Source: Macrostomum lignano (lineage: Eukaryota). Taken from it: 64,000 nt of DNA. The notes below the pieces were generated by a model that saw only the letters and a program-made list of their open reading frames with translations, was not told the origin of the DNA and searched no databases. Every line of letters begins with the position of its first letter. Position 1 is the first letter of the stretch. Position numbers and translations under genes: made by a program. Location of the stretch: contig NIVC01002176.1 in assembly GCA_002269645.1 (NCBI GenBank), positions 124,001-188,000 of the forward strand. The letters run 5' to 3'. Below are positions 1-64,000 of the stretch, piece after piece.

Positions 1-239
1 TTAGGAGAGAGACGCCAGTTCAGGTGCAGCAGAATTCAAAACGGGAATTATTAGGCAAAAATGAGTTAAAAAGAGAATTGAAAATACAAAAGGAATAATA
101 AAGTTATTCATGTAGGCCTTTGCGAAACAGTTTCAGCAGCAAGAAATGCCAAAGAGGCTGCTTAACGTTTGCTGATTGACTGGCGAAAAGGGGCTGCAGG
201 TGGGTTGGGTCAGAGGAATATTGCGATGAAATCCTCAAC

Positions 240-730
240 TCATATGAGTTTCCACGCTTCAAGGTGAGTGTTCGAAACCCAAATGAGTTTCCATGCTTCC
301 GGGTGAGTGTTCGAAACCCAAATGAGTTTCCATGCTTCCGGGTGAGTGTTCGAAACCCAAATGAGTTTCCATGCTTCCGGGTGAGTGTTCGAAACCCAAA
401 TGAGTTTCCACGCTTCAAGGTGAGTGTTCGAAACCCAAATGAGTTTCCACGCTTCAGGGTGAGCGTCCGCAACCCAAATGAGTTTCCATGATTCAGGTTG
501 AGTATCCGCAACCCAAATGAGTTTCCATGATTCAGATTGAGTATCCGCAACCCCAATGAGTTTCCATGATTCTGGTTGAGCGTCCGCAACCCAATTGAGT
601 TTCCATGATTCAGGTGGAGTATCCGAAACCCAAATGAGTTTCCATGATTCTGGTTGAGCGTCCGCAACCCAATTGAGTTTCCATGATTCTGGTGGAGTAT
701 CCGAAACCCTAATGAGTTTCAATGATTCAG
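240..730. repeat. 39-bp minisatellite (ATGAGTTTCCATGCTTCCGGGTGAGTGTTCGAAACCCAA), ~12 copies
   Basis: Direct tandem units with 39-bp period; explains the 13-aa periodic ORFs at 104-667, 240-839 and 264-491. Confidence 0.95.
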
Positions 731-1188
731 AGTCTAGAAGGAAAACTCTTTTAAAGAACAAAAGATCGTCCGCTTTTTCATGTTTTTTAGCGCCAGTCTG
801 CCGCAAATTTCCAGTGCATGAATCATTGTTTGAGTGCAAACTGACAACTTAAAAGAACGACTTAAACATGACGAGTTAAGGAAAAAAATGGTACAGTTGC
901 GGCGTGGGGACCAACAGCTGAAAGCTACCAGATATCTTGTTTGATTCAGGTAAACCAAAGAACCTCGTTTGCGACTGAAAAGTCTGGATAATTATTTACA
1001 TTGCAAGGAATCGATGAGCAGCTCGATTTACGAGTAAAAAGCCAGGACCGCTGCTGACACTGCAGAAATTGCCATTGAAGCCTACATGTGCACAACCTTT
1101 CACCATACTGGTTCTGTGAGTTTACTCTCGTTCAATAAGATTTGAAGTCAGAGAACCCTATGATCAACAATTAAACCCAATACAAAAC

Positions 1189-3127
1189 TCAAGTCAGCAT
1201 GAGAATCTCCAGCTGCTTGAAGCTGTAGTAGTGCCCGTCAGTGATGTTATTTGGAGCATTTGAAGCCCAAACGATGCCCTTGGCTCGGTCTGCAGCTGAC
1301 ACATTCAGGGCTGTCGGGTAGTTGAAGTACTTGCCGAATGGACCTGAGGCATGGCAGCATGCGTGCCACTGAGGCTGGTACATTTGGGCACAGTTCTGTC
1401 CATAACTGCAGGTACTCAAGCCACGATCTCGAGTCTGAAACTGGATGTTCTTGCCACCGAAAAAGTCCTGCTGAAGACCTCTAGCAGGCTCAAACGTGAA
1501 TTCGGACACCGTGTAGTTGGTGCTCTCGGCCAGAATGAGCACGTTCAGGTAGTAGGCGTAGATGAAGGTGTCGTTCCAATACAGCAGGTCGACGCGGAAC
1601 CGGTTGTTGCTGGGCTGAGCGCTGGTCCGGGCGTGCAGCCACTCCAGGCCTATTTGTGAGAAAATTTACATGGCTTGCTTTAAAATTTCCCATCAGAATT
1701 AATAAGCATCGCCTGCTTGATTTTGATTTTGTTCCTATGTAAACACAGTGTGTCCCCATTTATCTCATATAAACTGCCAAAGCAAAGCTTTTACACAGCT
1801 ACTTAAGATGCACAAGGCAAACACATTTGGTCTTTGACAAACGAGAATATTTCATGTTCCCGCTTGCCTCATCTTCATCAGATAAGTAGAGCTTTTAATA
1901 TTCTAATATCCTATTTTAATATAGGAAAAGAAATCTAAAAGATTTGAACATGCAGAGTACTTTTAGTGTAGCTTAGCGGAGTGTACTTTTACGAGTAGCT
2001 TTGAGTGCTGAAGTAGAATATGTAATAGTTGCTAAAAATTCAAAGTTTCTTATAAATTAGATAAATTCAATTTTCAAAAAAACGTTTTTTCAAGTACATA
2101 TCATATTTCTGAATTCCGAAAGTATTTAAAATTTACCAATGATCTCAATAAGCTGAAAAATAAATAATACTTTCTTATATGAAAAACAGTGCGCATACGA
2201 CCAGAAACTCAACTAAAAGAGCCCCAAGTGACTCACCAGCAAAGTAGTTGCCGTGATAAGTGCCGAAGCCGGTCTTGTACTCGGCCCAGAGCCGGTCGAA
2301 GCTCAGCGCGTCCGACACTCGCAGGTTGACGGTCTCGAAGCACTGCTGAGTGCCCACAGTGTAGAACTCCTGTGTTTGAAATTCAAACGATTTAATTAGA
2401 TCGGCTATCAATAAAAGTGCCTAAAATGATTTCAGCGATCCAGCACTGCTCTCCCATCACTCACATAGACGGCCAGCTCAGAGCTGTTCGAAGGCTGCTC
2501 GAACCAGCGGCACAGCGGGTAGTCGGTGAGCAGAGAGCAGTTGCTGGAGTTGAACACAATCCCGCGACAGGCCGGCAACTCGCTGCACTTGGCAACGCAG
2601 CCAATGAGCGATGAGACAGCCGGCTGGTGCTGAAGGAATGCGGCGAAGATCTTCACCGAGTTGTTGGGAATGTGGACCCGCTTGTGAGTCACGTTTCGAG
2701 CCGCAAGGTACTCTGCATAGGCCAAAGTGAGTTTGATCAATATGAGTTCTGCAAAAATTGAAAACAGAACTCCGGTCTCACCAGTCCGGAAGCTGCTCAG
2801 CCTGTCGCTGGACGCCAGACCGGACTGTCCGCCACAGGACGAATTCCAGCCGAGCAGCGCGGTCTCCGCAGTGAACAGTCGGCACTCACCGAGCTGCCCG
2901 ACGCCATCAGCGGTGCTGGCAGCATCCAAGCTCAGAGCTGCGCACCAGGACTGCTTGGCGCAGAGCATCGCGCACTGCTGCTTGGTGACCGGCTGCAGAG
3001 ACTGCCACCCGGAGCCCGGGTCCGCTTGGCAGCCGGGGAACCTCGTGAGCTTGAGCGACGGCTGCTGGCAGCCTGAGCCGTACGACAGAGCCACCAGGCT
3101 CAGAAACGTCAGAATCAGGAACTTCAT
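1189..3127 (-). CDS. Secreted PAN-PAN-fibrinogen-related domain protein, family I copy 1 (4 exons: 3127-2782, 2712-2465, 2369-2237, 1649-1189)
   Basis: Signal peptide MKFLILTFLSLVALSYG. Two PAN/Apple Cys cores (CAMLC..WC..ECRLF; CVAKC..AC..NCSLL). FReD motifs SFDRLWAEYKTGFG..GNYFAGLEWLH..FRVDL..FQTRDR..NCA..SFKQLEILM. All GT-AG junctions join in frame, and exon lengths 248/133/461 match the copy at 16518-17935. Confidence 0.88.
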
Positions 3128-4321
3128 TTTTGAGTTCAGCTAAAAACTGATGGCTTCAAAAAATATATAAAAGTTTTTTGATAATTTGGTCTACTTCTGC
3201 AACTTCAGCCTGCAGTAAAAGCATCGGAATGCGAGGCAGTTCTTACTGTTTTATCGGGTGAAAATGTGCTCAGCTGCTGCTTATGCTCGCATTAGTCTGG
3301 ATTATTGTAATTGGCTGAATGAGCTACGAGGGGCTTGTGCGGCTGGAAACAATTAAATTTTCTTAAAAGTACTAAATGTTGAGAACTCAGCTGCGAAATT
3401 CGTGTGCTTTAGCCGAAAGAGTTCTGAAAGTTGGTCACTGTACTGACGAATTAGTACACTATTCGCGTTTCCTATTACCATGCAATATTTAGGAAACTGT
3501 ATATTTAGTCAGTATCAAGATTTTTGAGGCGTTTCGAGATCCGATATGCATCTTCAGGCTTACTTGCTTGTAGTGTGAGCATCTTTTGTGTAGTTTGCAT
3601 TTTATTAGTTAGTTTCCATATTGTTAATTATTATTTTGCTTGTTTGGTCACGCGTTTCAATGTTCTTTTTTCTCTTAGTTTAGAGTCTGTTTTGCGTAAA
3701 CAGGTTAGAAGTTAGACGCCAGTTCTGTGACTCAGCGGAGGGTTGAGTTTTTCTGCGTACCCCAAGCTTTGCGCGGCCAGCCAATCAAGATCGGCCTGGA
3801 CCCTGGCACGCGGCAAAATCCAAGTCTACCCGGCGCCGCGGGCCCAATGCGAGTCGGCTTAGCGAGCGGCCGGCCAGACACCCACCACCCGGCGTGAGGG
3901 GGGTTTGAGGGGTTTGAAAGTGACTATAAATGGGTGTGTTTTGGCGGTCGGATCTCATTTCTGTTTCCCGGCATTTAGCTTGTCCAATTTCCCGGCCGTT
4001 TTGCCCTCTGTTTTCGCGCTTTGATGCGCTTGTTCTGCTCGTCTCCCTCGGTCCGTGCTTTATTCCCTCGCCCAACCGCACCAGTCTTGTGACGTAACGC
4101 CCACGATAACCTGCTGCACTCTGCTGCATCTTTGTCTGCTAGATTGTTTGCCAAGTAGTAACTGTGCCACTTTACACCTACAAACTTAGGTAAATTTTAA
4201 GTCTCATTTTAATGTATACCAAAACATATGTCAACAGATCTGCTTGTGGCATGGCTAATAAAAATTGGTTAGGTTAATTAGTTAAGTTCCAAAAAACGCT
4301 GAAGAGTTCGCTTTGGCACAC

Positions 4322-4400
4322 TAGAGAGAAAGAGGGAAAGAGAGAGAGAGAAAGAGGATAGAGAGAGAGAGAGAGAAAGAGGAGAGAGAGAGAGAGAGAA

Positions 4401-4486
<86 letters not shown>
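4322..4486. repeat. (GA)n microsatellite
   Basis: Near-pure GA run. Confidence 0.97.
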
Positions 4487-4489
<3 letters not shown>

Positions 4490-4700
4490 AGTCTAGTGTC
4501 TAAACGCACAAACTCCCACTTCCAGACCTCAAGCCTGGGAACAGAATTCAGTGATCACTTACTGGTGCGGTCTCCTCTTCTTTGTCGGGAAGGTCCGTAG
4601 AGCTCGTCTTTTCAATCTTCCTCCGGGAGTTGTCTTCTTGAATCCTAAAATCAGCCGAGAATGAGAGCCTGACAGTTTAATCCGTCGACGCCGACATATT

Positions 4701-4790
4701 CCTCGAGTGCAGAAGTCAATGTATTCATCGAGTGCAGAAGTCAATGTATTCCTCGAGTGCAGAAATCAATATATTCATCGAGTGCAGTAC
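4701..4790. repeat. 25-bp tandem repeat, ~3.5 copies
   Basis: C(C/A)TCGAGTGCAGAAGTCAATGTATT repeated in tandem. Confidence 0.85.
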
Positions 4791-5693
4791 TCCGAGATGC
4801 TCCCTAACAACAAAGTCAACTCTATAATAATGACGAGGTCCTCCAGGAAGGGCGTCTTCTTCTAGAAACAACATAATCAGAGTCGTGTGCCCTTATCTGT
4901 TACTCTAGGGTACCAAAATCAACCAATCAATAATCTTCTAAGAGTATCGGAATCGGTCCGCAGATCCTATCCAATCCCTTAGGAATATGGAGGTCTCAAA
5001 TCCAATAACTCAATAAAAACCAACTGATCAGTAGCGGCCGGCAATAAAGCCGCTCTCAATAATCAAATGACAAAGACTTTGACAAAGGCTTACCAATTGG
5101 TATTTGTCTCCCTCAGAGATATAGCCTCGTTTGGCAGCTCTGGCAAAGCCCAAGATCTCTTGAGACCTCTCCAAGGCTGCTCCGAGTCTGAGGTTTCAGC
5201 TCGGATTTTTGCTTGTATTTATACACAATTTAAGTCGAACTTGAGCCCCAAACCGGTTTTGTTGACGAGGTCAAAAAATGGATTTTGTCCTTTGACCGGT
5301 GGGGTTTTGGAATAGAAAAGGGTGAAACTTGGGTCGCATTTGGGCTAATATTAACCATATTTGGAAATAGATGTTGAAAACCGGTTTTTCGAACTATGGA
5401 ACGATCACTCGCTGTCTTCGTGAAATTACTGGTAGAGTATGACGCATGCTATTTTTACATTTTCATTCGTAATTTTATCTTACTACTTCTAGTAGTCTGC
5501 TAGGCTTGGAGATCTCTACAACGCTTAAAAATGCCCAATATTAGAAATAAAAAACCATCTGAGTAAATATTCCAACCTAGAGCCTAGATTCTTTGATAAA
5601 GCGGTTAAAACGCTAAAAACAGCGGGAATAGCCGATTTTTATATCGAATAAAAACGCACTATTTAAGGCTGTTAAAAAACAAGTCATACTGAA

Positions 5694-5921
5694 TCTGTCC
5701 AATGCAATCGTGAGGCTTGCAGGATACGCACCCAGACAGTGGTCAGTCTCTTTGGTGACTCCCATCTGAAGAAAGGATCCCACATTAATCCAAAAAATTG
5801 CAACTCCATTGGTGTTCTCCCCGCCATGGCCCGTCTCTTCGCTTCAAGCATCCACGCCAGGCTGGAGGCCCGCATTCGTGTCCTTAAAGACGTCAATGTT
5901 ACAAGCGTAGCCCAGAAATAA
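5694..5921 (+). mobile_element. Decayed non-LTR reverse transcriptase fragment (N-terminal RT subdomains)
   Basis: HLKKGSHINPKNCNSIGVLPAMARLFASSIHARLE resembles the PKKG...P.NYRPISLL...KLF..I..RL motif of LINE RTs. Confidence 0.55.
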
Positions 5922-5959
5922 TTTGAGCTGCTCAGAGTGTATCTATTTATTAGGACGCA

Positions 5960-6760
5960 GAGGAAAGACCCTTTGCCGCACGCTGGCAGAACAGGCAGGA
6001 GGGACAGCAGCAGCAGCCTGAGGGGTCAGTGCAAGCGCCTGCAAGTCAGAGATGAGGCAGTCAGTCAAAGTGGCAGTGCGGGCCTGGCCGCGGTGCAATT
6101 GCTCGGTCGTCCCGTGCAGCAAAGCCAGATGAGCGTAATGCGGTCCAGGGTCCGTAGACAGTGGACCAGCAGCATCTGACGGCGCCGGCGCAAGGTATCG
6201 CTTAGGGGCGGAGCTACACATGGGCGGGTCATCACAGCGTTGGTCGGCAGGCGCTCCGGGTGGTGCACGTCCAGCGTGTAGCGCAGCAGCGATCGGCAGA
6301 GCGCGTCCAGGGCTCGCTCTCGCGTCTTGGTCTGCGGCACAGCCTCCATGCCGTACAGCAGGATCGGTTCTAGAGCGCACAGGCGCACCTGCGCACCTTC
6401 AGGTCGTCTCTGGCAGCTGGATTGAAGACGTACCTGAGGAAGTGCGCGGCACTCCAGGCCGGGTTCCTCCTGTCGGAGACAATGGCATCGGGCTTCATCA
6501 CCAGGGCACCGAGGCACCGAAAGTCCTCGCACACCGTAATGCCGTCTCTGCACTGGGCAGAGTGAGAGTTTGGGTGGTATTTGGGCCCACGTGCAACGAT
6601 TCCGTCTTGCGAGCGTGCACCAGCAGCTCAACACGGCGCCCTCGTTGCAGAGCCTTGTGAGAGCGCGCTGGACAGCAGCTGAATGTTGGGAGAACAGCGC
6701 GATGTCCTCAGCATACGCGAGATCGCAGGAAGCAAAACAGCAGGGTGTAGGCAGACTGCC
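5960..6760 (-). mobile_element. RTE-like non-LTR retrotransposon, decayed RT C-terminal part
   Basis: Reverse strand reads DLAYAEDIALFSQHSAAVQRALTRLCNEG (degenerate YADD) and ILLYG..QTKTRERALDALCRSLLRYTLDVHHPERLPTNAV..PLSDTLRRRRQMLLVHCLR; frameshifted. Confidence 0.75.
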
Positions 6761-7699
6761 TTTATTATACAGTATTCAAAACTGAATTATTCAGTACCTG
6801 GCATCACTAGCAACTCACCCAGACTCCATCATCTCGCGACCCAGTTTACAGTAAGGCTGGCATTACAGCTAAAAGAATAGCAAAATAATGCGAAACCGTC
6901 AGCATGGACGGCCAGCAAAATCAGCCGAAACACACAAAGCCCGTTTTGAACTTGAATTTACGAGACACTGTAGGAAAATAGTAGAGAACTCTGCAGAGCT
7001 GAGTCACTTACTACAGCTTCAAATGGCACTAATTAACCGAAAAGTATTTCCTAGAAATTTCCAATCTAAAAGTAAGGCTCACCCTGTCACAGTTTGCCGG
7101 TAGATTAGGAAAGCATAAACTCGCCCGTGAAAAATGAGGACTGTGAGACCAAAGATCCCTTGCGAGAACAGGACCTGCCCAAAGTGTCATGTGGGGTAGA
7201 AAGGGAAGTTCACTTCCTGTTTAAGTGCGTTTGGAACTTTTATAGTGTTCCGTGTGATAAGTTGAGCAGGAAATCTTCAAAAGTTTTCAGGAAATTTTTT
7301 TTAATTTCAAAACCTTACTGCAGAGGATATCGCAATCGCAATCGTAATCGTAATCGCATCTAAAGACTCGAGGAGATCAATTTAAGAGACTCAAGAAACT
7401 CAAGAGACATTTTATCACTCATGACTCTATTCGACTAAAATTATGACTCAAGAGAAGGAAAATGGAACGGAATGAAGAGAATGGAAATTCTTGCAAATTT
7501 CATGAAAGACGGGCCACAAGAGAGACTGCAACATCCTGAGGTTTAATAATTGTAAAAATGAACAAACACTTTTCGCTGATAATGATAGAATCCGAGACCC
7601 AATACACAATTCTAAAGCTTGAAAACAGTTAAATAAGTTGATGATCGACGATCAAATTAACGACTTCAACCACTCGGTTAAGTTGAGTAGCTTCAGATA

Positions 7700-8350
7700 T
7701 TTCCTACACCTTGATTTCAATCGTAGGCCACCCACAGCCAACACCCCATAGCTGCTGCATAACTGTGCGATCAGAGTAGGTCCGGGTGAGGTTGTCACGA
7801 GCGTCATTGGCAGCAGAACCATCGTGACCGAAACGGGCGATGTCTTTCAGCAGTCTCCTTGCCAGCTCCACATGTGGATCGGAGTCCCACATCGCCTTAG
7901 GCCAGAGTGGTCGGACGGAAGACACTTGGGCCTAATGTTGATCACCCTCTTGGCCATGTGCTTTTTGTGCTTCGTGCAAAGCAGCCAGTCAAGGCGAGTG
8001 ACAAGCCCGTTGGCACCATAAAAAGTGGGCAGCTTGGCAAAGGTCCTCCAGCTCCTCCGAGGTGATGAATTCGGTCAGGAAAGAAGAGTTTGCATTCAGA
8101 CGTCCACATCTGTTCTTGACCAACCGCGAGGGGAGCGTTGAAATTTCCCATAATGAAGAGAGCGTCGCAGGCCGGTAGAGAGCTGCAGATCTGTCTCAGA
8201 GTTCTGTAGAGATCGACGGTGGTCTCGCTGTCTCGCTGTCGCGCGGTCTATTCGGTCGTTGATGAAGCTGATGTCGAGAAGGGCAGCAACACCAGCGGGA
8301 GACCGATTCCCCCTCCTCCATGACGATTGGCTGGAGTGGCCCATCCCGCT
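7700..8350 (-). mobile_element. RTE-like non-LTR retrotransposon, decayed apurinic endonuclease region
   Basis: Reverse strand gives APE motifs MGNFNAP, YGANGLVTRLDWLL and LPSDH across shifted frames; same strand as, and upstream of, the RT fragment. Confidence 0.7.
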
Positions 8351-8861
8351 CAGACATCAGTTTCCTCGATGCTGACTCGGCGGTGCTACTGAACAGCGAG
8401 AACTGCGATACTGAGCGCCGACGCGAGCGCGCATAATTCGGCGACCCTCCACGAGTCTTTGAGAGTCCGTGCATTGAAGGTGTCGAGGCGCACGTGCTTG
8501 TGCATGCGGCCACCATCATTTTGAGAAGCGGACCCCGGTGGCAGAGGCAGATTAAGTGCTACTCCCTGGGGCTCTTAGGTGTGAATTCCGACTGCGAGCC
8601 TGGTAGAATCGAGTTGACCTGGCCTTGACCTCCGGCCGGGGAGGCTGCGAGGCCTTGCGGTCTAGGCGTGCTCGGCGAGCGAGTAGCCGAAGCTCCTTGC
8701 GCCTGGAGTTGTATCTGCGCCGTCGACGCTCGGAAGCTTCAGGACTGCGCCGACCGCCATTTTAGCTGCTGCGCTTGCCAGAAGGCTGGCGGCACCCGTT
8801 GACCCGTGGCCTTTACACCGCCGGACGGAAGCACCCAATTTGCAGGCCAATGGCCGTGCAA

Positions 8862-9085
8862 ATATAAGTCAACTGCAAATATTAGTCGACTGCAAATATA
8901 ACTCAACTGCAAACATAACTCAACTGCAAACATAAGTCAACTGCAAACATAACTCAACTGCAAACATAACTCAACTGCAAACATAAGTCAACTGCAAACA
9001 TAAGTCAACTGCAAACATAAGTCAACTGCAAACATAACTCAACTGCAAACATAACTCAACTGCAAACATAAGTCAACTGCAAATT
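8862..9085. repeat. 17-bp minisatellite (CATAA[G/C]TCAACTGCAAA), ~12-13 copies
   Basis: Direct tandem units. Confidence 0.93.
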
Positions 9086-9222
9086 TTTGACGTAAAATTA
9101 GCCTTGAAGCAAAAAAGAGCTTTGAACAGCCACAGTGATCAGCAGAGGAGCAGAAAAATGTTTAGGAATTTTATTATTGTTCAATAAAAGTGAGCTCACA
9201 AACCAATGAATCGAATTAGCAT

Positions 9223-10498
9223 TCAGGTCAACATGAGAATCTCCAGCTGCTTGAAGCTGTGGTACCATCCGTCAGTTCTTTGGAGCAAACGATGCCCTTG
9301 GCTCGGTCTGCAGCTGACACGTTCAGAGCTGTCGGGTAGTTGAAGTACTTGCCGAATGGACCTCAGGTATGGCAGCATGTGTGCCACTGAGGCTGGAACA
9401 TTTGGGCACAGTTCTCTCCATTACTGCAGGTACTCAAGCCACGATCTCCAGTCTGAAAATGGATGTTCTTGCCGACGAACAAGTTCTGGTAAAGACCTCC
9501 ACCCGGCTCAAACATGAATTCAGACACCGTGTAGTTGGTGCTCTCGGCCAGAATGAGCACGTTCAGGTAGTAGGCGTAGATGTAGGCGTCGTTCCAGTAC
9601 AGCAGGTCGACGCGGAACCGGTTGCTGCTGGGCTGAGCGCTGGTCCGGGCGTGCAGCCACTCCAGGCCTATTTGTGAGAAAATTTTATGTGGCCAGAGAC
9701 GGTCGAAGCTCAGCGCGTCCGACACTCGCAGGTTGACGGTCTCGAAGCACTGCTGAGTGCCCACAGTGTAGAACTCCTGAGTTTGAAATTCAAATGATTT
9801 ATTCGATCGGCTATCCATAAAAGTGCCTAAAATGATTTCAGCGATCCAGCACTGCTTTCCCAACACTCACATAAACGGCCAGCTCAGAGCTGTTCGGGGC
9901 CTGCTCGAACCAGCGGCACAGCGGGTAGTCGGTGAGCAGAGAGCAGTTGCTGGAGTTGAACACAATCCCGCGACAGGGCGGAACCTCGCTGCACTTGGCA
10001 ACGCAGCCAATGAGCGATGAGACAGCTTGCTGGTGCTGAAGGAATGCGGCGAAGATCTTCACCGAGTTGTTGGGAATGTGGACCCGCTTCAGAGTCACGT
10101 TTCGAGCCGCAAGGTACTTTGAAATATCATGCGTCAAAGCGATAAAATTCTGGCATCAGCCATTAGCTGCTCAGCCTGTCGCTGGAGGCCAGACCGGACT
10201 GTCCGCCACATGACGAATTCCAGTTGAGCAGTGCTGTCTCCGCAGTGAACAGTCGGCACTCACCGAGCTGCCCGGTGCCATCAGCGGTGCCAGCATCCAA
10301 GCTCAGAGCTGCGCACCAGGACTGCTTGGCGCAGAGCATCGCGCACTGCTGCTTGGCGACCGGCTGCAGAGACCGCCACCCGGAGCCCGGGTCCGCTGGG
10401 CAGCCGGGGAACCTCGTGAGCTTGAGCGACGGCTGCTGGCAGCCTGAGCCGTACGACAGAGCCACCAGGCCCAAAGATGTCACAATCAGGAATTTCAT
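9223..10498 (-). pseudogene. Family I PAN-PAN-FReD copy 2, pseudogene
   Basis: Collinear with copy 1, but intron-1 donor is lost with a TAA after SDRLSS. A deletion removes AEYKTGFGTYHGNYFA and most of intron 3. TCA>TGA stop at 9363-9365, plus small deletions near 9280-9295. Confidence 0.88.
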
Positions 10499-10519
10499 GC
10501 TGGGATAAATAATGCAATC

Positions 10520-12300
10520 GTTACTCTCTGAGTAAGGTGTGTTAGACGCGCCGGAGGGTGCCGATGTACATATCGCTGTACTTTTGCGGGGGGTTGAGCT
10601 GTGGGGGTGTTGGCCGCGCCGGCCAGGTTAAAGCCTCTACACCCGGCCCAGCTTGGCTCCGCCGCAATTTCTCAATTTTTTAGGCTTTGTGACCGCGCTT
10701 TGATGAGGAGTTTGCCATGGAGACTGACAGCAGCCGGTCAGGCGCAGCCGCAGTCATCTGGGGTGCCGAGAGTTTCTGGAGTGCCATCGACTGGGAGCTG
10801 GACTGCGGTGGTGTGTTCAAAGATGTTCATATCAACTTCAAGGAGGCTCTGGCACCTTTGCTGACTATCCTGCACCGTCGCTCTCAGCTGAAAAACTGCA
10901 AGATTGTCATCTTCACTGACAGCACCGCAGTGGCTGGCATGATCAATCGGCTGAGCTGTCGTGACCCGCGGTTCCTGCAGGTGTACCAGACTGTGGCTCT
11001 GCTGTGCATCAGGAACAGCATCAGTTTGGAGGCCTTTCACCTTACTGGTCGCATGCAGATTTTTGCTGATGCCGCCTCCCGCATGTTTGCCTCGCAGTCT
11101 GAGCTCATTAACTTTCGTTGCCGCTACTACCGTACGCGCGTGATCTGCCCGCTTGAGTTCGCGTCGCACGCGCTCTCTGCCGCTTTCCGATCTCGCCTCC
11201 TTTTGCAGGTCGCCCTCGCCCTCCGGAGACGCCGCCCCACCCCCCGCGCTGTGTCCGCCGGACACCTGTGCCGCCTCGGCCTGGCGGAGAACTCCTGGCG
11301 ATCCTACCTCAGCCAGCTGCGCTCCTGGGAAGCCTTCTGTGCTAGCGCAGGCCGCCCTTCATCTCCAGCTGACGGTGACCTGCTCTGCCGCTACATTGCG
11401 CACCTGGTGAGCACCCGGCTCCGGTCCTTCTCCAGCCTCCGATCCTACGTCCATGCCGTCTCTTTTCTGCACCAAGCCACCAGCACCCCCGACCCAGCAA
11501 AAGACTTCACCGTGCAGCTGGCCCTCGCGGCGCCAAACGTCATCTGGGCCTGCGATGCAAACAGGCGAAGCCGCTGACCATCGAGCACCTCAAGAGCATC
11601 CATCAGCAGCTCCCGCGCTCCATCTCAAGCGCAGATCTCAGGGCCGCCTTCTGGGCGGCTCTTCTGGTGGGCTGGTGGGGTATGTTGCGCCTTGGCGACT
11701 TCCTATCGACCCGCGGCAGCCGCTCTGTCTCGCGGGACTGCCTGTCGGCTTCATCTGGCTGCTGGAAGTTGGCCCTCCCTAAGTCCAAGACCAACCAGTT
11801 CGGGTCGACGCCGCATGTCGTTCTTCTGCCACCTGTTCAAGAGTCACTACTCTGCCCTGTGCGCGCTCTGCGGTCTCACCTGCACCTGTCACCAGCCAGC
11901 GACCCAAGGGCGCCACTCTTTGGCTACGGCCTCGGAGGCGAGCTCTCAGCCAGCCAGCTCATCAGCTGTCTTCGTGCGTGTCTGGCTGCGTGCGGCCTTC
12001 CAGCTGCTGGTTTCTCCGGCCACAGCATCCGGCGTGGGGGTGCCAGCTTCTGCCATCAAATCGGCTTGTCAGATTCGGACGTTCGGGCTCTTGGGGGCTG
12101 GAGGTCGGACGCTGTTCTCCGCTACTTTTCTGCCAGCTCTGCCCTGTCGCGCCGCCAGCGCTCTGCTTCTTTCATGGCTTCGCAGCTGCAGGCTGCGTCC
12201 ACCTGACTGCCTTCCCGCTTTTACTCCTTCCCTTCGCCATCATTGGGGTTGGGATCCGCTTTCTCGGCCGCTGCCTGCTTTTCGCAACTGATTTGTCTCA
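10520..12300 (+). mobile_element. Tyrosine-recombinase retroelement remnant (Ngaro/DIRS-like): RNase H + YR, no gag or RT seen
   Basis: DIRS-type RNase H (HINFKEALA..VIFTDSTAV..INR..FHLTG..ADAASR). SAM-like YR N-terminus (LAENSWRSY..WEAFC). Catalytic R (MLRLGD), K (KSKTNQ), HSIRR, GGW and Y (LRYF). One frameshift at ~11530. Element ends are approximate. Confidence 0.85.
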
Positions 12301-13616
12301 TTAGGCTCCTTCCGGCGTGTTTAACGAAAATTTTCATGTTTAACTTGAGCTGATTTTTGCGTTTATTTAAAAAAATGAAGTTTATGCGGAGAAAACGGGT
12401 TTATTGGGTAGAGAACATGTTAGCATGCAGCCCCCCACTAATTTTCAAGCACGAACTGATGATTTGCTGAATAAGACAAAAATCCTAATGTGGTTTCATG
12501 CTGTAAAATCTTCGTCAAGTCGGAGGTTTTAAGTTGATATAAGTGGCTGATATTGGAGTCAAAATCATTAAAATGATTGATCTGTGACGTTTATCAGTGT
12601 TACTTGATTTACTTGACTAGGCTGTAGGGGGGCTTCGGATACGCGAGGAGGAGTTCAGCGCCCACTCAATTTAAGCCCGGTGGGCCATGGCAGCTGGTGC
12701 TGCCGGTCCCGCAGGGAGCTCTGGTGTGCCTGTTTCCACAGCTCGGTCCCTCTTCGTAGAGTCCAGAGTCGCTCGTATGGTAGCCCCTAGGTAGCGGACG
12801 AGCTGTTAGAAATTCCTTGACCTAAAAACATCGGAAAGGTCCGGGTTTGGGCCGAGGTAATTGAGAGCTTATTCTGAGTAAAGGTTGCAGATGAAGTGCT
12901 CTGCATTCTCAATACCTGAGAGGCAGAATGGGCATTCCTAACAGCGGATTCTACCTTGGAGGTAGCGATGCTTGGCAAGACAGCCATTTATCCGAGTTAT
13001 TAAATGACTCAAAATCTAACAGTTGATATTAGAAAAAGTCTGCCGGTAACAGAATGGAAAATTATTCTGAAAAGTGAAGAAAACTACACAGCTTCCTTCA
13101 AGAACACCCGGCAACACCTCCCGCAGGCTTCTCCGCCATCCACTCGCTCAGACAGGGCGGCGCCACCCTCAGAGTGGAGATGAAGCTGTGGAAGGCAGGG
13201 TGGCTGTGTGCACCCTGGCGCACTTTAGGCGACATTTTTGCACTGCTGGCGAGAGGCATAACTGCCTATTCCGCCTACTTATTAAAGCAATAAACTGAAG
13301 AGACAAACTCATGTCAATAGAAATTGGTATTTAAAATGAGTTTCCTCATTTCGCTACGCACTCATCTTCATTCTGTATTCATATAGCAGTTCGAAAGAAA
13401 ACTTTTTGAAGTATTTTCTCGTAAATATCGTTGTACCTGTCAAATAAGCATAGGACTAATTGGTTGATACACTAAAGAAAAAACAGAAAATTGCTTAAGA
13501 TTCAAAATCAACGCGTAACAATGAGCAGTGAGCGCCCTGGACAAAGGGTTTCCATGAGAAACTGGTTCGCATGCAGTTCCTTATAGGAATGCCTGTCCGC
13601 TCCTTTCTGATTTCAC

Positions 13617-14069
13617 TCATTCGTCACTCATCGCGTTCATCTCCTGCCATCCATAGCAGCCAACTCGACCCTTCTGCACCTTTGAGTCGCGAAGCATTCT
13701 TAAACCGGCCATCTGAGCAGCTGCCACCAGAGCGGTAAGCAGTAGGCACCAGATGGCCCTCGCGATATCCTCACGACCGAAAGCAGACGCACTGCCTCCG
13801 TCCTGAGCTGCTCTTCGGGAGTCCATCGTTTCCGTCCTGTCCCTTACAGAGTCGCTCATGATGATGAAAGAGTCCTCAAAGACGTCTGACACCGGCTGGA
13901 CTGGCCGCTGACTGATCTGCTGCCTGATGGCGGTGAAGGCCAGCACAGCAGTTGAAATCGCAGCCCAGATGAACAGGCAGATGCGGGCTTTGGTGGCGAA
14001 CTGGCTGACCCGCCTATTCGTCATATTCGCAATGCCAGCGCGTTGCGGGGTTTGGATGAATCTCGGCAA
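13617..14069 (-). CDS. Possible 150-aa protein or exon with two hydrophobic segments, function unknown
   Basis: ATG-initiated non-repetitive ORF with two TM-like stretches (ICLFIWAAISTAVLAFTAI; AIWCLLLTALVAAAQMAGL); no recognisable family. Confidence 0.3.
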   Translation of the reverse strand: MPRFIQTPQRAGIANMTNRRVSQFATKARICLFIWAAISTAVLAFTAIRQQISQRPVQPVSDVFEDSFIIMSDSVRDRTETMDSRRAAQDGGSASAFGREDIARAIWCLLLTALVAAAQMAGLRMLRDSKVQKGRVGCYGWQEMNAMSDE

Positions 14070-15488
14070 TGCGAACTGGGCTTTCTGTCTTGGGAGCGGT
14101 GTTTTAAGCAGCTCTGGTGAGGCCTTGACCGTGCCTGGCCTTGAGCACCGGCCAAGTTACTGCAACTGGGCGGGACGATGAAGCCGCTAGCGAACTGGAA
14201 GTTAGAGCAAGGCTTTCACATTTCATGCCTTTAGAATAGGCTTAGATTTTACGGACAAGAGTTTCCGAGCGCCTCATACATTTGCAGCTTTCTCAGGCCC
14301 TAAAGACTTTACGGCTGTCCCACTGAAACTGTAAAATGCGAAAATGATTACCTCCAAGGCTCATGGTACCTGCTTATACGAGTGTATGTATGGATAAATA
14401 TGGTGTATGAGCTCAAGAGCAGATAAGCGGTAAAAGCGTCTTGACTAAACTCGCCACGAACCTTGGTTCTGCCATGAGTGAATCGGTGGCAACAGCTGAG
14501 TGGTGGCAGGGTAAACTTTCTATTACTGTCTGAGCAAGAGCGGACGCTTTATGCTCGTATCATTATTTAACGTGGTGTCAAAATTTAATTTTAGCCTACA
14601 TACCATCTGGGAGTCCAAGATAAAATGGATCTCCAGATGTTTCTAGTCGACTCGTCCAACAAGGTATCGATTACATTGCAGTCGGTTCGGCAGGGAGCGT
14701 TTGAGCTGACTGAGACGTAAAGCTGACACCTGGCCGAGGATATCATCACGACGACGGGGGAGCACGAGATGTTCTGCGAGATGTTCCCCGCAGGCAGATT
14801 TCCCGCGGCGAAGTTTTCCCACCGAGGTTTTGGCGCCCTTCTAGAGCCTAGAGAGAATCTGGAAGGAAAGACTTGCTGCGGGAGAACCACAAGCAAGCAA
14901 CTTCGGCAGCGGGGGAAACTGAAACATGAGAAAGAGCAAGGACTGCGGCAGCCTCAAAAATGCGGCTAGCTGCTACTTCATCATCTGGGCTTGGCTCTCA
15001 TCCACTGACTCCAGGCTGACTCATTCTGCCTCGCTTTTAGCTCTGCTGCAAACAGGACATACCTGCGACAGCCTCCCCCAGATTGCTGATCCTCTGCCTC
15101 ATCAGCTTCGGACTGCAGACCCTCTGAGAATGAGTCCCAACTCAAATACAGTGTACAATACAGAACGGTTAATTCATTAAGTTTTAAAAGCGTTGAAAAA
15201 ATGCAGCTAAAGTCTTATTAATTTATCTATATAGCTCATATAAGGATAGAAAAAATTTCAACTGCTGCGATAGCTAAAATGTCTATCAAATGTGCTAAAA
15301 TTTAAGCTGCATTATTGATGGAGCCTGAGCGCTGGATGCTGCATTGTTTGACGCATTATGCACGAGTACACTCTAGCTCCTCTGCCCCTGGATTGATGCT
15401 GTGGGCAAGAGTTGAGGCTGAGGGTAGAGAACTTAGCAGAGGGAATGGATAGAATTTAGATGTAGATTCAGTATTTTTCTAAAATCGA

Positions 15489-15489
<1 letters not shown>

Positions 15490-15522
<33 letters not shown>
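15490..15522. repeat. (CA)n microsatellite
   Basis: Pure CA run. Confidence 0.95.
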
Positions 15523-15526
<4 letters not shown>

Positions 15527-15879
15527 CGACAGACCATTTTTAGCATATGGATGGAATTCATCTATAACTTGTGTAGCGCGGAGTCATTTAAAGATGGAAA
15601 AAATATGGAAAATGAATATCTCCCCAACCCCGGCTTCCAACTCAACTTGAGTAGGGGATTCTAAGCCTCGCGAAGCCGTGTCCAGTAAAGGTGGGGCAGA
15701 GAAACGGGAGGGTGGGACGCTTCCGTTGCCTGACAACCGCTTATTTCCAAACTCTTAGGGGGTAGCAGATACCATACTTCAAAAGCCCCGTCCAGAGCTG
15801 ACTTTCCGTCACGGAACATCTCGCAACAGGAAATTCAAACATCAATTGCAAATGTTTGCCTAAGTAACTCCCACCTGCA

Positions 15880-17935
15880 ATGAAACTGACAGCTAAGCAT
15901 TCCGAGCTGCTGCAGCTGCTTCTGTGGAAGCTGCTCACGGGTGAGTCGGTGTGGAAGCGGTACCAACTTGTTAGAGAGACTTCCCATAGTGACACAGATG
16001 ACAATATTACTCCATCACTCTATCCATTTCTTGATTGCTTGAAGAGATTTCATTCATTTCCTAAATTCGTATCAGTACAACATCAATTAAATAAAACTCA
16101 AAGCCTAATGAATCGTTGCTACTTACATATTTTTTAAAGCTGTGTCCTTCGCCTACGGCTGTCAGCCACCAACGCTGAAGCTCACGACGTTCCCCGGCTG
16201 CCCGGCCGACCCCGGCTCCGGGTGGCGGTCTCTGCAGCCGGTCACCAAGCAGCAGTGCGCGATGCTCTGCGCCAAGCAGTCCTGTTGCGCAGCTCTGAGC
16301 TTGGATGCTGCCAGCACCGCTGATGGCATCGAGCAGCTCGGTGAGTGCCGACTGTTCACTGCGGAGACCGCGCTGCTCGGCTGGAATTCGTCCTGTGGCG
16401 GACAGTCCGGTCTGGCGTCCAGCGACAGGCTGAGCAGCTTCCGCACTGGTGAGACCGGTGTTCTGTTTTCAGTTTTTGCAGGACTCGTGTTGATCAAACT
16501 CACTTTGGCCTTTTCAGAGTACCTTGCGGCTCGAAATGTGACTCTGAAGCGGGTTCACATTCCCAACAACTCGGTGAAGATCTTCGCTGCCTTCCTTCAG
16601 CACCAGCCGGCTGCCTCATCGCTCATTGGCTGCGTTGCCAAGTGCAGCGAGTTGCCGGCCTGTCGCGGGATTGTGTTCAACTCCAGCAACTGCTCTCTGC
16701 TCACCGACTACCCGCTGTGCCGCTGGTTCGAGCAGCCTCCGGGCAGCTCTGAGCTGGCCGTCTATGTGAGTGTTGGGAAAGCAGTGCTGGATCGGTGAAA
16801 TCATTTAGGCACTTTTATGGATAGCCGATCTAATAAATCGTTTGAATTTGAAACGCAGGAGTTCTACACTGTGGGTACTCAGCAGTGCTTCGAGACCGTC
16901 AACCTTCGAGTGTCGGACGCACTGAGCTTTGACCGGCTCTGGGCCGAGTACAAGACCGGCTTCGGCACCTATCACGGCAACTACTTTGCTGGTGAGTCAC
17001 TTGGGCTTTTATCTAGAGTTTCTGGTAGAGCTTAAGTGAACGTATTGTTATCATTGAAATAACATTGTTATCATGTTTTCTACAATATGAATTTACCTTT
17101 TTGTTTACAATATAACTTTAATTTTGAATTTCTGAGAAGGAACTTTTAAATTGCTAGCAAAAAATCCATATTCACTTGCAGAATACGAGCTACACTACTA
17201 CTAGTAGTATTTTGCATTTGTAAAATGTTTAGTTTACTGATTCCATCTGACTTAACTAATATCTAATCTCGTTTGTCAAAGTCCAGATTTGTTTTCCTTG
17301 TGCAACGCAACTCGCGATGTGCAAGCTTTGCTTTGCAGTTAAAATGAGAAACATAGAGGTATACACTGTATTTACACATAGGAACGTGACGAATGAGTTT
17401 GTAAACACTTCAAAAATTGAATCTCATTGTGAGGAAGTTTTAGAGTGAGCCAACAAAAATTTATTTACATTCAGGTCTGGAGTGGCTGCACGCCCGGACC
17501 AGCGCTCAGCCCATCAACAACCGGTTCCGCGTCGACCTGCTGTACTGGAACGACGCCTACATCTACGCCTACTACCTGAACGTGCTCATTCTGGCCGAGA
17601 GCACCAACTATACGGTGTCTGAATTCACGTTTGAGCCTGCTGGAGGTCTTCACCAGAACTTGTTCGGTGGCAATAACATCCAGTTTCAGACTCGAGATCG
17701 TGGCTTGAGTACCTGCAGTTATGGACAGAACTGTGCCCAAATGTTCCAGCCTCAGTGGCACACATGCTGCCATGCCTCAGGTCCGTTCGGCAAGTACTTC
17801 AACTACCCGACAGCGCTGAATGTGTCAGCTGCAGACCGAGCCAAGGGCATCGTTTGGGCTTCAAATGCTCCAACAAACATTACTGACGGGCACTACTACA
17901 GCTTCAAGCAGCTGGAGATTCTCATGCTCACCTAA
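15880..17935 (+). CDS. Secreted PAN-PAN-FReD protein, family I copy 3 (5 exons: 15880-15940, 16140-16448, 16518-16765, 16859-16991, 17475-17935)
   Basis: Inverted paralogue of copy 1. All GT-AG junctions are in frame, and the first exon MKLTAKHSELLQLLLWKLLT splices in phase 1 to AVSFAYGCQPP. The first-exon assignment is less certain than the rest. Confidence 0.85.
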
Positions 17936-18424
17936 AAGTCTGCAATGTTACCAGCGTCCGAATATTGCATTGTCTTACGGAGCTTGTGTTTTGCGATACG
18001 GCTATGCTGAGACTGTTCCGACTTTGTTATCGAGTCGTCCAACTGCAGTTTAACTTGTAATTGTTTTGAAAACTGCATGCGGCCTTCCTAATTCCTTCCT
18101 ACAAATCGCTGAAGTAACGGTGGCAAACAGATGTGCTGATGCGCAACGCCTTGCAGTCACGCAACTTCTTCATCCCTAATTCGCTTCTGTCCCTTCATCT
18201 TCTATACTTTTTAATTGACTGCTAATTATCATCACATTGCGCCTCACTATTTCACCCCCACACCTTTGTGATAATACCTTCTCTCTTCTTTTAAAACTCT
18301 TCTCTGAATCAAGAACTCAGAGCAACGCTTGAAAATGTTACTTTCTCTTGGAACTACTAAAAATATTACCAATTATGCTCTCAAATTTCTTATCAGCCTT
18401 AATTTTGATTTATTGAAGTTTTGT

Positions 18425-19590
18425 AGTGCTGTAGCTGTGTGCTGTAGGTGTGTGTGCTGTAACTGTGTGCTGTAACTGTGTGCTGTAGCTGTGTGCTGTA
18501 GCTGTGTGTGCTGTAGCTGTGTGTGCTGTAGCTGTGTGTGCTGTAGCTGTGTGCTGTAGCTGTGTGTGCTGTAGCTGTGTGTGCTGTAGCTGTGTGTGCT
18601 GTAGCTGTGTGCTGTAGCTGTGTGTGCTGTAGCTGTGTGCTGTAGCTGTGTGTGCTGTAGCTGTGTGTGCTGTAACTGTGTGCTGTAACTGTGTGCTGTA
18701 GCTGTGTGCTGTAGCTGTGTGTGCTGTAGCTGTGTGTGCTGTAGCTGTGTGTGCTGTAGCTGTGTGCTGTAGCTGTGTGTGCTGTAGCTGTGTGTTCTGT
18801 AGCTGTGTGTGCTGTAACTGTGTGTGCTTTAGCTGTGTGCTGTAGCTGTGTGTGCTGTAGCTGTGTATGCTGTAGCTGTGTGCTGTAGCTGTGTGTGCTG
18901 TAGCTGTGTATGCTGTAGCTGTGTGCTGTAGCTGTGTGCTGTAGCTGTGTGTGCTGTAGCTGTGTGCTGTAGCTGTGTGTGCTGTAGCTGTGTGTGCTGT
19001 AGCTGTGTGTGCTGTAGCTGTGTGTGCTGTAGCTGTGTGTGCTGTAGCTGTGTGTGCTGTAGCTGTGTGTGCTGTAGCTGTGTGTGCTGTAGCTGTCTGC
19101 TGTAGCTGAGTGTGCTGTAGCTGTGTATGTTGTAGCTGCGTGTGCTGTAGCTGAGTGTGCTGTAGCTGTGTGCTTTAGCTGTGTGTGCTGTAGCTGTGTG
19201 CTGTAGCTGTGTATGCTGTAGCTGTGTGTGCTGTAGCTGTGTATGTTGTAGCTGTGTGTGCTGTAGCTGAGTGTGCTGTAGCTGTGTGCTGTAGCTGTGT
19301 GTGCTGTAGCTGTGTGTGCTGTAGCTGTGTGTGCTGTAGGTGTGTGTGCTGTAGCTGTGTGTGCTGTAGCTGTGTGTGCTGTAGCTGTGTGTGCTGTAGC
19401 TGTGTGTGCTGTAGCTGTGTGTGCTGTAGCTGTGTGCTGTAGCTGTGTGTGCTGTAGCTGTGTGTGCTGTAGCTGTGTGTGCTGTAGCTGTGTGTGCTGT
19501 AGCTGTGTGTGCTGTAGCTGTGTGTGCTGTAGCTGTGTGTGCTGTAGCTGTGTGTGCTGTAGCTGTGTGTGCTGCTTTTGGGTGTGCTGT
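18425..19590. repeat. 13/15-bp minisatellite (CTGTAGCTGTGTG[TG]), ~1.16 kb
   Basis: Tandem units with a variable TG dinucleotide count. Confidence 0.96.
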
Positions 19591-19971
19591 AGATAAGTTA
19601 CTATTTAATTGAAGAACAAATAGTTTTGACACCTTCCTCACTACTGTTGAGAAGCCTAGTGGTCAGCAGTGATTTCCGACTCGAATGTGCATTCAGTGTT
19701 TGCTGTCTGCAGGTCTTGATAGCCGTAAAATTTTCATTTATCTGGACGTGTAATACAGCCAGCGTTTAGATGCACGTCAACGTTTTTAAAAAATTAATTT
19801 GAATATTTGTGAAATTTTCTTTTTGTTTATAATTTTCCAAATGAGATGAGAAGATAAACAGCATAATCGTTTAAAATGCTTTTTTTGTCGTGGCAACAGA
19901 AAAATATTCATGCAAGAGAAATTTTCAGGTTTGGGTTTTTGTTCAGAAATTTTTTTAGAAATATTTATTTT

Positions 19972-20500
19972 GCTCATGCTCATGCTCATGCTCATGCTCA
20001 TGCTCATGCTCATGCTCATGCTCATGCTCATGCTCATGCTAACGTTAATGCTCATGCTCATGTTCACTCTCATGCTCATGCTCATGTTCACTCTCAGGCT
20101 CATGCTCATGTTCACTCTCATGCTCATGCTCATGTTCACTCTCATGCTCATGCTCATGGTCATACTCACGCTCATGCTCATGCTAAAGTTAATGCTCATG
20201 CTCATGCTCATGGTCATACTCACGCTCACGCTCATGCTAAAGTTAATGCTCATGCTCATGCTCATGGTCATACTCACGCTCATGCTCATGCTAAAGTTAA
20301 TGCTCATGCTCATGCTCATGGTCATACTCACGCTCATGCTCATGCTAAAGTTAATGCTCATGCTCATGCTCATGGTCATACTCACGCTCATGCTCATGCT
20401 AAAGTTAATGCTCATGCTCATGCTCATGGTCATACTCACGCTCATGCTCATGGTCATACTCACGCTCATGCTCATGCTAAAGTTAATGCTCATGCTCATG
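19972..20500. repeat. (GCTCAT)n hexamer array with 30-bp and 54-bp higher-order units
   Basis: Pure hexamer run, then 30-bp units, then ~6 copies of a 54-bp unit (AHAHAHGHTHAHAHAKVN in one frame). Confidence 0.93.
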
Positions 20501-21914
20501 CACAATCGTGTGCGCAGGTAGGGTACTAAAATATATTCATGCCTCATAAGTTATAGTAATTCCACTGACATAAGAGATCTGCTCAGCCGCCAGCTTACCG
20601 AGGCAAGCAGCAGGTAGCGAACAGCCAATACAATACTGTTGTTTTGCGAACGGCAGAACCCAGCGTGAGGTCCTCACCTTCGCCGAGAGCGTTTAATTAA
20701 CACTGCAGTTTCTTGTCGCAAGCTGCCACTTCAGTCCGACCGACAGGTTCTGTATAGCGGCTACCTTGGAGTTGGTAGTAGCCCACCCGCGGGGTCGTGA
20801 AATCTTTTAATTGTAGGATGTTGGTCAGCAACTACGAGAACACTGCGAAATGCTAAATGCTAAATGCTAAATGCTATTTGTTTGCTGTAAAAGAACTAAC
20901 CAGATTTGAATTGAATGTTGATGCAAAAATTCATGCACTACAGTGTATAAAATGACTTTCGAAGCTAGAAACAACCTTCAATGAAAATGAGTCAACTCTA
21001 TAGTTGTCCATGCCATTGCTAAATAGCATTTATCGCTATATAGTAGAAACATTATTCTACAGAGTACAACTGCGCAGCCCCGATGCAGAAGCATTCTCAA
21101 CTCAAGCAAAGTCACGTAACCGCATCGGGCGCCACCTGGCACCGCTGAGGCAGCCATGAGAAAGGCTGACCTACTGAGTGTGTTTACATTCACGTGCGGT
21201 CCCTTGACTTTCCTTGCTACTCTGCTGAGCTCTGGGACTCCCAGAACGCGGCCGACGCCGGGGAGGGTTTTTAGAAAGACTTTCGCAGAAAGTCGAACAA
21301 ATTAAAATAATGAGAAAAGAATATCTAGCTCAAGTAGAGGCGGCGCTGCAATTCAGAGCTTGAGAGTTTAACTGCTGGCTCGAGTAGGGAGTGGTGGGTG
21401 ACTGTCCGCCCCCCTAACAATGCCTCTCGTCTCTGCAGCTTCTCAGGCTACATCTGCTACTCGCAGCATGGGGCCAGCTCTGCTCTCTGCCTTTCTCGAG
21501 TCAGGGCCCCGCAAGATTTGTTTTTTCAAGCGGAATCTCAACCCTCTCGCCAGCACCAGCCGAGCTCCTCTACCCACTGCCGCCCGCCAATCGCTACTTT
21601 GCTTTGAAACCTTTTTGGGACTGCTCAAAAAATGAAACAGAACAGAACGCAAAACCCCAAATGCAGCAGCAGCCCAACCGTCGCCTCTAAACAGTAGCCG
21701 GCTATTATAGTTGTAATAAAACTGCCTGTCTTCGAGGGGCCAGTCAGAAGCGCAGCGGTGAGAAAGACAGAAAAAAGGGGCGAGTCAGAGAAGATTGACA
21801 GACCTATATTGCATTCCAAACTAAGGTGAGCTGCCTACAGGCGATTAAGCAGACAAAAGGCAGTGAAATCAATTGCGACAAACCTCTGCTGTTGAGACTG
21901 ATGGCACGCTAGAC

Positions 21915-23126
21915 ATGACGTCAGTTAGCAGCGGCCATGACGGCGGCAATGGCAGTGCCGAAATCAAGTACTACCTGAAGTTCGCCATCAACATACCCTA
22001 CAGCGACGTGAAGCGCATGCTGGAAACTGACACCCGCCTGCTGTACTCGCTCAAAGACTGCTCCAGAGCAGGCAGAGTGAACTGGAAGCTGAAGCTCTAC
22101 CAGCACCGGGGCACCGATCAAAGCTACCTGGCGCTCTACCTGAAATTCGAGCCTCAGGTGTGCACAGACGGCGTCAGCTGCACCACGGAATTCTCCGTGC
22201 GTCTGACAGGTCCCGACAATCGCAGCGTGGAGCGCCAGAGCTCGAGCCCGCGGCAGTTCAGCAAGGCGGACGACAGCTGGGGCTGGTCGCAGTTCACTGC
22301 CACCGATGAGCTCGGCAGCTTCGTCAGCGCGCCAGACGGATCGGAAGTGCTGCGACTTAGCGGCGTCATCAAGATCTACGAGTCCTCAAAGCTGCTCTAC
22401 CCGAGAAGGAGGCACAATTTCACTCGGGCGCAGAACGGCGCGGACTTTCGCATCCAGGTCGGGCAGGTCACCTTCCATGTGCACCGAACTGTTCTGGTGC
22501 TCAACTCGGACTATTTTGCCGCCTTGTTCTCGCGTCCAGACTCTGAAGTGGCGCGCAGCGGCCTGATGACTCTGCTAGACGAGAAGGTTCAGGACGTCCA
22601 CCTGATGCTGCAGTTCATGTACCCCGGCTACAGTCGCGTCCTGGAGGAGTCCACTCTGCTGCCGCTGAGCTCCCTGGCCTCGAAGTTTCAGTTGCACAGC
22701 CTGACCTGGTCCTGTCTGCAGTTCGTCGATACCCAGCTCAGTAGCGAATCGGTCGAGCCTGAGAAGGCCATGAAGTACTATTTTATCTGCATCCGCTGGC
22801 TGCGGTGCCCTGACCTCGCCGAGCAGTGCGTCCGGTCCGTGTCTGGACAGCCGTGGGCCCGCGTCAAGGCGGCACCGCACTTTCGCCAGCTGGACGAGCC
22901 GGAGCGGGCCGCCTTTCTTGAGGCCTTTCTCGACTTCAAAGAGGACCGCCGCCGGGCGCCCTCCGCTGCTGCTCCTGCGGAGGCTGGCGGTGAAAACGGC
23001 GATTTCGATGGAGCCAGCGCGGAAACTGAAAGCGATGGAAGGACCGGTCAGGTGAAAAGGAATGGAGTGCACGCGGATCACTCTGAGGACGAAGTGTTCC
23101 GGGATTCGGCTGATGAACTTGGCTGA
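21915..23126 (+). CDS. MATH-BTB (SPOP/BATH-like) Cullin3 adaptor, intronless, acidic C-terminal tail
   Basis: MATH motifs WKLKLY..YLALYL..EFSVRL..RQFSKADDSWGWSQF; BTB motifs ADFRIQV..FHVHRTVL..SDYFAALF..LMLQFMY; BACK-like helices follow. First ATG at 21915; the ORF is open from 21873. Confidence 0.88.
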   Translation: MTSVSSGHDGGNGSAEIKYYLKFAINIPYSDVKRMLETDTRLLYSLKDCSRAGRVNWKLKLYQHRGTDQSYLALYLKFEPQVCTDGVSCTTEFSVRLTGPDNRSVERQSSSPRQFSKADDSWGWSQFTATDELGSFVSAPDGSEVLRLSGVIKIYESSKLLYPRRRHNFTRAQNGADFRIQVGQVTFHVHRTVLVLNSDYFAALFSRPDSEVARSGLMTLLDEKVQDVHLMLQFMYPGYSRVLEESTLLPLSSLASKFQLHSLTWSCLQFVDTQLSSESVEPEKAMKYYFICIRWLRCPDLAEQCVRSVSGQPWARVKAAPHFRQLDEPERAAFLEAFLDFKEDRRRAPSAAAPAEAGGENGDFDGASAETESDGRTGQVKRNGVHADHSEDEVFRDSADELG

Positions 23127-23257
23127 CTTGGTGGTGTAAATACGATTATTGTACTGATTTTGTGATCTTTCATCCCTACATAAAACTAGATTTATGCAGC
23201 CTTTTAACCTAATTTTTTCTTGTAAATTTATCTGTATGTACTTTTATTTGGCGTTGC

Positions 23258-23565
23258 CAGCTGTATTACTGTGTCCGATACCTGCTGTATTAGTGTGTCC
23301 GATGTCTGCTGTATTACTGTGTCCGACTGCTGTATTACTGTGTCCGATGTCTGCTGTATTACTGTGTCCGATGTCTGCTGTATTAATGTGTCCGATGTCT
23401 GCTGTATTACTTTGTCCGATGTCTGCTGTATTACTTTGTCCGATGTCTGCTGTATTACTTTGTCCGATGTCTGCTGTATTACTTTGTCCGATGTCTGCTG
23501 TATTACTTTGTCCGATGTCTGCTGTATTACTGTGTCCGATGTCTGCTGTATTACTGTGTTACTGT
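23258..23565. repeat. 24-bp minisatellite (TGTCCGATGTCTGCTGTATTACT[G/T]), ~12 copies
   Basis: Direct tandem units; explains the 8-aa periodic ORFs. Confidence 0.94.
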
Positions 23566-24010
23566 GTCGGCTGCAACCCCAATGGCCTCTGTAATATATG
23601 ACCCAGCCAATCTTACCATTCAGACTAGAGGCCAGTTCGTATCATTCAAGCCGTTTAAACCTAATCACAGTGACTGCATTTTAGATAATATAATACTACG
23701 AGTAAAATTAATTTCGTTTTAAGTTCAGCTTGATACAAGATATTGGAAACTGTTAGAGCGCTATGTACACTCTCCTTCTCTAACAGTATTATTTTACTGT
23801 TTTAAATTTTTAATTGAATTCATCAATTTTATTATACATATAAAAATAACGAATACATATTTTGCTGGGCTATACTCTCTGACTAGGGTGTAGCCTAATC
23901 CACCCTTCATAGAGAAGAGTCGTGATTGGCTACCGGCAACTTTGACCGCCATGTCGGACAGATATAAAAACTCTTTATCGACTTGAAAAGCTTCCAAATT
24001 TTCTATACAA

Positions 24011-28185
<4,175 letters not shown>

Positions 28186-29104
28186 CGAAGGCTATTTATG
28201 CCGAGCTTAGACAGCTCACAGCGGTAACTAATTGAAGCGGCAACAGTTGCTATACAGCAAATTTATGTTTAATATTTTTTCTACCCCGCCTCTCATTGTA
28301 TAAAATTTCTTTTTCTAAGTTGTCTGCCCCCAGCTGCTCAAGTTAAAGTGGCAAGGATTAGTTTGAAAAAAAATGGCAAAGTTTGTTTATGCATATATTG
28401 CGTTCTCAAGCACGACAACGGATAATTAATCTTGTCTGGAAGTTTCTTTTCTATGGTTGTTTGTTGCTAGAAAAGAGCTTTTAGCATCATCTTTTTAGTC
28501 AGCTAAATTCATGGAAAACTAGCTGCATGCAACTTTGCCATTAGTAATTTTCCATTGTGCATAGACTGTGCACCGAAATACACCTTTGCATTCTCTCAAG
28601 ACGAGTAAAATGCTTGAGTAGCAATCTGCACACAAATTGTATTGTTGTTTCTGACATGGTTGCAAGAGCTGAATCAGCTCAAGTTTCTGGAGAGTTCGCC
28701 TCCACAGAAAAGTCAATCAAGTTATCCAACTGATAGCAGTGTGTGTCAGTTATGAAGTACGAGCTATGTTACTAACCAACCAAGTCACTCTGCGTCCAAA
28801 GAAAGAGCTCAGAAAGTTTCCGTGCAAGACCAGCCTGACTTGATGAATTATTTAAGTGACACCTCCTACGAAGCACCTGTCTTGCTCTTGAATAATTAAT
28901 TTGATTTTGAGGGACAGAGAAGTGTAGCATGTGGATTCAGATAGGAGGCGCGCCTGTCTCGGCTTCCCGCCTACGCTCACACGCAAAAAGGCGAGTCTTT
29001 CAGTGTGGCATTCCTGAGCAAGTTGAGTAGCGTTTTTTCAACGTCTAGATGTAATAGGCAATGTCAAGCACCTTCCTCTAGGGGCGCCTTTTTCGAATAT
29101 ATCT

Positions 29105-29660
29105 ATGGCTATGATGATTTCCATGGATGTGTCTATGACTAAGATGATTGAAGTGATTGTGTCTATGGCCAAGTTAATTTTCATGGATGTGTTTTTGGCC
29201 AAGACGATTGTCAGGGATTTGTCTAAAACCAATATGATTGCCATGGTTTCTATGGCCAAGATGATTGCCATGAATGTGGCTTTGCCAAAAAGATTGCCAT
29301 GGATTTGTCTATGGCCAAGATGATTGTCATAGATGTGTCTTTGGCCAAGATAATTTCCATGATTGTGTCTATGGCCAAGATGATTGTCATAGATGTGTCT
29401 TTGGCCAAGATGATTGCCATGGATGTGTCCTTGGCGAAGATGATTGCTATGGATGTGTCCTTGGCCAAGATGATTGCTATGGATGTGTCTTTGGCCAAGA
29501 TGATTGCTGTGGATTTGTCTTTGGCCAGGATGATTGCTATGGATGTGTCTTTGGCCAAGATGATTGCCATGGATGTGTCCTTGGCCAAGATGATTGCTAT
29601 GGATGTGTCTTTGGCCAAGATGATTGCTATGGATTTGTCTTTGGCCAAGATGATTTCCGT
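29105..29660. repeat. 30-bp minisatellite (TTGGCCAAGATGATTGCTATGGATGTGTCT)
   Basis: Tandem units; 10-aa periodic ORFs in several frames on both strands. Confidence 0.92.
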
Positions 29661-30934
29661 GGAGAACACGAGGTTTTTACCCAAAAAAAAAATTATATAG
29701 CGAGTAGACCCACTACTGTTTGGGAAAACCTTCAAGCCTAACTTTAAACGAAAGCGTTTTAAAGGCCCAGAAAATGTGGCTCACTTAAACTCCGACAAGT
29801 AAACAAACAGTTTTCACTGCTCAATTTAGCACGCGATTTTTTCGGAGCCTGAGCCGCAACACAGGAAGCTCAATTCAATGGAATTGGTCAGCTGATGCAG
29901 CCGCTCAAACAAGGAAGTGGAAAAATAATTAACGACCCACTCAGGACGCGAGGTCAAACGAGCCGACACAAGAGATTGAGGGTCTCCTTTGATGACCCTT
30001 AGCACCGAGTTCTCCTCTGGCGCTTAAAACCTCTCTTTGAGGCTGCTCCGGACACAGCGGGGCGGAAGAGCCGAAGTAGAAGCAGCGGTTGCAGCAGGTC
30101 TGAAGCAATTTTATAGGTTCTGAGTCTTGAAAAGATTTCAAGAACGAAAGAAACTTATAGAGAAGCACAGATGATTGTATTGAAAAAGCGCTCTGATCTA
30201 TATATTCAGTATTTGGAGAAATTTATTTTTCATTAGCAACTAGCGATCACTTCTGATCGCTAAACAGCTGATTGCTAAACATACAAGCGCACCAATACTG
30301 TAGGCAGTCACGCACTCATACAAACGCTCACACGGGATGTAAAGCTGCCTTGAATTTCTATAATTGTTAGTCTCAATAGCTTGCACCCGAATCGTGAGAC
30401 GAAACTCGAAAATCATGCATCTTAGACGACTATTTGCTTCTCACATAGAGAAACCGAAATTGAAGGCCAGCGAAGTCAGTCGGAGGAACTGGAAAAATCG
30501 AAGATCATTTTCTAATCTCCGCAGTCTCCAGGGTGCAGTCGGGCCGGGTGGCTTCAGAAGCAGTAACTTTCTAAGAATGAAAGCTCATCAACTTTGCTGG
30601 GCCAATTTTTCGAGTCAGGCAGCAGTGCAGGGACTTCATAGAAGTGCAAGCTCGAGTACCGGGGACTTTAGCGAAGAACAACTGAAAAAGCTAAATCAAT
30701 TTACTGGGATTTTGGTTTAGCACCGTTGTTTGTGAGTTGATTGCTTTATTATTTGACTTTTCTTTACAAGAAAGAACACTAGTGCAAAAAATTGAGTGCT
30801 GCTCTGAGGAAATGGAGAAAAAGATACATTAATTTGATGAAGATTACTTAAATTCTCGGTGAAAGTAACCCGTCAATGAACCTGAGGTGTTTCCAGTTGG
30901 TCACATCGAGTCTGATCAAGCGAGACGCTGAGGT

Positions 30935-31757
30935 GTTTGATGTGTGACTAACTGGAAGACACTGGATGGTTTGATGTGTGACTAACTGGAAAACACTGAT
31001 GTGTTTGATGTGAGACTAACTGGAAAACACTGATGTGTTTGATGTGTGACTAACTGGAAGACACAGGGATGTTTGATGTGTGACTAACTGGAAGACGCAG
31101 GGATGTTTGATGTGTGACTAACTGGAAAACACTGGGATGTTTGATGTGTGACTAACTGGAAGACACAGGGATGTTTGATGTGTGACTAACTGAAAGACAC
31201 TGGAGGGTTTGATGTGTGACTAACTGGAAGACACTGGGTGTTTGATGCGTGACTAACTGGAAGACACATGGATGTTTGATGTGTGACTAACTGGAAGACA
31301 CAGGGATGTTTGATGTGTGACTAACTGAAAGACACTGGGGGTTTGATGTGTGACTAACTGGAAGACACTGGAGGGTTTGATGTGTGACTAACTGAAAGAC
31401 ACTGGAGGGTTTGATGTGTGACTAACTGGAAGACACTGGAGGGTTTGATGTGTGACTAACTGGAAGACACATGGATGTTTGATGTGTGACTAACTGGAAG
31501 ACACATGGATGTTTGATGTGTGACTACTGACTAACTGGAAGACACTGGGATGTTTGATTTGTGACTAACTGGAAGACACTGGGGGTTTGATGTGTGACTA
31601 CTGACTAACTGGAAGACACATGGATGTTTGATGTGTGACTAACTGGAAGACACAGGGATGTTTGATGTGTGACTAACTGGAAGACACTGGGGGTTTGATG
31701 TGTGACTAACTGGAAGACACTGGGTGTTTGATGTGTGACTAACTGGAAGACACTGAA
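30935..31757. repeat. ~34-bp minisatellite (TTTGATGTGTGACTAACTGGAAGACAC..), ~24 copies
   Basis: Constant 27-bp core with a variable 6-7-nt tail. Confidence 0.95.
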
Positions 31758-32064
31758 GTGTTACATAAACTCGAAATTTCGCATTTAATTCCAAACTATC
31801 TACTAAATAGTAGGTGATTTTGTAGGCAACTTTACACACAGCTGTGGCACACTTTTTGCCTCCGACTTTGAATAAACTCCCTGATTATTCAAAAAAGCGG
31901 AGCATCAATGCAGACTCTGATGCAGAGGTGCGGCTGTTTTGCCTAATTGAATTTCTGCAATTGGATTGGCTTGCAGAAATTTATTCCATAGGCTTACATA
32001 GCTAGGCTATTTTTGCGGAAGCGATCGATTTGGAAAATACAGAAATTGTTTTTTTCCAACCTAA

Positions 32065-32600
32065 TGTCCCTTTCTCATCGCTTGCTAGCGCTCCTTTCTC
32101 ATCGCTTACTGACGCCCCTTTCTCATCGCTTGCTGGCATCGCTTGCTGGCGCTCCTTTCTCATCTCTTACTGACGCCCTTTCTAATCGCTTACTGACGCC
32201 CCTTTCTCATCGCTTGCTGGCGCTCCTTTCTCATCGCTTACTGACGCCCCTTTCTCATCGCTTACTGATGCCCCTTTCTAATCTCTTACTGACGCCCCTT
32301 TCTCATCGCTTACTGACGCCCCTTTCTCATCGCTTACTGACGCCCCTTTCTCATCGCTTGCTGGCGCTCCTTTCTCATCGCTTACTGACGCCCCTTTCTC
32401 ATCGCTTACTGATGCCCCTTTCTAATCTCTTACTGACGCCCCTTTCTCATCGCTTACTGACGCCCCTTTCTAATCGCTTACTGACGCCCCTTTCTAATCG
32501 CTTACTGACGCCCCTTTCTCATCGCTTGCTGGCGCCCCTTTCTCATCGCTTACTGACGCCCGTTTCTCATCGCTTACTGACGGCCAGTTCTCATCGCTTA
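32065..32600. repeat. 24-bp minisatellite (GACGCCCCTTTCTCATCGCTTACT), ~22 copies
   Basis: Tandem units; explains the LSHRLLTP ORF. Confidence 0.94.
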
Positions 32601-33101
32601 TTGGTGCTTATTTCTAAGTTTCTTGGTGCCCCTTTTTCATCGCTTACTGGCGCCTACGCTCGTATGTCAAATATAAACTGAAATTTATACACGAGCATGC
32701 AATTCCCTCTTCTGTATGTTTTCACAGTTGCTGAGAAATTAATTCAATAGCATGCATCTGCTATTGCTTCTATCTACACTGCTAATCGGAACTCAATGCA
32801 GTAATTCTGTGTGCTGACTGCTTACTTCCAGCGCGTGCTGGATGTTGACCGAAGGTAACATTTTTATTAAAATCCTGTCCCTTGCAGAGAGATCTGACAA
32901 AATAAATAAATTAATTTACAGTCACAGCTACGTAAATACAGACGAGCTACGGCGCGCGCTGGGGACAGTGGACTGACTGTCCTGAGGGTCATTTTGGCAA
33001 CGGTTAAGTCACACAGTTCTTTAATACCATCGCACAAATCACATGTCTTCAACGTTTTAATAAATTTTCACACCACTCTTATACTGATATACATCCTACA
33101 T

Positions 33102-33480
33102 CAGCGGTCGGCAGACTTTTTATCGAAAAAGTCCAGAGGGGGAAAGCAGGAGAGAGGAAAGAGTGAAGATAGAAGGAGGAGAGAGAGACGAGAGTAGATG
33201 GGAGAAAGGAGAGTAGAGGAAATAAAGTAGAAGAGAGGACACGAGAGAAAAGGAGAGGAGGGAGGAGCGAGGAGAGACGATGGGAGAGGAGATAAGAGAG
33301 GAGAGGAGAGAAAGGAGAGAAGGGAGAGAAGAGAGAAGAGAAGAGAGGATATAAGAGAAAAGACGGCTGAGAAGGCCGGAAACCTTTGGAGGGCCGGATT
33401 GCAGTCTTGACGTCTCAAAGGACCCCGAGGGCCGGATAGAGAGGCTTCGTGGCTCGCGGGCCGGAGTGTGCCGACCCCTG
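33102..33480. mobile_element. hAT-superfamily MITE (379 bp) with a purine-rich interior
   Basis: TIRs CAGCGGTCGGCAGAC / rc CAGGGGTCGGCACAC (13/15); perfect 8-bp TSD TCCTACAT at 33094-33101 and 33481-33488. Confidence 0.9.
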
Positions 33481-34859
33481 TCCTACATACGCTCGTAAAC
33501 AAGTAAATGCATACATACACACGTACAGATTTATGTTGAAGATTAAATAGAATCCCTTACCAATAGACGATGGCACAGGAGTGAATGGCATCAAAGCATA
33601 TTGCTCGGATGAGAGCTGCTAAATACAAACGATTACTAGTTTAGTTGGAGGCTATGGCGAATGGCTGGTTGGACAGGAAAAGGTCATGTCCTATATGGTA
33701 CACCGGACTGCTTGCGATGTATGATCGCCGACCTTCGGTCTTGGGATTTCTTAATGACTATATGGCCATTGACTGTGGAGAGAGTAAGTATCTAAAAGAA
33801 TGCCACCTACATAACGGAGGGTTCCCGAATGGTGGAAAACAACTGCGCCCTTGCTGGAATGCCCCGGGAATTCGGCTATTTGCGGCATAAGGACACAAGT
33901 GGACGATGGACTCCCCATGGACAATGTCGGTATGAATAACATTGAGATTAAATGCTGCCTAATGAGCTTATCAAGCAGCAAGCAAGGATGATATTGTGCC
34001 TTCTATTTATTAATGAACTATATTTACAATTTGGTCTTGACCAATGAATTATTTAATATGTGAACGGAAAAATACAAGATGAACTTAAGCTTATCATAAT
34101 AATGTTGATTTTTCATCCTCTTTTTCAGTATGAACTACTTAATCTCTGGTTTTAAGGCGTCTTTTCCCCTCGATTCTCTTTCAAAAGATATATTTTCGTC
34201 TTCTACTGTATACTTGGGTCGCTTTCATAGGATTGAAATTTCATAACGCCGAAAGACACCTGCCTTCACAGGACCGAAACTTTCGGAGTGAAGCGAACAG
34301 AAATGCTTCCTTGGCTGATCTCTGTAAAGCTACGGGGACATGCCAATGACGACCCTCACTCCTCATTGTAAGTATCGTGAAGTTTGTTTCAATGACGACA
34401 AAATGAATGCCCGCAGCGTCAAAATCAGTGGTAACAACAGCGATTTCCAGAATAAAATAGGAATTTTTCGCTTAGAATTCCTGGGTTTGTCTCCCCACCA
34501 TTGCAATCCATACTAGAATACTCCGCTGACAAGGTGAGGGCAGGTAAGGTATATTGTACTTTTATGCCACTATTCAGCCAAAAACGCCCACGGACTAAAG
34601 ACGTTTGCAGCACAGCTTCTTGGCAGCTGCATCCATGCTAGCAGGTTCTTTAATTGGCTTCCAGTGATGGCAACTGTCGGCTCCTAATTATTGAGAAGAA
34701 AGGGGAACTCTCCTCACTTCCTCAAGCATCCACTAAAGCAGGCGACAGAATACAGTATTGGACAGCTTGGGTTTGGCAGGTCTCTTTTAAACCGAAAAAA
34801 ACTGAGGTGGCAAGCTGGACAATAGTCCTGCCTCACTGCTGCTTGCTTCTAGCTGCAAC

Positions 34860-35962
34860 ATGTCCACTTGTCTCATCACCGTTTTCGCGCTCTTGAGCTG
34901 CGGGTCTCCGATTGCGGCTGCCGTCAGCTCGAAATCTGGTGGGTGCGATTGGAAATTTGATTGCAGAAGACCCAAACTGAACAAAAATAGAGTATGAAAA
35001 AATAATTATCGCATTTCAGAGTTTTCTACTGAGGAGGTTTTGCAAACCACGACGGCTCCGATGACGTCACAGCCTGGTCGCAGCGCTGCGGACTGCGCGC
35101 TGAAATGCGAGCCCCTAGTTATGCCATACTGCTCCGCTTTCGCCTTTGTTCCTGAAAAGCAGATCTGCCTGCTCTCGGAACTGCAGAATGCGGACTTCGC
35201 GTCCGTGGCTCCCAGCGGCCCTGTCTATCGAAAGAAGAGCGACAGTGAGTTTTTGGGCCAGGGCGAGATATATGAGATGGAATTTAATATTGTAGCCCGC
35301 GTTCATCGTTTTTATTCTTTTAGAAAAGCTAGTCCAAATCAGCGGTCAATTATTCCAAGTGATCCAGCACAGATCGAAGGGAGAGCTCAGCTTTGCTCGC
35401 GGCTGGACTCAGTATGAGAACGGCTTTGAAGACGACACGGACTTCTGGATTGGTGAGGAGCGCATAAAATAGCTCGTAATTCTTTCGGACAGAATGCTTA
35501 GAGGGACAAAATATGATATCAAATAAATTTTCAGGTCTCCGTAAAATGCACGAGCTGACCGGAAGCTCTCCGAAGCTTCTGCGAGTCGAGGCCGTCACCT
35601 GGTCAAATGAGCTGTACGTCTGCGAGTACTCCGGCTTCACGGTGGCCGATGCCAGCACGAACTACACCATGACTTACACTTCGTACCTGAGCGGCAGCTC
35701 CAACACGACCAGCAATTCGCTCGCTCATAACAATGGGATGCAGTTCTCCACCGTGGACCGAGACAATGATAAATATGGACCCGCCTGTTCCAGCGGCCGT
35801 GGAAACTCAGGTTGGTGGTTCCAAAGCTGTTCAAAGTCCAATCCGAACGGGATCTTTCACGACTCTGCTGTGAGCGGACATGCATACATGTATTGGTCAG
35901 GCGCTACCGCTGGAGGCCTAGTTGCCCTAAAGAGCATTCGACTGATGATCCATCTGGTCTGA
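34860..35962 (+). CDS. Secreted PAN-FReD protein, family II copy A (exons 34860-34938, 35020-35244, 35324-35452, 35535-35962)
   Basis: Signal MSTCLITVFALLSCG; PAN core CALKC..YCSAFAFV..ICLLS; FReD motifs FQVIQHR..SFARGWTQYENGF..FWIGL..QFSTVDRDND..GWWF..C..SNPNG..LKSIRLMI; all junctions in frame. Confidence 0.9.
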
Positions 35963-36371
35963 TGTCACGGGCATTGGATACACACTCAAGTGCAAAATTA
36001 CTAAATGGAGTTCTCAGATAAGCTCTGTGATTCATTTGGGTACAAGAGTTAAGAAATGCACTGAAGATTTTTTCGCGAGGTTAATGTCGTGTTCAGATTT
36101 AACTTTTTAAGAAACTTGGAAATCTGTTAATTAACTTTAAATGAATAATTCAAACATTACTGATTGTCACTGATATCCAGCATAGCTGTGTCTGTTCGAT
36201 GTTTCAACGAAAAATTGTCCATGAGTACTTAGAGAGAATACTTCAACTTTTTATGGTATTTTGTGGCTTATCACTAACTTTTTCTGCTGATTTCTAACTG
36301 ATGTAGGAGTTGTGTCTCTTCAATTTTCTGACAATTCATACTTACATCTACAATAGAATCTACTGTCTCTA

Positions 36372-36490
36372 GGTGGGCACCCCTGCTGTCTCTTGGTGGA
36401 CACCCCTGCTGTCTCTTGGTGGGCACCCCTGCTGTCTCTTGGTGGGCACCCCTGCTGTCTCTTGGTGGGTAACCCTACTGTCTATTAGAC
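36372..36490. repeat. 23-bp tandem repeat (GGTGGGCACCCCTGCTGTCTCTT), ~5 copies
   Basis: Direct tandem units. Confidence 0.9.
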
Positions 36491-37478
36491 CCACATGAAT
36501 AGAAGCCACAGATGCCACATTGAAGAGGTTGAAGGGTGCATAAGTTGAGCTCCTGTCTTTCGTGGAGCTTGTTTGACCTCCTGTAGTTTTCTAAATAGCG
36601 CAGTTTTTTCGGGGAGATTAAAAGAGGTTGTTGAAGCCCCCCCCCATTTCCCCTTCTCCCTTTGATCGGTGCGAGCGTAGAAGTGATAAATTTTTACTTT
36701 CTTTTCTGCTTTGCTATCGTTAATTTTTTACGTCAACTTTCTTTTTTGTGTTCTATCGTGAAAATAAACAGGTATCTGCAGTTTTCTGTCTATTAGACAG
36801 CCGGTTTTTGTGACTTTGTGAATTTGTGACTTTGAGGCAATGAATGAATTATTGACACACGTTCATCGAGTTGAATGATTTTGCACAGACTCAATAGGCT
36901 TTTAGGGATAGAACTCCTCATTAGGTGGAATTTCGTGCGTTTCAACACGCAAGGGCTGGTTGCAATTAGCAAAGCTCCATGACTTCTACAAGCTGATGAA
37001 GCGCTTAAATATGCTATGTGTAACAATGCCGCCACAAAACCCGGCAATGTGGAGCCTCCCATATTTTCAGTTTCGAGAGCTGCAGTTAGCGACGCTAGTT
37101 TAAGAAAAACCGGAAAACTGCATCCCAGATGCGCACACGCACTGCTGTACTGACAATGGGTTTGAAAAAGTCTTTACTGTTCAATGCGCCAACGCTCCGG
37201 TTAGACATAAGGCCCCAGAATCGATGAAACTTCCTTTAATTGGCTTCTATTCATTTGAAGCAGCTTGCGCGAAATTACCGTCCTTAAATGCAGCTGCGCC
37301 TTTGTTAATGAGGAGATTTTAGGAGGCCTGCTTTGGAAACGCATCGACTCAAGCAGTTCAATAGCAACAACAGGTGCTTTAGGGAGGTAAAAGCGTTGAG
37401 ACAAAGCCAGCAACCAGAGACAGTCGGTTTTTAGGCGAGGCAACTAAAATCGAGCGGATTCATAACCTTGCCTGCAGC

Positions 37479-40400
37479 ATGTCCGCTTTTCTTGTCGCCG
37501 TTGCTGCGTGTCTAATCGGCGGGACTCCGTTTTTGACTGGGGCTGGAGCAGAAGCCGGTAAGTTCTATTGTACATTATAATTGACAGTTCAATATTTTTA
37601 TCATTTTTACGCATATACTGAAGTATTAGCAATTCATGCCGTTTATTTTTTCTGAGCTCACTGCACGTATCCGATATGCTGTAGCGACACCTAAAAGCTC
37701 CATCAACCCTGGGCCAGAAGAAAGTTCATTTCTACGTTTCAGTGTTTTCTACCGACGAGATTTTGCAAACAACGACGGCTCCGATGACGTCACAGCCTGG
37801 ACGCAGCGCTGTAGACTGCGCCTTTAAATGCGAGTTCTCGCCCGAAAGAGACTGCTCCTCTGTCGCCTTTGTTCCTGAGACGAAGCTCTGCCTCCTTTCC
37901 GAGCTGCAGAATGCCGAATTCGCGGCTGTCGCTCCCACTGGTCTGGTCTATCGAAAGAAACTGGACAGTAAGTTAAAGTTTATTCGACCTTATTGGAACA
38001 AACGACTTAAAATTATCAATAGATTGAGGCACTAGTACCTGCGAGCTCGTTGGTAACAAGGCTTTTTATTAGAGAATCTTCGGTTCGTTATTTTTAGAGG
38101 GGCCAATCCACATTGACGGCCGGACATTCCAAGTGATCCAGCACAGATCGAAGGGCGTGCTGAGCTTTGCTCGAGGCTGGACTCAGTATGAGGATGGCTT
38201 TGGAGACGATACGGACTTCTGGATTGGTGAGTTTCACGTTATTTGATGTTGGCCGTGACCCTTAAAAGGGCCGTTTTAGTCCCAAAATAAGTTGAAGTCA
38301 ACTTAGGCGAAGTGAATGGTGTAGCGGAGCACTTGGCAATAAGGGCAGGAAACTGCCGTAGTCGTTTTTATTATCAATATAAATAGTAAATTTGGTTGTT
38401 ACTGGCAAATAACAAACTATGGCTTTCTGGGCACTGGCGGCTGCAACAATGGTTTCTTTTTTGAAGATAAATTGGATGTGAGTTCAAGCGACAGACGAGT
38501 GATGTAATGGCGACGTAACGTGATGATCAATGGCAATGAGTACAGTGAAGGCAGTGAGACGTAGTAGGCAGGCAGATGAGCAGTGGCGAGGTTGGCGTCA
38601 GCCGTGGCGTGAGGTAAGGAGGCTCGAGGCAGCCAGACAGAGAGAAGGAAAACACACACAAGGCCAAGGACAGACGGGGAGAGAGAGCGAGGGAGAGAGA
38701 GGAGAGTGGAGTGCCCGCCGCCAGGCGGGGGGGTTTAATAAAGGAGCGCAGAGGGGGGTAGCGCGAAGCACGAGTGGTTTTCATTGGCTGGCGAGAGAAC
38801 TTAAAATTATCGATCGTGCCAATTTTATACGGTCGCGAGAGAGGATAGCAAAATATACAGTGAATTAGAAATTGCCACAAAATCGTTGGGCACTACTACA
38901 AGTAAACGTCGCAATAAACAAATGGAAAAGTTTAGTTGAAACGGTGAAACTGAAGGGTTGAAACTATAGAGAAACAGCAGTCCAACGGCCCTTTTCGGGA
39001 CCACCTTAAACTGACAACGTCACAGTGAGCACTGAGTCACTCAAAAAGATGAGGCCAAGCGTCTTGTAATTTCATTTTGATTTTTTAATATCAGATTTTA
39101 CTAAATGTAAAAAATTGAAAACTCTCTTTTAGTCTTTTTAGTGTTCAAAAATCGAAAACTAAAAAATCTTTAACTTGATCCTGTCGGTTTGTAACAGATT
39201 GCTCCACGAAATGAGCTCAAAATCAATATACGAGTATGCACGGAAACTGTGATGCAATAAGGAACTTTAAAATTCAAAACAGTGTGCTCTATTTCGTCAT
39301 ATATGTTCTTAAAAAAATTAATATTGTAACGGAACTTTATGTCCGGCTCTCCTGTCTGTTTCTACGATCAAAGATGCTGGTGTCTTTCGTGCTGATTTTC
39401 TGAGCTGAGAGAGTGCGGAATAGTCAACGTAAATTACAATTTCGTGGCTGTCACTACCCTATCACTCACTGTCGCACCTTTCCTAGATTACCTCTGGAGA
39501 CAGTGAAGCAGCGAAATGTTAAAATTCCTCGGAATCAATTTGAAATCTGTTTTTGAACAGCAGTGGTAGGGTGGCTTACAGTAGTCCACGAAGTACTAAA
39601 TTATGTTTACCTTCTCTTGTGTATCCGTCTAGTCTGAGGGAAAGTGGAATTTCCCGTAATTTCCCGAAGTAGCCTTTACTGTAGAAATCAGTTGTGATAC
39701 CTTCAGTTGCAAGTGATACCTAATCGTCAATTATATGAGCAATTCATATCAAGAACAGTCAGCTCTGGTCTCAGAATGCCTCAGTATTTCTGTTAAAATG
39801 ATGCAGAAGTATGTTCATGCTTGCGACATCATGATACGATGAGGAATGCAAAAATAGTCTCACAATGCACAAGGTCTAAAAACGACCTCATATTCATATT
39901 AATAGTGAAACTTCCGCTAGATATCTTTTAAAGCATTTAGAGTTTCTGTTCCTTTTGAAATACTGAATCATTTTATTGTAACTGTAAGTAGTAAATTCGA
40001 ATAGTTATTTAAAACAAGCTGCATGTAATAGCCAAGCAAACATATAGCTCGTATGGCCGATAACACTTAAAATTTTCAGGACTTCGCAAAATCCACGAGC
40101 TGACCGGAAGCTCGCCGAAGCTACTGCGAGTTAAAGCCGTCACCTGGTCGGATGAGCTGTACGTCTGCGAGTACTCCGGCTTCACGGTGGCCGATGCCAG
40201 CACGAACTACACCATGACCTACACTTCGTATCTGAGCGGCAGCTCCAACACGACCAGCGACTCGCTTGCTGCCAACAAGGGGATGCAGTTCTCCACCATG
40301 GACCGCGACAACGACAACTATGGATCTTCTTGTTCCAACCGACGTGGAAATTCCGGTTTGTGGTATAATGGCTGCTCTAGGTCTAATCCCAACGGAGTTT

Positions 40401-40507
40401 ATCGCTACTCAGCAGGGACTGATGAAGAATTCATGCACTGGGCAGGTGCTACATCTGAGAATTTTATCGCGCTAAAAAGTGTTCGCCTGATGCTCCAGTG
40501 GCCCTAA
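37479..40507 (+). CDS. Secreted PAN-FReD protein, family II copy B (exons 37479-37557, 37743-37967, 38098-38226, 40080-40507)
   Basis: Signal MSAFLVAVAACLIGG; exon lengths 79/225/129/428 identical to copy A; intact frame; last intron enlarged to 1853 nt. Confidence 0.88.
38255..39004. mobile_element. Possible non-autonomous DNA transposon inside the last intron of copy B
   Basis: Imperfect inverted repeat CCC(TT/G)AAAAGGGCCGTT at 38259-38275 and 38984-38999; no TSD identified. Confidence 0.35.
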
Positions 40508-41106
40508 CTTTTTCAATGTTCAGTTTTGATGAATAAGTTTTGATTGAGAAACAGACTATCAAATTTTCACATCCAGACAGTTTCTATAAAAAACGGAGAA
40601 AAACTGAGTTATATATACACAATAATCTTCTGATCCCCATAAACTTTGAGAGCAAAACTCCTTCGTTCTTCGTAGCTTTTAAAGTACTCAATGAATTTTG
40701 ATTAATTTTGTGCGTTCAGCGCAAACAATGAATACAATTCTGACAAGCGGAATGAAAGCTTCATTGTGCCGCATATTTCATATAGCTTACCGCAATGCCT
40801 TTCTGCTTGCAGTTCCATATAGTCTCTCTGCCTCAAAATTTAATTATAACAATGGGTGCCATGGGACTACTAATATATGACAAATTGACATGCCAAATTA
40901 TTGGAAATGCCTTAAGGATGGTATGGTTAGTCTTATTAAGAATATGGCTAAAAAGAAAAAATAAAAATATAGACATACTGTATTCATCTAATCTCAATAC
41001 ATGTAGTGTAACTCTGTCTCACTCGGAGATCAATATTTCAAGCTAATTCCCTCCGTTCTCTCTGCAAAATGTACAAATTTCTCTTATATGAGAGAAGCTA
41101 AGCCGA

Positions 41107-44100
41107 GCCTGTCTAACTGGTAAACCTGCCTGTCTAACTGGTAAACCAGCCTGTCTAACTGGTAAACCAGCCTGTCTAACTGGTAAACCTGCCTGTCTAA
41201 CTGTAAACCTGACTGTCTAACTGGTAAACCAGCCTGTCTAACTGGTAAACCTGCCTGTCTAACTGGTAAACCTGCCTGTCTAACTGGTAAACCTGCCTGT
41301 CTAACTGGTAAACCTGCCTGTCTAACTGGTAAACCTGCCTGTCTAACTGGTAAACCTGCGTGTCTAACTGGTAAACCTGCCTGTCTAACTGTAAACCTGC
41401 GTGTCTAACTGGTAAACCTGCCTGTCTAACTGGTAAACCTGCCTGTCTAACTGTAAACCAGCCTGTCTAACTGGTAAACCTGCCTGTCTAACTGGTAAAC
41501 CTGCCTGTCTAACTGGTAAACCTGCCTGTCTAACTGGTAAACCTGCCTGTCTAACTGGTAAACCTTTCTGTCTAACTGGTAAACCTGCCTGTCTAACTGG
41601 TAAACCTGCCTGTCTAACTGGTAAACATGCCTGTCTAACTGGTAAACCTGCCTGTCTAACTGGTAAACCTGCCTGTCTAACTGGTAAACATGCCTGTCTA
41701 ACTGGTAAACCTGCCTGTCTAACTGGTAAACCAGCCTGTCTACCTGGTAAACCAGCCTGTCTAACTGGTAAACCTGCCTGTCTAACTGGTAAACCTGCCT
41801 GTCTAACTGGTAAACCAGCCTGTCTACCTGGTAAACCTGCCTGTCTAACTGGTAAACCTGCCTGTCTAACTGGTAAACCTGCCTGTCTAACTGGTAAACC
41901 TGCCTGTCTAACTGTAAACCAGCCTGTCTAACTGGTAAACCTGCCTGTCTAACTGGTAAACCTGCCTGTCTAACTGGTAAACCTGCCTGTCTAACTGGTA
42001 AACCTGCCTGTCTAACTGGTAAACCTGCCTGTCTAACTGTAAACCAGCCTGTCTAACTGGTAAACCTGCCTGTCTAACTGGTAAACCTGCCTGTCTAACT
42101 GGTAAACATGCCTGTCTAACTGGTAAACCTGCCTGTCTAACTGGTAAACCAGCCTGTCTACCTGGTAAACCAGCCTGTCTAACTGGTAAACCTGCCTGTC
42201 TAACTGGTAAACCTGCCTGTCTAACTGGTAAACCAGCCTGTCTACCTGGTAAACCTGCCTGTCTAACTGGTAAACCTGCCTGTCTAACTGGTAAACCTGC
42301 CTGTCTAACTGGTAAACCTGCCTGTCTAACTGTAAACCAGCCTGTCTAACTGGTAAACCTGCCTGTCTAACTGGTAAACCTGCCTGTCTAACTGGTAAAC
42401 CTGCCTGTCTAACTGGTAAACCTGCCTGTCTAACTGGTAAACCAGCCTGTCTACCTGGTAAACCAGCCTGTCTAACTGGTAAACCTGCCTGTCTAACTGG
42501 TAAACCTGCCTGTCTAACTGGTAAACCAGCCTGTCTACCTGGTAAACCTGCCTGTCTAACTGGTAAACCTGCCTGTCTAACTGGTAAACCTGCCTGTCTA
42601 ACTGGTAAACCTGCCTGTCTAACTGTAAACCAGCCTGTCTAACTGGTAAACCTGCCTGTCTAACTGGTAAACCTGCCTGTCTAACTGGTAAACCTGCCTG
42701 TCTAACTGGTAAACCTGCCTGTCTAACTGGTAAACCTGCCTGTCTAACTGTAAACCAGCCTGTCTAACTGGTAAACCTGCCTGTCTAACTGGTAAACCTG
42801 CCTGTCTAACTGGTAAACATGCCTGTCTAACTGGTAAACCTGCCTGTCTAACTGGTAAACCAGCCTGTCTACCTGGTAAACCAGCCTGTCTAACTGGTAA
42901 ACCTGCCTGTCTAACTGGTAAACCTGCCTGTCTAACTGGTAAACCAGCCTGTCTACCTGGTAAACCTGCCTGTCTAACTGGTAAACCTGCCTGTCTAACT
43001 GGTAAACCTGCCTGTCTAACTGGTAAACCTGCCTGTCTAACTGGTAAACCAGCCTGTCTAACTGGTAAACCTGCCTGTCTAACTGGTAAACCTGCCTGTC
43101 TAACTGGTAAACCTGCCTGTCTAACTGGTAAACCTGCCTGTCTAACTGGTAAACCTGCCTGTCTAACTGTAAACCAGCCTGTCTAACTGGTAAACCTGCC
43201 TGTCTAACTGGTAAACCTGCCTGTCTAACTGGTAAACCAGCCTGTCTAACTGGTAAACCTGCCTGTCTAACTGGTAAACCTGCCTGTCTAACTGGTAAAC
43301 CTGCCTGTCTAACTGGTAAACCTGCCTGTCTACCTGGTAAACCAGCCTGTCTAACTGGTAAACCTGCCTGTCTAACTGGTAAACCTGCCTGTCTAACTGG
43401 TAAACCTGCCTGTCTAACTGGTAAACCTGCCTGTCTAACTGGTAAACCTGCCTGTCTACCTGGTAAACCAGCCTGTCTAACTGGTAAACCTGCCTGTCTA
43501 ACTGGTAAACCTGCCTGTCTAACTGGTAAACCTGCCTGTCTAACTGGTAAACCTGCCTGTCTAACTGGTAAACCTGCCTGTCTAACTGGTAAACCTGCCT
43601 GTCTAACTGGTAAACCTGCCTGTCTACCTGGTAAACCTTTCTGTCTAACTGTAAACCAGCCTGTCTAACTGGTAAACCTGCCTGTCTAACTGGTAAACCT
43701 GCCTGTCTAACTGGTAAACCTGCCTGTCTAACTGGTAAACCTGCCTGTCTACCTGGTAAACCTGCCTGTCTAACTGGTAAACCTGCCTGTCTAACTGGTA
43801 AACCTTTCTGTCTAACTGGTAAACCTGCCTGTCTAACTGGTAAACCTGCCTGTCTAACTGGTAAACCTGCCTGTCTAACTGGTAAACCTGCCTGTCTAAC
43901 TGGTAAACCTTTCTGTCTAACTGGTAAACCTGCCTGTCTAACTGGTAAACCTGCCTGTCTAACTGGTAAACCTGCCTGTCTAACTGGTAAACCTGCCTGT
44001 CTAACTGGTAAACCTTTCTGTCTAACTGGTAAACCTGCCTGTCTAACTGGTAAACCTGCCTGTCTAACTGGTAAACCTGCCTGTCTAACTGGTAAACCTG

Positions 44101-45649
44101 CCTGTCTAACTGGTAAACCTGCCTGTCTAACTGGTAAACCTGCCTGTCTAACTGGTAAACCAGCCTGTCTAACTGGTAAACCTGCCTGTCTAACTGGTAA
44201 ACCTGCCTGTCTAACTGGTAAACCTGCCTGTCTAACTGGTAAACCTGCCTGTCTAACTGGTAAACCTGCCTGTCTAACTGTAAACCAGCCTGTCTAACTG
44301 GTAAACCTGCCTGTCTAACTGGTAAACCTGCCTGTCTAACTGTAAACCAGCCTGTCTAACTGGTAAACCAGCCTGTCTAACTGGTAAACCAGCCTGTCTA
44401 ACTGGTAAACCAGCCTGTCTAACTGGTAAACCAGCCTGTCTAACTGGTAAACCTGCCTGTCTACCTGGTAAACCTTTCTGTCTAACTGTAAACCAGCCTG
44501 TCTAACTGGTAAACCTGCCTGTCTAACTGGTAAACCTGCCTGTCTAACTGTAAACCAGCCTGTCTAACTGGTAAACCTTTCTGTCTAACTGTAAACCTGC
44601 CTGTCTAACTGGTAAACCTGCCTGTCTAACTGGTAAACCTGCCTGTCTAACTGTAAACCAGCCTGTCTAACTGGTAAACCAGCCTGTCTAACTGGTAAAC
44701 CAGCCTGTCTAACTGGTAAACCTGCCTGTCTAACTGGTAAACCTGCCTGTCTAACTGGTAAACCTGCCTGTCTAACTGGTAAACCTGCCTGTCTAACTGG
44801 TAAACCTGCCTGTCTAACTGTAAACCAGCCTGTCTAACTGGTAAACCTGCCTGTCTAACTGGTAAACCTGCCTGTCTAACTGTAAACCAGCCTGTCTAAC
44901 TGGTAAACCTGCCTGTCTAACTGGTAAACCTGCCTGTCTAACTGTAAACCAGCCTGTCTAACTGGTAAACTAGCCTGTCTAACTGGTAAACCAGCCTGTC
45001 TAACTGGTAAACCTGCCTGTCTAACTGGTAAACCTGCCTGTCTAACTGGTAAACCTGCCTGTCTAACTGGTAAACCTGCCTGTCTAACTGGTAAACCTGC
45101 CTGTCTAACTGGTAAACCTGCCTGTCTAACTGGTAAACCTGCCTGTCTAACTGGTAAACCTGCCTGTCTAACTGGTAAACCTGCCTGTCTAACTGGTAAA
45201 CCTGCCTGTCTAACTGGTAAACCTGCCTGTCTAACTGGTAAACCTGCCTGTCTAACTGGTAAACCTGCCTGTCTAACTGGTAAACCTGCCTGTCTAACTG
45301 GTAAACCTGCCTGTCTAACTGGTAAACCTGCCTGTCTAACTGGTAAACCTGCCTGTCTAACTGGTAAACCTGCCTGTCTAACTGGTAAACCAGCCTGTCT
45401 AACTGGTAAACCTGCCTGTCTAACTGGTAAACCTGCCTGTCTAACTGGTAAACCTACCTGTCTAACTGGTAAACATGCCTGTCTAACTGTAAACATGACT
45501 GTCTAACTGGTAAACCTGCCTGTCTAACTGGTAAACCTGCCTGTCTAACTGGTAAACCTGCCTGTCTAACTGGTAAATCTGCCTATCTAACTGGTAAACC
45601 TGCCTGTCTAACTGTAAACCAGCCTGTCTAACTGTAAACATGACTGTCT
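41107..45649. repeat. 21-bp satellite (CTGCCTGTCTAACTGGTAAAC), ~4.5 kb, ~215 copies
   Basis: Highly homogeneous tandem array with recurrent variant units. Confidence 0.98.
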
Positions 45650-46466
45650 GTCGCTAGTCCTCACTATTCAACTCGATAAGCCTCGGTCAGACAAGAGGCC
45701 ACAGAAACGATAGATTTTCCCTTAATTGGCTTATGTTCATTTTGAATAGATGTAGGGCAGAATTCCTATTTTTGAATGCAGCTTCGTCTTTGCTAATAAA
45801 GTAATTTTGCATGTAGGTGGCCTGCCTTAGAAACACATCGATTCAAGCGCCGCTTGTTGTGCTGCAGAAAAAAACAATTCACCAGTTCAAGTTCAAATTC
45901 AATTGAAAGATCAGAATGCTTAAAGTTCAGATTTTACTTCAAAGGTTAACTGTTAAAATTAGGATACAACGTCACACATTTCTAATAAATACGTTTATAT
46001 CGTTTGATTCAGTTCTTACAATTTTAGTAAGAACTGAATAATAATAGAGAATAATAGAGAATAATATTTTAAGGCTTAACCTAACACATTGTTAAAGTTC
46101 TTAGTGCTGAGGCAAATAAGCCCCATTGTCTAAAGATCTTGTCTAAAGCTAGAAATCAAGCAGCGTGCACCTTTCTAGAATTTTCTCCAGCTAAAAGCTG
46201 CTCGAATGCTTTTCGTGTGCACATGCTTAATTTGGCAACTTCTCGACAGTGCCGAGCTCCAGAAAGGGATGATGAGGCTTGAGAAAGTTTCTCAAATCTG
46301 GTGCTTGCGTTTGAAGGGGAAAAAGCGGGATGGGGCAGCAGGAGTGAAGCATCTGCGTATGCCGTCTTGTGAGTTATCTCCCGCCCACAAGGTAGCTACT
46401 ACAATCAGAAGATCAAGTCGTTTGAGTCTGTAAAACATCTGGTTAATGGGCAAACTGAATCAAGCC

Positions 46467-46768
46467 CAGGCGCCTCGCCACCGGGGGGGGGATGGAACAG
46501 GGGAGACATGCCCCCCCCCAGTAAATGCTATGGGGGGACTTGCCAATGCTTTGTCCCCCCCACCCCACCTTGTGACTTGTCAAAAATAAATAATTTTTCT
46601 TCAGGGCGTCAAAATATAGCGCCTTCGGCGCTAAAATGAGTGCCTGCGGCGCCAAAATGAGTGCTGACAACACGATTCTCAAAATAATGGAAATGTACGA
46701 ATTTAGTCATGTACATGTTGAATTCTTGGCTTCGTCACCCCACCATAAAAGCCATGGCGAGGTCCCTG
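46467..46768. mobile_element. hAT-superfamily MITE (302 bp)
   Basis: TIRs CAGGCGCCTCGCCA / rc CAGGGACCTCGCCA (12/14); perfect 8-bp TSD ATCAAGCC at 46459-46466 and 46769-46776. Confidence 0.9.
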
Positions 46769-47580
46769 ATCAAGCCGTTTCAAGTTTAAGAAAACATCTG
46801 CGTTCTGCTTTCTGTTTTCAATCAAAGACTTTTTCGAAGCCGTCTTAGTCCAATATTGATAATAAATAACAGAATTTTAGTATCCTAGCACTTGAGTCTC
46901 AAGACTCGAGATAGAATTTTTGTATCATGAAATTTTATATTTTTGGGTACTGCTGCATCGTCCACATTATTTTTGTCTTGTCGATCTGAAGGTCTCCTGC
47001 ACTGATTTTTACTCTTTGGGGGCAGGTAGTCGATAATTTAAAGGACATACCCGACCATCAGTAGTTGCAATCCCCTTCATTACTTGTTACCGACAGGGCA
47101 GCACAGAGACTTCTACAGATAAAAAACGCACATTTTAATTGATGCGAAAAATTACATTTCTATTCTTATGTTTCACTGCTAGATTTGCACAGTTAATGCA
47201 ATGCTATACATTTACCTTAATCGATGCAAGATTTCAAGGAAACTGGCTTGCTAGAAAAATGTCTAGAAAGGTACCGGTATAACTGCAGTGACTTCCGCTG
47301 TGTTAAAAGCTTTAGTTTGAAAAAGTTGAGCGACAGACAAGAACAGGGAAGTAACCAAGTCTCGTTGGAGACATGCATTCTGTTTACTCAACCCAACTTC
47401 TCTCAGTCAACATTACTCAGCAAACTCAAAACCTGCTTTTAAGGCTTTTGCAGTGCAGCAGGCCCAGCTGCTTATTTTAGAGTTAAAAAAGTCAGCAGCT
47501 GACTATCTATATAAGATCGACAGCGATAGGGACTGGCTGACGGAGCTGTCTGCCCCTCCATCAGGTGCAGAGCACTCAGC

Positions 47581-48776
47581 ATGCAATCAATCCTCATTGC
47601 CGTTGCTGTCGCTCTCTGCAGCGGCTCAACTGTTTGGACTCTGGACAGTGCAGCATCTGGTAAGTCAAGCTTTTTGAATGAGTGTGGAAGTACTTCAGTA
47701 GTTGTTAAGAAGGTTTAAATTCATGCGATTTGCAGTGTTTTCTCAAGAGGAAGTTGCGCACACCACACCTGCTCCGATTCACCACGAGCCTGGTCGAAGC
47801 GTCGCTGACTGCGCTCTGAAATGCGAGCAGCCCATCGTGAAGTTCTGCTCCGCCTTCGCCTTCGTGCCAGAGAAGAAGGTCTGCCTGCTCTCCGAGATAC
47901 CGACTGCCGATTTTGCACCTGCCGCTCCTGGTGAACTGGTTTATCGAAAGCTTATGGCTAGTAAGTTTTAAATCGAGCCTGTGTTCACTAATAATAAAAT
48001 GAATAGCTGTGAATTCTCAAAAATTGTGAAAAGAATAAGTCGCTCAACGGATAGCTAAAATCAATCGCTTTGATTAATAAATGAATTCATTAGTTCACGC
48101 ACCGCTAGACACACTTAAACATTGTTTGCTTTTTTGATATATCAGAACGAATCGTCCAGATCAACGGACTAGAATTCCAAGTGATTCAGCACAGGTCGAA
48201 GGGCGAGCTGAGCTTTGCTCGCAGCTGGACTGAGTATGAGAACGGCTTTGGAGACGATACGGACTTCTGGATTGGTGAGCAGGACACTTTAGCTTTACCA
48301 AACACCAATCGAATCAATAAAGACTTAAGGATAATTTCATTTTTTTTATTTCAGGCCTTCGAAAAATCCATGAGCTGACCGGGAGCTCGCCGAAGCTTCT
48401 GCGAGTCGAGGCCGTCACCTGGTCGGATGAGCTGTATGTCTGCGAGTACTCCGGCTTCACAGTGGCTGATGCCAGCACGAACTACACCATGACTGGCATT
48501 TCGTACCTGAGCGGCAGCTCCAACACGACTGCCAATTCGTTCACTTTTAACAGGGGGATGCAGTTCTCCACCATGGACCGGGACAACGACCAATTTGTAA
48601 ATCATTGTTCCAGCAGCTTTGGAAACTCCGGTTGGTGGTTCAAAAGCTGCTCGCATACCAACCCAAACGGTATCTATTATAGCACTGCTATTACTAAAAC
48701 AAATACAATGCACTGGGCTAGTGCTACATCCGGGAATGATGTTGCACTGAAGAGCATTCGATTGATGATCCATTAG
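47581..48776 (+). CDS. Secreted PAN-FReD protein, family II copy C (exons 47581-47659, 47736-47960, 48146-48274, 48355-48776)
   Basis: Signal MQSILIAVAVALCSG; PAN core CALKC..FCSAFAFV..VCLLS; full FReD with DRDND and GWWF; all junctions in frame. Confidence 0.9.
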
Positions 48777-49485
48777 GTTTGATGATAATTAGCAGTCACC
48801 TGCCTACGTTGAGCTGGAGCCAACTATTTTAATAACATCAAACTGGTATCTCACGTGGCAGTTGAGCAATCCAACTCACTCAAGACTATAACCGTACGAG
48901 AAAATAAGTGTAAGTGAGCTTTAGTAGGAAACATTACCAAGGAGCTGTAATCCATTGATGCGAGCGTTGCGGTTTACGATCGTGTGAATCTTTTTTGACT
49001 CTTAATATTCAAGCTTAGGCAGTAACTCAGTACGTCAGTCTAATGAAAAATTACTGATAAAAATGCATTCGTTTTTTGTTCAGAAAAAGTTGTCAAGTTT
49101 CTTAAAAAAAACTGTGTATTCCTGTCTATTTCTGTGTATCTGTGAACAACTACACTTTGTATGACAAACGTTCCTTCTCGCTTTCTCACTTTCTCAAAAA
49201 ATCACAACTGCGGTACTCAAAAAACCTTGGCCTCCATTGTGAAAAAATCTTAAAATGTAAGCTTTTCAAAAATTTTTTTGATTATTGACAAAATCATTTT
49301 CTAACCCGTGCGTTTCTAATTCATATTCATATTTTTGCAAACCGTCCAAGATTCCGAGTTACATAAACTGAAACTAAATTTTTCGTTATGTAAACTTTTC
49401 TTGCTCTTAGCCTAATGTATTCCACACTGTACCACTAATCCATCCTGGAAGTGTTTTGCTAGCAGATAATCTCAGTAAGTATTCC

Positions 49486-49985
49486 CCGCTGCCATAGACA
49501 GCACTCTCCATATTCCCAGCTGCCATAGACAGCACTCTCCATATTCCCAGCTGCCATAGACAGCACTCTCCATATTCCCCGCTGCCATAGACGGCACTCC
49601 ATATATTCTCCACGCTGCCATAGACAGCACTCTCCATATTCCCCGCTGCCATAGACAGCACTCTCCATATTCCCAGCTGCCATAGACAGCACTCTCCATA
49701 TTCCCCGCTGCCATAGACAGCACTCTCCATATATTCTTCATGCTGCCATAGACAGCACTCTCCATATTCCCAGCTGCCATAGACAGCACTCTCCATATTC
49801 CCAGCTGCCATAGACAGCACTCTCCATATTCCCAGCTGCCATAGACAGCACTCTCCATATTCCCAGCTGCCATAGACAGCACTCTCCATATTCCCCGCTC
49901 CCATAGACAGCGAGCGCTCTCCATGTATTCTCCCACTGCCATAGACAGCAATCTCCATATTCCCAGCTGCCACAGACAGCACTCC
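49486..49985. repeat. 31-bp minisatellite (GCTGCCATAGACAGCACTCTCCATATTCCC[A/C]), ~16 copies
   Basis: Tandem units; 31-aa periodic ORFs on the minus strand. Confidence 0.94.
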
Positions 49986-50562
49986 AGTCCTGGCTTGCAT
50001 GGAATACATTTTATTGATACTATTCCACTGAATCAAGAAGAGTGTCTGTGCAGAATATACGAGTCGAAAATAAAGGACATATATCCAAGGCAAGCTTAAA
50101 TTTACTCAACTCATTTTATCCCTTTTTATCTGTTTTAGCTGTTCTATCATCTCAACCTACTTGCCTATATTACGTTTTTATTACCATTCACTTTTCTTGA
50201 ATGCAAAACGTTCTATAAAAATAAACTAATAAAGTCTTTAAACTTGACCTATCAACGGCATAAGCAAAATGATCTACCATCAGAGCCAAAATCTGTTTGC
50301 TGTTTGATTATTACTGTTGAGTTCCTGGCGATCAAAGACTACGAATATTTCGACTATTACGTTGCAATACAGAACCATAAATTCCGGGGTAAATATATTC
50401 AACAGCTTAACCAACCCACCTCCAACTCACACTGTCACGCGGCAAAAAAGTTAAACAATGCATTTAATGCTAGTTCAGTATCGTGTGCAGGAACCACGAG
50501 TGACTCGTCGTTGGCTCGATGGGGTTTATTTCTAGAGAGACCTTGACTGTCATTGTGTGGCA

Positions 50563-52390
50563 CAGGGGCGTCGCCATGGATTTTATGTGTGGGGACGAAG
50601 CCAAGAATTCTACATGCACAGGATTTAATTCGTAAATGCGCATTGTTTTGAGAATCGGTATCGTTAGCGCTCATTTCGGCACCGTAGGCACTTGTATTGG
50701 CGCCGCAGGCAGGCACTCATTTTGGCGCCGCAGGGAGGCACTCATTTTGGCGCCGCAGGCAGGCACTCATTTTGGCGCCGCAGGGAGGCACTCATATTGG
50801 CGCCGCAGGCAGGCACTCATTTTGGCGCCGCAGGCAGGCACTCATTTTGGCGCCGCAGGCAGGCACTCATTTTGGCGCCGCAGGGAGGCACTCATTTTGG
50901 CGCCGCAGGCAGGCACTCATTTTGGCGCCGCAGGCAGGCAATCATTTTGGCGCCGCAGGCAGGCACTCATTTTGGCGCCGCAGGCAGGCACTCATTTTGG
51001 CGCCGCAGGGAGGCACTCATTTTGGCGCCGCAGGCAGGCACTCATTTTGGCGCCGCAGGCAGGCACTCATTTTGGCGCCGCAGGCAGGCAATCGTTTTGG
51101 CGCCGCAGGGAGGCACTCATTTTGGCGCCGCAGGCAGGCACTCATTTTGGCGCCGCAGGGAGGCACTCATTTTGGCGCCGCAGGGAGGCACTCATTTTGG
51201 CGCCGCAGGCAGGCACTCATTTTGGCGCCGCAGGCAGGCAATCATTTTGGCGCCGCAGGCAGGCACTCATTTTGGCGCCGCAGGCAGGCACTCATTTTGG
51301 CGCCGCAGGGAGGCACTCATTTTGGCGCCGCAGGCAGGCACTCATTTTGGCGCCGCAGGCAGGCACTCATTTTGGCGCCGCAGGCAGGCAATCGTTTTGG
51401 CGCCGCAGGGAGGCACTCATTTTGGCGCCGCAGGCAGGCACTCATTTTGGCGCCGCAGGGAGGCACTCATTTTGGCGCCGCAGGCAGGCACTCATTTTGG
51501 CGCCGCAGGCAGGCACTCATTTTGGCGCCGCAGGGAGGCACTCATTTTGGCGCCGCAGGGAGGCACTCATTTTAGCGCCGCAGGGAGGCACTCATTTTGG
51601 CGCCGCAGGCAGGCACTCATTTTGGCGCCGCAGGGAGGCACTCATTTTGGCGCCGCAGGCAGGCACTCATTTTGGCGCCGCAGGGAGGCACTCATTTTGG
51701 CGCCGCAGGGAGGCACTCATTTTGGCGCCGCAGGCAGGCACTCATTTTGGCGCCGCAGGCAGGCACTCATTTTGGCGCCGCAGGCAGGCACTCATTTTGG
51801 CGCCGCAGGCAGGCACTCATTTTGGCGCCGCAGGCAGGCACTCATTTTGGCGCCGCAGGCAGGCACTCATTTTGGCGCCGCAGGCAGGCACTCATTTTGG
51901 CGCCGCAGGCAGGCACTCATTTTGGCGCCGCAGGGAGGCACTCATTTTGGCGCCGCAGGCAGGCACTCATTTTGGCGCCGCAGGCAGGCAATCATTTTGG
52001 CGCCGCAGGCAGGCACTCATTTTGGCGCCGCAGGCAGGCACTCATTTTGGCGCCGCAGGGAGGCACTCATTTTGGCGCCGCAGGCAGGCACTCATTTTGG
52101 CGCCGCAGGCAGGCACTCATTTTGGCGCCGCAGGCAGGCAATCGTTTTGGCGCCGCAGGGAGGCACTCATTTTGGCGCCGCAGGCAGGCACTCATTTTGG
52201 CGCCGCAGGGAGGCACTCATTTTGGCGCCGCAGGGAGGCACTCATTTTGGCGCCGCAGGCAGGCACTCATTTTGGCGCCGCAGGCAGGCATACATTTTGG
52301 CGCCGCAGGCAATCATTTTGCATGGCGCCGCATCCAGGCAATCCTTTTGGCATCGCGCAGGGAGGCGCTCATTTTGTAGTGGGGGGGGGG
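50563..52390. mobile_element. hAT MITE of the same family as 46467-46768 (opposite orientation) with an internally amplified satellite; distal end not found
   Basis: 50563-50700 (CAGGGGCGTCGCCATGGATTTTATG..GACGAAGCCAAGAATTC..TTTTGAGAATCG) aligns to the reverse complement of ~46620-46768. Confidence 0.8.
50690..52310. repeat. 25-bp satellite (GCAGG[C/G]AGGCACTCATTTTGGCGCC), ~65 copies
   Basis: Tandem units; 25-aa periodic ORFs in three frames. Confidence 0.97.
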
Positions 52391-53950
52391 TTGGCTGTTG
52401 CTGAGTATGCATAAATGTGTCCTTAATTTTTCAGCTGTTGATTCAGTAGAATTTTAGTCTAAGTCCGCAACTGATCTGTTTTCTGCGTGTACTGCAACAC
52501 GCTCGTAGTCCATCTAAGCAATCGCTGGACTAGTAGGCCTGGACTAGCGGAGTCGACCGCGGTTAGTACGCCTATGTACGCTGCAAATATACCTGTAGCG
52601 GTTATTAAAAACTATTTAGAGAAGACAATGGAGTTAGTGCATGAACTTCTTTAACCATTGTCTGAAAATAATCAGAGATGCATGCAGCATTGCGCTTTGT
52701 GAAGATATCATTGATACGTGGCAGGCTGGCAACCCGCACAGCAAGCAATCCATCGTCGATGCAATGTAAAGGTGAAGCTGAAGCTTGCAATCCAATGATT
52801 ACTCGTAAGATATCCTCGGTCTTTCCTCTATTGATCTGTAGAATATTTTAAAATGTTGCGATTGTACATGCATACCACTAAAGGAAAGACTAGATTTGAT
52901 TTTGTTCCATGATTTTACGGAGGCTTAAACTTTATAGAGTTCTTTTAACAAAAACTGTTAAGCCAATTTGTAGTGTTCTGTTAGTTTTATTCTCTAAATT
53001 GTTAATTGGATTTCTCCGGTCATTTAAATACAATTAAATTCGTAGAGATGCTACACATTCTTTACGAGTACATGCAGGCATTTCCCAGTCCTGACAATGA
53101 GTTTGACTGCTCCTTTGTAATCTAATCAAAGTCAAGCGACTTTGCCAACAAATCGTTTGCCACTTTGCTACGGTTTCAGCGAAGCCTTTCGCAAAATTCT
53201 TGTGTGGTTTACGTGCAGCTAAAATAGACTACCGAGGACGGCCAAGGCATCGAGAGCTGCCCGAGAAGAAGGCCCGCTGCAGTGTCAGCTCAAGCTAAAT
53301 GGTCTCAAAGTGAGATATGATTAAACGACCAAGCCTGCAGGGGAGTCTCCCCCGAGCACAATTGTAGCAGACCTCGGTAACAGAGGCCAAGAAAGGCGGA
53401 CGGACTAACTGATACCGATAATAATTAGTTTATAAGAAGCCTATCGTTTGACGACCAATATTACTCAAAAACTGCAGAAACCATTTAAAACGAGAAAAAA
53501 ACCAATTGATAAACAGGAAAAGCTTATTTACCAATTAGAATTCATAACTGAATATATATAGAGAACGTATTATTTGCTTTATTAACATGTTCATATATGA
53601 AATACTTTCAGTCTGGATTTTAATCATCCAAATATGAAAGCTAAATAAATAAACATTGATATTATTAACATTTGCTCAAAATAGTTTTTAAGCGCGGAGT
53701 CAATTAACAGCCAATAGCATTATTCATTAAGCAGAGCGATTCCCCCTACTTCAAGTAGCATAGATGACGTTTCATACGAAATTAGGATTATCAAAACAAA
53801 AATTACCTGGCAATCAGAAGCCATAGCGGATCAGTTCAGAAGACTTTTGGCCCAAATACTTAATTAGTCAAGACTTAAAACTTCCACTTTCCATGGCTTG
53901 CTCCGCCCACCCAAAGAGTCGACAAGACCCGAATTTGTTAAACTTTGCAG

Positions 53951-54376
53951 TCACCGCAACCGCGAACTGACATCCTGAAACTCCCTGTCCGCCTCCTTCT
54001 TCTTTTTAAGAAACTTCTCAGCCTTGCCCCTGTCCTTCTCCTGCAAAGCCGATTTGGCGTGCTGAGCATAGGTGGCCGACAACTGCTGCAGCACTGAGCA
54101 GTACTGCCGCTTCTCAGCCTCGCCACAGTTGGCCAGCAGCTGCTTGTGCTGGGCGAGGCGCTGCTCAAGGCCTCTGACTGCTTCGGCAGCTTTCGAGTTC
54201 GTGCCAGCGTGCGGCTTCAGCAGGCTGATCTCGTACTGCAGCACGTAGGCGCTGCTCTCCGGCACTGAGCCCTGAGGATGGCCAGCCCGACTGCCGCCTG
54301 CTCTGCTGGCCGATGCCTGGCGGCTTGGCGGCAGCTCCTGGTTGGTGTGCTCAATTAGCAGCCACTGCTCACGGAC
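53951..54376 (-). CDS. Terminal coding exon of a CC2D1A/B (lethal giant discs)-like gene; upstream exons not seen in the window
   Basis: Acceptor TCCTTCAG followed by VREQWLLIE..SSAYVLQYEISLL..GEAEKRQYCSVLQQL..YAQHAK..DRGKAEKFLKKK..ADREF-stop. This resembles, from memory, the post-C2 C-terminus of CC2D1 proteins (ERWLVID..SLSVL..G..RREY..QL..Y..AA..R.AAKEAL....VESEL). Confidence 0.6.
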   Translation of the reverse strand, partial: VREQWLLIEHTNQELPPSRQASASRAGGSRAGHPQGSVPESSAYVLQYEISLLKPHAGTNSKAAEAVRGLEQRLAQHKQLLANCGEAEKRQYCSVLQQLSATYAQHAKSALQEKDRGKAEKFLKKKKEADREFQDVSSRLR

Positions 54377-54436
54377 CTGAAGGAAGAGGAGTGAGGGATG
54401 GCATAGATCTAGGGATTGTTGAGTGGAACAATCCAT

Positions 54437-54715
54437 GACGGGGTTGTAGCCTAGTGGTTAGAGCGACTAAAAGGTTGGGAGTTCGATTCGCGACCAACTC
54501 GGAACAATTTGTGTCCTTGAGCAGTCACTTAACTCTGCATTGCTTCAGTTCACCCAGCTGTAAAAAGTGTGTGTGGCGATCCCAGTCTTTTGGCTTTAAA
54601 AAGCGGTACGCAGCCTTCAGAAGCGCCGCGGAATAGCTGCGGCTGAGCTGTCGGTTGCACATTTGTCTATTAGGGCAGGTGTAGTCAATTTTTATTATTA
54701 GTATTAGTTATTATA
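54437..54715 (+). mobile_element. tRNA-derived SINE with a V/Meta-like central domain
   Basis: Pol III A box TAGCCTAGTGG (54447-54457), B box GTTCGATTC (54481-54489), then GTGTCCTTGAGCAGTCACTTAAC..CACCCAGCTGTAAA, AT-rich TTA-like tail. Confidence 0.7.
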
Positions 54716-55139
54716 AGTTTAAGTAATTAAAATTTCGCTAAGAGCGCTTTCGAAAAGAAAAATTTTCATCGAATTAGCTGTTAATAATCTGTTTGACGCG
54801 CCCAGCTCTTGTTTTTGCTTGGAGTTGTTTTCCATTTATGCTCGCGAATCAAGCGGATGCGACAAGGGCATAGAAACCCCACACAAGGGGCCAAGGACAT
54901 TCAGACCATAGAGAGCTTAATTTAATGGCTATTATTTTATGTGAAATCAGATTGCTTATTTTTGGGATATTCCATCTGGTCGACCGTGGTTTCGGGCGGG
55001 GGTGCGGGGGCAGAGCCGTTTGAAGACCATTAAATGATTTTTTGGTCCCGGTATAGAAGTATTTGTACCATAGACTATTGATTCTTTGCTGCGAAGGCGC
55101 CCATTAAAGGTCAATTAAATAAGCAATCGGATTTTATAT

Positions 55140-55226
55140 TTTCATGAAACTGTAATCGCTGTCACTTATCACTTGTAACTTGTAATTTGTCACTTGTCAC
55201 TTGTACTTGCTTCATGAAATCGGCCC
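55140..55226. mobile_element. Isolated right end of a second PIF/Harbinger-like element
   Basis: ACTTGT(C/A) subterminal repeats, then CATGAAATCGGCCC followed by CAG; related to the TIRs at 55252 and 59774. Confidence 0.5.
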
Positions 55227-56080
55227 CAGGTATTGAAAAGTTTCAAGCCAGGGGTGGATTTCATTAAGCCACTTGTCAGACAAATTACAAGTGACAAGTG
55301 GCAATTCCGACAAGTAATATGTTTCATGAGAAGTTATGACAAATTAACAAGTTACAAGTAACAAGTGACAATCTGTCAAGCGCTATCCTGGCCACTTGTA
55401 AACATTGACTACGCTTTTGTCGCCAAGCAATCACTGGGATTCTATGGAGCACATGGCCCTTGTATGAAATTTGAAAAGTGGTCCGTGCACTTGTCAAGTG
55501 TGCATTTAAACTCCACTATCAATTTTGCGAGCCATCAGCGTGATGTTTAGCGATAGTGAGGATGAGGACGATTGGTTGTTTAAACAAGCAGGGCCCGCGC
55601 AGTGAATCTTCAAAGAAAGAATAAATTTTCACCCTCGTGGATTGGACTTTTCGGAAAGATTTCGCCTCTCCGCAAAACAAGGGGAGAGTCTGCTGGAGTC
55701 AGTTGGTCCCGTGTTAACATTTGACTTGTTAAAAAAAGGTGCCTTGACCGCAAAGGAGCAGCTTTTTTGGCTTCTTTGTCCTTCATTTAAAATAGGGAAA
55801 AATGTGTCAGATGACAAATAGGGAGACTAAACAAACATCTTCGACGAGATTAAAGATGCAGAAAAGCCTGTTCACTCAGAATAAAACTAGATCTTAATTC
55901 GACAGTCTATGGCCAGACTGAGAGATCGGTTAACAAACTGAGCCAAGAAATTCTAAATCTAAACTGGAATAACAACTGAAATAGCGGTGAGGACTTTTTA
56001 TACAAGATAAGGCTTATCGCGATTGCCACAGACATAGGGAGGATTCGTTTGCCTACGTTACGTTTACGTTTTGTTACGTT

Positions 56081-56650
56081 TTGATGGGTAAGATTCAGTC
56101 TGACGACATCGAAGCGCGGTTCGGATGGATTCGTCAACTCAGTGGAGCCAATTACTTCATTTCGATGCGGCAACTTACCGAGAGTGACAAAAAGATTAAA
56201 GCTATTTCGCTTCTCAGATATTCAGGTCTGACAGTGCGCGATCTGGACAAAGCGCTTCTGAAAAGGACCTGTCCGGATAGTAACAAGACACGCAAACTGG
56301 CGGCTGAGATTCGTGAAGAAGCTTGTCTTAACTGTCTACCGGACGAAAGTAACACGGCCATAGTTTATTATGTTAGTGGTTTCTGCGCGCGTTCGTTAGT
56401 TAGAACGAACAAGTGTGAATCATGCAAACATACTCTGGTGTGCGAAAATCCGATTGTTGACTTTGAATTTGAAGAGACGTCTCAAATGAAAGAATCGTCG
56501 GAATTTCTTCGTGAAATCGATCGAGGTGGTCTCTTCTGGCCGCAGGAGCATCTGTTTCAGTTGGGCATGCTGTGATGGCGTGTCTTTACAGAAGTCAAGA
56601 ACACACCCAACCTTAAGCACAAATTTCTGTCAGCTTTCAATCAAACTTTG
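56081..56650 (+). mobile_element. P-element/THAP9-superfamily transposase C-terminal fragment
   Basis: GKIQSDDIEARFGWIRQLSGANYFIS, VYYVSGFCARSL..CESC, IDRGGLFWP; in-frame stop at 56573-56575. Confidence 0.75.
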
Positions 56651-56659
56651 ATTGGAAGT

Positions 56660-58639
56660 CAAACAAATCAAACTTTGACTTGTTCGACGAGATCAAGAAG
56701 GTCGCCTTTCTTCGGCCGGTAGAAACACGTTGGCTGCAACTTCTTCCAGTCGTTCAGCGTGTGCTTCGCATGTATCAACCGATTGTCCGCTTCTTTTCTG
56801 ACTCAAAGACAAAGGCTACTGGCGCCAACTTTGCCGCTATTAAGGCTGACGTGCGAGACCCCAAGGTTGAGTTTTTTCTGACTTTTCTAGCAGAGGTTCT
56901 CCAGCCACTGCAGCAATTCGAGATGCTGTTTTAACAGCAGGGTTGCCAGATTCATCATCTGTATTCGCAGCTCGTGGATGTTACCAAGCGCTGGCTCCTA
57001 CGCTTTGTAAAACAGAGAAGCTGCCAAAGAAGAAGCTTTCGAAGCTGGACATCGCGGACGAGTCAATTTGGCTGCCGCCATACGAGATCAGCATGGGTGA
57101 ACCTGCCAAGCGTCATTTTGTTGACAGGACAGGAGAGAATCAGCAGGAGTGTCTTGTGTCTGTGAAGGCATTCTTCAGGACTGGTACAGCCAAGCTTTTC
57201 GACTATCTGCCGCTAAATAACAGCATTCTCTGCGCCTGCCAGCTCCTCGATCCCAAGAAGCAAGGCAGCAAAGATTTTGTGCAATGGGCTTCCACCTTGG
57301 CCAAACATCTGCCAGTGGTTGTGCCCGACACGGAGATCGGCAACTTGGAGACTGAGGCGCGCCTTCACCAACTTCACCTGAAGGAGACACCAGGCACAGG
57401 CACAGCCATGGACATGACTGTGACAGACTTCTGGAGTTACATTGCCGCTGACACGGACAGAAGTCGTCCTCTCCTATTGCGTCTGGTCCAAGCGTTGCTT
57501 GTTCTGCCTCATGGCAACGCAGATGTGGAACGCGTGTTCAGCAGTCTAAGTGATGCTGTCACGAAGAAGCGCTGCAGTCTTGCACCACAAACAGTGAAGG
57601 CGATTCTAGTAGCCCACTCCTGCCTGCAGGTGAAGCAGTGGTCTGCAGCAACTATTCCGATTGTTCCACAGCTGCAGAACATGTGTGCCAGTGCTTGTGC
57701 TGCTTATCGTCAGCGCCTGCAAGACGAGAAGATTGCTGCCGAGCGGGAACGAACACAGCAACTGGAAGCCAGTGTCGTGACGGAGCTGCAGGCTGAGAAG
57801 AAAGCCAGCAAAAAGTGTACACGCACCTGGACAAGTCGCTGGAGCAGGTCGAGCTGGACATCCAGCGGAAGCAAAAGGAGAAGGAAGACTCCCATAAGCT
57901 GCTTCACGAGTTGACGGCGGCCACCAAGAGCAAGGACGCCGAGATTGAAGAACTGAGGCGTCAGCAGCAGAATGTGCAGAAGAAGAAGCAGAAGGAGGCA
58001 GAGAAGCTAGCTGAGCTCGTCTTGAAGCGCAAGGCTGCTGAGCTGCTGTCAACGTCGTCAATCACCAGCACGAGCAGTCGTCTGTCTGCAGACATCGCCA
58101 ACAAGAAGTTCAGGCGGGACACGGCTGGGACTTGAGAGACATGCTAATTGGTAGCCAGACGCATGCTGCTAATGACAACTGTTGCAAATTGGAAATTGCA
58201 CGTCATGTGTGACTGTGAAGTTCACGTCATACAACAAACTATTTTAACTGATTTATTTTTTTTGCATATACAGTGTCTTGTAATTGTGAATTCGCCAACA
58301 TGCATATTCAGCACAATGCTTACTTTTCTTTCTGCGGCAATCTTTCTTTTGTCTGTGTTGTCTGGTTTGTTTGTTGTCTGGCTTGTTTGTTATCTGGATT
58401 GGACAAATCACAAGTATAAAGCAAAATTATGCATCTTAACAAGTGTCATCAATTGACTTATTTGGCTGTCAGTAGAATATTATTGGCATGGCGCGAAAAC
58501 TTTCAGTCGGCGCGAAATTTGGCAAACTTTCCAATCACACCACTGAATCAAAGGGAGACATTTTATTTCGTGATGGACCTCGTGCTGACAGATCATGGTG
58601 ACTTTCTATTTGGTAGGACACACTGCACCGCTGGCCCTG
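56660..58639 (+). mobile_element. 5'-truncated hAT transposon (decayed transposase plus right end)
   Basis: LRPVETRWLQL, FFLTFL..VLQPLQQF, dimerisation motif ALLVLPHGNADVERVFS..KKRCSL; stop and frameshifts; right end CACTGCACCGCTGGCCCTG (rc CAGGGCCAGC..) ending at 58639. Confidence 0.82.
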
Positions 58640-60053
58640 ATCTGGCCATGGTCCGCGAGATAATCAACAGGTTTTTTCAATTGCATGTCCAAGATGCTAA
58701 CAAAACAGATTAATCAAGCTGAGACAAACAAAACATTGAAGAGGAAGTTTACGAAACTGCAAAAACTCACAGGTGGGAAGCATTGATTTTGATGCGTGGT
58801 GCCCACTAACAATTTTGCGTATAGCCAGACTGGCGTAACTGGCCTGGCAAAAGTGAGATTCATTTAGTTTTATTGCTGTATTCTTTCTCTGCTTGCCAGA
58901 CATTTCTGAATTGTGCTTACAGTTTTTGTTTCTTTTTGTTTGCTCTTCGATGCATTTTCTCAACACAGTTTATAAGCCATCTATTCTTGCTTTGCTTGCT
59001 TGACATACTCCTGTGCCTACTTGTGTTACATCTAGAAATTGATATAATTTCAACGTCTTCTTAAGTCGCGTTTCATTCCTCTGCTTTTGTTATTGTTTCG
59101 GAAGTATATTTTTGTAAGGGGTTTTTCAGTAATGAGGCGAGAGCAAGGCGGCGGTTCAACTGGTTAATGGGTTTATAGAATAATGTTATTGGAATCTAGA
59201 AAAGATTCGTGAAGAGATTCCAGCTGAGCTGCTGTATATTTATAATGTTGAGATGCTCTTCCGGAAAGTTCTAGAAATATATAATGCATTATAACAAAAT
59301 GATTATTAAGAAAATACTGCTAGTTATTTATCGCTAGTTTTACCCACAGACTGCGAATACTTGTTAATTATTAAATATATTGAAATGCAGTAAATGAGAA
59401 ATTGCTTCAGACACAGAACTTTCTAGAAAACGTACGAATAGAAATTTCTCGAAGGTCACTACACTTTGAAATACGATCCTTCTTTTTGAATACTCTGTGT
59501 TTACATCGCACGCTTGCGATCTCTAATCTTGGCCTCATCTTGTATAGCTGATATTTCAGTTTTTATTCCAGTTGCTAGATTTAGAATTCCTTGACTGGGC
59601 GATAAGATCTACACATTTCGGCCCATAGACATGAGTTTCGAGCGAGCACTTTTGAAAATTGTCAATCGTTTCCTAAAAGCTTCATAAATCCGAAAAAGCT
59701 ACAATTTGTCCCTCGTCACTTGTCACTTGTCAAATTGTCGCTTGTCACTTGTAGTTTTCTCATGAAATCCACTCCAGTAGGGCAGTCATGCAGAACTGAC
59801 GACTTCGAGAAATGCGAAAAAAACAGATGGAGAGGCAGAGCCATGGGGATGCGTTAACCGTGAGGGCAAGAAACAAGTCAAGAAGGGGAGCAGCTGGTTG
59901 GCGCATTGTCTTTTACTAGCTCAGCCTCGCATGCGCCCCGCCCCGCAGTCCCGAGTAACCATGGGAAAGTTTTTGTCACGCAAATAAAAAAGAACATACG
60001 ATGGTGAGAATAGGGACGGAGTTGAACCGCTCGTGCTAAGCGAATTCGACAGC

Positions 60054-61432
60054 ATGTCTCGATTCCTACTAGCTGTTGGATTCTCCCTGTGCCTGCTGAC
60101 TGTTGTCAGCGCCGAGACTGGTACGTTGCATTAACAGATAAGACTGTCTTCTTTCAGAACTCGTATATCTTTGATCAATACTCGCACATGTCAAGTTGAT
60201 GCGCAAAATGTTTCATTGCAGTTTTTTACACTGATGAGGCTATCCAGACAACATCTACTCCAACGACGGTAGCGTCTGGTGGCAGCCTGACCGAGTGCGC
60301 GCTGAAATGCAAGCTGCAATTCCTGAAGGGCTGCTCCGCTGCCGCCTTTGTATCTGGGACGCAAAAATGCCTCCTCGCGGACACAACCAATGCCGACTTT
60401 CCTGGCGGAGTAGCTGTCCGAAAGCAAGCTGCGAGCACTCGTAAGAAGCTGAATGCGATGGCTGTTAAGTTTGGCTACGCTTTACTTTAACCAAATCACT
60501 TCAGACCTTACCGTGTTCCAAACAGAAAATAGCTGTTAATTTGTGCACAAACTTAGCAACCATATGTTGATTAATGTTCACCTTACTAAGAGTAAGTGTA
60601 TGTCATTATCCGCCACAACTGTGATATTTTAGAATACTTAATAGCAACTTAAAATGAGTGTAGCAACCAAAAGTTATACTTTTTGAGCACAGTTACATGT
60701 AGACTGCTCAATATATTACAGCTATTCTCTGTCGGCAACTAACGAATGAGTTCGAAAAGAATTCAATGACAACAGAGAATTGATTGCGATTATTTTTCAG
60801 AAGACCCAGTTCAAATCGAAGGCCGAACATTTAAAATCATTCAACACCGATCGAAGGGAGTGCTCAGCTTCGGTCGCGGATGGACTGAGTATGAGGACGG
60901 CTTTGGAGATGAGACCGACTTCTGGATTGGTGAGCAGTAATGGATTGTCACCAGAAAGGAATACATGCCATAGTTAAGGTGTCATATCAAATACATTTTG
61001 AGGTCTGAGAAAAATTCACCAGCTGACCGGAAGCTCGCCGAAGCTTCTGCGAGTCGAGGCCGTCACCTGGTCGGATGAGCTGTACGTCTGTGAGTACTCC
61101 GGCTTCACGGTGGCCGATGCCAGCACGAACTACACCATGACCTACACTTCGTACCTGAGCAGCAGCTCCAACACGACTAGCGACTCGCTTGCGGATAACA
61201 AAGGGAGGCAGTTCTCCACAATTGACCGCGACAATGACCAAATCAGTAGCTCCTGCTCTGCTGCGCGTGGCAACTCCGGTTGGTGGTTTAAAAGCTGCTC
61301 AAAGTCCAACCCGAACGGAATTTATCACGCCTCTCCGAAGAATAATATGAGAACTATATTTATTGGATAGGCGCTACAGGTAACAGTGTGTTGACACTGA
61401 AGAGCATCCGACTCATGCTACAGCTGGCCTGA
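60054..61432 (+). pseudogene. Family II PAN-FReD copy D (exons 60054-60120, 60222-60440, 60801-60929, 61003-61432) with a 1-nt frameshift near 61350; pseudogene or assembly error
   Basis: Signal MSRFLLAVGFSLCLLTVVSA; PAN core CALKC..GCSAAAFV..KCLL; FReD intact to NPNG. It then stops at 61368-61370, while the shifted frame continues ENYIYWIGATGNSVLTLKSIRLMLQLA-stop. The last acceptor is an atypical GAG. Confidence 0.8.
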
Positions 61433-62574
61433 GTGCCCGAATCGGCGAATCTGCAGCAAGCAGCTCGAGATGTCGTTCAATAAGTCTCGAGTTTATCAAG
61501 GAACTTGACAAAAACAAACTGGCCTATAGAATAGAAATTGTTCTTAACAGACACGCAAAAGTCTCCCAGATACTATTTTAGATCGTACATCAACTTTTTA
61601 AAATAATAGCTAAATCTGCAAGCAAAATTTACATTTTTTAAAAATAATATTTTTATTTAATTTTGAAATCTCTATAGTAAATCCTTTCAGAAAATATAAG
61701 TTTAAATAAAGCTAATAGTTCCCAGAATTTGAACTTCAACTGTCCTCAGCAGCAAATGACTCGTTTGCGTTGTCCTTTCTGTCGGAAATAATAGACGAAG
61801 AGAGCCTGCTAGCATACCCGTTCCCGACGGCTTGGTCCGAAATCGGGCCATAGACAAATTAGACAAAGTTTCTTAGTCTAACTTTGACACCCGTAGACGT
61901 CGGGAGCTGTTAAAGTCAAATGCATTGTCGGCTGATTTTCCATGCAGGAATGGCATTCTTGCACTCTTTTGCGTGCAGAAAGGATGTCTATGGTAAAATC
62001 TCACTGAAAATGCATTAGGCGCAGAAATGCATTTCTGCACGGTTTTGTGCATTCCTGCACGATGAATATCCGACAATGGAATTCCTTCACGTTCACTCGT
62101 GCAGATGTCATTCCCGCACTCGTGACCGTACAGGAATCATTCATTCTTATTTGAGCCAGCGTGCGAAAATGAAGGCAGTCGTGCAGAAATTAAATAATCT
62201 ATAGTCAAATCTCCACTGTTTTACACATTTTACATTCCTGGACATCGTGCAGGAATGAAACTCTCCGTTCCTGCACGCAAACAATTTATTAAACAATTTA
62301 TTTAACAATTTATCTACACAGAGAGTGTAGAGGGAGGAAAGAGAGAGGAGGTTAAAAATAAATCGATTTTTGTGCTTTTTTATTTCACGCCGAGATATAA
62401 AATTAATTTAGTGAAAGGGGGAGAATGGCTCTAATAAGAATGAAATTCATGAAATTTCGCGCACTCGTGCTTTTGCCATTGACGCACTCGTAAGCGTTCA
62501 AGAATTATACTTTCCATGGAGGTCTAGCATAAATTTTCCAAGATCCATTCAAACTAATCTTTTATCAACAAACC

Positions 62575-63658
62575 ATGGAGTCTGGTGCGAGTTCGGATTC
62601 AGCTGATTCGTCTAGCTATTACTCAACTGCTGACGAGGCCGTTGATGAGTTTGAAGATAAGATAGAGAACCCAGGAGTCGAACACGTTGCTGAGTGGCAC
62701 ATGGTTTAAGCTGACACTGATAATCGACCATCAGCCTTGCCTGAATTCCTCGGTACCCTCGGTGCACGACCTGATTGGCATTCTCCAACTGCTGCGGATG
62801 GAAACGAAGAAGCTTTCCTGAAGCTATTTCTGACGGATCAACTGTTTGAAGATATTAGCCGATGGACCAACGCAAAAGCTTGGAAGATCTTTCAGGAGGC
62901 AGAGACTCAGGATGCTGTACCGAAGCTGGTGTTAAACTGGCGTGATTGCTCCACTAATGAAGCTCGAAAGACGAAAGTTGGTGGGCATTGTGCTGCTCAT
63001 GGGAGTCGACAAGAAGCCAGAAATAGCCAGCTACTGGTCAACCGACCTGATCTTTCACTGTCCGTTTCTTTCCAAGCCTTTCTCTCTATCAAGAGACCGA
63101 TTTAAGCAGCTCCTGTGGTGTCTCCGTTTCTACGACTGCTCCGAGGCTTTAGGTGCTGGTCCATTGGCAAAGATGGAGCCCTTTCTCGATCGTGCGAGGC
63201 ACCTCTGCAGCAATAACTACATGCCCCAACAGCGACTTTCAATTGATGAGACGCTGGTGCTTTACAAAGGGAGAGTTGCTTTCAAGCAATATATCCCGTC
63301 GAAGCGAAGCAAGTATGGCCTAAAGCTGTACTGCCTCTGCGAGACTAAGAGTTCATATTTATGGAACTTCGTCATACACACGTCTCCTGAGGTTAATCAA
63401 CAGTTTGGTGCAGGACTCGGATGTCAAGGCTTGAGTATGAGCGAGAGAGTTGTGGCAGAGCTGTGCCGGGGTCTCCTCCATCTCGGACATCATGTGTTCA
63501 CTGATAGTTGGTTTACATCACGCCTGCTGGCCGATTGGTTGCTGCAACACGATACGCTGCTGACCGGGACGGTGCGGAAGAATCGCGGCATTCCCGCTGA
63601 TTTGCAGGCTGTCAACATCCACCCAACTTCATCTGCATTCGCACGTTCAGGTTGTTAA
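62575..63658 (+). mobile_element. Decayed piggyBac (PGBD4-like) transposase, 3'-truncated
   Basis: SIDETLVLYKGR..FKQYIPSKRSKYGLKLYCLCE, HVFTDSWFTS, TGTVRKNRG (first two catalytic Asp). In-frame TAA at 62704, frameshift at ~62965, ORF ends before the third Asp. Confidence 0.85.
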
Positions 63659-64000
63659 AAAAGTAATGTAAATTGTATCTATGCTAATTATAGTAACTCT
63701 CGTTAGATTCCCCAAGTCTTAGAACTTTCTAGAACGATACTGTATAATTTTGTCTATGCCTAAAACTAAAGCTATTAAATCAGCCTCTGGCTTCATCCTC
63801 TCTTAACTTTCCCCTTTTGCTCGTTGACTAAGAAATATACTCGATCAGCTACACTACTGCGTTTGAAAAGCCAACAGATTATGAGCCCAGCACGCTTCCA
63901 CTGCGCATAAGTGGTAGCTGATCCAGAAGCCTCGCTCAGACGGAAAATAGGCTTGTTCTCGACACGAACTTTCCGAAGAAATGGCGGATGATAAGTTTCA

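What the first reader, a model, noticed from the sequence alone, without database searches (positions are those of the whole stretch)
35745..61400. Hypervariable loops map to the predicted ligand-binding surface of family II FReDs
Between fixed anchors (DRDND, C, GxSGxW, C, NPNG, W, LKS) the loops differ in every copy. After DRDND: KYGPACSSGR / NYGSSCSNRR / QFVNHCSSSF / QISSSCSAAR. After NPNG: IFHDSAVSGHAYMY / VYRYSAGTDEEFMH / IYYSTAITKTNTMH / IYHASPKNN.ENYIY. Established: in ficolins and tachylectin-5A this P-subdomain forms the Ca2+ and acetyl-sugar site. Inference: diversifying selection on specificity, in an antibody-like framework/CDR pattern.
Basis: partly seen in the sequence, partly recalled or inferred. 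Interest (0 to 1): 0.7.

Follow-up and report, generated by a model that had tools for sequence, protein, structure and literature searches.

The report
Flatworm lectin-like genes with variable loops
Four neighbouring genes of the flatworm Macrostomum lignano encode small secreted fibrinogen-type lectin-like proteins that differ mainly in three loops at the usual sugar-binding site, but those loops change at about the neutral rate, so selection for diversity is not shown.

Summary
Four tandem + strand genes (A 34860-35962, B 37479-40507, C 47581-48776, D 60054-61432) carry exactly the quoted anchors and loop sequences. Variable columns are strongly concentrated in the loops (Fisher p 5e-8 to 1e-10). 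The window is Macrostomum lignano. Each gene has four exons: signal peptide, a PAN/apple-like 4-Cys module, and a fibrinogen-related domain (FReD) that lacks the A subdomain. The two Ca2+ aspartates and the disulfide cysteines are kept. The canonical pocket residues are not. Diversifying selection is not supported. A nominal M1a/M2a signal over the whole FReD (p 0.004-0.036) comes from uneven synonymous divergence: dS is 0.22-0.37 in the 5' half of exon 4 and 0.78-1.17 in the 3' half. With local dS, loop omega is 0.72-0.81, the M2a signal vanishes in the less saturated sets (p 0.57-1.0), and the framework omega is about 0.13. This is a lineage-specific lectin-type gene expansion with near-neutral binding-site loops: a known kind of system with an unusual domain architecture.

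The parts
34860..35962 (+). Gene A, intact, 286 aa. Exons 34860-34938 (signal peptide), 35020-35244 (PAN-like module), 35324-35452 (FReD part 1), 35535-35962 (FReD part 2 including the P domain).
   Evidence: Spliced model with GT-AG introns and an open frame; tblastn of family proteins.
37479..40507 (+). Gene B, intact, 286 aa. Exons 37479-37557, 37743-37967, 38098-38226, 40080-40507. Intron 3 is 1853 bp.
47581..48776 (+). Gene C, intact, 284 aa. Exons 47581-47659, 47736-47960, 48146-48274, 48355-48776.
   Evidence: 96% identical to M. lignano protein P0001.
60054..61432 (+). Gene D. Exons 60054-60120, 60222-60440, 60801-60929, 61003-61432. The frame is broken at 61347-61348 in this window. 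An intact product (P0002) is on record.
35756..35770 (+). DRDND Ca2+ motif of A (also B 40301-40315, C 48576-48590, D 61224-61238). The 2nd and 3rd Asp correspond to FIBCD1 Asp393 and Asp395.
35771..35800 (+). Variable loop 1 of A, KYGPA-C-SSGR (B 40316-40345, C 48591-48620, D 61239-61268). It covers the Ca2+ loop, whose carbonyl ligands are at C1-4 and C1-2, then Cys1, then the position of pocket Tyr405 (C1+4 = R/R/F/R).
35852..35893 (+). Variable loop 2 of A (B 40397-40438, C 48672-48713, D 61320-61363). It contains the positions equivalent to pocket Tyr431/Ala432 (C2+17/18 = HA/EE/TN/YE).
35909..35923 (+). Variable loop 3 of A, AGGLV (B 40454-40468, C 48729-48743, D 61379-61393). It lies around the position equivalent to pocket Trp443/Tyr248 (C2+29).
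35537..35716 (+). Low-dS block, the 5' half of exon 4 of A (B 40082-40261, C 48357-48536, D 61005-61184). Nucleotide distance among A-D is 0.07-0.11 here, against 0.30-0.36 in the 3' half.

Best explanation
This is a tandem cluster of four paralogous genes of a Macrostomum lignano-specific subfamily of fibrinogen-related-domain (FReD) proteins. Each encodes a small secreted protein of about 285 aa: a signal peptide, a PAN/apple-like 4-Cys module, and a FReD that keeps the B and P subdomains but has lost the A subdomain. The P domain keeps the Ca2+-binding Asp pair and the disulfide that ties the Ca2+ loop to the binding pocket. The residues that build the acetyl pocket (S1) in FIBCD1, TL5A and the ficolins are replaced, and they differ from copy to copy. 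The copies most likely act as extracellular Ca2+-dependent binding proteins (lectin-like recognition molecules) whose specificity is set by three P-domain loops. These loops have diverged by ordinary birth-and-death evolution at close to the neutral rate (omega about 0.7-0.9), meaning relaxed constraint with at most a few selected sites. The scaffold is under strong purifying selection (omega about 0.13), and the 5' part of exon 4 is additionally kept alike at the nucleotide level. Shown: gene structure, family membership, fold, location of the variability, and substitution rates. Inferred: secretion, Ca2+ binding, ligand binding at the loops, and a role in recognition.
For: The four-exon GT-AG models have conserved exon lengths of 79/225/129/428 nt. 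All 14 word-index homologues are M. lignano 'Fibrinogen C-terminal domain-containing' proteins with PF00147. The exhaustive profile search finds 276 representative proteins at E<=1e-30, and every close relative whose source was checked is M. lignano. PDB profile hits (E 1e-32 to 1e-25) start at chain position about 38-45, so the A subdomain is missing. The AlphaFold model has pLDDT 85 and TM 0.73-0.78 to ficolins and ANGPTL2, with rmsd 1.7-1.9 A over about 180 columns. The best PDB matches of the N-terminal module are all PAN/apple domains. The S1 and Ca2+ positions were mapped from PMC3908420. Variability is concentrated in the loops. Rates: framework omega is 0.12-0.15. Loop omega is 0.90-1.25 under one global dS and 0.72-0.81 on the P-domain half alone. 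It is 0.45 when the loops get their own rate multiplier. M2a is not better than M1a for the 4- and 5-gene P-domain sets.
Against: There is no expression, secretion or binding data. The signal peptide was judged by eye. The whole-FReD M1a/M2a tests are nominally significant (p 0.004-0.036), and the candidate sites lie almost entirely in the three loops, so a minority of positively selected sites cannot be excluded. Only 8 coding sequences were available, the deep branches are saturated (tree length about 14-17 neutral substitutions per codon), and the loops hold only 32 codons, so power is low. A loop omega of 0.7-0.9 can be a mixture of constrained and selected sites. The codon models were my own implementation and not PAML or HyPhy.
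Confidence: 0.6

Rival explanations
1. One reading: the three loops are under diversifying (positive) selection for new ligand specificities, as in immune recognition repertoires, and the scaffold is conserved around them.
For: M1a vs M2a over the whole FReD gives LRT 11.05 or 8.74 (8 genes) and 7.75 or 6.67 (5 genes), p 0.004-0.036. Nearly all sites with posterior >0.5 lie in loops 1-3. Loop dN (0.47-0.87) exceeds the FReD-wide framework dS (0.43-0.66) in 5 of 6 pairs among A-D. The variable positions are those that form the S1 pocket in homologues.
Against: The signal depends on pooling a low-dS block with the P domain. On the P-domain half alone the LRT is 0 to 1.1 (p 0.57-1.0) for 4 or 5 genes and 5.7-6.1 (p 0.046-0.059) for 8 genes, with an implausible omega2 of about 100. 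The loop partition omega is 0.72-0.81, and it is significantly below 1 in the 8-gene set (p 0.03). With a loop-specific rate multiplier, omega_loop is 0.45. No site reaches posterior 0.95 in the unsaturated 5-gene set (the saturated 8-gene set gives 0.98-0.99 at alignment column 308).
Confidence: 0.25
2. The pattern is largely a mosaic made by gene conversion. The linked copies repeatedly homogenise the B-subdomain part (exon 3 and the 5' half of exon 4), while the 3' P-domain part escapes. The 'framework versus hypervariable loops' contrast therefore partly reflects different ages of the segments and not different selection.
For: Nucleotide distance among A-D is 0.07-0.11 in the 5' half of exon 4 and 0.30-0.36 in the 3' half. 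dS is 0.22-0.37 against 0.78-1.17. D groups with A-C in exon 3 and the 5' half of exon 4 (0-0.5% of bootstraps place it nearer F), but with the unlinked paralogue F in the PAN exon (78%). PAN and FReD favour different A/B/C topologies.
Against: Intron 3, which lies between the two homogenised exon parts, cannot be aligned apart from its last ~20 nt, which are alike in A and D. The same block also has lowered dS between unlinked paralogues (0.47-0.95 against >1.2 elsewhere), which fits synonymous-site constraint as well as conversion.
Confidence: 0.35
3. The loops are functionally irrelevant. The S1 pocket has decayed, and the proteins work through the PAN-like module or as structural or oligomeric components, so loop variability is simple drift.
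For: None of the canonical pocket residues is kept (C1+4 R/R/F/R, C2+1 Ser, C2+17/18 variable). The inter-Cys segment is 13 residues, against 12 in 90 of 103 generic FReDs. Loop omega is near 1. PAN/apple domains can themselves be lectins, for example the Sarcocystis SML-2 hit.
Against: The Ca2+ Asp pair, both cysteines and the GNSGWW and NPNG motifs that shape the site are invariant under strong purifying selection despite dS of about 1. Loop omega is below 1 in the 8-gene set, which indicates residual constraint.
Confidence: 0.15

Closest known systems
Acetyl-group-binding FReD lectins: FIBCD1, tachylectin-5A, M-, L- and H-ficolins
   Same: They share the FReD B+P fold (TM 0.73-0.78, rmsd about 1.9 A to ficolins), the Ca2+ Asp pair, the Cys-Cys link between the Ca2+ loop and the pocket, and the N-x-N-G turn.
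   Different: The window genes have no A subdomain, no collagen-like, coiled-coil or transmembrane region, and a PAN-like module in their place. All S1 pocket residues (Tyr, His, Tyr-Ala, Tyr/Trp) are replaced and variable. The inter-Cys segment is one residue longer, and the turn reads NPNG, not NLNG.
Lineage-specific FReD/FREP expansions of invertebrates (oyster FBG-domain proteins, Biomphalaria FREPs, mosquito and Drosophila FREPs)
   Same: These are large, species-restricted, tandemly arranged families of secreted FReD proteins with divergent recognition domains (PMC4346834; PMC1242226 listed).
   Different: The N-terminal partner differs: a PAN-like module and not the IgSF domains of Biomphalaria FREPs. 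The FReD is truncated. There is no evidence here for somatic diversification, immune induction or positive selection.
PAN/apple + FReD proteins of other invertebrates (e.g. Mytilus protein P0129)
   Same: A Cys-rich PAN-like module lies N-terminal to a FReD.
   Different: Those proteins keep a complete FReD with the A subdomain and the VYC..GGW strand. The Macrostomum family joins the PAN-like module directly to the B subdomain.

Membership tests
Fibrinogen-related domain (Pfam PF00147 Fibrinogen_C) | Significant profile or sequence match to FReDs | tested here: met
   The homologues carry PF00147. The family profile hits 68 distinct PDB FReD sequences at E<=1e-5, the best at 6.6e-32.
Fibrinogen-related domain (Pfam PF00147 Fibrinogen_C) | Complete three-subdomain fold (A, B, P), including the N-terminal disulfide and the VYCDM..GGGWTV strand | tested here: not met
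   PDB alignments begin at chain position about 38-45. The GGGW insert and the A-subdomain cysteines are absent. The exon structure leaves no room for an A-subdomain exon, since intron 2 is 79-360 bp with no further reading frame. Only the B and P subdomains are present.
Fibrinogen-related domain (Pfam PF00147 Fibrinogen_C) | Predicted 3D fold superposes on solved FReDs | tested here: met
   The model of paralogue E has pLDDT 85. Foldseek E is about 4e-15, with TMt 0.73-0.78 and rmsd 1.7-1.9 A over 177-184 columns to ficolins and ANGPTL2.
Ca2+-dependent acetyl-binding FReD lectins (FIBCD1/TL5A/ficolin type) | Ca2+ site Asp pair (FIBCD1 Asp393/Asp395) and the Cys401-Cys414 pair | tested here: met
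   D at C1-8 and C1-6 and both cysteines are invariant in all 8 paralogues and in the 10-sequence alignment. Metal binding itself was not tested.
Ca2+-dependent acetyl-binding FReD lectins (FIBCD1/TL5A/ficolin type) | S1 acetyl pocket: Tyr at C1+4, His at C2+1, Tyr-Ala at C2+17/18, Tyr/Trp at C2+29 | tested here: not met
   C1+4 is R/R/F/R, C2+1 is S in all four copies, C2+17/18 is HA/EE/TN/YE, and C2+29 falls in variable loop 3.
Ficolins | Collagen-like region N-terminal to the FReD | tested here: not met
   The full gene models have only a signal peptide and a 74-aa 4-Cys module before the FReD.
Biomphalaria-type FREPs | One or two IgSF domains upstream of the FReD; somatic diversification | tested here: not met
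   There is no IgSF domain, and the N-terminal module resembles PAN/apple. Somatic diversification cannot be tested from one assembly.
PAN/apple domain | Beta-sheet plus helix fold with conserved disulfide cysteines; profile match | tested here: inconclusive
   The four Cys have the spacing C-x3-C-x8-9-C-x11-C. The predicted secondary structure is strand-helix-strand-strand-strand (pLDDT 80). The 38 best Foldseek PDB hits are all PAN/apple domains, but they are weak (E 4e-3 to 0.16, TMq 0.43-0.55). There is no Pfam PAN hit and no PDB sequence hit.
Positively selected hypervariable recognition sites ('CDR-like') | dN/dS significantly above 1 at the variable sites | tested here: not met
   Loop omega is 0.72-0.81 with local dS. 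M2a against M1a gives p 0.57-1.0 for 4-5 genes and p about 0.05 for 8 saturated genes. The signal over the whole FReD is explained by dS heterogeneity. Power is limited.

The most novel reading that the evidence does not exclude
The cluster is part of a flatworm-specific recognition repertoire. In it, gene conversion keeps a common scaffold (exon 3 and the 5' half of exon 4) alike among linked copies, while selection maintains different binding loops in the P domain. That would be an MHC- or R-gene-like regime, built on an unusual PAN-like + A-less FReD architecture with a re-invented, non-acetyl binding pocket.
Probability: 0.15. Interest if true: 0.55.

Novelty: new variant of a known kind. 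Interest (0 to 1): 0.3.

Why it matters
Lineage-specific expansions of FReD lectins are a recurrent way for invertebrates to widen innate recognition. Free-living flatworms are hardly explored in this respect: the paper searches found nothing on a Macrostomum FReD family. The family shows that a FReD can lose its A subdomain, take a PAN-like module in its place, and keep the Ca2+ site while the acetyl pocket is rebuilt differently in each paralogue. M. lignano is a transgenic, RNAi-amenable laboratory model, so specificity and function could be tested directly. The analysis also gives a methodological caution. A standard site-model test returned a 'significant' signal of positive selection that was caused by uneven synonymous divergence along the gene.

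Tried and rejected
1. The exhaustive protein search would not accept a spliced model, so an alignment of database proteins and window exons was used.
2. DNA for the UniRef-only paralogues P0008 and P0012 is not on record, so only 8 coding sequences could be analysed.
3. Pairwise Nei-Gojobori dS within the loops is too noisy (few sites, many multi-step codons) and was not relied on.
4. M2a on all 8 genes gave omega2 of about 100-150, which I treat as a saturation artefact and not an estimate.
5. The N-terminal module has no sequence match in the PDB. Only the fold search pointed to PAN/apple.
6. Rfam found nothing in the window, so there is no known RNA element to explain the low-dS block.
7. 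Recent gene conversion as the reason for anchor conservation inside the P domain was rejected, because dS there is about 1.
8. Mapping variable sites on 3D coordinates was not possible, because the structure tool returns no coordinates. The mapping rests on residue offsets from a published structure.
9. The literature searches found no paper on Macrostomum FReDs.
Full report
WHAT IS THERE

The window is eukaryotic. It has introns, long minisatellites and a hAT-like transposase ORF.

From splice sites and the conservation between copies I built four gene models, each with four exons and GT-AG introns:
- A: 34860-34938, 35020-35244, 35324-35452, 35535-35962.
- B: 37479-37557, 37743-37967, 38098-38226, 40080-40507.
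- C: 47581-47659, 47736-47960, 48146-48274, 48355-48776.
- D: 60054-60120, 60222-60440, 60801-60929, 61003-61432.

Exon lengths are conserved: 79/225/129/428 nt in A and B, with small deviations in C and D. A, B and C are open (284-286 aa). D has two bases (61347-61348) where database protein P0002 has a Tyr codon. P0002 is otherwise 100% identical across D's last exon, so an intact version exists elsewhere. The assembly that holds related loci also shows a 2-bp frame break in another copy. I therefore cannot tell a real pseudogene from an assembly error.

ORGANISM AND FAMILY

All 14 word-index homologues of copy C are Macrostomum lignano 'Fibrinogen C-terminal domain-containing' proteins with Pfam PF00147. 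The best is 96% identical. An exhaustive profile search of 1.84 billion representatives finds 12,818 FReD proteins at E<=0.001 and 276 at E<=1e-30. The closest ones, and all those with the same architecture whose source I looked up, are from M. lignano. One Mytilus protein has a PAN-like module in front of a complete FReD. M. lignano is a hidden tetraploid (PMC5704211, listed), which explains near-identical extra copies such as P0001 and P0005.

ARCHITECTURE

Each protein has a hydrophobic N-terminal signal-like exon, a 74-aa module with four cysteines, and a FReD.
- A family profile hits solved FReDs (ANGPTL2, tenascin-R, ficolins, angiopoietins, fibrinogen chains, FIBCD1) at E 7e-32 to 1e-25. 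The alignments start at chain position about 38-45. The A subdomain, its cysteines and the GGGW insert are missing, and the introns leave no room for them.
- An AlphaFold model of paralogue E (P0004) has pLDDT 85 and pTM 0.78. It superposes on ficolins, ANGPTL2 and FGL1 with TM 0.73-0.78 and rmsd 1.7-1.9 A over about 180 columns. Its lowest confidence within the FReD is in the variable loops.
- The N-terminal module has no sequence match in the PDB. Modelled alone (pLDDT 80), its 38 best structural matches are all PAN/apple domains: plasminogen, the HGF N domain, the Sarcocystis SML-2 lectin and others. The scores are weak, with E 4e-3 to 0.16 and TMq 0.43-0.55. I call it PAN/apple-like, as an inference.

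IS THE VARIABILITY CONCENTRATED, AND WHERE?

Yes. Adding a third stretch after W-x-G-A-T gives 27 of 30 against 29 of 112 (p 1.5e-10). In a 14-member core-family alignment, the entropy peaks are at FReD positions 118-127, 135-140, 145-158 and 160-168. Mean entropy is 2.12 bits in the loops and 0.87 outside. The PAN-like module is more divergent overall than the FReD (43-72% identity among A-D against 71-76%). 'Fixed framework' therefore applies only within the FReD.

DOES IT MAP TO THE BINDING SITE?

The FIBCD1 structure paper (PMC3908420) states the following:
- The Ca2+ ligands are Asp393, Asp395 and the carbonyls of residues 397 and 399.
- The Cys401-Cys414 disulfide (Cys206-Cys219 in TL5A) links that site to the S1 acetyl pocket.

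As offsets from the two cysteines, these positions are C1-8, C1-6, C1-4, C1-2, C1+4, C2+1, C2+17/18 and C2+29. In the window genes:
- C1-8 and C1-6 are the invariant second and third Asp of DRDND.
- C1-4 and C1-2 lie in loop 1. They act through the backbone, so their side chains are free to vary.
- C1+4 is R/R/F/R.
- C2+1 is Ser.
- C2+17/18 is HA/EE/TN/YE, inside loop 2.
- C2+29 falls in loop 3.

The inter-Cys segment is 13 residues, against 12 in 90 of 103 generic FReDs. Loop lengths differ by one residue, so the C2+17/18 and C2+29 assignments are good to about one position. I could not obtain coordinates, so spatial clustering is inferred and not measured.

IS IT DIVERSIFYING SELECTION?

I obtained DNA for four more paralogues from assembly GCA_002269645.1: E (=P0004), an unannotated neighbour H, F (=P0003) and G (=P0006). 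I built a codon alignment and analysed it with Nei-Gojobori counts and with my own maximum-likelihood codon models (M0, M1a, M2a and fixed partitions, F3x4 frequencies, shared neutral-scaled branch lengths).

Over the whole FReD:
- Framework omega is 0.135-0.15.
- Loop omega is 0.90 (8 genes) or 1.25 (5 genes). Neither differs from 1.
- M2a beats M1a nominally: LRT 11.05 or 8.74 for 8 genes and 7.75 or 6.67 for 5 genes, p 0.004-0.036.
- The candidate sites are almost all in the three loops. In the 5-gene set none has posterior above 0.95; the saturated 8-gene set gives 0.98-0.99 at alignment column 308. Omega2 is an implausible ~150 in the 8-gene set.

The nucleotide alignment then showed that synonymous divergence is very uneven:
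- In the first 180 nt of exon 4, A-D are 89-93% identical (dS 0.22-0.37).
- In the 3' half, non-loop codons have dS 0.78-1.17, and the PAN exon has 0.60-1.14.
- Against the local dS, loop dN (0.47-0.87) gives a ratio of 0.45-1.0.

Re-fitting on the P-domain half alone:
- M2a against M1a gives LRT 0 to 1.1 (p 0.57-1.0) for 4 or 5 genes, and 5.7-6.1 (p 0.046-0.059, omega2 about 100) for the saturated 8-gene set.
- The loop partition omega is 0.72-0.81, significantly below 1 in the 8-gene set (p 0.03).
- Allowing the loops their own rate in the full FReD gives a multiplier of 2.1 and omega 0.45.
- Codons that encode identical amino acids differ more often in the loops (42-56%) than in the framework (28-37%).

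Power is limited: 32 loop codons, 8 sequences and saturation on the deep branches. A few selected sites cannot be excluded.

THE LOW-dS BLOCK

In exon 3 and the 5' half of exon 4, copy D groups with its neighbours A-C. In the PAN exon it groups with the unlinked paralogue F (78% of bootstraps). PAN and FReD also favour different A/B/C topologies. This mosaic fits gene conversion among the linked copies. Two facts are not explained by that. Intron 3 is not alignable apart from its last ~20 nt, which are alike in A and D. The same block also has reduced dS between unlinked paralogues, so constraint on synonymous sites is an alternative. Rfam finds no RNA family there. This remains unresolved. 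It does not explain the anchors inside the P domain, which sit in sequence with dS of about 1 and omega of about 0.13 and so are under purifying selection.

MOST LIKELY MECHANISM

These are small secreted proteins that use a Ca2+-stabilised P-domain surface, and possibly the PAN-like module, to bind extracellular ligands. The paralogues differ in that surface because the loops tolerate almost any change. The scaffold is strongly constrained. Function in recognition or immunity is inferred by analogy with other invertebrate FReD expansions (PMC4346834). No expression or binding data exist in the searched literature.

COMPARISON AND NOVELTY

The family belongs to the FReD superfamily in its B and P subdomains. 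It fails the defining features of the acetyl-binding lectins (S1 pocket), of ficolins (collagen region) and of Biomphalaria FREPs (IgSF domains). The phenomenon of a lineage-specific tandem FReD expansion with a variable P domain is known. The architecture (PAN-like module + A-less FReD, pocket residues not conserved) appears to be undescribed. I rate it a new variant of a known kind, of modest interest.

Noticed in passing
window 35537-35716 (A), 40082-40261 (B), 48357-48536 (C), 61005-61184 (D): The 5' half of exon 4 is 89-93% identical at the nucleotide level among the four copies (dS 0.22-0.37), while the 3' half has dS 0.78-1.17. D groups with A-C here and in exon 3, but with the unlinked paralogue F in the PAN exon. 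This points to gene conversion among linked copies or to constraint on synonymous sites. Intron 3 is largely unalignable.
   Followed up: partly
window 61347-61348: Copy D has two bases where the otherwise identical protein P0002 has a Tyr codon, which breaks the frame inside loop 2. This could be a real pseudogene, a haplotype or homeologue difference, or an assembly indel. It is undecided.
   Followed up: partly
window ~1198-1653 (-), ~9333-9857 (-), ~17474-17926 (+): Three further, distant FReD-like coding stretches (23-30% identity to family II proteins by tblastn).
   Followed up: no
window 41107-45649, 49480-49984, 50686-52376: Large minisatellite arrays lie between the gene copies: a 21-bp unit x 217 copies, a 31-bp unit x 16, and a 25-bp unit x 68. 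They create long spurious ORFs on both strands.
   Followed up: no
window 56081-57914 (+): ORFs of 164, 84 and 323 aa resemble a hAT-family transposase. I recognised the C-terminal dimerisation-type motif from memory and did not test it. They lie between copies C and D.
   Followed up: no
window 38227-40079: Intron 3 of copy B is 1853 bp, against 73-82 bp in A, C and D. It holds a low-complexity, Arg/Glu-rich ORF (38530-38868), probably an insertion.
   Followed up: no
L001 7940-9100 and 13547-13759: The locus of paralogue E (P0004) contains an unannotated neighbouring family member (H) with a 2-bp frame break at 8836. It also contains an orphan PAN-like exon fragment downstream with an internal stop.
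   Followed up: partly
window exon 2 of each gene (A 35020-35244, B 37743-37967, C 47736-47960, D 60222-60440): The N-terminal 4-Cys module has no Pfam or PDB sequence match, but its model hits only PAN/apple domains structurally. It replaces the FReD A subdomain and is more divergent among copies (43-72% identity) than the FReD.
   Followed up: partly
window 18001-20000 and 24001-26000: The composition profile shows extreme AT and GC skews here (AT skew -0.41 and -0.80), which suggests strand-biased simple repeats.
   Followed up: no
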